A stretch of DNA of 64,000 nucleotides, taken from the NCBI GenBank assembly GCA_951406725.2, contig OX597823.1, forward strand, positions 16,802,001 through 16,866,000, given 5' to 3'. Position 1 is the first letter of the stretch, and each line of letters opens with the position of its first letter. This document shows positions 1-64,000 of this stretch, piece after piece. This DNA comes from Octopus vulgaris. Taxonomy: Eukaryota. Made by a program: the position numbers and the translations under genes. The notes beneath the pieces are model-generated. The model did not search any database. It was given only the letters and a program-made list of their open reading frames with translations, and had not been told where the DNA came from.

Positions 1-645
1 TACCTTGCCTGAGAGTATGATTTTGTTTTAACCTTTTTGCAACCCTATCTCTGTTAAAATACAGTGCTTTTGTTTCAAATAATTTACAAAAAGTTTTTTT
101 TAATTTTAAATTAAAACCAGCAAAATTTTATGTTAATTTATGCTCTAAACATAGCTTAATAATGAAGTTATTTTACTAAATACTTTGTATTTAGTAAAAT
201 AACCGACATTATTAACCCTTTCATTACCAACCCGGCTGAAACTGGCTCTGGCTCTGAGTACAAATGTCTTGTTTCCTTAAGTTCTGAATTAAAATCTTCC
301 ACCAAACCTTAGTCACAATTTATGCAACTAACAGTAGCTGAATGATAACAAAGTTATTTTACTAAATTCTTTGTTATATTTAAAGTAATTGAAAGAAACA
401 CAGAGCATCTCAAAATAAATACAGTAATGGAAGGGTTAAGCTATGTTTTATAACATAGATTAGCATGAAATTTTGATGAACGGTTTTAAGTTAGATCACT
501 TTAAAACAAGGAAATTTGCATCATAGAATCAGGGATAGTGGTTTCAGACAGGTTGGTAAGAAAAGGGTGTTAATGAGATCCTGAAAGCTTTCAATGGTGG
601 CATTCATTCAATCTGTTCAGGTAACTTGAAGAATAAATAACTTAC

Positions 646-847
646 CTTAAATGTTATAGCTGGGTAAACCTTATTAGTACTCAACATCACATTACAGCAC
701 CAAACATTGTTGGTGTTCTTTAGATCAAGGGTTCCACTCTTCCAGCTGACATTGCCAGTCTTTTGAGTGTAATACTTAATGGAACCAGACCATTCAAGTG
801 TATCTGGAAGCTTCATGCTGATGGTGCTAGGTGAATGAGTTGCAATT
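646..847 (-). CDS. Gene B internal exon (IATHSPSTISMKLPD...VYPAITFK); gene continues beyond the left edge
   Basis: tttttttgtttcag| acceptor, AAG|GTAAGT donor, 202 nt, phase 2 to 0. Confidence 0.85.
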
Positions 848-1004
848 CTGAAACAAAAAAAGGGCCTATAAAAATATGTTAACAAGCAGTACTTGTAGAA
901 ATTACTTGATTATTTCGAGAACTGTAAATTGATCAAAAATTATAGAGAACCAGAAAATATATAATTGCTTTTGAAATTGATTTTTTTTTAACCTTTGATG
1001 ATTT

Positions 1005-1438
1005 AACTTTTTAGTATTTAAACTGGCCATATCCGGCCAAAATATTTAATCTGTTTTATGTTTGCCAGCTCCATCTGGCACCTGTGCGGGTGGCACGTAA
1101 AAAGCACTCACTACACTCATGGAGTGGTTGGCGTTACGAAGGGCATCCAGCCGTAGAAACACTGCCAGATCAGACTGGGCCTGGTGCAGCCTTCTGGCTT
1201 CACACACCCCAGTTGAACCGTCCAACCCATGCTAGCATGGAAAGCGGACGCTAAATGATGATGATGATGTTCAAACTGACCAGATCCAGGCTCTCACACC
1301 TACCCTACAATGTTATTCTACATTAGGTAATTACACCATCAAGATCTTGAAGATATGAGGTAATGCATGATTAATTCAAATCAATGGGAATCAATAAGCA
1401 TTATGTTTGATAGAATAATCAGAACACTAAAGGGTTAA
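1005..1438. mobile_element. TTAACCCTTT...AAAGGGTTAA MITE family, here split by an RTE-tail insert; related copies at ~212-438, 10431-10657, 62346-62572
   Basis: Shared short inverted termini and internal sequence. Confidence 0.7.
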
Positions 1439-1794
1439 ATGGTGTAAAAGTCCAAATACACAGTATTTAATGTGCAGTCTTAGGAAGCAACATCTCTGAA
1501 AGCTATTATCCTTGTTATAGATCTAATAATTATTTGGAGTGTTGCTATTGGTTTTCATTTTACATCAAGAAGTAAACAATACAAACTATAGAAAGAAATC
1601 AAAAACATCTATAATATTCTGCTAGTGTATGACTGTGTTAGTAAAGCTTCAACAAATGTTAGTATGCTGTATTACATCCTTATTTTCGTAACAGTGAAAA
1701 GTTCATATGGCTAAACTTGAACCATATGGTCCTAACTCCACAGCACCTCGGGCAAGACTCTTCTACAAAAGCCTCAAGTGAAATTCAGTCGACA

Positions 1795-2178
1795 GGAGCG
1801 TAGGAGTGGCTCTGTGGTAAGTAGCTTGCTTACGAACCACATGGTTCCGGGTTCAGTCCCACTGCGTGGCACCTTCGGCAAGTGTCTTCTACTATAGCCT
1901 CGGGACGACCAAAGCCTTGTGAGTGGATTTGATAGACGGAAACTGAAAGAAGCCCATCGTATATATGTGTGTATATGTTTGTGTGTCTGTGTTTGTCCCC
2001 CCAACATCGCTTGACAACCAATGCTGGTGTTTTTACGTCCCCATAACTTAGTGGTTCAGCAAAACAGACCGATAGAATAAGTACTAGGCTTACAAAGAAC
2101 AAGCCCTGGGGCGATTTGCTTGACTAAAGGTGGTGCTCCAGCATGGCCACAGTCAAATGACTGAAACAAGTAAAAGAG
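1795..2178 (+). repeat. tRNA-derived SINE family 1; other copies ~4846-5232(+), 7140-7545(+), 7808-8180(+), 8395-8728(-), 36150-36540(-)
   Basis: A-box-like tggctgtgtggtaag, B-box-like ggttcagtccc, internal (TA/TG)n, tail aagtaaaagag; multiple near-identical copies. Confidence 0.88.
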
Positions 2179-3992
2179 GGGCAGTATGGAAGATCAGTGT
2201 GCGTGTGTGTGTATGTGTGTAGAGAGAGAGAGAGACAGAGTTAGAAAGGGAATGAGTGTTTACATTTATGCTGTGTTTACATTGTAACATTGTGGTTCAA
2301 CAAATACAAATTAATAAAGCACCAAACTTTAAAATAATAAGATTGATATGCTTGACCAAACTCTTGAAAGCAGTGTCCCAGCATGACTGCCATCATCATT
2401 ATCGTTTAATGTCTGCGTTCCATGCTAGCATGGGTTGGATGATTTGACTGAGGACTGGCAAACCAGATGGTTGCACCAGACTCCAATCTTGATCTGGCAG
2501 AGTTTCTACAGCTCGATGCCCTTCCTAACGCCAACCACTCCGAGAGTGTAGTGGGTGCTTTTACGTGCCACCGGCACAAGGGCCAGTCAGGCGGTACTGG
2601 CAACGGCCACGCTCAAATGGTGCCTTTTACATTCCACCTGCACAGGAGCCAGTCCAGCGGCACTGGCAACAACCTCGCTCGAATGTTTTTTCACGTGTCA
2701 CTGGCACAAGTGCTGCCAGTAAGGCGATGCTGGTAACGATCACATTTGAATGGTGCTTTTTACATGCCACCGGCATGGAAGCCAGTTAACTGTTCTAGCA
2801 ACGATCACGCTCGGATGGTGTAAAAGATTAAATGAATAAAAAGATATATAAATATATAAATGCTGTGGACACGTAACAAATACCATCCGATCGTGGCCGT
2901 GCCAGCCTCGCCTGGCACCTGTGTCGGTGGCACATAAAAAGCACCCACTACACTCACGGAGTGGTTGGCATTAGGAAGGGCATCCAGCTGTAGAAACACT
3001 GCCAGATCTGACTGGCCTGGTGCAGCCTTCAGGCTTCCCAGACCCCAGTTGAACCGTCCAACCGATGATGATGATGATAAATACTATAATTTATTAACAT
3101 TATTATAACTGCAACAATTATATATTTACAAACATACTTGACGTGACTGTCTTCAGTAACTCCTGGACTCACACTTGGCCCTTACGTATGTATTTGCATT
3201 CACACATATTGTGACATATATAAAAATATACAGAAGATTTTCCCATTCTTGTTGCAAAATAACTATCTTATACACCAAGATACAATTCAAGAATACTTCA
3301 AACACAGTGCAACATCTTGATATTCTTCCTATCACTCTTTCCAGTTTAAACCTCCCATATCACTTTTATCCTTTTTCTCTTGAATGCTTAAACTCAACCC
3401 CCTCATTTCTTACAATTTTCTGTTTTACTTTCTCTCCCTCTCCCTGTCATGTCAGTGGAGGCACATGGCCTAGTGGTTAGAGCAGCAGACTCGCGGTCGA
3501 GAGGTCGCAAGTTTGAATCTCAGACCAGGTAATGTGTATGTTTATGAGCGAAACACCTAAGCTCCATGCGGCTCTGACAGAAGGTAATGGCGAACTTCTG
3601 CTGACTCTTTCGCCACAACTTTCTCTCACTCTTTCCTCCTGCATCTTGCAGCTCACCTACGACGGACCGGCGTCCCGTCCAGGTGGGGAACCTATATGCC
3701 AAGGAAACCGGCCCTTATGAGCCAGGCGTGGCTCAAGAAGGAATGTCAGAGCATTACACAAAAGGCATGTAAGTAAGAACATATTGTATTAATATAACAA
3801 TTCACAAGACAGAGTTTATAACAGATTGATGACTGTGTATAACTTGTGTCATAAATTTGCTTCTTAACCCTATGGTTTTCAGCTTTGTCCTACTGCATAA
3901 CAGCTAGGGTAGATGTCCTCTATTGTAGCTTCAAAGAAAATGCTGCTTTCTCAGTGAATTTGGTGGACAGGAACTGTACAAAGCTCATTATA

Positions 3993-4210
3993 CAAAGGAG
4001 TACAGGAAAGCTCCTGGCTTTGAGTAAAAGAAAATACAGGAGGATCAGTTAATTATGATTTTATTCAACATATTCCCCTCTCAAATTCACACACTTATTG
4101 AAGTGGCTCTTCAGTTTTTTTTAAGCCCTGTAAAAGAACTTGGAAATTTAGGCTTCCAACCAGGCCTTCAGTGATACCCTTAAAGTTTGAAACTTTTCAG
4201 CACCTCCTCC
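3993..4210. mobile_element. Mariner-derived MITE
   Basis: Degenerate termini related to gaggggtgctgaaaagtt. Confidence 0.5.
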
Positions 4211-5556
4211 TGTGTGCATATGTATGTGCCTATGTAAATGTTAGAATTCAGGGCATTTTTTATGAAAAACAGCCGAGTAACAAATGGTGAAATTCATCAT
4301 CATTTCCCATCAGCAAATCATGAGGTGTGTTTGGTTTGCAATTTCAAAGATTTGTAGAATGAGAGATTTTTTTTTTTTTTAGTTTTAAATATTTTAAAAA
4401 TGATTGAATGGTCATGACCGGAACATGTTGACCATAAACCTGCAGAATCAAGAATGTCCTGGAACAAGCTAACGACAACCTCTGTTGACACAACCCTTAA
4501 GTAGCTTGTGTGTGCATGCACAAACACACACATGCATTCTGACCATTGATCTGTTTGATCTCTGGGTGTGAAGTAAGATAATGTACAATTAACACAAGTT
4601 TAAGTAGTTTGATTTATATACATTATAGTTGTCATTCCTCTTTCAATCATGACTACAACTATTAACTGCCCTCAACTCTATCACCATATCAATTACGATC
4701 ACCACCACTACTACTACTGACCACCACTCAATATTAAATTTACAAAAAGGTTTCTCAGACCAATATTATTACACTGAAGTGGTTTAGACCAATGTAATGT
4801 ATCCAATCAAAACATGTTTTTTTTACGCAAACAGCATAGGGTTAAGAGTGGCTGTGTGGTAAGTAGCTTGTTTACCAACCACATGGTTCCGGGTTCAGTC
4901 CCACTGCATGGCACCTTGGGCAAGTGTCTTCTACTATAACCTCGGACCAACCAAAGCCTTGTGAGTGGATTTGGTAGACGGAAACTGAAAGAAGCTTGTC
5001 ATATATATGTATATATATGTGTGTGTGTGTTTATGTGTTTGTGTTTGTCCCCCTAGCATTGCTTGACAACCGATGCTGGTGTGTTTACGTCCCCATCACT
5101 CAGCGGTTCGGCAAAAGAGACCAATAGAATAAGTACTGGGCTTATAAAGAATAAGTCCCGGGGTCGATTTGATCGACTAAAGGCGGTGCTCCAGCATGGC
5201 CGCAGTCAAATGACTGAAACAAGTAAAAGAGTAATATAAAAAAAATACACATTGGGTGTAGTCTGTTTGCAAGAGGTCATTCAGTTAAAAGTGAAAAGTG
5301 GGATATATTAGGTCAAGGCTGTGCATGCCATTCTCCTGTGTAAAACCCTGCCTGAAATATTAAATAATTGCATGAGTCAGACAGAGTTCATTGATGCACA
5401 TTTTCTATGACCAGATGCCTTTCCTGTCATCAACTGTAAAAATTGGATGGGGTTAAAGGGTGACCAATCATACAGGAGTTAAAAGGGAGAAGAGATGATT
5501 GACAGTATAGAAAAAGGGATAGGGTTAGATGAAGAGCAGCAGAATAGTGATAATAA

Positions 5557-6020
5557 TCATCATCATCGTTTAACTTCCGCTTTCCATGCTAGCATGGGTT
5601 GGACGGTTCAACTGGGGTCTGGGAAGCCAGAAGGCTGCGCCAGGCCTAGTCTAATCTGGCAGTGTTTCTACAGCTGGATGCCCTTCCTAACGCCAACCAC
5701 TCCGTGAGTGTAGTGGGTGCCTTTTACGTGCCACTGGCGCAGGTGCCAGACAGGGCTGGCAAACGGCCATGGTTGGATGGTGCCTTTTACGTGCCACCGG
5801 CGAGGCTGGCAACGGCCACGATCGGATGGTGCTTTTTACGTGCCACTGGCACAGGTGCCAGATGGGGCTGGCAAACGGCCATGGTCGGATGGTGCTTTTT
5901 ACGTGCCACCGGCACGGAGGCCCGTCGGGGCGGGGCTGGCAACGACGTTCAGATGGTTCACTTATGTGCCACTGGTATCACAGCTGCAATTTCCATTGAT
6001 GTTGATAGATTTCGATTTTG
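5557..6020 (-). repeat. Short RTE 3'-UTR elements with internal tggtgctttttacgtgccac repeats; copies ~1066-1268, 2390-2820, 2870-3078, 20835-21105, 32646-32935, 36560-37140, 37751-38270, 40620-40825
   Basis: Same 3' end and (GAT)n tail as the RTE LINE at 27705. Confidence 0.88.
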
Positions 6021-6350
6021 ATATTGATAATAATAATAATAATAATAATAGAAGAGAGAGGAGGGGTGAAAGCAAGACAACATGGTGTTGTGTATGTATA
6101 TATAATTACCATGGAAATCAGGTAAAAAAAAATGTAAATTCATTTAAATAACTAATACTCTCCACACTATATACCGAGTGCTCTCTCCCTCTTTCATTTA
6201 CAAACTGCAACATTTGAATGTATGAATGTGTGCATAATTCAAATTCTGTGCATCTGTATGTGTAGACACAGATGTTGAATTATGTTAAACAAATGAGAGT
6301 GGGGTGCATTGTACAAACTGTAGAGAGAGCAGATGGTTGATAGAAACTGA

Positions 6351-6780
6351 AAGGCGGCGAGCTGGGAGAAACATTAGCACGCTGGGCGAAATGCGTAGCC
6401 GTATTTCATCTGCCGCTATGTTCTGAGTTCAAATTCCGCCGACGTCGACTTTGCCTTTCATCCTTTAGGGGTCGATTAAATAAGTACCAGTTATGCACTG
6501 GGGTCGATATAATCGATTTAAACAGTTTGTCCGTGCTTGTTTGTCCTATCTGTGTTTAGCCCCTTGTGGGTAGTAAAGAAATAGGTATTTCGTCTGCCGT
6601 TACGTTCTGAGTTCAAATTCCGCCGAGGCCGACTTTGCCTTTCATCCTTTAGGGGTCAATTAAATAAGTACCAGTGACACACTGGGGTATCGATGTAATC
6701 GATTTAATCCCTTTGTCTGTCCTTGTTTGTCCCCTCTATGTTTAGCCTCTTGTGGGCAATAAAGAAATAAAAAATAAGAA
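6351..6780 (+). repeat. SINE family 2 (ggcggcgagctggcagaa...gagttcaaattcc); other copies ~16130-16262(-), 20410-20640, 20691-20818, 31081-31298(+)
   Basis: tRNA-like boxes and repeated copies; this copy has an internal tandem duplication. Confidence 0.85.
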
Positions 6781-7647
6781 ACTGAGTGTTTATCCTGTAA
6801 CTCATATAATATGCCATCATAAAGTCCGAGCAAGAGCTGACAGACAGACAGACAGAGGTGTGAAACTCAAGTTGTGAGATAAGCATTCAGTTTCCGTTGG
6901 TTCTATATTATAAAGGGAGTAAGAGAGAGGAAGGAAACACTTGACTCAACATCTCTATCTTGTAGAAAATAAAACCACAGCCTAAGATGTTAAACATTGT
7001 ATTGTGCTTAAGCACCTTGTTACGTATTTCACCGAAACTAAAAGGAAAGCGTAAAAAACTTAGAAAACCACTTAATCTTCTCTGAACCACAAGAATTGAT
7101 ACTTAATTCAAATTTCTATAGTAATAATGCCCTGAGACATAGGCGCAGGAGTGGCTGTGTGGTAAGTAGCTTGTTTACCAACCACATGGCTCCGGGTTCT
7201 GTCCCACTGCGTGGCACCTTGGGTAAGTGTCTTCTACTATAGCCTCGGGCCGACCAAAGCCTTGTGAGTGGATTTGGTAGACGGAAACTGAAAGAAGCCC
7301 GTCGTATATATGTATATATATATATGCGTGTGTGTGTTTGTGTGTCTGTGTTTGTCTGCCTAGCGTTGCTTGACAACCGATGCTGGTGTGTTTATGTCCC
7401 CGTTACTTAGCGGTTTGGCAAAAGAGACTGATAGAATAAGTACTGAGCTTACAAAAGAATAAGTCCCAGGGTCGAGTTGCTCGATTAAAGGCGGTGCTCC
7501 AGCATGGCCGCAGTCAAATGACTGAAACAAGTAAAAGAGTAAAGAGAGACGCACATACACACTAATATAATACCGTCTATTATTGTGAGTTTTCTCCCAT
7601 AGATGCAACTAAACTCATCATTGCAAACCATGCAAATGAGAAAATAC

Positions 7648-7789
7648 CTGATAATTGTATGGTGCTGCACCTCATGGGATATGTTTACAGCCAGGAAGAC
7701 TGACTCATAGAGAGCAAAGTATCTTGAAACACAAGTATTGAAATCTTTACATGCTTTATTAGACTTGTTAAAAAAAACAGCCAAATTTC
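7648..7789 (-). CDS. Gene B internal exon (GNLAVFFNKSNKACKDFNTCVSRYFAL...HHTIIR)
   Basis: gtgatttgcag| acceptor, CAG|GTATTT donor, 142 nt, phase 1 to 2, in frame with exon 646-847. Confidence 0.7.
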
Positions 7790-9629
7790 CTGCAAATCAC
7801 AACCATCAGAGTGGCTGTGTGGTAAGTAGCTTGTTTACCAACCACATGGTTCCGGGTTCAGTCCCACTGCGTGGCACCTTGGGCAAGTGTCTTCTGCTAT
7901 AGCCTTGGGCCAACCAAAGCCTTGTGAGTGGATTTGGTAGACAGAAACTGAAAGAAGCCTGTCGTATATATGTACATATATATATATATGTGCGCGTGTG
8001 TGTTTGTCCCCCTAGCATTGCTTTGTGTGTTTATGTCCCCGTTACTTAGCAGTTTGGCAAAAGAGACCGATAGAATAAGTACTGGGCTTACAAATGAATA
8101 AGTCCCGGGGTCGAGTTGCTCGATTAAAGGCAGTGCTCCAGCATGGCCACAGTCAAATGACTGAAACAAGTAAAAGAGTATCTAAAGACAATGATACATT
8201 AAAAAATGTAGTTACCGATATACAAGCAGATGTAATGGTCACTACCAGAATGCTTTGGATCATAAACTTACTCATTCAAGGCTGACCAGGAGCTTAGCAA
8301 TAACAAATCTTTCATTCAATACAAAATACTTACAAATTTGTCCAACTATACCAGCATGGAAAATGGACATTAAATGATTTTTTTTTATTATTTGTTTTAG
8401 TCATTTGGCTGCAGCCATGCTGGAGCGCCACCTTTAGTTGAAATCATACCCAGGACTTATTTTTTGTAAGCCTAGTATTTATACTATGTCTCTTTTGTCA
8501 AACTGCTAAGTTACGGGATATAAACACACCAACATCGGTTGTCAAGCTCACACACGCACGCACATATACACAATGGGCTTTTTTCAGTTTCCGTCTATCA
8601 AATCCACTCACAGGCTTTGGTCAGCCTGAAGCTACAGTAGAAGACACCCAAGGTGCCACGCAGTGGGACTGAACCAAGAACCATGTGGTTGGTAAGCAAG
8701 CTACTTACCACACAGCCACTCCTGAGCCTATGATGAGGAGATCTATCTACTATTACATTGAATTAGTTTTCAATGTTTGTTTATTCATCAATCTAATCAA
8801 CATCATGATCATTACATCCACATTTCCCTTGCTGGCATGGGTTAAGATTTATTGCAGCAGTATTCTATGATCTGATGCCCTTCTTGTAGCCAGCCCATAT
8901 CCATTTTTCAAGGAGGTAGGAGGGGCTGTGAAAGGGGTCTCAGGGAGTAGCATCCATGCCTTCCTGAGCTAGTTTTCCATCACATTTCTTAAAAATCGTG
9001 GTAGAGGCCTTGGTGTCAGGACCACTCAGGTCTAGAAACTGAGGTTGGGGGTAAGCAAGGGCCTGCACCCTGTAGAAATTCCAGCTCCAAAAAAGCCTCA
9101 CGGATAGCAAAGGAGAATGGGCACCAGCCAGCCTCAAAGGTTGGGATGGACTGCACATACCTACCTCGGTTGCTATGGCATTGAGGTAGATCCAGCCACC
9201 CCAGTTAACGGGGACAAAACCTGAATTTAAAACACTTGATGATGAAGTAAGATATTTTTTATTCAACTGTTGATGTGTCTTCATACATTAACAAGTAAAT
9301 ATAACACTCCACCCCTTAATGTCAATGCAAAGACACAAGGCAAATACTCAGGTACATACTCAGACAAGGCTTCCATGCAGCTTTTGATAAATTCCACTCA
9401 GAAAGCAGTGGTCAACTCAAGGCTGCTAGAGTAGAAGAGAATATAAAACTCGGCTGTTTCGCTTTATTTCTTTCCTATCATGTTTTCCCTGAAGAAGGAC
9501 TATCTGACACATTAGAATTTTCCACTCCCTATGTCAAGCTCACTGAACTCTTTTTGTCAGTCTTACTAGTTTATACAAGTTTTGCCAATACAGACCAACA
9601 CCAGTCTCTGAGTTCTGTTTGGTCTCTGC

Positions 9630-11137
9630 ATTGGGTCATATCATAAATAATGTGGATTTTTTACATTTGCATATGCACTAAATGTCAGAGGAGGACAGGA
9701 TAAACAACCTGCATCAACTTGCTATAAAAGCAGGTAGGAATTTTACCTTGTACTTATTCTTAGTGCAAGTTTTGAAGAGTGCAGTTCGATTTTAATAGTT
9801 ATTTTTTTTCAAAGCTATAATGGAAGTGACAAAAGAGCATATTCGGCATATTTTGCTTTATGAATTCAATAAAGGCAACAACGCAATGGAAAGTGTGAGG
9901 AATATTAATGCAGTGTATGAGGATCGGATAATAAGCGCAAGCCAGTGTTAACAATGCTTCCACAAATTCCAAACTGGAAACTACAACCTAGAAGACAAGC
10001 CTCATCCTGGAAAATCTGTGGAGCTCAATGAGGACGTCCTGCAAACCCTGGTGGGACAAAATCCCATCATAACTGTTGAGGAACTAGCAGAGAAGCTTGG
10101 ATTTGGTCACTCAACCATTCACCAACACCTGCGTGTCATCGGAAAAGTCAACAAACTGGGTCAACGGGTTCCTTACAAACTTTCCAAGTGTAATTGTGTA
10201 CAGGGAGTGAATGTGTGCTCTTCTTTGCTGTCATGTCTAACAAATGAACCTTTTTTTGGACTGAATAGTGACTTGGTGACAAGAAATGGGTTCTCTATAA
10301 AAATGTCAAGTGCCAAAGACAGCAGGTAGGGAAAGGAGAAACACTGGCACCCCAGGCTAAAGAAGGTCTTCACCCACATAAGGTGTTGTTATCTGGTGAG
10401 ACAGAAAGGGTTTAGTCCACTTTGAACTTTTAACCCTTTAGTGTTCGCATTATTTTGCCAAAACTAATGCTTTTTTATCCACATTGTTTTGAACTAATCA
10501 TGCATTATCTTGTAGCTATGAGATTTTGATGAGGTAGCTGTTAATTTTTAAAACGATATTGTAGGGTTGGTGTGAAAAACCAGATCTGGCCAGTTTGAAC
10601 ATAGCACAGGCAGAATACTTTTGGCCGGATATGGCCGGTTTAATTGCTAAAGGGTTAAACCCAAACCAAATGATAAAGATCTACAGTAAGCAGCTTGAGT
10701 GGCTTAGGTCAGTGCTAGAAGAAAAGCAACCGTCTTTGTTTTCAAGATGAAAGGAATTCTCCCATTAGGATAATGCTTGGCCACATACAACGAGGATGAT
10801 ATTCCAAAGACTGGAGCAGTTTGAATGGGAAACAATGCCCCACCCACCATATTTGTTGGACATTGCCTCATCTGATTATCATTCATTCCACAGTCTTCAA
10901 AATCATTTGGACAGAAAAAATATGAATTCTGTAGATAAGGTAAGAGCAGTACTGGAGGAGTATTTTTCATCATGGACAAGTGAATTTTGAAAGAGGGGCT
11001 TTGCAAGTCTACCATACAGTTGGAAGAGCATTATAGAAATTGAAGGAGTATAATTTAGATTAAAAAAGAACTTTGTTTATCTTCATTTTGAAAAAAGTAC
11101 AAAAATAAAAACACATTATTTATGGGACGACCCAATA
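9630..11137 (+). mobile_element. Near full-length decayed mariner transposon, interrupted by a MITE at ~10431-10657
   Basis: Inverted termini ttgggtc..cataaataatg / cattatttatgggacgacccaata. Transposase remnants MEVTKEHIRHILLYEFNKG and HPPYLLDIASSDYH (YSPDLAPSDY-like), with stops and frameshifts. Confidence 0.9.
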
Positions 11138-11746
11138 GAATATGCCTGCTCAAGAGGGAAAGAACCCAAAACTATATGGTTTTGAGTGAACTTCTTAAAC
11201 AAGCAGCCATACCTGTGCCTTTATATAGATATATATAATTTATGGCTAACTGAAGAGAACTACAACCAGAGTTTGTGTTCATTGGCAATATGACTCACCC
11301 AAAGTAGAAAATCAGTTTCAAATCAGAATTAATGCATAACAAATCCAACAACAATTGCATCATCATTTTTATTGTCTACTTTTCTATGCTTGAATGGGTC
11401 AGACAAAATTCATTGAAACAGACTTTCTATGGTCGACTGCTCCTCTTGTTGAAAATTCTCAACTGTTTCCCAGCTGAGAACTCTAGAGTTCACTAATCAC
11501 GAAAATGGCTTTAACCAACCTGTTTTTCATGAAAAACTACAAATGACCACCACCAATTGTATGACAGTGAAATTTATCTACAAGTAGTCCACAATGACAT
11601 GACAAGTATATAAACACACGATGGACTTCTTCCAGTTACTGTGAAATCAACAGCCTTCAGTCAAGCAAGGTGAGTTTATAAATCAATTCAGTTGTCTTAT
11701 AAATGTTCATGCCCAGATAAATGAGAACAATGTACATTTTTCAAAC

Positions 11747-11817
11747 CTCATATTTCTTTGTATAAAATCGTCCAGTTGTTGTCATGGCTACTGGGATGCT
11801 TAGATGTAAAATAGCCA
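11747..11817 (-). CDS. Gene B candidate 71-nt exon, reading frame ambiguous
   Basis: cttctcttgtgttctcatactag| acceptor, GAG|GTTTGA donor. The phase 2 to 1 reading fits both neighbours but contains TGA; the phase 1 to 0 reading is open. Confidence 0.35.
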
Positions 11818-11972
11818 CTAGTATGAGAACACAAGAGAAGTGTTTTATATAAAAAGATATGTAAAAGATCATAAACAGACAATCAATGAAATTGCAAATT
11901 ATCTAAATGACCTTTTAAACTCTTAGGGGATTTTAGTTGAGCTCCAGGTCAGCCTAGCAATGATTGCTAAGC

Positions 11973-12390
11973 TGACCCATAAATAATGTGTTTTTATTTT
12001 TATACTTCTTTTATTTTTCAAAATTAAGATAACAGAGTTCTTTTTTAATCTAAATTATACTCTCCTTCAATTTCTACAATGCTCTTCCAACTATCTGGTA
12101 AACTTGCAAGGCCCCTCTTTCAAAATTCACTTGTCCATGATGAAAACTACTTCTCCAGTACTGCTCTGACCTTATCTACAGAATTCATATTTTTTCCGTC
12201 CAAATGATTTTGAAGACTGCAGAATGAATGATAATCAGATGAGGCAATGTCCAACAAATATGGTGGGTGGGGCATTGTTTCCCATTCAAACTCCTCCAGT
12301 CTTTGGAACATCATCCTCGTTGTATGTATCCGAGCATTATCCTGATGAAGAATTCCTTTCATCTTGAAAACGAAGATGGTTGCTTTTCTC
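11973..12390 (-). mobile_element. 3' fragment of the same mariner family
   Basis: LHQDNARIHT...HPPYLLDIASSDYH, near-identical to 10730-11130 in inverted orientation. Confidence 0.88.
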
Positions 12391-12739
12391 CTGGAAAGAT
12401 GACATCATTCCAGATATGACTATCTCATCTTTTGAGAGTGTAGCTAAGATTACATTACCCAACATTTTCCATTGAATATGATAGTGTGATTTCAAGATCT
12501 GGCTACTATTACTAGCAAAATGATAGGAGATAGTTTTACCACAGTTATCTCAAGATGCACACCATATGGAGGAAGAAGCAGTAAAAAATTTGATATTGGG
12601 TACTGAAGATAAAGGGAGGGGTGGGAATGTGACATACATCTATACAGCTCTTTTTAGTTTTTGTCTATTGAAATAATTTGAATGTCATATTACAAATTAG
12701 TCATTTGTGAATAAGCAAATAAACAAAACTAAAAATATA

Positions 12740-12905
12740 CTATTGTGTCTGGGGAGAGTCATTTTCTTTTTGTGCTTTTGAAAAGTTTGCAAGACGCAAC
12801 GAAAATTTTAGGACAATAAAAATAAGAAAAACGTGGAAATTTTACCGGTGATTGTGTGTTACATAATAAGGCACAAAAAGAAAATGACTCTCCCCAGACA
12901 ATAGA
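12740..12905. mobile_element. MITE with ~35-bp TIRs
   Basis: tgtctggggagagtcattttctttttgtgc ... gcacaaaaagaaaatgactctccccagaca. Confidence 0.75.
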
Positions 12906-13661
12906 ATATGCTTCAACACACGAACTCATACAAAGAATATTGCAAACCAAATCCAAAAACAAAAATATACTGTCTTATGCTTATAGCAAGATGGTCACCC
13001 ATATCAAACTAGAACTCCAGACTGGGGGAAGGACATTGATGAAGTCTTGATAAAAGAAAAAGGATTATTTACATTTGACAGATATTTGTCCTCATCTTGT
13101 TTGTTGTTAACAAAACATTTTGGCTGATATACCCTCCAGCCATCTTCGGGTGTCTTGCGAAAATTTTGAACTTGGGTTCTCATAACTAAGGTATTTTTTC
13201 GATGATATTATTATTATTGTTGTTGTTTTTGTTCAGGTCACTGCTTGGGGTTAGTAGCCCATGCTCTTAACCACTACGCCATATGAAAAAGGATGATAAT
13301 TATAAAAGTTTGAGAAACACTTTTCAGATATTATAAAGCTAAGTGACAAATCTTCACATCAACAGATAACACATCCAGGTAAACTGGAACTTATTTTTGA
13401 CAGCTAAGTGAACTGAGACAATGTTCTGTACAGAAACAGCAAAATTCCTGCAGTAAATTTGAACTGCTGAGCCATGTACAGCAAATAATCTGATATTTAA
13501 TGTACTATGGGTCATCTTCCCTCTCAACATTTAAGGACACAACTTGGTCCTCAATCAGGACCAACAGTCTATGGAAGTGAGTGACCAGTTTTCTAAGATT
13601 CTCTATTGAAATGTTTTTCTAAGGTCATATTTCTAAATTAAAACTACGAAGGCACATTAAC

Positions 13662-13780
13662 CAGTTATTGGTAATTGGTCGTGTGAGAAGAACATGAAAA
13701 TAAATTTGATATTTAACATATTGACAATACAGAGAACTTGCACACCAATGCAGGAGTACAACGTATAAGAAAATGATCAT
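13662..13780 (-). CDS. Gene B putative start/signal-peptide exon (MIIFLYVVLLHWCASSLYCQYVKYQIYF...)
   Basis: Acceptor tttttgttctttttag| at 13817, aaaATG at 13780, hydrophobic N-terminus. Donor TG|GTTAAT is uncertain. Confidence 0.5.
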
Positions 13781-14067
13781 TTTAGTATTAACACAGAAAA
13801 TGAAGATAAATATAGGTCTAAAAAGAACAAAAATCATCCAAAGATTATGAAACTTTAGACATCACTTTTCAAAGACAAAATATTTTTGACTTGACAAAAT
13901 AATGAAATCTATAAAGATTACAGACGATTGAAATAATCGTAGCATATAGTTGCTACCTATTTTACTGACCCCGGGTCTACCAACTAGTTTTTACCTCAGA
14001 ATGGAGTGAACAAAGCTAAATTCTATAGAAAATAAAGTTCAACGTTATCATCATTATTATTAATATT

Positions 14068-14285
14068 CATCTCAATCGAAGGAGAGGGGCTTTCTCCGTC
14101 CGGGTTGCGGATCCGTGGAACAAGCTGCCAGACGAGATGGTGAAGATGCCGACGACCGCTTTGTTCAAAGTCTCCATTGACCTCAAGTGGCCTGAACTCT
14201 TTACATGAACACCACCCTGTACATAACTCCATGTCCCCCTACATGGCCTTGCTTTTTGCTTTTTGAGCCAAAAATTAACTAACTA
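14068..14285 (+). mobile_element. Short CR1-type LINE 3' end
   Basis: + frame reads RRRGAFSVRVADPWNKLPDEMVKMPTTALFK...*, then a short UTR and (TAAC)n-like tail. Confidence 0.75.
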
Positions 14286-17200
14286 TTATTCGTCAATGAC
14301 TGCTTGTCTTGATATTTGTCACCTGGGTACAAAGGCATTTGTCAAACTACAAAATTATAGCATAATGAATTAACCCAGAGATATTCCGACATACGTATTT
14401 AATATTTTCTGGGAGAGTGAAGCTAGGAGTCGACTCAAAGCAGAGTTTGACTTCAGAGTATAGAGGGACATAACTGACGTTCATAAAACATGCAATTAGT
14501 AAACTCGACTAAGGTCGAGCACAGAACCATTTCTTCACCACACCACATGGCTTTTTTCCATCAATTACTAAATATGATGCGATTCAGTTTCGTGGATCCC
14601 TGATCATGATCAGTCAAGTTGTTGACAAACAGCAGGTACTTTTATTTACATGTTAAATAGAAAATATTACACACAGCTAAGAAGAACAAACGATTAGCCA
14701 TTTTTTGAAGTGTCTTTCGTAAAATCTATTTCTCGTTCTAAATACGTAATCAAAATATTCACAATCGCTGAGTTAAACATGAAAAATCGAAAGTATTATG
14801 TTGCTGAATTAGTTTCATTTTAAATTTTCACTTCCTCAAAATTATGATTGACTAATTTTCTTAAGATTTTCTATCGAAATAAGTGTTTTTACAATGTAAA
14901 AGATCACAGACAATCAATGAAATTGCAAATTATATCTAAATGACCTTTTAAACTCCTAGGGGATTTTTAGTTGAGCTCCAGGTCAGCCTAGCAATCAACA
15001 TCCAGATATAATTATACCATCTTTTGAGAGTGTAGCTAAGATTACATTACTTTTTTAAGACTACAACTAAGATATACACACACACATATATACACACCCC
15101 ATGTTTTATTATTAACGAAATTATAAATGCAGAAAGAAAAACTACAGTATTTCAGGTCGAATAGTCCAGAATGGATTGTGAAAGCGGATGTAAATATTTT
15201 GATATTTTATAATTTGTGAAATGAGAAGTACTAATTATCGTAGTATGTGTAATCAAAAAATTGACCTGGTTTAATTAATTTACTAAAGCAAAATTAAATG
15301 ACCGAGCATATTTCAAGTGTTTTACAGTGAATATAATGTTAACACGTGGGCAGTTACTGCTGCCAAGATAAAACATTGTTACATAGTATGTGTGTGTGTG
15401 GAGTGTAATATGACAGAGCAAAAAGCTGGCGAGGTCGGTCAGCTGGGTTCAACAGTTCGTTTCCAGTAAGTATCCGTAGTCAAATCTAAACTTTTGACTA
15501 TGTACCCTGCAAACATAAAATGATAGTCCACCTAGTTGTAAACACGAGCAGTTTCTCGACAGCTACAGTACTGAATGAGAGAGAGACTAATATACACAAA
15601 TGAAAACCTTTTTCTGAATAAAAGACACTGGTCACAGCTAGAACAGTTTGCCCATCCAACTCTGATATAGTGTTAGAAAACGACCTACGCAAAAGCTTCT
15701 TATGAAATCGGGAATGCTTTCTGTACATTGCAACAAATTAGTCATATGATCAACAGTATCATGTTTACATTCACTTTTCCAATGTTATGGGATAGACGGG
15801 ATATTTCGAAGCAACGGGTTGGTGTCAGAAAGATACCAACCCGTTGCCTTTTGCGACACGGGGTTTTGGTCTGTCTTAACGAAGGGAAGCACCCACGACT
15901 CTGTGGCAGAAAGTGATCAAGTTATCCTTAGATCTGAGCCTTTTGACCAGCATGTTCACAACAAAATAGACTCCGTTAAAAGAACAAAAGAAAAAAAAAA
16001 GAAGCCAAATGGTGGTCTTAAACTAGGCGATGGATTAAGCATACGCTCAAAGAACAGAAACGATCGCTCCTGGCAGATTTTGTATCAGTTTCTGTATATT
16101 CTTTTCTACTTTAGGTACTGAAATTTTTAGGGAGAGGGCTAGTAGATTAGATCGATCCCAGTACGCAACTGGTACTTATTTATCGACCCCGAAAGGATGA
16201 AAGGCGGAATTTGAACTCACAACGTAACGACAGACGAAATACCGCTAATCATTTCGCCCGCCCTCAGTTTCTGTATATTAAAAAAAAAGTTCTAATTGCC
16301 CAATGTGGTATCGAACCAGAACCACGTAATTAGTAAGCATAGCTACAATCGCATATCTGCAATTGAATTAGAAAATGACTACAATGAATATTAAGTTTAC
16401 GCCTTTGGTTTTCTAAGAGCGCAAGTAGCATAAGAGAAATGAAATGGCTCCCAACCGAGAATCGAAACCACATTCCTTGGAATATTACCTCCTGTTCTAG
16501 TCCTCACCACAAAACAGAATTCCCGAAAAAGGCCGAGTCTCCCACGCGGTTTTCAATATCCTCTTCAAATAGTTTATATCACTATTATTAACCAGACCTT
16601 TATCACAGCTTAATGGTAGAACAAAACCTAGAATTACATTAAAATTTGGTCTGTATTACTCACAAAGCCTTACATCCTGTTAGTGATTACATATTGACAG
16701 TTTTATAAACTATATATTCGCTAGAAAATAGATTAGCAGAAAGACAAGAGGACGCCTAGCAGAATTACCTTGTACAATGGCTAATGAGTATTTTCATAGA
16801 GCCATGTACCATGAAACCGTTCCCCAGTTGTTTCAATAGAACTGTAAGACTAGAATGATTCTGCGGAAGGATCGCAAATTGCGTTGGTTTCAAAAGCCAT
16901 AGTTGAAAAATGTAGTTGGTAAATACCATTGAATAGACAAATCTTTGTTCTGCCGTTCTATCGGCAGAGCCCCACCACCACCAAAGAATGGCACAATTAA
17001 GGGACATGGCGTGCAAAAATTAAAAAAAATCCACCTAGTGCTATCCCAAAATAGACAATACCCCTTACTCCAAGGACACGAGCCTATTCTATCTGTAGTT
17101 TTGCTATCAGGACAAAACAAACTGACTGGCTTCAGAAGAAGCGGCAGAACAATTGATTAAAACAAATGCCCGCTTCATTATTCAATTTCACTAATGACGC

Positions 17201-19670
17201 TTGAGAAAAACATTAAAGTCACAACCTCTAAAATCTCCAAACCAAAAAAAAATCGTGAAGTACCTGCAGACACTTCACTGAGGTTGTGATATTCATGGAG
17301 AGAGCATAAAAGCCACCACATCTCACTTTCTTCTTCGTCTGTGTTAAAGTTTTGAATGGGATATACTAAAACATTTATAACATTGCTTAAGCAAATTCAT
17401 AGCGAGCCAGGAGCCTATTTCGCTTCCCGCTTTCGCAAAGGCACTGATCTTAAATTTTCTTAATACGCTGCTTTTTGTTTGTTATTAACAGTTACTGGAG
17501 TAACAGTGAAAATTATCATTACTGAAATCACCATTATTTCTAAAAATATACTTCTACTTACAATACAAAGCCAATTTAATTTATCTAAGTGATGGATATA
17601 GGCGATTGAATGTATACTAGTTTACTGGCATCTACGAGCCAACAGGTCTTCTAAGTGGTCGCTTAAATTCCTCGAAATAGCAGCAAGATTTTCTCAAACA
17701 TTATCCTACTGTTTTAAAACAGAAAGAACACGTTGAATGTATCTTTTTGACACCCGTAAAAAGATGGAATAGTCACAACTGGAAGCATTTAATAATGGGA
17801 CGGCTCAACTAGAGGTGACAAGAGGATGAACAATTAGTTCAAACATTATTTTGATTTTTTGTATCGACCCGCCAGAGAATTGCATAAAACGTAGAGGCGA
17901 AATGAAATATTACATAGGTTATCGTCCTGCAATTAGATTTTTACTTAATTACTAAATAACTATGATTACATTATGATATGATTGCTCAAAGACTAAACGT
18001 AAAACATGAGAGCGCCAGATCGGTACTTTGACACAATATAAGATAGAAAAAAAAGATAAAGTTTTTTATATTTAAATGTTATAAAATTTAAAATGTGACT
18101 GTAGAAATAAACATCTTTTCATAATTAATAAATACATTGCATAAAAAATTATGTGAAAGATAACGTGTTGCCTGAAATATATATGTCGAGTACCGTATAT
18201 TAATAATACAGCAAAGATTTAATAACGATATAATTGGCTCCAACTTCGAAATTTTGGCGATGAAAAAGTTATGGTCAAGAACAGACAAAACAAATGATAG
18301 AATATAATCAATAAAAGAAAAAAAACCCATCGGCAACCACAATTTTAAAATATCTTTACATAAAAGATTTTATCTTCCATGAAAAATACTTAGAATTTCC
18401 TAGAAATTTAATAAATCAAAAACCTTGTATTCATTCATTACACATTGTAACGTTATTGACTGAGCACTTGAAGTTTACCGGCATTAAATTGTGCGTATAT
18501 ATATAACTAGTATTTAACAGATTTTGAAATAAATTCTAAAGTAGGTAAAATTCTTTTATATTTAAGAAAAAGTTGTTAGAACAAGGAGGCACAATCTTCC
18601 GTTAGACTAAGAAGGAAAAAAAAAAACGAAAACAGCAACAACTGAGAAGGAAGTAGTTATTGTGCAACTTTAAATGAAAAAGTCTGACATTAAGTTATCG
18701 ATTTTCCCAAAATGGACAAGGCTAAGTTTGATCGATTTCCACATTAGTAGCTCATTAGCAGGAACTTGTTACAGGAACAGTAAAAGACATGAAAGGCGGA
18801 AAGAACCCCCATGACATTAAGATGAACAAAGCGTGATTAGTAAGTATATCTTGAAAGAAGCGCCATAATATAGTGTTTTTTCTATTTTATACAGAGTTCG
18901 GATTAAGTCGATAAAATCGACCTATTTATATTAAGGGATATCGAAGACACAAAAGATTAAACTGACCTCAGCGAGATTAGAACACAGAATGCCGAATGGT
19001 AAAACCAAATACCAGAATTCGTTTCAAGACATCCTTTTTGCTTCAACTAACTCCATCGCCATAAACATACACACACATCATATATATATATATAAAATGA
19101 GCGCGGGAGAGACTATAAATTCAGTTCAGTATTTAGTTTCATCCTTTACAATTCATAGTTACTGACGAAGGTCGACTAAGGTTGATAAAATCTGTGATAA
19201 ATCATTATTTGGCATTGTTGAGTCACCGAAGACTTAAGTGCTTGAGTTCATTCGTGTCAATAAACACCTAATCTTTCTCCACATGTTCTCATTAAACTTA
19301 TAACTTTGTTTATTTAATATTGATTTTTTTATTATTATTTGAGGCCGAAATATGAAGAAATTGCGAGTGAAAAGTTTCAACTGTCACAACCAAACAGATA
19401 AAGTAAGGACCTATAAATATGTACCGGCTATGTAATTATGCCATACACTTTGACTAAACAATCTTCCATAAGGTATCTAATGAAGAAAAGCAAAATATCT
19501 TAAGTAATCAATACTGGTTATAAAGAGATAGACACCTGTTGTTTATATAACTTTATAACAAGAAATATTCCACAGTAAATTAAATATATATTAAACACAA
19601 AATCAAAAAAGGACGAAAAAAATCATATTTAGAAAATAGATTAGGTTATAAAAATAATTATATTACTTAC

Positions 19671-19850
19671 CATACAAAACAAGGTAAGTTAACAAGACAT
19701 AACACAACAACGTTGGTAAGATCACGGAATAAATAAAACTGCTAAAAATATACCAAAAAAGAAACACTTATACCACTACTACTAATACTATTATTAATAG
19801 AACTACTATTACTACCGGTGCAAAGACTATTTCCCGCTAAACAAACGAAG
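19671..19850 (-). other. Putative non-coding first exon of gene B (5' end approximate)
   Basis: Ends in gttttgtATG|gtaagt directly downstream of the promoter motifs. Confidence 0.45.
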
Positions 19851-19854
19851 AGAG

Positions 19855-20060
19855 CGAAAATTCACGTGGTATGGAGCTTTCGGCCAAACATCGTTGTTAG
19901 GTTTCGACCATTCAGAAAGCTCGTTACAAAGATCATTAGGAAGTTACTACATTGAATTTTCAGTGTAGTAAACGAAGAGGCGACCAATCAGAAAGCTTCG
20001 TTCACTGCCTGCCTTCGAATTTGTTGATGGTAGCGGGTCTTTTATACCGGTTAGCAACAT
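19855..20060 (-). promoter_or_regulatory. Putative promoter of gene B
   Basis: E-box CACGTG at 19863, GACCAATCAG CCAAT box at ~19982 with a variant at ~19906, an inverted ACTACA palindrome at 19945-19971, and GTTAGCAAC at 20050. It borders a repeat-poor, CpG-retaining region, with a strong minus-strand donor ATG|GTAAGT at 19671. Confidence 0.55.
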
Positions 20061-21104
20061 TGGGGTAATTAAATTAATGAGCATGATGAGTACTTTTGTT
20101 TTCCACGAAGGCAACTTAATTACAAAACCTTTCATTAGATTAGCGAAGACTCAAACATTTGAAGGTGTGTATTAGAATTAAATAGATAATACGGAATGTA
20201 CCCATGTATGTAACACGTGTGTATATTCCTCTTAATATTGTATATATATATATATATATATACGTGTGTATGTATGTATACACTCATGGCAAGGTTTGAT
20301 AGATTAAACAATAAGAAAAACTCAGTGCATGCCTAGTATATAGATTAGATGTGCATTTAATTATATTCATTTATTGTACAATTTTCTCATTTTAATATTC
20401 TATACACCAAGGGCGGCGAGCTGGCAGAAACGTTAGCACGCCGGGCGAAATGCTTAGCAATATTTCGTCTGCCGCTACGTTCTGAGTTCAAATTCCGCCG
20501 AGGTCAACTTTGCCTTTCATCCTTTCGGAGTCGATAAATTAAGTACCAGTTACGCACTGGGGCCAATGTAATCGACTTAATCCGTTTGTCTGTCCTTGTT
20601 TGTCCCCTCTGTGTTTAGCCCCTTGTGGGTAGTAAAGAAATATATATTCATTTATTGTACAATTTTCTCATTTTAATATTCTATACACCAAGGGCGGCGA
20701 GCTGGCAGAAACGTCAGCACGCCGGGCGAAGTGCTTAGTATTTCGTCTGCCGTTATGTTCTGAGTTCAAATTCCACCGACGTCGACTTCGCCTTTTAACC
20801 TTTCGGAGTAGATTAAATACTCTCTCAAAGATTTTTGTTACCAGCGTTGCCTTACTGGCACTTGTGCTGGTGGCATGTGAAAAAATATTCGTACGAGGTC
20901 GTTGCCAGTACTGCTAAACTGGCCCTTGTGCCAGCGGGACGTGAAAGCACCCACTACACTCTCAGAGTGGTTGGCATTAGGAAGGGCATCCAGCTGTAGA
21001 AACTCTGCCAGATCAAGATTGGAGCCATCTGGTTCTCCAGTCCTCGGTCAAATCGTCCAACCCATGCTAGCATGGAAAGCGGACGTTAAACGATGATGAT
21101 GATG

Positions 21105-22078
21105 AATGTACAAGAGATTACAGTCATTTCTCAGTCTCAAAATACTATCAAATCTCCAATTTGGCTTTAGAGAAAACTTAATTACTGCTGATGCAATCCT
21201 TGAATTTCTAGATCATGCCAACAGTTCGCTAAACATCTCTAAATACTTCCTTGCACTTTACTTAGATATCAGTAAAGCATTCGATTCTGTACATTCAGAT
21301 ATATTGTTGGTTTAGATCTTACCTCTCACAGCGTAAACAGTATGTTTCTGTTCAAACATCAAAATCACCATTATCTACTATAAATCTAGGAGTCCCCCAG
21401 GGGTCCGTACTGGGCCCATTACTAATTTATGAAATTTTCTACACTTTGCTGATGACTCTACTATTTTTATTAGTCACCAGGACCTTCCCTCCCTATTCAA
21501 TACAATTAATTCAGAACTGGACAGGGTTTATCAATGGCTTATCACTAACTGGCTTACCCTTAATATAAAAAAATGACCTGTTCCATGCTTTTCTCCACAA
21601 AGCCCAAACAGCTTCTGACTAATGTCCTCACCACAGGTAAAGCAATTTCACATGTAACATCAACAAAATTTCTCAGCATTCATATTGATGAGTCACTCAG
21701 TTTGAAAACACATATAAGCAATTTATTAAAACAAAATACCCGTACTCTTGGTATGTTAAATAGAATTTCTTACCTCCTTCCTGAAAATGTTAGAATTATT
21801 CTTTACTGTTCTTTAAAATACTCAAAATTCTGTTACTGTGTTGCTGCCAGACTTAAAGAGATTTACTTTTTATATACATTTATGACCGCCTTGCTTGCAT
21901 GCAAAGGATATGTATTTTTTTTTTTATACAATTATTGACCTTTTTTATTTTTTACCAAAGTGCTTAATCCGATTTTTTACGCAATTTCTGAAAAAAATTT
22001 GTTGTAATCTTTACTTATTGTAATCGATAAAAAAAATATTCAATGTAAATTAAATTAATAAATTTAATGAGAATAAAT
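21105..22078 (+). mobile_element. Decayed CR1/L2-group LINE RT fragment
   Basis: [35 protein letters not shown]. Confidence 0.85.
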
Positions 22079-22310
22079 TTAATAATATATTTCTGTGGTT
22101 TGCCGTGGAGGGACTGATTTGCTACTGGGTTCTGAGGTGTCATCCACCCTGTCATCTTGCATGGGAATAGAGTCCTTACTTTGAGGAGTTGATGTGTAAC
22201 TATGATTTCTTTTTCTAGCGTCTTGAGGTGTTGATGTGTGACTTTGGCTTTCTTTAGAGTCTCGAGGTGTTGTGTTACTAAAGCTTAAGTTGTTTCTCAG
22301 CATCCGGTAC
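22079..22310 (-). CDS. Gene A last coding exon: cytoplasmic tail (RYRMLRNNL...QTTEIYY*)
   Basis: ttgtctgttgtag| acceptor, phase-2 entry matches the TM exon, TAA at 22081-22079. ATTAAA/AATAAA downstream on the minus strand. Confidence 0.85.
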
Positions 22311-22394
22311 CTACAACAGACAATATATATATAATAGAAATATTAAAATTACTAAGTCTCTATAAAAGAGATTATGGCAGCGTTTACTGGAAAT

Positions 22395-22652
22395 TAATTG
22401 TTATCGCCATATTAATATGGCATTCTTATAGATATAAGAATAATCGCTGCCATGGTCAGCTCCATGAGGCCACCGCCATCAAGATAGCTATTGATACACG
22501 ATCTGTATCCATTATAACCTTCGAACAAGGGATAATGGATACAGATCGTGTATCAATAGCTATCTTGATGGCGGTGGCCTCATGGAGCTGACCATGGCAG
22601 CGATTATTCTTATATCTATAAGAATGCCATATTAATATGGCGATAACAATTA
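22395..22652. repeat. Perfect inverted repeat: 121-bp arms, 16-nt spacer
   Basis: 22395-22515 is the reverse complement of 22532-22652. Confidence 0.95.
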
Positions 22653-22719
22653 TATATATATATATATATGATGATGGGTGAGGGTAAGTGTGTATGTGTG
22701 TGTGTGTACAAAATTCTTA

Positions 22720-23175
22720 GGTGTAGTAGATAACATCTGTTACCTTGGTAACTAAGTTAGCAATGAAGGAGGATGTTCTGAAAGCCTACTTGCTAGAATA
22801 AGAATAGGCTGGGCAAAGTTTGGGTAAGTACTACCTTTGTTCGTCACAAGGGGCCTCCCCGTCACTGTGAAAGGCAGAATGTATGATGCCTGTGTAAGAA
22901 GAACTATGCCTCATGGCAGTGAAGCATGGGTTGTGGCTACAAAGGAGATACGGATGCCTGAAAGGAATGAAACCAGCATGCTCCACTGGATGGGTAATGT
23001 CAGTGTGCATGTATAACCGAGTGTAAGTGATTTGAGAGGAATATTTGGATATGAGCGGCAACAGATGTTGTGTGCAAGAGAGGAGACTGCACTGGTATGA
23101 TCATGTGATGTGTATGGACAAGGACAGATGCATAAAGGAGTACTGATCTGAAACTGGTGGGAAGCTGAAGAAGGG
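22720..23175 (+). mobile_element. Decayed RTE C-terminal fragment
   Basis: ARIRIGWAKF and HGSEAW remnants, same family as the 28 kb copy. Confidence 0.75.
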
Positions 23176-24049
23176 ATACACATACATACATATATTACAT
23201 ACACATTACATACATGCATAGATTACATACATACATACATACAAGCATAGTTGCAATAAGCTTCTCATTTAACATGGAGCTGGCCAGTTGAGGACCTGTC
23301 CAGAATCCAATTACCTGTTGTTGCATGGTTTCTACAGCTAGATGTCGTTCCTAATGCCAACCCCTTAACAGAGTGTACTGGATGCTTTTTACATGCCAAC
23401 TGCACAGGTATGACTACACAGCACTGGCACAAGAGAATTTCGTTTGGCACTGGTCCCTGTGAAGGACAAACCTGTTTGTCTTTGCTTGATGTGTCTTCTC
23501 AAGCACGGCAAATCGCCACTCCCTTGTCATTTCCTCAGTGGGGCCCATAATCCAAAGATCCTTTCTCCCCCATTTCGTCCCACGCATTCCTTGGTCTACC
23601 TCTTCCACAGATTTCCTCTACAATTAGAGCTCAGCACTTCTTTATGCAGCTGTCCTCATCCATATATGCATCGCATGCATTAATGAAATGAACAAAGGAA
23701 AGAAGATATTGAAATACTAATGGGGTTTACCTGTTAATTTTTACACATGTGTGTCATATATATTTATACATAATCAAATGAATAATAACATATGGAGAAT
23801 TGTTAGCTTATTACAGGTATTTCTCACGTAACTTTTTAACAGAAGAATGAGAACATTCCATTATTATAAAAGACCGTGATCATTAGAAGAGAAGTAATTT
23901 GACAAACAAACAAATATCCCAAGAATATAGCAGGGATGTGGCTGAAGTCTGTTGAGGCCAACTATGAAATGGTGTATGTGTGATGTATGTTTGTATGTAT
24001 TTATTGTAGTCATTTGATAAAAGAGTAGAGTGAACTTGTTGAAAGGGGT

Positions 24050-24550
24050 GGGAAACCAAACATTTCAGACACAAGGAAAAACGTTCAGTATAAACCTGTC
24101 GGTGACTAGGTTCCAGGTTCAAATATGAAACGTTGTTACTTTCTGTTTTCTTGAGAAAGTGGATCCGTGGCGTGTATCAATGCCAGATATTGATACATAC
24201 CATGGAATGCCCTGTAGTGTTGGGGTGGTGACAGGTTGTCCCAGCAAATGAAGTACATGGCTTTAAATATGCTCCCAGAAGTGATCAGCAAGGTGTCAGC
24301 CTGTTTCCCCAATGTGCCATAAAGGTGTCACACAATTTGCAGGTGATGCAATATTTAAGGTTAGAAGTTCTGTGTAATAGGATGTTGTCTCTTTGGCCCA
24401 GTGATGGTTGTAGTATTGTTAATGTAGAGACAGGAGTTGCATCGCTGGCAAACACATTAATAAGTGCCTTCTTGCCCGGCTGGCCAATATGGGGCTTCTT
24501 ACTGTAAGATTTCTGGGATCAGAGAGTAGAATACGGAAGGGTTGCAGTGG
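24050..24550 (-). mobile_element. Penelope-like GIY-YIG endonuclease remnant
   Basis: TSNLKYCITCKLC..IGETG..LADHFWEH and C-terminal FIFEPGT.SPTGL..ERFS. Confidence 0.7.
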
Positions 24551-24834
24551 TGTTTATCTGTGAAAGGGAGAAGAGACAGGTAGAAAGTGAGAGAGAGAGA
24601 GAGAGAGCGGAATATGGTTTGTGGCCATGTATAAAGATGGTAGGAGAATATCACATATATCCACACACATACACACACACACAAACACTTTGGTAATGTC
24701 CTCTTTACTATATTTTAGAGAAACACACAGACAAATACAAACACATATAAGCATACAGATTAACACACATAGACACACACACACACAGAAAGGAAATAAT
24801 ATGAAAATAAAGATAAATAATATATAAGATTTAC

Positions 24835-24898
24835 CTGATACCGACAACGATGATGATGATGATCAAGAAAAATATGAAGACTGAAAAGAGGCCAACAA
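24835..24898 (-). CDS. Gene A transmembrane exon (VVGLFSVFIFFLIIIIIVVGI)
   Basis: cttttcttctttag| acceptor, CAG|GTAAAT donor, 64 nt, phase 1 to 2. About 21 uncharged, mostly hydrophobic residues followed by RYRMLR. Confidence 0.88.
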
Positions 24899-24943
24899 CT
24901 AAAGAAGAAAAGAATAAGACATTCAGTGAAACATTATTTTATG

Positions 24944-25787
24944 TACGAGGAGGTAGAGGGGGTAGCCAAAAGAAACTGGAATTTTGCAGTATTATTTTAT
25001 TCATTTAGTTTTACATGTTTACATTTTTATGACCTTCAAAGTATTCTCCATTTCAATCAATGCATCAGTCCAGGGTCGTTTCCCACTGTTGGAAGCAGTC
25101 CTGGAACTCTTCTAAAGTGATGCCTTTTAATATCTCCATCGGTTTTTTCTTCACCTCTCCTGCATCTGCAAATTCTGTAGCACCAGCTTTCATCACCAGT
25201 GATGAACTTTAAAAAAAAAAGTCCACATCAACTTGCAACTCTTCTTTCAGTTGATGACATTCATTCAGTTGTGACTTCTTTTGATCTTCTCTGAGCAAGT
25301 GAGCCACAAATTTTACTGTAACTCTTCTCATTCCTGATTCCTCACTCAAAATTTGTTGACAGCAGCTCCAGAACAAACCAGTTATATCAAAAAGTTTGTC
25401 AATGTTTTGGTGCCTGTCCTCCAAGATCAGTTCATGAATTTTCAGGATGTTTTCATTCGTTCAAGAGGTTGACAGTCACCCTGAACAAGGTTGCTCTTCA
25501 AGTGACGAGTGACCATTCCTAAACCACTTGTAAACTTATGCTTTGCTCATGGCAGCCTCTTTGTAAGCTGTTTGAAGCATGACAACTGTTTCGGCTGCCA
25601 TTTTCCCCAGTAGAAATCGATGAATAGGAGAGAATTACTGCAAAACAGTACGACCTCACTCAATGACACCAGTTGGCAGACTGATGCCTGAGGGTCACAT
25701 CAAGTGGCTTCTATTGGCAGAAGCCTGGACTACAACTGGCTTGTCCTACAGAGAGCGTTTCCGATTTCTTTTGGGTACCTCCTCGTA
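24944..25787 (-). mobile_element. Internally deleted mariner element (second family)
   Basis: TIRs tacgaggaggta..ccaaaagaaa / tttcttttgggtacctcctcgta; remnant GMRRVTVKFVAHLLREDQK (WVPHEL-equivalent). Confidence 0.85.
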
Positions 25788-26663
25788 TATTTAACTGAAA
25801 GCTAATATATTTAATGTAATAATCAAAAACAAATCTATCATCATTTAAAATTACTAATGTGATTTTAAAAAATTAATTAGTTTTATGACAAATGCTGTCA
25901 AAATTGAGAGAGACAATTTCAAGATTAAAATGGATAAAAAAATTGGAGAAATGCCATAGGAAGTGTGTCTGGTCATTGGTAAGTATGGGTGATAACTCTA
26001 GTTATGTTTTGGTCTTATTAGACCTCTTCATTGCACCATGACACAATATCATGAGAAAATGCACAAACCTTGCTTACGTTCATTTGGAGGGAAGTGAGGA
26101 ACTCTCTAAAGAAAGAAGGAGAAAACTGTAAGGGCCTTCTCCCATCATTCACTTGTATTCTATCACAGAATCATTACATGAGTGGACTTTTCACTTGGAA
26201 AATTTTCAAATATGATTTTCAGAGTTTATAATGACAAATTATTTCGCTAAATTCTTTATTATTTTCAAAGTAGATTTGAACAAAGAAGATTATTTGAATA
26301 GAAATATTATAAGAATAGGGTTAAACTCTTTCAGACATTTATGGTGCAAATTAAATTTAGACTTGAGTTTTGATAAAAGATTCCTCCCAGTTATAAAAAT
26401 CTTGTTTGAGAGGCATTAGCTAATATCCATAGCTAAAACAGCCATGACAGAACGTGACCCAGGCATTAGGTGGATACCATTCCAGTGATACTCTGAGAAT
26501 AATTAAAAAGTTTCTGTCCTCCAAATTCACTTGTAGAGTATTGGTTTGTCGGTCCAGGGCTATAGTGAGTTCATCAGTTCAGACTATGGTGTTGTGCAGC
26601 TGGACTGAATGTAATACCATGTGGTTGCAAGATGAAAAATTTACAAAAGATAAAAATAATTAC

Positions 26664-26705
26664 CTATTTGCATATGGTCAACTCCTGGATCAGGTTGGAA
26701 TTTCC
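26664..26705 (-). CDS. Gene A stalk exon (GKFQPDPGVDHMQI)
   Basis: aaaattttttag| acceptor, TAG|GTAATT donor, 42 nt. Only the phase 1 to 1 frame is open. Confidence 0.78.
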   Translation of the reverse strand, partial: GNSNLIQELTICK

Positions 26706-26977
26706 CTAAAAAATTTTTAAAAAAAGTAATGATAAAAAAATAAGTAAAAATTGACAAAAATATCTGTGAAACACTGAAACATTATTATTGACTTGAAAAG
26801 ACCGATGCTGTTTCTCAGTCATAAACTCCATGAACTTGGTGGCACCACTCAATCAGGAGGAAATTCTTGGACAAAAGAAATAACAGATGACAAGATCAAA
26901 TGATGGATAGATATCATCATCATCATCATCATTTGGATGTTCCCTTTTTCCACACTTGCATGGGGCAGGTCTCACTC

Positions 26978-27368
26978 CCATTGGAAGCACTCCGTCGGTT
27001 ACGACGATGAGGGTTCCAGTTGATCCGACCAACGGAACAGCCTGCTCGTGAAATTAACGTGTAAGTGGCTGAGCACTCCACAGACACGCGTACCTTTAAC
27101 GTAGTTCTTGGGGATATTCAGCGTGACACAAAGAGTGACAAGGCCGGCCTTTTGAAATACAGGTACAACAGAAACAGGAAGAAAGAGTGAGAGAAAGTTG
27201 TGGTGAAAGAGTACAGCAGGGATCACCACCATCCCCTGCCGGAGCCTCGTGGAGCTTTTTAGCTGTTTTCGCTCAATAAACACTCACAACGCCCGGTCTG
27301 GGAATCGAAACCGCGATCCTACAACCGCGAGTCCGCTGCCCTAACCACTGGGCCATTGCGCCTCCACT
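26978..27368 (-). repeat. SINE family 3 (gtggaggcgcaatggcccagtggttag...); other copies ~3454-3745(+), 55070-55330(-)
   Basis: tRNA-like head with A/B boxes, repeated copies. Confidence 0.8.
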
Positions 27369-27704
27369 CACTCCAATTAGACCTACCCTCAACAAACTTG
27401 CAATAACCACAACAAAAATATAAAACATCATGTGATCTTTATAAGGAAACTATATGAACTTCTACAACTGATTCTTATGAAAGTTTATCATTTTTTCATC
27501 TTTTCATTTCATTCCAGTATGAAGAGATCATCTTAAACAGCCAAAACCAAGACATATTTTCTTTCTGTTCCCCATTATAAAGTCCTTCCAACATTTACTC
27601 CTTTTCCTTATATTTTCAATACATATTTACATGTATGTATCTACTTAGCCTTATAGATATATAATTGATATTTACAGAAAAACAATACATACATACATAC
27701 ATAT

Positions 27705-30550
27705 CATCATCATTATCATCGTTTAATGTCCGTAGCATGGGTTGGACGGTTTGACCGGGGGCTGGGAAGCCAGGAGGCTGCACCAGGCTCCAGTCTGATC
27801 TGGTAGTGTTTCTACAGCTGGATGCCCTTCCTAATGCCAACCACTCCATGAGTGTAGTGGGTGCTTTTTACATCCCACTGGCTCAGGTATCACAACTACA
27901 ATTTCCATTTGATTTTTCGATATTGATGTACTTGACTCAATAGGTCTCCTCAAGCACAGCAGGTCGCCCTACGATCCAAGGTAAGCATAGCAGGCCGTCC
28001 TGCGATCCAAGGCACTTTGGAGGGCTGGGGCTTCTATGTGAAGCTGGTGCAGAAAACAGCCATGAACTTAGGTTATTTGTCAGGTCTTCGCAGTCACAGT
28101 ATATCTCCAGAGGTCTCGGTCTTTCGTCATTGCCTCTGTGAGGCCCAATGTTCAAAGGTCATGCTTGACCATATATCCCATGTCTTCCTGGGTCTACCTC
28201 TACCCCGGATTCCTTCAACTGTTTGGGAGTGGCACTTCTTCACACATCTCTCCTCATCCATCCGTAGTACATGACCATACCAGCGCAGACGTCTCTCTTG
28301 CATGCCACATCCAATGCTTCTTATGTCCAGCATTTCTCTCAGGGCACTTACACTCTGTTGTGTGTGCACACTGACATTACACATCCAGCAGATCATGCTA
28401 GCTTCATTTCTTTCAAGCCTACGCATGTCCTCTGCAGTCACAGCCCATGTTTCACTACCATGAAGCATGGCAATTCGCACACATGCGTTGTACAATCTAC
28501 CTTTCTGAGCAAGAGACCCTTTGTCACCAGTAGGGGTATAAGCTTTCTAAACTTTGCCCAGGCTATTCATATTCTAGTGGTGACACTCTCTGAGCATCCA
28601 CCTCCACTACTAACTTGGTCACCCAGGTAGCAGAAGCTATCAACCACTTCTAGTTTCTCCCCCTGGAGTGTGATGGAATCTGTTTTCTGAGTATCTGTGG
28701 TGTCTATTGCTCCTGTGCATCCGCCACACACGAAAGCTATCTTCTCGGTTAATTTTCCTTTGATGGTGCTGCACCTCTTATGTGTCCATAGCTTACACTG
28801 GGTACATCTTATGGAGTTTCTCCCTACACCTTTTCTAAAGATTGAGCAGGGCCACCTACCTGAGTGGGGTGTGATGAGTGTGCCTTCCTACTTACTATAA
28901 CTTTGGTCTTTGCTACATTGACTCTATGGCCTTTTGATTCTAAACTTAGCTTCCACAGCCAAAATTTCTTTTCTAGTTCCGGTGGTTATTCTGCTATGAG
29001 GGCCAGGTCATCAGCATATAGGAGCTCCCAGGGGCAACCCATCTTGAATTCCTCTGTTATTGCCTGGAGGACTATAATGAATAAAAGGGGACTGAGGGCT
29101 GAACCTTGGTGGGGCCCTACTTCTACCCAGAATTATTGACTATACTCATTGCCAATCCTAACCTTGCTAACGGCCTCTCTGTATAGGGCCTGTACAGCCC
29201 TTATTAACCATTCATTAATCTCCAGTTTCCACATCGTCCACCAGATAAGGGATCGGGGGACCCTGTCAAAGGCTTTCTCCAAGTCCACGAAAGTTATGTG
29301 GAGGGGTTTGTTTTTAGCTAGGTATTTCTCCTGCAGTTTTCAAACCAGGAATATGGCATCAGTGGTGCTTCTACCCGGCACAAAACCGAACTGCATCTCA
29401 TCTAAGCAGACTCTCTCCCTAATGAGATGGGCTATGACCCTCTCTGTGACCTTCATCCCCTGATCCAACAGCTTAATACCCCTGTAGTTATTTCTATCTA
29501 GAGCATCACCCTTACCCTTGTAGCAGTTGACTATGGTGCTGCTATGCCAGTCATTGGGTATGACTCCATTATGAACTGCATGGTTTACAATGCAGGTGAC
29601 TAAGCCAAAGCCCACACCACCAGATGTTTTAAGCATCTCAGCAGTGATTCCTGATGGGCCGGGGGCTTTTCCTGGCTTCATACCCTTAATTGCTTTATCT
29701 ACTACAGAGCTATCTATTGGGATATCTGGTCCCTCTACCGAGTCAACATTTGGCAGCCTCTCCTCCTCCCATTCATTCTCCACATTCAGCAGTCTCTCAT
29801 AATGGCTTCTTCAAGCCGCTTTCTTTTCAGAAACATTGAAAGCAAGTGCACCATCATCCATGCGGACACATTTCTCTCCTGTGAGATCACAATTTTCTCT
29901 CACACTGTCTAGCAATCCAAAATACCTCAGTTCTTTGGTCCTCACATCGCTGGACATTGGCAAACTTCTTCTTTTCTGCTTTGCCCTTGGCTATGTATAC
30001 CTACTGCCCAGCCTCCCTTTTGGCTACCTGGTACAGTTCCCTGCTACCCCCATCCTTCCAGGCCTGTTTCTTTGCTCTAATGGCTTTGTCTACTGCACTA
30101 TTCCACCACCACGTAACTCTAGGTCTGGAAGGGACTTTGCACCATCCGCAGACTTGGTCTGTGGCACTCAGCAAGCTGTCCCATAGGAATTTCCAGCTAT
30201 CTTCTATGTCCAACGTCTGTACTCCTCCTCCCTGACCATGTGAAGGGTTCTTCAGCTTCCAAATCCTTCTTTTCTGGATTGGTCTGCTTCTTCGTCTCCT
30301 TCTGGCCTTGAGCCTAAAGTCACTAATGACTAGCCTATGCTGGGGGGTACATTCTTCAACCGGGAGGATCTTTGCATTTAAGAGCAACCCTGCATCCCGC
30401 TGTCTGGTGAGTATGAAATCAATCTGGCTAGCAGAGTTCCCTGATTGATAGATTATAAGGTGGCTGTCTGGCTTCCTGAAGTTAGTGTTGCAGATTAAAA
30501 GGTTACATGCAATACAGAATCCCAGTAGCCTAGTTCCCTCATCGTTTCGG
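27705..30550 (-). mobile_element. 5'-truncated RTE-clade LINE (endonuclease remnant, RT, 3' UTR, (GAT)n tail)
   Basis: SQIDFILTR, KAPGPSGITAEMLK, NYRGIKLL, QFGFVPGRSTTDAIF, RRLRWYGHVLRM, GRGRPRKTW; frameshifted. Confidence 0.93.
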
Positions 30551-31789
30551 GTATATATATATATATATATATACAAATTGAGATAGGGGTTGTAAATGCA
30601 ACCCTCCATGGGATAACATATATCCAATATACTGCTAGTGAAGTACCCATATTTATATTTATATTTACTTATATTTATATTCTCTTATACATATTGTACT
30701 TATTGTATCACATTACTCCTTTATGTACACTGTTTTGTTCTACATTATTATGTTTGACGTTAAAGTCTCTTATGTGGTGGTTTAATAAAGCATATGATTG
30801 GATATTATCTGGTAATTGATATTTGATTTGGTTGTATTTCTCCATTTTCTTATTTTGTATATATATATATATATATATATAAAACAAAGTTATTTTATTC
30901 CAAACTGGTAGAAATATAGGAAAAATAGAAGTTGAAAATGTGCTGAGAAAAGTTTAAATATTTTTTGTTAATATATTTAAAGCTTTAACTGGTTTCACAG
31001 TTTAAAATGATTTACAAAAAAAAAATTCTAATGGAAAGATGTGGCTTATGTTGCAGGTGTCTTGCTTCTGACCAATGTTTGAGCTGGCAGAAACGTTAGC
31101 ACGCCGGGCGAAATTCTTAGCAGTATTTCGTCTGCTGCTATGTTCTGAGTTCAAATTCCGCCGAGGCCGACTTTGCCTTTCATCCTTTCGGGGTCGATTA
31201 AATAAGTACCAGTTACTGGGGTCGATATAATCGACTTAATCCAATTGTCTGTCCTTGTTTGTCCCCTCTGTGTTTAGCCCCTTGTGGGTAGTAAAGAATT
31301 TAAAAATTGTTTGAAGTTTGCCCTATTTTTATAGGGAGTTCATAGCGCAAATTAGTATATGTTTCTATAGAGTATAGTCACATGACTTGTCTTGGAAATT
31401 TTTGCAGGTTTCCTGCTACGTCTATGTGTTAATATCAAGTGACAATGTTTGGTGTCATGAGTAAAGGTTGACCGACATGGTTGACTGAAAAATGTCCAAA
31501 CAATCGATGCTCTGAAAGTTTTCTGTCAAATGTTTGTAGAATGAACACATGATTAAGTTTGTAACCTTTTGTATGTTTCCCACAGCACCCGTGTATTAGT
31601 GTCATGTGACAGTATATTTTGCACCTTAAAAGAAGGCCAACACGGTTGAGTGAACATGTTTAGTTATAATCAAGGCACTGTTTGGTAGGAGAGTGGACAG
31701 GAGTCATTTGTGTGTAGTCCAGTGGCTAAAGATTAGGTTGATGATAAGTTGCAGAATGAGTTTTGTGCATGAATAGTTATTTGTGGATG

Positions 31790-32060
31790 TACTCTGTTAA
31801 AGTTCGTTAAGTATTGGTTTGTACTTTATTATGAAAGTATTTTCTTCCTTTATCCGTGCTTCATCTGTGGTATTCATTGAACTCAGGTAGAATGGGAAGA
31901 CCTGGAATTTGGGAGACTTATTTTTTATACATTTATTTATGTGTCCACTCAGTGGAATCTGTCTAGTATTGGGAACTTGTATTTGTTATTGGTGTATGGT
32001 CAGTTTATTTCTTGTCTTTAGTATTTATTTTGTTTAAGGGTCAAATATTGTTCCAAGTCA
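31790..32060 (-). mobile_element. Penelope-like GIY-YIG C-terminal remnant
   Basis: RQIPLSGH..PKFQVFPFY...EENTFIIKYKPILN. Confidence 0.6.
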
Positions 32061-32468
32061 CTCCAGAATTGAATTTCAATTCTTTGAAATTTGAGATTTT
32101 CATAATTGTTCCAGAAGATAGAATATTCATAAGAAGAGAATGTGAAGGTGAGTGGCTGAGTGGTTAAGGGTTTCCACTAACAATTATAATGTTGTAGGTT
32201 TAATTTCTCAACAGGGCAGTATGTTGTGTCCTTGAGCAATGCATTCCATTTCTCATTGGATCAGTTTGCTCACCCGCAAATGTGTACCAGCTGAGTGATG
32301 GTGCAGATTTCTAACTCCAGCTGTCATGTCGATGAATCCAAGAGTCAAAAGGAGTCTACATTTTCTTATGACTTCATCAGCAATGAAAATGGTTCATTAA
32401 TGAAATCATGGTATCTGTTACCAAGAGACATTTGTATATGGGTGACAATTGGCTTGTTAACCATTTAC

Positions 32469-32523
32469 CATCTTTCCTCAGACATATTGTAATGGAATGA
32501 CTGGAATAAATATTCTCTTCAGT
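32469..32523 (-). CDS. Possible alternative or orphan gene A exon (TEENIYSSHSITICLRKD)
   Basis: gtgtttttgttag| acceptor, ATG|GTAAAT donor. Peptide resembles exon 3, but its phase-0 entry does not match the main exon 9 donor. Confidence 0.4.
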
Positions 32524-32644
32524 CTAACAAAAACACAGAACACCAAGAAAACAATTACATGAAGAACTCCAACTTGCTTTAAAGAATTTTTTACCATTTC
32601 CTTCCTGAAAAGTGGTTTTCTAAATGAAAAATACCAGCTCCACC

Positions 32645-32675
<31 letters not shown>

Positions 32676-33325
32676 TTAGCGTCCGCTTTCCATGCTAGCA
32701 TGGGTTGGACGGTTCAACTGGGGTCTGTGAAGCCGGAAGGCCGCATCAGGCCCAGTCTGATCTGGCAGTGTTTCTACGCCAACCACTCCGTGAGTGTAGT
32801 GGGTGCTTTTTACGTGCCACCCGCACAGGTGCCAGACGGAGCTGGCAAACGGCCACGAACGGATGGTGCTTTTACGTTCCACTGGCACGGGGGCCAGGCG
32901 AGGCTGGCAACGGACATGAACAGATGGTGCTTTTACAAAATATTTTTCCCCGCCATGAAAATGAAACAGAGTTTCTATCGCTATAATTCTTCTTTCGTTA
33001 TAGCACAATTCTTTTACTTGCTTCAATCATTGGACTGCAGCCATGCTGAAGTACTGCTTTGAAGGCTTAAAATGAAGAAATGAAGCCCAGTTGTGAACAC
33101 ATGGGGCAAGTCAAGGTGTGGGAAATAAACAGAAGGACACACACACACACACACACAAATGAAAGCTTAAAGATTTTAATTTTATTAAACATGACAGTCT
33201 GTTTTGCCTTTCTCCCACCCAATCCCAACCCACACAGCACCCACTATGAGTCTTAAATATTCCATCATCTGAAAATCTGCAACCATATGGCTCCAGGTTC
33301 AGTCCTTGGGCAAGGACACAGACAC

Positions 33326-33390
<65 letters not shown>

Positions 33391-33722
33391 TTGTTCTGCC
33401 ACTCTCCCACCCCACCCCACACACCATCCACTATGAATCTTAAGTATTCCATCACCTGAACTCTGCAATGGAAAATCCAAATGATTTTATCCTGCATTCT
33501 GGGACGTTACCAAGGAAGTCACTTCCTAACTGGATTTCTTCTGAGTTGCCTGTTCACTACATTATACACCCAACCATTTTATGTTTGTGTATATGTGATG
33601 AAAATATGTGTGTATGTCTGTCTCTGAATGTGTACATGTGTGCCTTCATTTCTACTGATGTTGATGTCTAACATTTAAAATACACAAAATGTAAACAAGA
33701 CGTGTTCCCATATACCACATAC

Positions 33723-33822
33723 CTGTTTTTACTGGAATATATTCTGTCACTAACTGATTCTTAACTTTGCTTTCTTCTTTTACATTGAAATTATGCTCCA
33801 CGTAATCATTCTTCACACTTAT
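33723..33822 (-). CDS. Gene A exon 9 (ISVKNDYVEHNFNV...YIPVKT)
   Basis: ctatcatttcag| acceptor, CAG|GTATGT donor. 100 nt, phase 0 to 1, same length and I(S/T)VKN start as exon 5. Confidence 0.85.
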
Positions 33823-35008
33823 CTGAAATGATAGATTTGAAATATTATTTACACAACTCAGCTGTTTTGAGTACTGATTCTGAGTTCCCTCAGTTCTTTG
33901 TGAAGGTGTTGATCTTATTCGTCCTAGCTCTCTCTATTTCTCTCTATGTTTTGTAGGGAAGAAACATTAAATTCTTTCCGTCTCCCACCTCCCTCCAAGT
34001 CAATCAATCAATCAAACAACCAATAATATTTATATCACACAGTTCAATATATAGATTCTACTGTCTGACTATTCTCCTGTCCAGAAATATCCATCAACAT
34101 GTGATTAGCATTTTTGATCCTAATTAACTCTGAACGTCAATCTGTAGTAGACACTCGTTTGTGAACTGCTTGAAAATGCACCTCATCACTAGGTACACAA
34201 ACCAGTGGCACAGGATATGAACTGTATCATTGAAATCCATCGATTAGATAAAAAGTCATTGTGTTCTGAACATACCTACCATTTCTTAGTCCCTTTATGC
34301 TAAATCCTTCTTTGAACAAGGAGTTAAAACACAGAGAACTGTAAATGAGTGCAAGAATTAAGAGAATGTCTCTCCATGCAACACTAATGGTAGAACATGG
34401 ATTTAGTAGTGCAGAGCAATAGAACAGTCAACAATTATACACAGCTCCCACTGCATGCAGTGGTAAGATGTAGCACTTAGGGGTACCTATTTATAGTAAG
34501 GTGGACTAAACTAGTGAGACTTTAACAGCACTGGAGATGAAGTTTTGATTAGTCACGTGAAAAGTGACACTTTGTGAAGGAAGAGTTTACTTTGAAACAA
34601 GTGACACCTTAATCGTCAATATCATCATCATTATCCACATCACCATCTCCACCACCACCATCATCATCATCATTATCCACATCACCATCTCCACCACCAC
34701 TATCATCATCATCATCATCAGATTGAAGTTTTGGGGGAATAAAGGAGAAAAGAGAGATAAAATTAACAAGATTGTGAGAAAAGACAGCACAGACTTGAAA
34801 GGTAATAGGATGGGTTATTTAGTGGTGGAGGGGCAGGTCAAGGGCTATCCATCATCATAAATATTTTCAGAAAAGATTTTCAAGTTGGCTCTACTAGTAC
34901 TTTGAACCCAGCCATTTTGAAATCTCAAATTCACTAACATAAATTACGCCATTTGCTTTCTTATCATCATTAGATATCTTAAAATGGGTGAATAAAATAT
35001 CATATTAC

Positions 35009-35235
35009 AGCATTGATTCTGATAGGTTTATCCAAAAAATTCAGTTTTAAGCCGGTTATTTTATCATCTTCATATGTCTTCAAATCGAAATGGTCAACAC
35101 AGTTATATCCATGTTTACAGAGATTTTGCCAAAATAAACCTCTAGAAAAAGAAGATAATGTTCCTTGAATTATTTCTACATAGAAAGCTTGCATATGTTC
35201 TTCTGGAGAAATAATTTCCAGATGCCAATTTGTAC
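35009..35235 (-). CDS. Gene A exon 8 (GTNWHLEIISP...KPIRINA), module 4
   Basis: tttttctttatttcag| acceptor, GCT|GTAATA donor, 227 nt, phase 1 to 0. GTNW mirrors the GTHW start of exon 4. Confidence 0.82.
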
Positions 35236-35348
35236 CTGAAATAAAGAAAAAAAATTTAATTACTCAATATGTGAGTGTGTGTGTGTCTGTGTATATATAT
35301 ATATATATATACACACACATATGTATATGTATATATATATATATATAC

Positions 35349-36036
35349 GCTTGAGAACCGATAGTGGTGTGTTTACATTTCTGTAATTAGTGGTTCGGCA
35401 AAAGAGACCATTAGAATAAGTACTGGGTTTACAAAGAATAAGTCCTGGGGTCGATTTTCTCAGCTATAGGTGGTGCTCCAGCATGGCCACAGTCAAATGA
35501 CTGAAGCAAGTAAAAGAGTATATATATATACGCTGTCTGACCTGTGCTAGCACGGAAAACGGACGTTAAACAATGATGATGATGATGATAATATATATAT
35601 ATATATATATAGGGAGATGTACTCGCATAGCAAGTGATTTGATCTGAGATCATGTGCTGAAACGAAATCAATTGCAGTGTGGAAGGTGTTTGTAAGCCAT
35701 TTAAGAAACACACAAAAGCCATTCGATTCACTTCAACATTAAAGTTTAATTTGTCAAAATATTTTCGTCGCTAAAATCTGCGACCTGTTCACTGACAAAA
35801 ATCCGTGCTGCATCTGAACTAACTGTTACTTTCTCAGATGCAGCACGGATTTTTGTCAGTGAACAGGTCGCGGATTTTAGCGACAAAAATATTTTGACAA
35901 ATTAAACTTAAATGTTGAAGTGAATCGAATGGCTTTTGTGTGTTTCTTAAATGGCTTACAAACACCTTCCACGCTGCAATTGATTTCGTTTCAGCACACG
36001 ATCTCAGATCAAATCACTTGCTATGCGAGTACATCT

Positions 36037-36081
<45 letters not shown>

Positions 36082-36320
36082 CATCATCATCATCATTGTT
36101 TAACGTCCGTTTTCCGTGCTAGCACAGGTCAGACAGCATATATATATATACTCTTTTACTTGCTTCAGTCATTTGACTGTGGCCATGCTGGAGCACCACC
36201 TATAGCTGAGCAAATCGACCCCAGGACTTATTCTTTGTAAACCCAGTACTTATTCTAATGGTCTCTTTTGCCGAACCGCTAATTACAGAAATGTAAACAC
36301 ACCACTATCGGTTCTCAAGC
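35349..36320. repeat. Near-perfect inverted duplication: ~470-bp arms, 16-nt spacer (35818-35833)
   Basis: Mirror-image arms with few substitutions and different (TA)n lengths; mirrored ORFs at 35429-35731(-) and 35920-36240(+). Confidence 0.95.
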
Positions 36321-38323
36321 GATGTTGGGGGGGCAATCACAGACACAACAAACATATAGACACATATATATATATATATATATACATATATGCGACGGGC
36401 TTCTTTCATTTTCCGTCTACCAAATCCACTCACGAGGCTCTGGTCGGCCCGAGGCTATAGTAGAAGACACTTGCCCAAGGTGCCATGCAGTGGGACTGAA
36501 CCCACAGCCATGCAGTTCGTAAGCAAGCTACTTACCACAAACCCAATATATATATGCACAAGTGAGACCATAACCTTGTGGCCTATGCCAAGGGTGTAAC
36601 CAGTTCACTTATGCGTGCCTTTTCTTCATTGGATGCTAAATTCTGCTTGTGAAGACCTGTTGAGACAAGCGAAATCAAAACCAAATTCAATGACTGACAT
36701 CTGTGCTAGTAGAGCGCTAAGAGTACCATATGAGTGAGATCGTTACCAGAGCAACAAGCTGATGGCACGTTACAAACACCATTCAAGTGTGATCATTACC
36801 TGCATCGCCTTACTAGCACTTGTACTGGTGGTATGTGAAAAAACATTCAAACAAGGTCGTTGCCAGTACCGCTGGTCTGGCTCCTGTGCAGGTGGCACAT
36901 AAAAAGTACCATTTGAGCGTGGCTGTTGCCAGTACCGCCTAACTGACCTCACGCCAGTGGCATGTAAAAGCATCCACTACACTCTTGGAGTGGTTGGCGT
37001 TAGGAAGGGCATCCAGCTGTAGAAACTCTGCCAGATCAGATTGGAGTCTGGTGCAGCCATCTGGTTTGCCAGACCTCAGTCAAATCGTCAAACCCATGCT
37101 AGTATGGAAAGTGGATGTTAAACGATGATGATGATGATGATAGATAGATAGATATACACTTATATATATATACATATATATATAATAAAGCTCAACATGT
37201 GTGTGCCTGTACATCTATAGGATGAATGGGAACAGAAGATACATAAAAACAAAGTGTTCTCCGGTAAAATTTTACAAGAAAGACAATGAGCTACATAAAA
37301 TTTACTTTCCATTGAGATTAGGGGGTTTAAAGTGGGGCAAACACCCCCTGTGAAATTTCAAATACTTCCGATTTCAGTGAAAATAACAACATAACTTCTA
37401 GGTAGTAAATAAAGGCAATTTCCAAAATTTCACCATCTTACAATATTATTTGACCCTACTAAAGGGGTTTATAACATGGGACAGAGCCCCTTTGAAAGTG
37501 CAAATACATCAACTTTTCATGGAAGGTACATAAAGTTTCAGTATGTGTTCTTGGAATAAGTTAAAAGTTCAACAATGCATATCTCATTCTAGACTTTGCA
37601 ACATAATTTTATGCATTAGAAAAAGAATATTTTAATAAGCAAAACATACTTCGTTTACAATATCACGGTCAGTCCAAACACCTGACTCATCAGTTGAGCA
37701 TATACCAATACAACGATCAACAGTGACTAGCTTTGTGTCTAAAGAATATATCATCATCATCATCATCATCGTTTAGTGTCCGCTTTCCATGCTAGCATGG
37801 GTTGGACGGTTCAACTGGGGTCTGTGAAGCCAGAAGGCTTCATCAGGCCCAGTCAGATCTGGCAGTGTTTCTACGGCTGGATGCCTTTCCTAACGCCAAC
37901 CACTCCATGAGTGTAGTGGGTGCTTTTTACGTGCCACCTGCACAGATGCCAGACAGAGCTGGCAAACGGCCATGAACGGATGGTGCTTTTATGTGCCACC
38001 GGCACGGGGGCCAGGCGAGGCTGGCAACGGACACGAACGGATGGTGCTTTTTACGTGCCACCGGCACGAGGCCAGTTGGGGCGGCGCTGGCAACGGTCAC
38101 GAACGGATGGTTCTCTTACGTGCCACCGGCACTGGTAACTCATCTGCAATTTCCATTGATCGATTTCGATTCTGATCCTCACTTGCCTCAACAGGTCTTC
38201 ACAAGTAGAGTTTTGTGTCCCAAGAAGGGAAGGTATGCATACGTAGGCTGGCTCTATCCCATGTAGCTGTTTTTTATCCATGTTTGACTTTTGTCATGTT
38301 TCACTTACATGTTAGCAAAAAAG

Positions 38324-38361
<38 letters not shown>

Positions 38362-38608
38362 GATTGGTTTAGTTGTTCAAAAAATTCTTACTTTCCAGTA
38401 GTCTGCATGAATATTTAGCAGGGATTGTCATGTGTATATTAGCACAACCATATTTTTCTCCAGTAAGTACTCTGGTCATGACAATCTGAAAAATTATGAA
38501 ACAACACACTTTAAGTTGATTAGTTTCATTGTATATTTAAATTAATGCAAACACCTACACTGATATAAGGGCAATCCTTGTCATTTTGAGCTTCATTTTT
38601 ATCATCAA

Positions 38609-38948
38609 CTAGCAGAATCGCCCGGCGTTGCTTGGGTTTGTAAGGGAGATAACTATATAAGCATTTTTAGAGATGTAAAGTATAATAGCCATCTCAATAT
38701 GGCTAACCACAAAGGGGGGGGGGGTCTTAATGTAGCTTAATGCATTAAAACTAAGAAAAAAAGGTGGTAAATTTTTTTTTAAATCGTAGACTCATCGTAG
38801 ACGCGCGCTAATACCCAGAAGGGCTCGATATGAATCGCTACTATAAGATACCCGCTTTTGGTTACACTGCACTGTAAAATGTGGGAGTAGTTAGGAATCT
38901 AAATCGTAGGAGACAGACAGCACACAACCTCACTTTTATATATAAAGA
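38609..38948 (-). mobile_element. Non-autonomous Helitron-like element
   Basis: Minus strand starts TC and ends CTAG, between host A and T, with a GC-rich subterminal segment; second copy at 59966-60363. Confidence 0.7.
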
Positions 38949-39678
38949 TATTTCACCAAAAAATTCTGTCGTTTTTATTGCATCGATCATTTTGTTTCTG
39001 TGAGATAATGTAATTCTGTTCCATGTTTAATTAAACTTGTACAAGATAATGATTAAAATTTAAACTGTAAAATAATTATTCGTTAAATATGGTCACATGC
39101 AATTATATATTTTTCAACACTGTTTGATGTGACTCAAGTTATTTATTCTAGCTTGGCTAAGCTTAATGTGCATCAGTAAATGTAATATTTATTGTTATCT
39201 GAACAGGGCTGTGAAAGACGAATATTAGTAACTGATGACAAGCAAGGACACAGAAATGCATGCATCCTAGCCCAATGGGTTTTCACACATTTTTCTGTGA
39301 GGAGGATTTATTCACTGGATTATTTCCATAGTGAAAGGTCTTCCCACATCCAAGTGCACCCAAATGTGCTTAATATAGTTCTCCATGATTATAATTTATT
39401 TAATTTTACATTTTGCAACAAAAATGTACTCCATCCAGTGAGAGATATATATCATTTACTATAGACATGACATAAATTGAAGTTAATATTAGTTTTATGC
39501 AGTGAAAACACAATTATTGATCAGGCTCATATAGAAAACCATGCACTTTCAAGCAACCTTTTGCTCTTTAATATACAACAGGGCTGGTCATTTTTCGAAA
39601 AAAACAAGCAAGTACAGTACTTATATCTAAAAGGGATATGAGAGCTTTCAGCTAAACAAAGCCTGCATCTCTACTCAC

Positions 39679-39703
39679 CTAAGTTCAGGATGTGGCATTT
39701 TCG
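39679..39703 (-). CDS. Gene A 25-nt micro-exon (RKCHILNL)
   Basis: gtttatttttag| acceptor, TAG|GTGAGT donor. Phase 0 to 1, exactly what is needed between exons 6 and 8. Confidence 0.7.
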
Positions 39704-40175
39704 CTAAAAATAAACATCTGAGCAAATTACTTTTATTCAACTAGAAAACACCACCCTCTCCATATTAAGCATCCTTGTACAATTAATTTACACCATTCAA
39801 ATGTATTCTCGTTTGAAGACACTGAACAGACACAACTCTTAATTTTCTTCTGGTTTTTTCCCATTCCACTTTTTCTTTTTTACTTCCTCTCATCATCTTT
39901 CATGTTTTATCAAATACCAGCCTCCTTTCTCATCACTTCTAAAAAGTGCAGCCATATTGTATGTTTGAGTCATGGCACAGTATACACGCTTGTCTGACAA
40001 TCATGTTTTCACAGCATGAAACTAATAGTTACTTGAATTTAAAATCTGTGTATATTAAATGGTATATATAAGCTTATGTACATATACATACATGCATACA
40101 TATACATCTATGTGTATGTATATGTATAGATAGATATATACATTATACATGTATGTGTATATATATATGTGTGTG

Positions 40176-40209
<34 letters not shown>

Positions 40210-41044
40210 CAGTTACTTGAATTTAAAAGCTGTGTATATTAAATGGTATATATACCATTATTATATATATATATGTATCGAAGACTGTTTGATTTCATTA
40301 TTTTTCTTCTTTTTGCCTATATGAGTTACAAATAAATGTTATCTGTGGAGACATATTTTGTAGAAAAAAGAAATAGCAATCTTTTGACTGCTATTTCTAA
40401 AATTTTCGGTATGTGGTCAAGCAACTTGTTGCTAAACCCTTAATTATTGTTATAATTATATATAAAAAAAACTTTTTGTATAAGTTTTAACCGAATATGG
40501 TTCTTTTCCATATCGAAAACTACTTGGCAAAATTTGTTAATTTTATTAAATTAATTTTTTACCCTATATCTGTAATGATACATACATACATACGTACATA
40601 CGTACATACATACGTACGTAGCACATAAAAAGTAACCACTACACTCTTGGAGGGGTTGGCATTAGGAAGGGCATCCAGCTGTAGAAACCTTGCCAGATCA
40701 GATTAGAGTCTAGTGCAGCCTTCTGGCTTGCCAGTCCCCAGTCAAACCGTCCAACCCATACCAGCATGGAAAGTGGACGTTAAATGATGATGACAATGAT
40801 GATGATGACAATGATGATGATGAATGAAATTGAGATCCTAATAAGCACATGGTTTCCTCTCTCCCAAACAGAAAACATAAACACTTCATGTCTAAATGAA
40901 AACAGTGCAAAATACTCAATGAACTGTTAAGCAGATTTACAGCAAACTAAAACACACCCAGATTTCCTTCAACCTAATTCAGGGTCATTTTGAAAAACTT
41001 CTACTTACTAGAACTTTGGTCTGTGCTACGTTGACTCTAAGGCC

Positions 41045-42014
41045 TTTTGATTCCGGTGGTTATTCTGCTATGAGGGCCAGGTCATCAGCATAGAGAAGCT
41101 CCCAGGGGCAACCTGTCTTGAATTCCTCTGTTATTGCCTGGAGGACTATAATGAATAAAAGGGGACTGAGGGCTGAACGTTGGTGAACCCCTACTTCTAC
41201 CTGGAATTCTTCACAATACTTATAGCCAATCCTAACCTTGCTAACGGCCTCTCTGTATAGGGCCTGTACAGCCCTTATCAACCATTCGTCAATCTCCAGT
41301 TTCCGCATTGCCCACCAGATAAGGGATCGGGGGACTCTGTCAACGGCTTTCTCCAAGTCCATGAAAGCTATGTAGAGGAGTTTATCTTTAGCTAGGTATT
41401 TCTCCTGCAGTTGTCGAACCAGGAATATGGCATCAGTGGTACTTCTACCTGGCACAAAACCGAACAGCATCTCATCTAAGCAAACTCTCTCCCTAATGAG
41501 ATGGGCTATGACCCTCTCTGTGACCTTCATCACCTGATCCAACAATTTAATACCCCTGTAGTTATTTCTATCTAGAGCATCACCTTTACCCTTGTAGACT
41601 TGATCTGTGGCACTCAGCAAGCTGTCCTGTAGGAATTTCCAGCTACTTCTATGTCTGACGTCTGTAGCTCCTCCTCCTTCTCATTAAATTTCTTGATGAG
41701 GATGTCCCCAAATCTCTGACCATGTGAAGGGCTCTTTAGCTTCCAAATCCTTCTTTTCTGGATTGGTCTGCTTCTTGGTATCCTTCTGGCATTGAGCCTA
41801 AAGTCACTAATGACTAGCCTATGCTGGGGGGTACATTCTTCAACCGGGAGGGTCTTTGTATTTAAGAGCAACCCTGTGTCCCGCTGTCTGGTGAGTATGA
41901 AATCAATCTGGCTGGCAGAGTTCCCTGATTGATAGATTATAAGGTGGCTGTCTGGCTTCCTGAAGTTAGTGTTGCAGATTAAAAGGTTACATGCATCACA
42001 GAATCCCAGTAGCC
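41045..42014 (-). mobile_element. RTE LINE fragment, same family, internally deleted
   Basis: EN and RT motifs including LLYADDLAL; near-identical to parts of 28.9-30.5 kb. Confidence 0.92.
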
Positions 42015-42460
42015 ATATGTTTATATGCATATATGGATACAGGACAACACCAACGGTGTACACATGGAATATGTAGACAAACTTGTTAAATACGCAAACA
42101 TATAAAAACAAAAATGGAATCAGGACAAGTAAACACAGAAACGACCCTTCATCAGTTGTCGGCTGTCTATCTACTCCTCATTTCGAGCATTCAACGAAAA
42201 ACAGTTGCTCCCATAAATTCTAAAATAAAATTAAGGACTTATGGAAACAAAAACAAGACAGTGGAAACATACAAGGAAACTGAAGAAAAACAAACAAGGA
42301 GGATAGTTAGATCAGAATGAGAGGAAAATAGTGAATGGTGAGAGAAATATTTCCTTTGAAAAGAGAAAAGATAGAAGATACATACATACATATATATATA
42401 TATTGATCAATAAAGTTTCTCATATCTTCCATCTCTCTCATTAATCATATATATATATAT

Positions 42461-42533
42461 ATAACCCATGCTAGCATGGAAAGCGGATGCTAAACGATGA
42501 TGATATATTTATATATATACATACATATATACA

Positions 42534-42579
<46 letters not shown>

Positions 42580-42724
42580 ACCCATGCTAGCATGGAAAGT
42601 GGATGTTAAACGATGATGATATATATATATATATATATACATACATATACACACACACATATATATATATATAACCCATGCTAGCATGGAAAGCGGATGT
42701 TAAACGATGATGATATATATATAT

Positions 42725-42771
<47 letters not shown>

Positions 42772-42836
42772 ACCCATGCTAGCATGGAAAGTGGACGCTA
42801 AACGATGATGATATATATATATATATATACATACAT
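42461..42836 (+). repeat. Tandem array of four ~100-bp units (RTE tail plus TA/CA microsatellite); fifth unit at ~43941
   Basis: aacccatgctagcatggaaag.gga recurs at ~42463, 42579, 42673, 42770 and 43941. Confidence 0.85.
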
Positions 42837-42837
42837 A

Positions 42838-43910
42838 TAATAATAATAATGAAATTATTGTATACAGTGCTCAGGTGCACCACAACTTGTCAGAAAGTGC
42901 ATATAAAGTACATGCAGTAATGTAGAAATGTCTGGAAAGTGAACATGCTTGTGTGTGTATCAAGTGTAGTGTTGGCAAATCTCAGGAAGCATGGAAGTTT
43001 TGAAGGATGCAGTGCTCCAACAACTAACAACCGATGCCAGCAGTTTGTTCCACGCTTCAGCAACTCTCAGCGTGAAAAAAATGTTTCCTGAAGTCATGGG
43101 AGCTGTGCTGTTTTCTTACTTTGTAAATATGTCCACGGGTGTTAGATGGGTGGAGTTTGAAAAGGTGCTCAGAGTTATTGTTTGTGCGATGGTTGATAAT
43201 TTTATGGGTGTCTGCCAAGTCAGCTGCCAGACGTCGGAGTTTCAATGTGTCCATGCCCAGGGAAGTAAGGCGTTCAGGATATGGCAAATGCCTGATGGAG
43301 GGTATTCTTTTGGTTGCACGTCGCTGAACAGCTTCCAGACGATTGATGTCCTGGGCAAGATAGGGGTTCCAGACCGGTGATGCAAATTCCAGGTGAGGTC
43401 TTACCATAGCTATATAAAGCCGCAGATAGATAGCCGGAGAGCGGCTCACAAAGGATTTGGTGAGTGATGCCAAGACACCCTCAGCCTTCTTGACAATTTT
43501 AGCGATGTGTTTTGTCCAACGCAAATCACTGTCGACAATAACACCCAGGTCACGTTCACTTGAAGACTTTTTGAGACTAGTGTTGTGGAGGGAGTAGGTG
43601 GACGCTGGGTTTCTCCTCCCAAAATGCATGGTGGTACATTTGTCCACAGCCAGCTTGAGTTGCCAGTCCATGATCCACTGCTGCATTGTGTCCAGGTCTG
43701 CTTGCAATAGAGATCCATAGTGTACAGGATTTGACCTCTTTATTTCGAGGTACAGCTTGATGTCATCTGCATATTTCAGCACTGTGGCATTCTTTAAGTT
43801 GGCATCTATGTCATTAACATATGCAACAAATAAAAGGGGGCCAAGAACAGATCCCTGCAGCACACCAGATGTCATCTCATAGGGCGAAGAGTGCTGTCCT
43901 AGAACTGTGA
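42838..43910 (-). mobile_element. Young 5'-truncated CR1-clade LINE with (ATT)n tail
   Basis: [51 protein letters not shown]; long open frame. Confidence 0.93.
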
Positions 43911-44358
43911 CAACACACACACACACACATATATATATATAACCCATGCTAGCATGGAAAGCGGATGTTAAACGATGATGATGATGATGATGATGATATA
44001 TATCTATATATATATGTATGTACATATATGAACAGAGAAACACAAATGTACGTTTGCATACACACACATATGTGTGCAAGTTCATACACAGTGACATACA
44101 GAGAATAACTCCATTTAATGTGAGAAACCTCTGACTGGTTCACTTGCTAGAAATGCCAAATCTCTTTTAAATCAATTCCTACTGTCTTAGAGAAGAAGGA
44201 CACACTGAATAAAGCCTTTGGGTGCATGCATCTGAGAAACTAACATGATGGTCATGACTGGAATGTCTTTCTTTCTTTAGCCAATCAAGCAAGCCCAACC
44301 AGGACTTCAACAATGACAAAAAATTTAACAGAGAAGATAAAAAATACAGAATTCTTAC

Positions 44359-44591
44359 TTGGAATATGTCAATGGCTTCACGAGGGTAACTGAAGTATAC
44401 ATGAACCTCACTCGTTCTTATATTTCCAATATTGGTAAAATCAACAAATATGGGGAGATAAGCTAACTTTTGAAATGTTAGATGATGTAAAGTATCTCTT
44501 TCACTCACACTCACTCCAAGAAATGCTTTTATTTCTATTGTATTTCTTATTAGTCTGGGTTGTGAGGTTAATTCTACTCTCCACACAGAAT
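44359..44591 (-). CDS. Gene A exon 6 (DSVWRVELTSQ...REAIDIFQ), module 3
   Basis: ttcttgtttag| acceptor, CAA|GTAAGA donor, 233 nt, phase 1 to 0. Confidence 0.88.
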
Positions 44592-45307
44592 CTAAACAAG
44601 AAAGAAGAAAATAATTTTTAAAAAAAACAATCAAAAAGATGGTAGTGTAGTTGTGATACATTAACAAATGAAACGTGCTGAAAGAAAAGAAGAATAATTG
44701 GAATTACTTGACATTTTAAGATCCAAGCTATTCCTCAAAGGATGGTGGCTGAAATATTTGTTAGAATATTTTTGTTGAAATACAATGTTCTTGGTTTCAG
44801 TTAATTTTGAGAATGATGAAGCATTTATTAAATAACTTTGGAATTTTAATGAAAGATTTTTCATTTAAAACAAAGAATTGATATTAGGGAAGTAGGGTCT
44901 TTGGCAGGTTGGCACCAAAATGGTTCAGAAGTAAATGAATGGTAGCTATTAATATTTGTAATCATATTAAATTCAATGATTTAAATAATTAGTAGGAGGA
45001 AGAATTATCATTAACAATATTTGTTACGAACATTAAACACTTTTGATATATATGTAACAAATAATTTATTGTATGTTTGTATGCAAATCAAGCAAAATGT
45101 GAATTTGTAAAAGGTGAGAGCTGCAATATCTCATATAAATAAAATCATAATTGCCTTTTAATAGTGAGAATAATTTCTTATTGAGAAAGTGGAAGAGTAA
45201 AACTGATATTTAATGAAACAATATTCATCCAGGATCTAAAAATACAAGGTGTCCCAATGGTCTCCGTGGAGGGCTTAATTCTAAGGCTTTTATAAGACTG
45301 CTAAAAC

Positions 45308-47340
45308 ATCATCATCATCATGAATATCTAACATCCACTGTCTATGCTGGCATGGGTTGGACAGTTTGACCAGGGTTGGTAAGCTGGAAGGCTGCACCAG
45401 ACTCCAGTCTGATTTGGCATGGTTTTCTGCAGCTGGATGCCTTTCCTAACACCAACCACTCCAAGAGTGTAAATGGATGTTTTTATGTGCCACCGGCATA
45501 GGTGCTATTTGCATGACACCAGTATGTGCCATGACTGTGATTTTACTTCGCTTGATGGTTCTTCTTCTCAAGTACAATGTAATGCCAAAGGTCTTGGTCA
45601 CGGTGTCCTTGAGGCTCAACATTTGAAAGGAGCTTTTCACATTTATTGACACCCTAGCAGTTGAGGGAACCTGTGAAAGAGGTAGACCCAAGAAGACCTT
45701 GGATGAAGTAGGGAAGCACGACCTTCGAACATTGGGCCTTACTGAGGCAATGACTAATGACCAAGACCTTTGGAGATATACTGTGCTTGAGAAGACCCGA
45801 CAAGCCAAGTGAGATCATATCCCATGAACTATGCCAGTGGTGTATAACTGACCCACTTATGAGTACCCCACATTCATTGGACAATAAATTTTGCTTGTGA
45901 AGATCTGTTGAGGCAAGTGAAATCAAAATCAAAATCAATATCGCTCACATGGCTGATAACAGTACTGCCTGATTAGCACTCATGCCAGTGGAACATTAAA
46001 AGCACCATCCAAGAGAGATTATTGCCAGGGCCACTGATCAGCTCCTATGCCAGAGGCATGTAAAAAGCACCATTTGAGCGTGACCGTTGCCAGCATCGCC
46101 TAACTGGCATGTGGAAAACAGCATTCAAGTGTGGTCGTTCCCAGTGCTGCCAGACTAACTCCCGTGCAGGTAGCCAGAACTGCCTAAAAGGCCCTCATGC
46201 CGGTGGCACATAAAAGCACCCACTGCGCTCTTGGAGTGGTTGGCATTAGGAAGGGCATCCAGCTGTAGAAACTTTGCCAGATCTGGTTGGAGCCTGGTGC
46301 AGCCTTCTGACTCACCAATCCCCAATAAAACCATCCAACCCATACCAGCATGGAAAGCAGACGTTACACGACGGCAACAATGATGATGGTGATGATGATG
46401 ATCATCATCATCGTTTGACGTCCGCCATTCCAAGTGTGTACTGGGTGCTTTTACGTGCCACTGGCATGAGGGCCAGTCAGAGGGTACTGGCAACGGCCAT
46501 GCTGAAGTGGTGTTTTTTTACGTGCCACCCGCACAAGAACAAGTCCAGCGGCACTGGCAACAACCTCGCTCAAGTGTTTTCCATGTGCCACCAGCACTAG
46601 TGCCAGTAAGGCGATGCTGGTAATGATCATGTTTGAATGCTGCTTTTTACGTGCCACCGCCGCGGAAGCCAGTCAGCTGCTCTGGCAGCAATCACACTCT
46701 ACTAGCACGGATGCCAATCATCAAATTTGATTTCGATTTCAATTTCACTTACCTCAACAGGTCTTTGCAAGCAGAGTTTAGTGTCCAGTGAAGGAAAGGT
46801 ACGCATAAGTAGGCTGGTTACACCACTGGCATAGGCCACAGGTCATAGTTTCACTTGGTTTGCCGGGTCTTCTCACGCACTGCATATTTCCAAAGGTCTC
46901 AGTCACTAGTCATTGCCTCGGTGAGGCCTAATATTCAAAGGTCATGATTCAACACCTGATCCCATATCTTCCGGGTCTACCTCTTCCGCAGGTTCTCTCA
47001 ACCACTACAGTGTGGTACTTTTACACACAGCTATCCTCATCCATTCTCACCACATGCCGATACCAGCGCAGTCGTCTCTCTTGCACACCACATCTGATGC
47101 TCCTTAGGTCCAACTTTTCTCACAACGTACTGACACTCTGTCAAGTATGCACACTGACATTACACATCCACACATCCATCTGAGACTAATGGCTTCATTC
47201 CTTGCGAGCTTAAGCATGTCCTCAGCGGTCACAGACCATGCTTCACTGCCATGTAGCATGGCTGTTTGTACACATGTAGCATGGCTGTTTATACACTTGT
47301 AGCATGGCTGTTCGTACACTTGTAGCATGGCTGTTTGCAC
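45308..47340. mobile_element. Cluster of RTE 3' fragments in alternating orientation (-, +, -)
   Basis: (CAT)n/(GAT)n tails at ~45308 and ~46380-46410 (tail-to-tail); GRPKKT- and MLHGSEAW-type remnants. Confidence 0.85.
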
Positions 47341-47372
47341 ACATATATGATTATATATATATATATATATGT

Positions 47373-47445
<73 letters not shown>

Positions 47446-47976
47446 TGCAGGTTGTGTCTCCTTGATATCATATAGTTGTTGTAAACAAACATCCCCATCA
47501 TACAAGCAGTGTCCCTTGTTTCCAACAAGCCACAATTTATGTCCACACCATCAGGAAATATTACATTCCTTGGAAGCAAGTGAGGGTTAGTGAGAGGAAG
47601 GGCATCCACCTAGAAATAATCTACCTCAACAAATTCCTTACGACCCATACAAGCAGGTACAAAATGAATATTAAAATACTGATGATGATGAGGAGGAGGA
47701 GGAGGAGGATAAAGGTGAGAAATATAATTGGAAATGTGACACAATCTCTATGTAGAGCATCGGAATGTAGTGTTTAGTTTTACATCTTTGGTTTGGAAAA
47801 TGGATTTGGTGCCAGGAAGATTTATCTGTTGAAACAACAGCATGGATCATTTAGAATTCATCCTGCTCCCTCTCTTTATTATCAAGAACACCTGGCAAAA
47901 GCCACACAGGCAAAATTACAGAACTATTTCATTGTTTCTTATAAGATTGTATGAGAAATACTTTTTATCAACTTAC

Positions 47977-48076
47977 CATTTACCAATAAACATTCATGAT
48001 AAGGAGGTTCAGTAGATGGAGACTGAAGATAAATACAGGAATATATTTCAGAAGTATCCATATTCTTCACCGTGAT
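47977..48076 (-). CDS. Gene A exon 5 (ITVKNMDTSEIYSCIY...HECLLVN)
   Basis: ttattttaatttag| acceptor, ATG|GTAAGT donor, 100 nt, phase 0 to 1. Confidence 0.88.
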
Positions 48077-49630
48077 CTAAATTAAAATAAGAAAAAGAAA
48101 AGCAACAAAATTACATCTCCAGGAATTACATGGCTTTAGACAGGTGTCACATTTGTTCTGGACCAAGTAATTAAACAGATGGGGAACACCTCACTTATCC
48201 ATCCACTCAGCAATTTTATCTCTTCTTCAACTGAAGTGTTCTTTCAAATATTGATAACTTTATACAAGACCATCTTTACAGGGGCTCAGCTGCTCACATT
48301 CTTTACACATGATTTAAGAAACTTAAAACAACATAAAGGAATTCTATTGGATCCACAGATGATGGCATCAGGGACAGAACCTGGTCTTGTCATCTTAATA
48401 AATTCAACTTGAAAATATTATTCCATTCTAAATCATAAATTCATGTAGAACTGAATGTTGAATCACAGTTAGTGATGGAGTCTGGTAGATATAACCTGTC
48501 TACATTTGGGTCTCTTACCTATTCTATATCCCCCATTTGTGTCTACATAAGTTGCCTAGACTGCCTCTTGGTATATCATCTCACCTTTGTATCAGTTCTC
48601 TATCACTCATCTCTCTATTATCCACCCACACTCCACCACCAGCCTGTCTAACTAACAATAACAGTGAATCTCTCCTTTTCTCTGTACCCTGCAGTCATTG
48701 TAGGAATGTTACTGGACCTGTCTACCCTCTTGTCTCTCTCATACTCTCCTCTCTCTCTCTCCCCTTACTCTCTTCCATTATGCCTCTACTATAAAGGGTA
48801 GCACTGGAACCATCTGTACTCAATACTGCCTACAACCAGTCTTCCTCTCTTTCAATGCAGTCAACATCCTTTTTCTCTTTTCTTTTGCCACCCCTTCAGT
48901 CCCATCTTTCTGTTTCTGCTATCATACACTTGGCCCCTTCCCCAAACACATCCTAGTTTGCTCCCACCATCACTCTACCTGCTACCCACCCTGTTTTTTG
49001 TCAAGAATGTGACAGTCTCCCTAGTAGGGGACCATGCATGTGTATGCCAGTGTAAATATTCACATTCTGCCCTGGGGTAAGCCAGAGACAATGATGATGA
49101 CGTTTGTTGTCATTTCCCCATCAGAAAATTGTCCTGTAGCACTGCACATTCAAAGACAGGTGGAATAACATCTCCCTTCATTGAAAGCCAGGAAAGGGTT
49201 AGTGACATAAAAAACACTGAGTTGAAAAGCATCTCCTTCATAATATGTATTCATCTAACCCATGCTAGAATAGAAAAAAGTAGTTGTAAAGCAAACAAAT
49301 ATATTCATAGAATATTTGTTTATTTACAATGTTGTGTATTTCAGAACTGAATTAAATCTAAATATTAAAGTATGATATTCTCTTTCATCCTTTTTTTTTA
49401 CTATAATCTTGTTTCACCCAATGTGAGGTTTTAGAATATTTAAATATATAAGCAGGCATACGTACAGTAATAATCATTAATACAGTTGGTTATGTTAATA
49501 AATGTCTAAGGGGCTTATTTGGAAAAGCTGAGATTATTTATACAAATCTAGACAGGCAAGAAATATATTGAGGTTCAGTCAAGCAGGTATACTCCTTCTA
49601 AATGAAAAAGTAATAAAGGGTTTTACTTAC

Positions 49631-49836
49631 ATCTGTGCCCAGCTGAAATTTTCCTCTTGTCAATAACTTAATTTCTGACTGTGTATTCATTTCCGTAGGA
49701 AGGAGGAATGATTTATTTGATGTTTTAGAATTTGGTCTAAATACTACATCCATTTTAACGTAAGGTTCCAGCTCTAAATTAAACTCATATTCACCATATG
49801 CATGATCACGTTTAACTACAAAGCTCCAGTGTGTCC
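49631..49836 (-). CDS. Gene A exon 4 (GTHWSFVVKR...KFQLGTD), module 2
   Basis: tcttactttctag| acceptor, GAT|GTAAGT donor, 206 nt, phase 1 to 0. Confidence 0.88.
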
Positions 49837-50092
49837 CTAGAAAGTAAGAGACAAAAAACGTCATCATCAGGCACAACAAAATTTTAAAATTAATAAACAT
49901 AAAATGATCATTGTCTTGTAAGGAGGTTGGATTTCAAATAAAATCATTAGAATATGATTGGAAAACATTTAGTTTTCCTGCTCTTCAACCATAGATTTAT
50001 TACGTTTCTTTTCTTTTGTAATTTATTGATATTATTTATTTCTATATCAAACAACAGAAGGAGAGGCTTTAAAAACTTTAAATAGTCACACA

Positions 50093-50615
50093 TATGAGAA
50101 GGTACCCAAAAGTAACTGGAAGCATTCTCTATGGGAAAAGCCCATTGTAGTCGAGGATTCTGAATTGACAAACTTTTTGATATGACTGGTGTGTCCTGGA
50201 GCTGCTGCCAACAAATTTTGAACAAGAAATTTCAAATGAAAAGAGTCACAGCAAAATTTGTGCTTCACTTGTTCACAGAAGATCAGAAAGCAGTCTTGAC
50301 TGAATGTGTGACTCCTCTTACCCTGCCTCCCTATTCACCTGATCTTGCTCTTTGCAACTGTTTTTTTTTTTTTGTTCCTCTGAATAAAAAATGTCCTTCA
50401 AGGAAAACATTTTGCAGATGTGGTTGAGAGGAAGTAAAAAACAAAACAAGCGTCAAAAGGCATCACTTTGCAAGAGTTCCAGGACTGCTTTGAACAGTGG
50501 TCTGAATCGATGCATTGCTTCAAATGGAGAATACTTTGAAGGCGATAGAAGTGTAAACATGTAAGACTAAGTGAATAAAATAATATAGCAAAATTCTGGT
50601 TTCTTTTGGGTGTTC
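50093..50615 (+). mobile_element. Deleted copy of the second mariner family
   Basis: MKRVTAKFVLHLFTEDQK and PPYSPDLALCN; termini match 24944-25787. Confidence 0.85.
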
Positions 50616-50854
50616 TAGATCAGTGATTTTCAAGTCAGTTTAACTCTGAACCCTTTTCTGTCCCTAATGCTATTTTAAAATTACCCCAACCTTGTTATGA
50701 TTCAATGCATCTCTTTTTCTAATGTATATATATTAAAAATATGCAGCCATGTTCTGTGGCTAAGATGCTCAATTTGCAACCAGATCGTTTAGTGTTTACT
50801 TCCAATATGTGACACATTGGAAAAGTGCCTTCTACTATAAGTATAATCTATAAA

Positions 50855-50901
<47 letters not shown>

Positions 50902-52099
50902 AATGAAAGACAGAAGATGGAATATACAACAATTTTTTATTAGTCACGACAATTGTTTCGGTACATCTAGCATTAATTCCTCTTGGGTGGGACACTCAAC
51001 AACTGATTCTGGAGCATCTGGTGGTGCAGTTGTATCTCGTTGGGTGATGAATAAATAAAGACAACTCGTTAAAATAACTGTTCCACAACGTAACTTTCTG
51101 TTTTGTAGAGAGAAAAAAACAGCCAGACGGAGGAAAAAAAATCTTCATATTTATATAGAAGATCAAAAATAAAATTGCAGAAGACAGAGAAACAAACATG
51201 TAATTCAGTGAGAGAAGTATTGAAAATAGCCATTAATAGATATGGATGTATAAACGTCCTCGGGCAAGCTGCATGGCATGAATACACAAGTGCATACAAG
51301 CATCAGCAAAAATGTGAGCATACACACATGCTAGGTTTGGTGCAGTCCTGATCACAAAGTGAGTCAGTTATTTACTAGGTGTTTAGAAGAACGAGGAGGT
51401 TAAAAGTAAACTTAAGTCATCCGTGCCTTAAAGTAAATTAAATTACATTGTGTTAACGGTTATTCAAAATTCCTTCTCACTGCATTATGCAAAAGTACAT
51501 TTATATGCATCTCAATAGTCGTTCAGAAATTCTATTAAGTATCTTCTCGTTAGTCCACAGAATAAACAGGGATTCCTCGAAGCAGAGACAGCATCTCCTA
51601 GAAATTACATTCTATGGTTTTGTATGTCTAACTATGGACCAATTAATGTTGTACTTCGTTTTACCCTCCTTCAGTCGCCATATAAAATCTGCCAAAGATG
51701 TCAAATGTCTCTTATTGATTGATTTAAAGCTGGCAATATGGTTATGATGATGATTCTTAAATGAATCAGTGCCGTCTGCCCAATGTAATCATAGAGCCCT
51801 CCCCTTGTGTGCATGGTACATTTATATACAAGATTTGTACTCATACAGAGATTCATTAAAGGACATTTTGATTTATCTCTCCATGAGCATTTATCGTATT
51901 TATTTGTATACAAGGCAGTCCCAACTCCATTTACCAGCGCTATTATCGTGCTAGCTGTACCATGAGTATTTCTCCTACTACAAACTGGTCAAAGTTGATG
52001 ACTATCAATGTGGTTTACATCTCCTTGGTTGGTATTTAGATGCAAATGTTTGCTAGACCCAGTATGACAATATCGAACAGCTCTTCAGATGCTGTCAAA

Positions 52100-52460
52100 C
52101 ACTGCTAGGCACAATGCACTTCCAATTTTGTCTAGATTGTGTCATTCTTTTCCATCTCAACCGAAACTGTTTGACTGAATCATCTTCCCATTGGCACGGA
52201 GGCCCTCCAAATGGCCTTTTCTACACTCTGGGATATCACTTGGCAACTGCATGGTTCCACCTGTTGTTTGTGAACCTTGTGACATATCCAGCACAGTGGA
52301 ACTTGTGCTTTCGATACCCTGCCATCACATTGTTCACTGAGCGCCATCCTAAAACTATTTTGAATTCTCTCAGTCATGTTCCTAGCATGGATCTTTCCAT
52401 GGACCTTTGCACCATAGCCAATCAATATTTTATCTTCTTCATAGTAGCCCATGTCTCATT
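52100..52460 (-). mobile_element. Old RTE-like LINE C-terminal remnant (different family)
   Basis: Frameshifted similarity to the RWAGHV...GRP..RW region. Confidence 0.5.
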
Positions 52461-53205
52461 TGTGTGCCCTACATGGAGGGGGTGTTCTATTATTACAATT
52501 ATCACCATAACAATAATCAATGATTCATATGGAAACTTGCTTGCTCTCTCGACTGTTAGTGGCTGACATATTTTGATAGTCTGGTGACTATGATCCTTGT
52601 AAACGCCTTATAGGGGTGAGACAAGAGGCATATGCAGTGATAGTTTTTAAAATTTTCTTTATCACCCTTCTTGTGACGTAGAATGGTATTTGAAGATATT
52701 TTACCCTCCTTCAGAAAGTGGTTGAAATGTAGAATGAGGATTTTCCATAGTTCTTCACATTCACATCTTAAAAACTCTGTTGTGATGCCATTTTCCCAAG
52801 CGCTATTTCTGTTTTCACCAGTTTGAGGGTTTTTCCAATGCCACTTATTGGAAGAGGTGGCACTTCTTCCTGCATTTGTTGCAGTGTGGAATGAAGCTTC
52901 AGCAATGATTTAAGAACATTAGTGTAGAAGGTGTTATGTCCTCTCTCCTTCCTCGGTCACCTTGAGCTCATCCTTATGCAACATACTTAATGTATGTGTG
53001 TTGTTCAACTGCCAGACCCTTTGGTTATTCATTATAGGAAAATCTCTTCTTGATGGACGTATTGTGATGAAAACACAATATACTTCAGATCTAAGTAAAA
53101 AAAAATCACCCCAGAATTCACTGTGAGGAAAACTAATACATATTTCCCTGATGTGGTGCATTGTCAGTGTCACATCCTCATTTCATTCCTAAAGCAAAAT
53201 CAAAC

Positions 53206-53272
53206 CGGCCAGTGTGGAGCATATTGAGATAGTATATAAACTGTACACTGGTTTGCAATGGTGATGTGTAAG
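53206..53272 (-). CDS. Gene A exon 3 (LTHHHCKPVYSLYTISICSTLA)
   Basis: Strong acceptor tttctcttattttcag|, weaker donor CCG|GTTTGA. 67 nt, phase 0 to 1, bridges exons 2 and 4 in frame. Confidence 0.65.
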
Positions 53273-53759
53273 CTGAAAATAAGAGAAACAAGAACACACA
53301 GACATTAAGTTATCTTGATAAATAGATATTGAGATATTAAATTAGAAGGACACTCAAAAGGGTAATATTTACACATTAACCTGTGCTTTAGTAAATTCTT
53401 CTAAATAGGGGAAAAGACTTATGAATGGATTTTAATCAGTGTGATTCATATAATTAACAAAATAAAATCTCTCTCAGCTGGTTCGTCAGGCTGGAGTGGG
53501 CTATAGAAACTATGCTGATGAGGTCAAATAGACTGAAATATGACTGTAGTTATCTCATCCTTCAACATGGATCGTGTATTTCCTAATCTCATTAAATTTG
53601 GCTGATAATTTTTTTCAGTTTTGGGAAACAATCTCCCTGTTTCCTTTGAATTTTGCTTACACTGACCACAGAATTTTGCTTCCTTTCTAAAGATAAAAGA
53701 CTAAATTTCAGTTGTGGCAAGAGTCACAGCACCCCCTGCAAGAATAGACTGACCAAACG

Positions 53760-54480
53760 TCTAAAAATAGTAGCGGTCTGAATGATATAGGAGAGTAGGC
53801 ATTGATCGCAGGATGTCTTAGGTGTCATTTTGGCAGTTTGTTGGAATATCGTTTGTTGGTTCATGGAGAGTTTATTTGGATCGTTAAGTTGTTGTTACCC
53901 TGCTTCGTTATATGCTTTATTATTACTCCACAATTATAATGTAAAAATATATCGTCATAACAATTGGCAATACAACAATTTCATTTAAGAACTTTTGCAT
54001 ATGGCATTCAATGTATTACCCCTAAATATATTATATTCAAATTCATGTAATTATTTCATTTGACTTATCTCTCATGAATCACTTCTTTTTTTCATCTAAT
54101 TCTATGAAATATATTGGCCAAAATTATCGGTAACTGTTTTCCTATCTGTAAAAACGTTTCTTATTTGGAATAACTTTACAGATGTTTGTCTTTTCTTATC
54201 GCTGACAAAACAATTGTGAATTGTACCACTAAATGTAGAATAATGTGTCTTTCTTGGGGATTGAAAGGCAACAATAAGATTTGAACTCATAATATGAACC
54301 TTTCAAGTTGAATTCATTAATATTATAGTCACATGCTCGATTGTGCATTTTGTAGGGTGTAGGGGTTGTACAAAGGATAACAATTCCCTGAGGAATTAAA
54401 GGAAAAGAAACAAACAGTAAAAGAACAAACAATAAAGAACAGTTCTGAGGCAAAATCTTACAATTTGATAAGGTCATTGT
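53760..54480 (-). mobile_element. Probable decayed Penelope ORF N-terminus
   Basis: Frameshifted TLSN...LSFV/TPTP...DYNINEF and WSNNKAYNEAG*QQLNDP resemble PLE pre-RT motifs. Confidence 0.45.
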
Positions 54481-54584
54481 ACCTCCTGGACATGGTGCTT
54501 CGCACCGAACACCATACGCTTCTTCAAGATCTTTATTTTCAATAACTATCTACAATAGAAGATCAGTGCAGGAATTTAAAATAG

Positions 54585-54790
54585 TTTCATGATGATGATA
54601 ATAATGGTGATGCTGGTAATGATGATGGTGGAGGTGATGATGATGGTAGTGGTGGTGTTGGAGGTGGTGGTGGTAGTGGTGGTGATGTTGTTGATGGTTG
54701 CATTGGTGATGATGATGTTCATGGTGTGAGTGATGGTGATGATGATGATGATGGGGATGATAATGCTGATGGTAATGATGATCATGGTGA
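54585..54790. repeat. (TGA/TGG)n degenerate trinucleotide microsatellite
   Basis: Directly visible; source of the poly-His ORF. Confidence 0.9.
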
Positions 54791-55639
54791 CAGTAAAACA
54801 TTTGTAGTGAACGGCCAGTACAGACCAGTGTGGAATAGTGTCCTCACACACACACTCCCACACATATTAAACCAGCTTCTTTCAGCTTCTGTCTCCCAAA
54901 TCCACTCACAAAAAAATCTTGGTCAGCCAAGAGGTTTAATAGAAAATACTTGCCTAAGGTGCCACATTGAGAGATGAATTGAAAACCATTTGAGCCCACT
55001 TTTTAAGCATACACCAATCCCTGTGCCTCTATACATACTCACACACATACACACACACTGGCTCTCCATGCTTGTGAGATTAATGTGCAAGTGGCTGAGT
55101 ACTCCACAGATATACATACCCTTAACATAGTTGTCAGGGAGATTCAGTGTGACACAGAATGTGAAAAGGATGGTCCCTTTCAAATACAGGCACTACTCAA
55201 TTTTTGCCAACTGAGTAGACTGGAGCAACATGAAATAAAGTGTCTTGCTCAAGGACTGAATGTGCCACCAGGAATCGAACTCATAACCTTATGACAGTGA
55301 GCTGAATATTCTAACCACTAGCCACCTGCCTTTACTAGACACACACACACAGGGAGAAGGCAGAGCAAAATGTTATAAACTGTTTCATGTTGAAAGACCT
55401 TTGGACAAACTTTACACCTAATTCCACAGCCATTCTCATATGCCCCTCCAGATCAAACTTTGAGAGATTAATCAATAATAGACAGATATTTACACATGCT
55501 TAGGGAAATGATTAAATGGGATGTATAAACAATTTCTTTGGGGATCCTGAAATGGTTTAATGATATTTAGAATAAGAAAACTACTAGATTCTTTCAAATA
55601 GAAATCACTAACTACTATGCATCCATTGGCCATGTCCAA

Positions 55640-56270
55640 TGAAATAAGGCACTCATTTTTGCAAGATAAAACTCTATATTATCTTGGAGTGAAATTGACA
55701 TCATATTAGAAGCTACAAAAGCAATTACTAAATACGAGAGAAAATATTCGACAAGGAAGGATAGAACTAAATAATTTTAATATCACTGTGGGATCAAGCA
55801 ACTCTGCACAGTTGACAGATTTTGTAAAAATATACATTTTAAAGGACCTAAATGGAGAGTTTCTTGAAATTGTGAGGAGGATTATACTGGGATGAAGCAT
55901 TATTCACTATCTGTAATTGTAGCAAAAATAAAGTTGAACAGTATAAGGAAAATCTTTTGCAATTTTAAAATAGATCTGGACTTTCTATCTCTGTAGAGAA
56001 AGATCATAGTAAAGTAAAGATTTTTTAGATATTACTCTTGACTTTATTACTGAACTGCATCTCCCATTTCACAAACCCAGTGACAACTTTAAGTACATAA
56101 ACCACAACCCCAAATCATCCAAAATGCATTATAAACTCTATAATTAAGGCAGTCTCAATTAGAGTTTCTAAGCTTTTAACCAGGAAAGAAATTTTTAAAC
56201 AACATGGGTGATATAACCCAGCTGCAGCTGAAGTAGGTTACCAAGAAGAAATGAAATACATCCCAAATAA
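55640..56270 (+). mobile_element. Penelope-like element RT remnant
   Basis: GLYWDEAL (GLYRDDGL-like), FLDITLD, PFHKPSDNFKYINHN. Confidence 0.7.
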
Positions 56271-56759
56271 TAGTGATTCAGTCAAGGATAATAATGTTAA
56301 CAATGGACAAATTATGATTCTGGTGACTCACAGATGGTGTAGTTGGGACAATGGACACAGAAACACCCTTAACCAACAGAAAGAAAGATAAGTGAAACAC
56401 ACATAAAAGTAAGAGACAACCGAGTAACATTAGTTCAAGTAAATTGACTGCTAAATCTTCACAACCTCCCAAATATGGCAGGTATAATGTTAATCACCAG
56501 CAAGAGGTGGAAGATAGGAAGCGTAGTGTGCAATAATCGCCCATATAAGATTTATTTTTAATACAAGCTGACTAGCCCATGACAAAAGCATGAAGAGGAA
56601 TAGTGAAGAATGTAGTAATTCTAAGAAACGGGGTGGTAGATTAAAGCAAGTAGTCTGATATAATGCACCATTGACATTGCAAATCACCACCAGTATCCTG
56701 AGACAATTCTTCGTGGCCTTAGAAAAGCAGTTCTCACAACACAGCTTACACTGGTTATG

Positions 56760-57290
56760 TCACATGAAGTTCCTGAGGCAGTTGCAGGAGAAATATGTAG
56801 CCAAAGATAAAATCTTTGTACTTGGCTTTTGTTGACTTGGAGAAAGCCTTTGACAGGGTCCCCTGATCCCTTATCAGATGGTCAATATGGAAACTAGGGA
56901 TAGTTTCCAATGAATGGCTGGTGAGAGCTGTACAAACCATGTACAGGGATGCTGTCAGTAAGGTGAGGGTTGGCAATGAGTACAGTGAAGATTTCAAGGT
57001 ACAAGTAGAGGTTAACCAAAGATTGGTCCTCAGGCCTCTCTTGTTCATCATAGTTCTCCAGGCAATAACAGAGGAAGATAGGCTGCCTCTGAGAGTTCCT
57101 CTATTCTGATGACCTTGTTCTTATCGCTGAATCATTACCAGAACTAAAGAAGAGGTATGAAGCAAGGTCTAGAATTGAAGGGTCTTTGAGTTAACCTAGC
57201 AAAGACCAAAGCATTAGTAAGTAGGAAGGCAGACAAATTACAAATCCCTTCAGGTAGATGGACCTGCTTGATCTGTAGAAAAGGCATACT
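56760..57290 (+). mobile_element. RTE RT fragment
   Basis: RQLQEK, AFVDLEKAFDRVP, LLFIIVLQAITEE remnants. Confidence 0.88.
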
Positions 57291-58354
57291 TGCTATTATT
57301 ATACTTGCTATTATTATTCCCAATCACATTTCCACCATCATCAGAAAAGAAGCTGTCTATATCATGGCTTATATTAATTTCAGTGTTAGGGTTATAGGCA
57401 AGGCTTTTGGGTCAATGGTAGTACTACTACTGCTGTGATTTATATTCCATATTAGGCAGAGATGAATGGGATAACTTTAGAGTAGATCTGCTGAAGATCA
57501 AACTATATTTATGGTGATATAGAAAGTTAGAGTCTATGATGGCAAAGAAGGTTTTGGCTAAGCCCTTAAGCTTAAAGAAAAGTGGGGTGTATACCTGTTA
57601 TGGAGATTATATCCCCCCACCATGATGAGTGGTATGTGGCTGTCATTATAAATACTGTCAGTTAGTGTCAGTGTAGGAGAGAGTACAAAAGTAGACAGTC
57701 ATAGCTCTTAAGCTTAAAGAAAAGTGGGGTTTTCTCTTTTATGATAAATGCCCACAGATTTTGCCACATTAAAGACACCGAATAATGCAAATAATAATTT
57801 TCTGAAATAGTGTTCTGAATATGTTATAGATTTTACTGGCTTTAGAGAAGGTCTTTCATACACTTATATAGTTTTGGCAAGGTAGTGAACATTTGTAATA
57901 AATACATTTTCTTCAAAGTCAAAAATGTAGTAAATATTACTCATTGTGCCCACCTACTCTTACTGGAAACTGGAAAAACAGACTTGCGGTAATAGCTGTT
58001 TGAATTTCACTGTTTTTTTTTTCATGCATTGCAAAACAATGAAAGGAAGCTGTTTTAAAAGAAGAATTTTTTAAATCCACGTCTTTAAATGTTGGTATTT
58101 CCACCCCAACCTCTCTCTCTTTCACACACACATTTTATACTTTGTCGTTTTATCTTATTCTACATTTGAAACATATGTAACATGGAATAAAAGAAAAAAT
58201 TTTATGCCTCTCTTCCCTCCTTCAATGTACTTTTCACAATGAAAGAAAAGTCAAAGACCACAAGTGGATGTGTGAAAAACAAAATTTTAATTTTGAAAAG
58301 CATGGTATTTCCACCCTTCTCTCTCCCTCTCTCTCTCACATACACACACACATA

Positions 58355-59060
58355 ATAATACCTCACCAGTACCCATAACCACTTAGCATCAGCATTCAAT
58401 TTATTGGTAAGTGATCCAGAATCAACACCAAATTGGATGCTGGAAGGACAAACCACCCTAATTCCCCAAAACAAAGACACCGTACACTCACAAAATTACA
58501 GGCTAATAACATTCCTATCAACATCCTGCAAAACCCTAACATCAGTCATCTATAGCTGGCTTATAAAACACCTGGAAAACAACAATGTTTTACCAGAAGA
58601 ACAAAAGGAGTGCCATAGAAGGAATTAGAGAATTAGACCACAATCGTTGCCTGTACAAATATCTAGGAATAGATGAAACAGCTAAAATACAACACATAGA
58701 AATGAAAGAGAAAATTAGGAGACAGAAAACAATATGAAAACAGAATTACAAAAGATACTGAAAAAGAAATAGAGATAAAAATCACTTCATGGCCAATACC
58801 CTGCAAGGCTTGACAGAGAAGAAGTGAGCCTAAGTAAAAACCAACAATGGCTCAAAGGCTCTGGACTAAAAGCCGAAACTGAAGGACAGATTCTCGCTGC
58901 ACAAGACCAATGCCTGACTACAAACAATTATAAAAGCAAAATAATGAAAACAGGCCCTAACACCAAATGCAGAATGTGCAACCAGCAACAATAAGACGGT
59001 TGACTACATCATCATGGGCTGCCCAGGCCTTTCCAAATCTGAATATATATACAGATAAGA
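58355..59060 (+). mobile_element. R4/Dong-clade LINE remnant
   Basis: PNWMLEGQTTLIP..NYRLIT, LHGQYP, LKAETEGQILAAQDQ, and KCRMC...IIMGCP zinc-knuckle region. Confidence 0.75.
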
Positions 59061-59651
59061 CCATTAATTAAGAACGATAATTTATAAATTCCTTTGGCTA
59101 AAGTACATAAAACATATGTATGTATTGAAGGGACAGGTATTAGTACAACAAAAAGATACAAAGGTAATTTAAAGATAAAGGATAGGGGATACTGGTAGAT
59201 TGATACAATTGTTTAAAATTTAAAAGTTAAAGGTTTTATTATTACCAATCAGAGCTGATAATTAGAGTGACGCTAAGAAATAAAAATAAGATAGAGTGAA
59301 TTAAAAAGTAAAGAAAGTTTAATGTTACCAATCAAAGCCTAAAATTAGAGTGAGAGAGCAAAGACTAAAGTTAGAGTAAATAAAATTTATTTATGCCATT
59401 CACTGTTCACCATCACACCAAATTCTTCTTGGGAAAAAAACCCCCCACAAAATATTGTGAAATTTAATGGGAACATACTGCATATAAAATACATTATTTA
59501 CCTGTTTCAGCTTATTTCTTTTAAAATACCATAATTCTTAATGACACAGGAGTAATAGAATCTGTGTGTATGCGCACGCGCGCATGCATGTGTGTATGTG
59601 TGTCCGTGTATGTATGTGTGTGTGTGTGTGTGTGTGTTTATTTTAATTTAC

Positions 59652-59848
59652 CTGGAACTCCTTAGATGGATTAACTTTGATAAAATTTGGTTTTGTTTCG
59701 TTGGCCAAGTCAATTTCAGTTTCGTAACAGTTCTGCTTGCTTGGACATGCTATGGTTTTAAAAATTTTCGAGTTCAAAGTAATGTGAACTGAAAGCTTAT
59801 GTGCCTCAGTGTAACAAATTTCCACATCCCATTTTCTGGCCTGGGTAT
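59652..59848 (-). CDS. Gene A exon 2 (TQARKWDVEICY...NPSKEFQ), module 1
   Basis: ttatttgtcag| acceptor, CAG|GTAAAT donor, 197 nt, phase 1 to 0, open frame. Confidence 0.82.
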
Positions 59849-59965
59849 CTGACAAATAATTTGAAAAAATGAAAAATGTTTATCAATTATTTTAAAAACA
59901 TCTTTAAAATATTTATACTGTGAATAGTTATTCTATTCTTCTCCTCTCTAGTATTTTATTACCAA

Positions 59966-60363
59966 CTAGTAGCATAGCCCAGCGTTGCTCGTGTTTGTAA
60001 GGGAAATAACTATATAAGCATTTTTAGAGAGTTATAGCCAAAAAATAGCAAAAAAATGCATTAAAAATGGAAAAAAAATTATGGTAAATTTTTTTTTTAA
60101 ATCGTTGACTCATCGTAGATATTTTTAGAGAGTTTCTTCCCTTATATAATAGCGAAAAAATGCATTAAAATGGAAAAAAATTATGGTAAATTTTTTAAAA
60201 ATCGTAGCCTCATCGTAGACGCGTGCTAATACCCAGAAGGGCTCGATATGAATCACGACTATAAGATACCCGGTTTTGGTTAAACTGCACCACAAAATGT
60301 GGGAGTAGTTAGGAATCTAAATCGTAGGAGACAGACACACAACTTCACTTTTATATATAAAGA
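59966..60363 (-). mobile_element. Second Helitron-like copy with an internal tandem duplication
   Basis: Same termini and body as 38609-38948. Confidence 0.7.
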
Positions 60364-60556
60364 TTTCAGCCAGACACTGTGTCCGTGATGGGGCACCACC
60401 CTAGTTATGCAAATCAAACAGTGAATATCATTGGAATTTTTTTGGAAAACATCAAAATCTGAATAATCATGTCAATTGGAACTCTTCAAACATTTACTTT
60501 CAAGAAAATATGTTTTTTCTATATATATATTTTGTTCATGAATAAATCTCAAACGG

Positions 60557-61620
60557 TCTTTTGTACATGCCACCTGCACAGGAGCCAGTCCAGTGGCACT
60601 GGCAATGACCTCACTCGAATATTTTTTCACGTGTCACTGGCACAAGTGCCAGTAATGCGACGCTGGTAACGATCACCTTCGAACGGTGCTTTTTGCATGC
60701 CACTGCCACAGACGCCAGTCAGCTGCTTCTGGCAATGATCACGCTCGGATGGTGCTCTTAGCGCTCCACTAGCATGGATGCTAGTCATTGAATTTGATTT
60801 CACTTGCCTCAACTGGTCTTTGCAAGCAGAGTTGAGTGTCTAATGAAGGAAAGGTATGCATAAGTGGGCTGGTTACACCCCTGGCATAGGCCACAGGTTA
60901 TGGTCTCAATTGGATTGCCGGGTCTTCTCAAGCACAGCATATTTCCAAAGGTCTCGGTCACTAGTTATTGCCTCGGTGAGGCCTAATGTTCGAAGGTCGT
61001 GCTTCATCACCTCATCCCAAGTCTTCCTGGGTCTACCTCTTCCACAGGTTTCCTCAACTGCTAGGGTGTGGCACTTTTTCACACAGCTACCCTCATCCAT
61101 ACTTGCCACATGACCACACCAGCACAGTTGTCTCTCTTGCACACCACATCTGATGCTTCTTAGGTTCAACTTTTCTCTCAAAGTACTTACACTCTGTCAA
61201 GTATGCACACTGACATTACACATCCAGCAGAGCATACTGGCTTCATTCCTTGTGAGCTTACACATGTCCTCAGCAGTCACGGCCCATGTTTCACTGCCAT
61301 GTAGCATGGCTGTTCATACACATGCATCTTACAGTCTACCTTTTACTCTGAGTAAGAGGCCCTTTGTCAGCAGCAGAGGTAAGAGCTCCCTGAACTTTGC
61401 CCAGCTTATTCTTATTCTAGTAGCTACACTTTCAGTGCACCCACTCCCGCTACTAACTTGGTCGCCTAGGTAACGGAAGCTATCAACTACTTCTAGTTTT
61501 TCTCCCTGGAATGTGGCAGAAGTTGTTCTCTGCACATTTTCAGTGGTTATTGCTCCTGAGCATCTGCCACATTCATACATTTGCCCAGTTAGCCTTCCTT
61601 TGATATTGTTGCACTTCTGA
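60557..61620 (-). mobile_element. RTE LINE 3' fragment
   Basis: LEVVDSFRYLGD, GRGRPRKTWDEV, followed by the repeat-containing 3' UTR. Confidence 0.9.
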
Positions 61621-63032
61621 ATGGGTTAAAATGACTCAATAATTAACTACACAAATCCTTATATGTGTAATAAAGTCAAGACTCGATTATCACAGATTAT
61701 GATTAGATTATGGAATTTCGTTATAATATGGAAATAAAGCAAAGCTGTCGTTGGCAAATGAATATGACCTGGTAACATGTACCAGGTTTTTTTTTTATTT
61801 GTTTTAGGTTGCTCTGTAGTCACAGGTAGACATAGACATCCTCTCAGATCTCCTGCCCTTAATATAGTGTAACATCAAGGATTTAACAGCTGAAGGGAAG
61901 GAGGGCTGCACCAACACTAAGCTCCAGTATACTCAGCTGAAAAAAAGGTACCAGCACTGGATTGGTACTTATTTTCAGCTGTGTCATGAAAGGGATCTCC
62001 TTGTTCAAGGATGCAGTGCATCACTCTGTCTAAGAATTGAACCCATGAACCTATGTTTGTGAACCCAACATCCTGAGCCTTCACAAAAGTTTAATAAATA
62101 GCAAGAAATTGGTTTGTTATTATGAAATTAAACTGATTTTAGTTCAATAAATTTAAAATGGAATTTTTGAAAATTATGATTTAGAGTAAGAATTGTAATT
62201 TTGGCAGAAAACACTTTTTTATGTTAGGGTGGGGTGAAGAATGTTCTGCCATCATAGAACCTCACAAAGAATGGTGCAAACAAGCTCCCTTTAAATGGGA
62301 AAACTAAGTTCAAATGACTGCAGTACAGGAATTCTGCAATAGCATTAACCCTTTAGTGTTTAAACCAGCCAAATCCGGCCCAATATATTCTACATGTTTT
62401 ATATTCAAACTGGCGATATCTAGCCTCTCACTCCTAACCTACAATGCCATTCTGAAAATAAACAATCACATCATTGAAACCTCAAAGCTATAAGATAATG
62501 CATGATTAATTCAAAACAATTTGAGTGAAAAAGTATTACATTTAACAGAGTATTCTGAACACTAAAAGGTTAAACTTTGAGCTACCATATTTCTGTTGAA
62601 ATGCACTGCCATTGTCTATTAATTTTGGAAGTTGTGAAGAATTCATTTAAATAACTTTGTCATTATGAAGCTAATGTTTGGAACATGACATGAGATTTTG
62701 ATGGCAGGTTTTACTTCAGATCATTTTAAAACAGGGAATGTCTATGATTCAACCAGGAGTGACGTTATTACATGGTTTGGGATCAAAAAGATTAAACCAA
62801 GTGATAAATAAAGTCAACCACCCAAGAACAGGAACAGAAATGAACTCTACAACAAGCTACCACAGAATCCCCAACTATCCAGTTCCACTCTTTAGACTTT
62901 AGCTGACCTGAGACTGTTGTACAAGACCCTAATCCAGGGTACCATACAGTAGAAACTGACCTGAAAACAAACCTCTTCATTATACACAGCCATATATAAT
63001 GATTGCAGAAATAAATAAATAAGAGAACTTAC

Positions 63033-63087
63033 AAAAGAAATGAGGTAAAACAAAGAATAAAATACTGCAATAGGAAAGAACTAGCAT
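63033..63087 (-). CDS. Gene A coding exon 1: start codon and signal peptide (MLVLSYCSILFFVLPHFF)
   Basis: gccATG at 63087 and strong donor T|GTAAGT (phase 1). Acceptor tttctttacag| at 63244 with no upstream ATG in the exon. Joined to the next exon it gives MLVLSYCSILFFVLPHFFYTQA-RKW, a plausible signal peptide. Confidence 0.72.
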
Positions 63088-64000
63088 GGCAGTAGATGGA
63101 ATGAATTGGATATTCTTGACAAATGGTAACTTTCCTTATATTCTTGAAATCTTTTGTAAACAGTGTTGATTAGAATTTCTAAATGTTTGTAGGCAGGAGT
63201 ATTATTAATTTCTTTATTTTCTTCTGTTTAACTGTATTTACAAACTGTAAAGAAAAAGGATAAAATTCTTGGGACTTCAAATTCTTAGGTTTTTGGGGGT
63301 TTTTTTTTTTTAATACATCAACAAAACTGAAAGTCTGACAGAGATCTGGGGATATATTTTTTAATGTTTGGCCAATATTATTGCATCTTAGCTTTTATAA
63401 TACATCGTCTGGCAGTTATGACAAAGATTTTTTATAACTGAACAATAGATAGAAACATACATATACATATATAGAATATCAGGAAAGTCAGGAGGTATGA
63501 GATGGAGATATTTATGTCACCAGTTGATATCTATAGGATGACAATCGTTTCACAAACAACATCATGAGGAAATGATTTACTTTAATGTATAATAAAATAT
63601 TTTACATGTCTGCACTTTTGTGCATGTTATAAATTACATAGTACTATTGTACATTTGACAAACAAATGCAGGTATAGAAGGCTTGCTCATCAGATCAGCA
63701 GCATGCCATGGTTACATCCATTTTTCAACTTTAATATACACCTGTCACAGCTCCCAACTACTCTTTGCATACTCTGCCTGGTATAATATGTCACCCAGGA
63801 CAGGACAGGCTGAGGAGTCAGTGCCACACAGGGCAATATTCAAGTATGAGGGGAGACATCCATGTACTGCATCGCCGCATCTCGTAGAAGAGAAAGAGCA
63901 TGCCTTTGTGCAAGTCAGGGAAGAAGTCAACCCCCAAATGCACGGTGCACATCATAGTGGGAAAAGGGGACAATAACCTCTGTGAATTCTAGGAACAATG

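Follow-up and report, generated by a model that had tools for sequence, protein, structure and literature searches.

A gene on the minus strand of Octopus vulgaris contig OX597823.1 encodes a predicted single-pass type I surface protein with four tandem beta-sandwich modules, and belongs to a cluster-forming group of 15 or more paralog loci that are diversifying. As suspected in an earlier note on this DNA, the family appears to be lineage-specific, relatives having turned up only in octopuses and an argonaut in the sequence searches made. We consider the chances about even that octopods have here a family of recognition receptors in which the modules serve as a variable scaffold for binding. 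Positions refer to the window, the whole stretch of 64,000 nucleotides that was analysed (16,802,001-16,866,000; assembly GCA_951406725.2).

Gene structure and splicing

The gene forms one open frame from the ATG at 63087 to the TAA at 22079 (Table 1), its exon ends being AG/GT and its phases (1,0,1,0,1,0,1,0,1,1,2) mutually consistent. This frame bears out the 12 exons with GT-AG sites and consistent phases described in the earlier note, and eight of the nine motifs quoted there were found on the minus strand inside the span, with the ninth, INAISVKN, spanning the exon 8/9 joint. The coding sequence is 1638 nt (545 aa), 90 nt longer than the 1548 nt (515 aa) given in that note. A candidate exon at 24557-24503 was rejected for introducing an in-frame stop. 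On the 3' UTR side, AATAAA occurs at 21949, 21727 and 21471.

Exons 7-11 are spliced to one another. Their joints (38392/35235, 35009/33822, 33723/26705 and 26664/24898) are bridged by contigs, with CT..AC ends, in two of the four runs aligned (X15 and X16, from one study) and among the 15 of 610 joints listed, none of the sequencing runs used being on record as RNA; because they are set by these joints, the boundaries of the 42-nt exon 10 are 26705-26664. The exon 11/12 joint was absent among the 15 of 610 listed. Runs X1 and X2 had no joint of the gene among those listed, which says nothing on expression. The joints of exons 1-7 are predicted from splice signals, from the conservation of the full 12-exon set in the adjacent paralog, and from automated database models, with XP_036361684.1 joining the same exons 4-8, and XP_036361598.1 and CAI9728742.1 joining the corresponding exons of the neighbouring paralog.

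Table 1. Exons and 3' UTR of the gene in window coordinates.
Feature	Position	Strand	Length (nt)	Phase	Content
Exon 1	63033..63087	-	55	ends 1	Start codon and predicted signal peptide; 18 residues identical in paralog
Exon 2	59652..59848	-	197	1-0	Module 1, first part (KWDVEIC)
Exon 3	54462..54549	-	88	0-1	Module 1, last strands
Exon 4	49631..49836	-	206	1-0	Module 2, first part (HWSFVVK)
Exon 5	47977..48076	-	100	0-1	Module 2, last strands; near-invariant Cys196 and Cys211
Exon 6	44359..44591	-	233	1-0	Module 3, first part; predicted PLAT fold
Exon 7	38392..38485	-	94	0-1	Module 3, last strands; contig joint to exon 8
Exon 8	35009..35235	-	227	1-0	Module 4, first part; predicted PLAT fold; contig joints both sides
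Exon 9	33723..33822	-	100	0-1	Module 4, last strands; contig joints both sides
Exon 10	26664..26705	-	42	1-1	Short stalk; contig joints both sides
Exon 11	24835..24898	-	64	1-2	Predicted TM helix (hydropathy); contig joint to exon 10
Exon 12, coding part	22079..22310	-	232		77-aa tail, three TPQ/TPR-type repeats, C-terminal TEIYY, stop codon
3' UTR	21500..22078 (at least to 21500)	-			X15 contig covers 21500-22174 and continues

Protein layout and module fold

The N-terminus is hydrophobic (mean KD 1.83, residues 1-19), and a single strong hydrophobic helix follows further on (best window from residue 447, KD 3.47), with the structure model placing helices at residues 2-23 and 440-468. RYRMLR comes directly after the predicted TM helix, the ectodomain carries four N-glycosylation sequons, and the tail of the gene contains no ITIM, ITSM or ITAM.

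In the predicted model, modules 3 and 4 each form a beta-sandwich of eight strands, and both superpose on PLAT domains of known structure. A structure search with this model gave both modules their best superposition on PLAT domains, well above Ig, FN3 and CBM folds, with lipoprotein lipase giving the best match through its C-terminal PLAT domain (107 residues aligned, 20% identical). The earlier reading of four PLAT/LH2-like modules holds for these two; modules 1 and 2, with about eight strands each in the model, are probably PLAT-like by extension, the structure searches, which return one best range per chain, having barely sampled either. The Ig or FN3 fold that would have contradicted that reading was not seen in modules 3 and 4, and no Ig-fold ectodomain was found. 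Foldseek E-values were poor overall, and the compact rows were PLAT proteins; the only rows with E <0.001, LILRB-type chains, were set aside as array-to-array artefacts (rmsd >20 A).

No match to Pfam PF01477 above cut-off was obtained for nine exon peptides or four proteins, which gave only weak sub-cut-off matches, mostly to TM helices. Pfam PLAT was likewise absent among the 25 of 40 families listed for 26 aligned family members, and none of the 21 genome-wide PF01477 matches fell at a family locus. Canonical PLAT domains carry the loop motifs GTDA-like, F..G..D.F, HDNSG and W.L..V, and the PLAT exons of this genome show all four patterns too. In the 26 family proteins they are missing at the canonical places: two patterns occur in none, HD[NS].G is confined to two cytoplasmic tails, and W.L..V appears only in the first strand of module 4 (10/26), which is not its canonical place. 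A search of the PDB by sequence with one protein returned nothing, a profile returned four matches (E 0.3-1.6, three over the TM region), and the ESM Atlas gave no usable match for the ectodomain. Profiles of the modules matched nine canonical PLAT domains of the octopus with probabilities of about 1% at most, and only one of 12 comparisons (module 2 with the C19 PLAT domain) beat all 40 shuffles, marginally; we therefore claim no sequence link to canonical PLAT. Module-to-module profiles were weak as well, D1-D2 being the best (probability 3.5%) and the only pair to beat all 40 shuffles.

Paralog family and divergence

The loci form a clustered multigene family with diversifying ectodomains, in which module number varies and some loci look partial or rearranged. 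All 12 exons are conserved in the neighbouring paralog, with both frames intact throughout, and conservation of the fold and of the Trp and Cys positions extends to Argonauta. Acidic-I/L/V-Tyr-x-x-hydrophobic motifs, a pattern chosen after the tails were viewed and scored in tails related to one another, are enriched in the relatives and missing from 6/13 tails, including those of the gene and its neighbour, which have only the EIYY at the end and Thr-Pro repeats. Strict ITIM/ITSM/ITAM patterns are limited to two of the 13 tails, one of them adjoining the membrane. Membership in a paralog cluster, which we count as the main point, was absent from the first reading of this DNA. Literature searches by the gene ids of 12 members and by topic found no description of the family, and expression data may be listed under different ids in further supplements; six family ids occur in none of three supplements of PMC9712504, and the word PLAT is absent from the main text of Albertin 2022 (PMC9068888).

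Amino-acid change between paralogs is in excess. For one paralog pair dN/dS is 1.74 (p 0.006; module 2 alone, 0.94), and the synonymous share lies below all 1,000 neutral simulations. Four-fold sites differ at 8/98 positions, more than introns do (p 0.006), so gene conversion may have made the introns more alike, and the intron/exon contrast may exaggerate the rate of divergence. Residues that differ between the two paralogs show no clustering in predicted loops (85/236 strand vs 56/178 other positions), and the C12 pair shows 0-2 amino-acid differences in three of seven exon comparisons. The O. sinensis orthologs differ at 4/259 and 5/385 residues, a near-identity with no hint that the genes are at present hyper-polymorphic in the manner of allorecognition loci.

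Discussion

In the reading that we prefer, a two-exon, phase 1-0-1 PLAT module would have been multiplied behind a signal-peptide exon, and selection would then have driven the duplicates to bind external partners that differ from gene to gene, most likely surface molecules of microbes or parasites, or the surfaces of non-self cells. Where a member has acidic-I/L/V-Tyr-x-x-hydrophobic motifs, binding would lead to tyrosine phosphorylation of the tail and recruitment of SH2 adaptors; with tails limited to EIYY and Thr-Pro repeats, the gene and its neighbour would signal weakly or differently, or serve as modulating or decoy members. Several of the results above speak against this reading: the tails without the motif, the scarcity of strict ITIM/ITSM/ITAM patterns, the dN/dS of module 2 alone, the comparison of four-fold sites with introns, the near-identical O. 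sinensis orthologs, the lack of clustering of differences in predicted loops, the almost unchanged exons of the C12 pair and the weak profile links among the modules. More tentatively, octopods may possess at least 15 variable, tyrosine-signalling receptors built entirely from an exon-shuffled PLAT module, which would take the scaffold role of Ig domains in immune or self/non-self recognition. Some members would be of activating type, others modulating and some perhaps soluble, and diversity would come from gaining or losing modules and from swapping half-domains.

In enzymes and cytosolic proteins, mainly lipid-handling enzymes, PLAT is known as an accessory domain that docks lipids or proteins, and the building blocks of diversified animal surface receptors make a short list (Ig, LRR, lectin, EGF), to which a PLAT-fold family, if real, would add a new one. 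Octopuses lack adaptive immunity; a young, positively selected, octopod-restricted receptor cluster would offer concrete candidate genes for the means by which they discriminate between partners. Since the family escapes Pfam and is labelled 'uncharacterized', the modelled fold would give some 15 orphan genes per genome a testable hypothesis.

The proteins could instead be paralog-specific adhesion or identity labels that bind their like on a facing cell, for tissue sorting or for self or gamete recognition, and not microbes. We regard this as rather unlikely, even though a tandem beta-sandwich rod, clustering and post-duplication divergence fit it equally, the gene's tail lacks Yxx-hydrophobic motifs, and the isoform-specific homophilic binding described for Alr1/Alr2 in sections of PMC9546547 may serve as an analogy; the fact that O. 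vulgaris and O. sinensis orthologs are nearly identical speaks against self labels at the allele level and against gamete labels specific to one species, and about 15 loci would make a small code. Less probable again is the lipid or lipoprotein receptor proposed earlier, in which the modules keep membrane or lipid binding and capture lipoproteins, vesicles or microbial membranes. The lipoprotein lipase match suits it, as does the membrane attachment ascribed to PLAT/LH2 in passages of PMC10892792, but a common fold proves no function, a fixed lipid ligand would not predict strong diversification, and the proposal found no support in the Pfam results (listed families, exon and four-protein scans) or in the motif comparison, where the canonical patterns are missing from their places in all 26 proteins.

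The protein might also have an accessory or sensory role on the surface of an octopod-specific organ (sucker, skin, gland), its diversity serving the detection of chemicals or prey and not immunity. This seems improbable: the protein has no 7TM or channel part, and the relatives' tyrosine-motif tails point to kinase/SH2 signalling. In its favour are the restriction to octopods in the searches made and a hint of uneven expression, two runs having deep contigs that bridge junctions and two others only shallow pieces of UTR, although contig depth is a poor measure. Relaxed or neutral divergence of duplicates, with the intron/exon contrast due to gene conversion, is very improbable; the greater divergence of four-fold sites than of introns and the partial or rearranged loci are compatible with it, but dN above dS, the simulations, the intact frames and the features kept as far as Argonauta all argue against it.

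Comparison with known systems

Solved PLAT/LH2 domains include those of lipoprotein lipase (6ob0, 6u7m), lipoxygenases (3fg4, 1lox, 3o8y), pancreatic lipases (2oxe) and Rab6IP1 (3cwz), to which the octopus modules show 6-22% identity, without a Pfam match or canonical motifs. Unlike the PLAT enzymes, the octopus protein has no enzyme domain, and carries Cys pairs, N-glycosylation sequons and four tandem copies on a predicted type I membrane protein. LOXHD1 is also a tandem PLAT array, to our knowledge without a signal peptide or TM helix; the octopus protein differs in having four non-canonical modules between two hydrophobic segments, not a cytosolic array of about 15 canonical repeats. Sections of PMC9729270 give LOXHD1 15 PLAT repeats and describe it as nuclear, then cytoplasmic.

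The Hydractinia Alr proteins, as presented in parts of PMC9546547, are likewise clustered, lineage-restricted and single-pass, with a fold recognised via structure prediction and tyrosine motifs in a subset of tails; they differ in their Ig/FN3 folds, true ITAMs and ITIMs, high allelic polymorphism and demonstrated homophilic binding. The Biomphalaria PTC1/GRC, PTC2 and LG5R regions are likewise molluscan gene clusters, whose single-pass membrane products have been proposed to be recognition receptors; LG5R proteins have Tie2-ligand-binding/EGF/lectin signatures and, unlike the octopus family, are tied to parasite resistance by mapping (PMC13712769, in part). A library search found no sequence similarity between these clusters and the octopus family. 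Plasmodium CCp3/LAP1 also has LH2/PLAT among its adhesion domains, as one LH2 with LCCL and SR domains and not as a PLAT-only array on a single-pass protein (PMC10892792, in part).

The earlier note did not recognise a tandem extracellular PLAT array on a single-pass receptor as a known architecture; an extracellular PLAT on a probable membrane protein is not unique even within the octopus genome, where an unrelated intronless ORF on C23 encodes a single canonical PLAT flanked by a hydrophobic N-terminus and, on its C-terminal side, a hydrophobic stretch. No host gene of the C19 PLAT module was found among candidate exons over 160 kb. On C11 lies a separate locus with several canonical PLAT domains, which matches Pfam PLAT and consists of probable LOXHD1 exons, most of those viewed breaking at other positions than the family modules.

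Gene structure and splicing

The earlier note had proposed a membrane protein encoded by 12 exons with GT-AG sites. A chain of 12 exons was traced, with the gene on the minus strand, GT-AG at every intron, a frame open over 545 codons, and eight of the nine quoted motifs in frame within single exons, the ninth lying across an exon joint. The proposed length of 1548 nt (515 aa) was 90 nt short, the 12-exon frame comprising 1638 nt including the stop. Small exons were found by a splice-site scan, and the 42-nt stalk exon was taken from contig joints. Contigs of sequencing runs X15 and X16 (one study; library type not on record), placed at 90% likeness in a read test that covered exons 7-11, bridged the four proposed joints of exons 7-11, while the exon 11/12 joint was absent among the joints listed (15 of 610). 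Since paralog exons 7, 9 and 10 (78, 77 and 55% identical to this gene's) fall below that likeness, we attribute the contigs to this gene or an ortholog.

Features of the gene in window positions
Feature	Position	Strand	Remark
Exon 1	63087-63033	minus	hydrophobic leader
Exon 2	59848-59652	minus	
Exon 3	54549-54462	minus	
Exon 4	49836-49631	minus	
Exon 5	48076-47977	minus	
Exon 6	44591-44359	minus	
Exon 7	38485-38392	minus	
Exon 8	35235-35009	minus	
Exon 9	33822-33723	minus	
Exon 10	26705-26664	minus	42-nt stalk exon, from contig joints
Exon 11	24898-24835	minus	hydrophobic helix, then RYRMLR
Exon 12	22310-22079	minus	77-aa polar tail
Intron 8 read-on	35003-35008	minus	
Intron 9 read-on	33684-33722	minus	
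Intron 9 LINE-type frames	28130-30684	minus	recognised by eye
Intron 6 LINE-type frames	41063-44139	minus	recognised by eye

In each of the four ectodomain modules a large exon is paired with a small one; the phases, 1-0-1, make the pair symmetrical, so that a module can be duplicated or lost without breaking the frame. Four N-glycosylation sequons and 11 cysteines lie in the ectodomain, Cys196 and Cys211 being almost unchanged across the family; from these, together with the leader, helix, RYRMLR and tail, a type I topology is predicted. Short open extensions of the frames enter introns 8 and 9, where several family database models (P0001, P0003, P0004, P0007) stop without a TM helix; these models may represent soluble isoforms or else errors of annotation. 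Introns 9 and 6 also hold broken reverse-transcriptase/endonuclease-like frames.

Family and relatives

Across the O. vulgaris genome (2.80 Gb, 227 contigs), 16 copies of module 3's first exon lie at no fewer than 15 loci (2 on contig C10, 10 on C12, 3 on C26), a lower bound; exon-by-exon mapping, the check on intactness, covered five further genes. The number of modules in the family's database models varies from three to five. Protein database searches found no full-length model of this gene; the O. vulgaris prediction at this locus, CAI9728740.1, is partial and mis-joined, the neighbouring paralog is represented by CAI9728742.1, and these two and an O. sinensis ortholog fragment, XP_036361684.1 (255/259 residues identical), are the closest named proteins. 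A library of 1.84 billion proteins yielded 25 matches, 2 unnamed and 23 named, the latter all labelled 'uncharacterized' or 'hypothetical' and derived from O. vulgaris, O. sinensis, O. bimaculoides and Argonauta hians. By these matches the family appears octopod-restricted within the libraries searched.

The neighbouring gene is a duplicate in inverted, head-to-head orientation, with its start codon ~14 kb off. In a fast tree of 23 rows, built from the first 480 residues with support by SH-aLRT alone, both genes and their O. sinensis orthologs formed one clade (support 100) with three O. bimaculoides proteins outside, which probably places the duplication after the split from O. bimaculoides.

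Elsewhere, a C12 paralog (84,042,725-84,058,198, plus strand; L019-L021) reaches five modules by an extra exon pair, a hybrid of the module 2 first exon and the module 1 second exon. Very young tandem paralogs at C12:79.83-79.90 Mb (L058-L065; blocks 92-98% identical) have their differences clustered early in module 2, in the opening half of its first exon, and one bears the module-3 first exon twice. An isolated module-2 exon fragment at C4:14,595,359-14,595,472 (minus; L034), 71% identical to the neighbouring paralog and without matching splice ends, is a dispersed gene piece.

Divergence and cytoplasmic tails

Comparison of this gene with the neighbouring one gave 549 differences in 20,113 aligned intron bases and 196 in 1,242 bases of ectodomain exons, the latter distributed over codon positions 1, 2 and 3 as 74, 77 and 45. 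The Nei-Gojobori estimates were dN 0.197 and dS 0.113 (ratio 1.74, p 0.006), with ratios of 2.07, 0.94, 3.06 and 1.61 for modules 1 to 4. The observed synonymous share, 0.147, lay below all 1,000 simulations under the intron mutation spectrum (0.263, minimum 0.160). Against a simple reading, four-fold sites differ at 8/98, exceeding the intron rate, which suggests intron conversion or an older split; cross-species orthologs scarcely differ; and paralog changes are distributed over strands and loops alike. On these three grounds the burst looks like specialisation after duplication, not standing hyper-polymorphism.

In 13 family tails, which are related to one another, [ILV]Yxx[LIVMP], chosen after the tails were inspected, occurs 13 times (shuffle mean 2.1, maximum 8 of 5,000), as in DIYENL, IYEEL, EQLYTQP and EIYANM. 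Acidic-hydrophobic-Tyr sites of this kind are similar to the substrates of Src-family kinases and to docking sites for SH2 domains. Strict ITIM/ITSM/ITAM patterns are present in 2 of the 13. The tails of this gene and its neighbour contain neither these nor [ILV]Yxx[LIVMP], just Thr-Pro repeats and TEIYY at the end.

Possible function

We favour a variable recognition receptor, a reading with roughly even chances, in which PLAT-fold modules would form the scaffold, paralogs would be selected for different outside partners, and output would pass via tail tyrosines in a subset of members. Adhesion specific to each paralog is unlikely, though the strongest of the rivals; binding of lipid or lipoprotein is rather less probable, and a sensory accessory role is more doubtful again. 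That the paralogs merely diverged neutrally seems very improbable. Earlier papers describe tandem PLAT arrays in LOXHD1 (PMC9729270), LH2 among the adhesion domains of Plasmodium CCp3 (PMC10892792), and clustered, diversifying single-pass receptors in Hydractinia (PMC9546547) and Biomphalaria (PMC13712769). The literature searched, in which most subscription papers are missing, gave no description of the family or of a PLAT-only ectodomain; fold and receptor logic are known, and their combination is undescribed there.

Canonical PLAT domains

The genome has 21 canonical PLAT matches, and among 12 exons viewed, one on C19 shares the family's module design: 248 nt long with phase 1-0, it begins KWRLEV, ends just past the W.L.. 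strand, and is followed by a candidate 88-nt phase 0-1 exon (C19:57,202,194-57,206,780, plus; L027:194-441 and 4693-4780). This PLAT is divided at the same strand boundary as the family modules, and a C11 exon at 99,271,612, probably LOXHD1, ends at a similar place. Profile comparison of family modules with canonical octopus PLAT domains, including that on C19, was not significant, and 160 kb of candidate exons revealed no host gene for the C19 module; the C19 domain is a possible donor or sister module, which we treat as no more than a lead.

An intronless 627-aa ORF at C23 ~3,592,140-3,594,020 (plus; L057:1641-3524), without match in the family searches, has one canonical Pfam PLAT (E 1.6e-8) between a hydrophobic N-terminus with a Thr/Asn-rich stretch and a long Ser/Thr stalk with a C-terminal hydrophobic stretch, and is probably a mucin-like membrane protein whose PLAT lies outside the cell. 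Six single-exon canonical matches in mixed orientation at C20:70.11-70.47 Mb resemble the beginning of a cluster of lipoxygenase genes.
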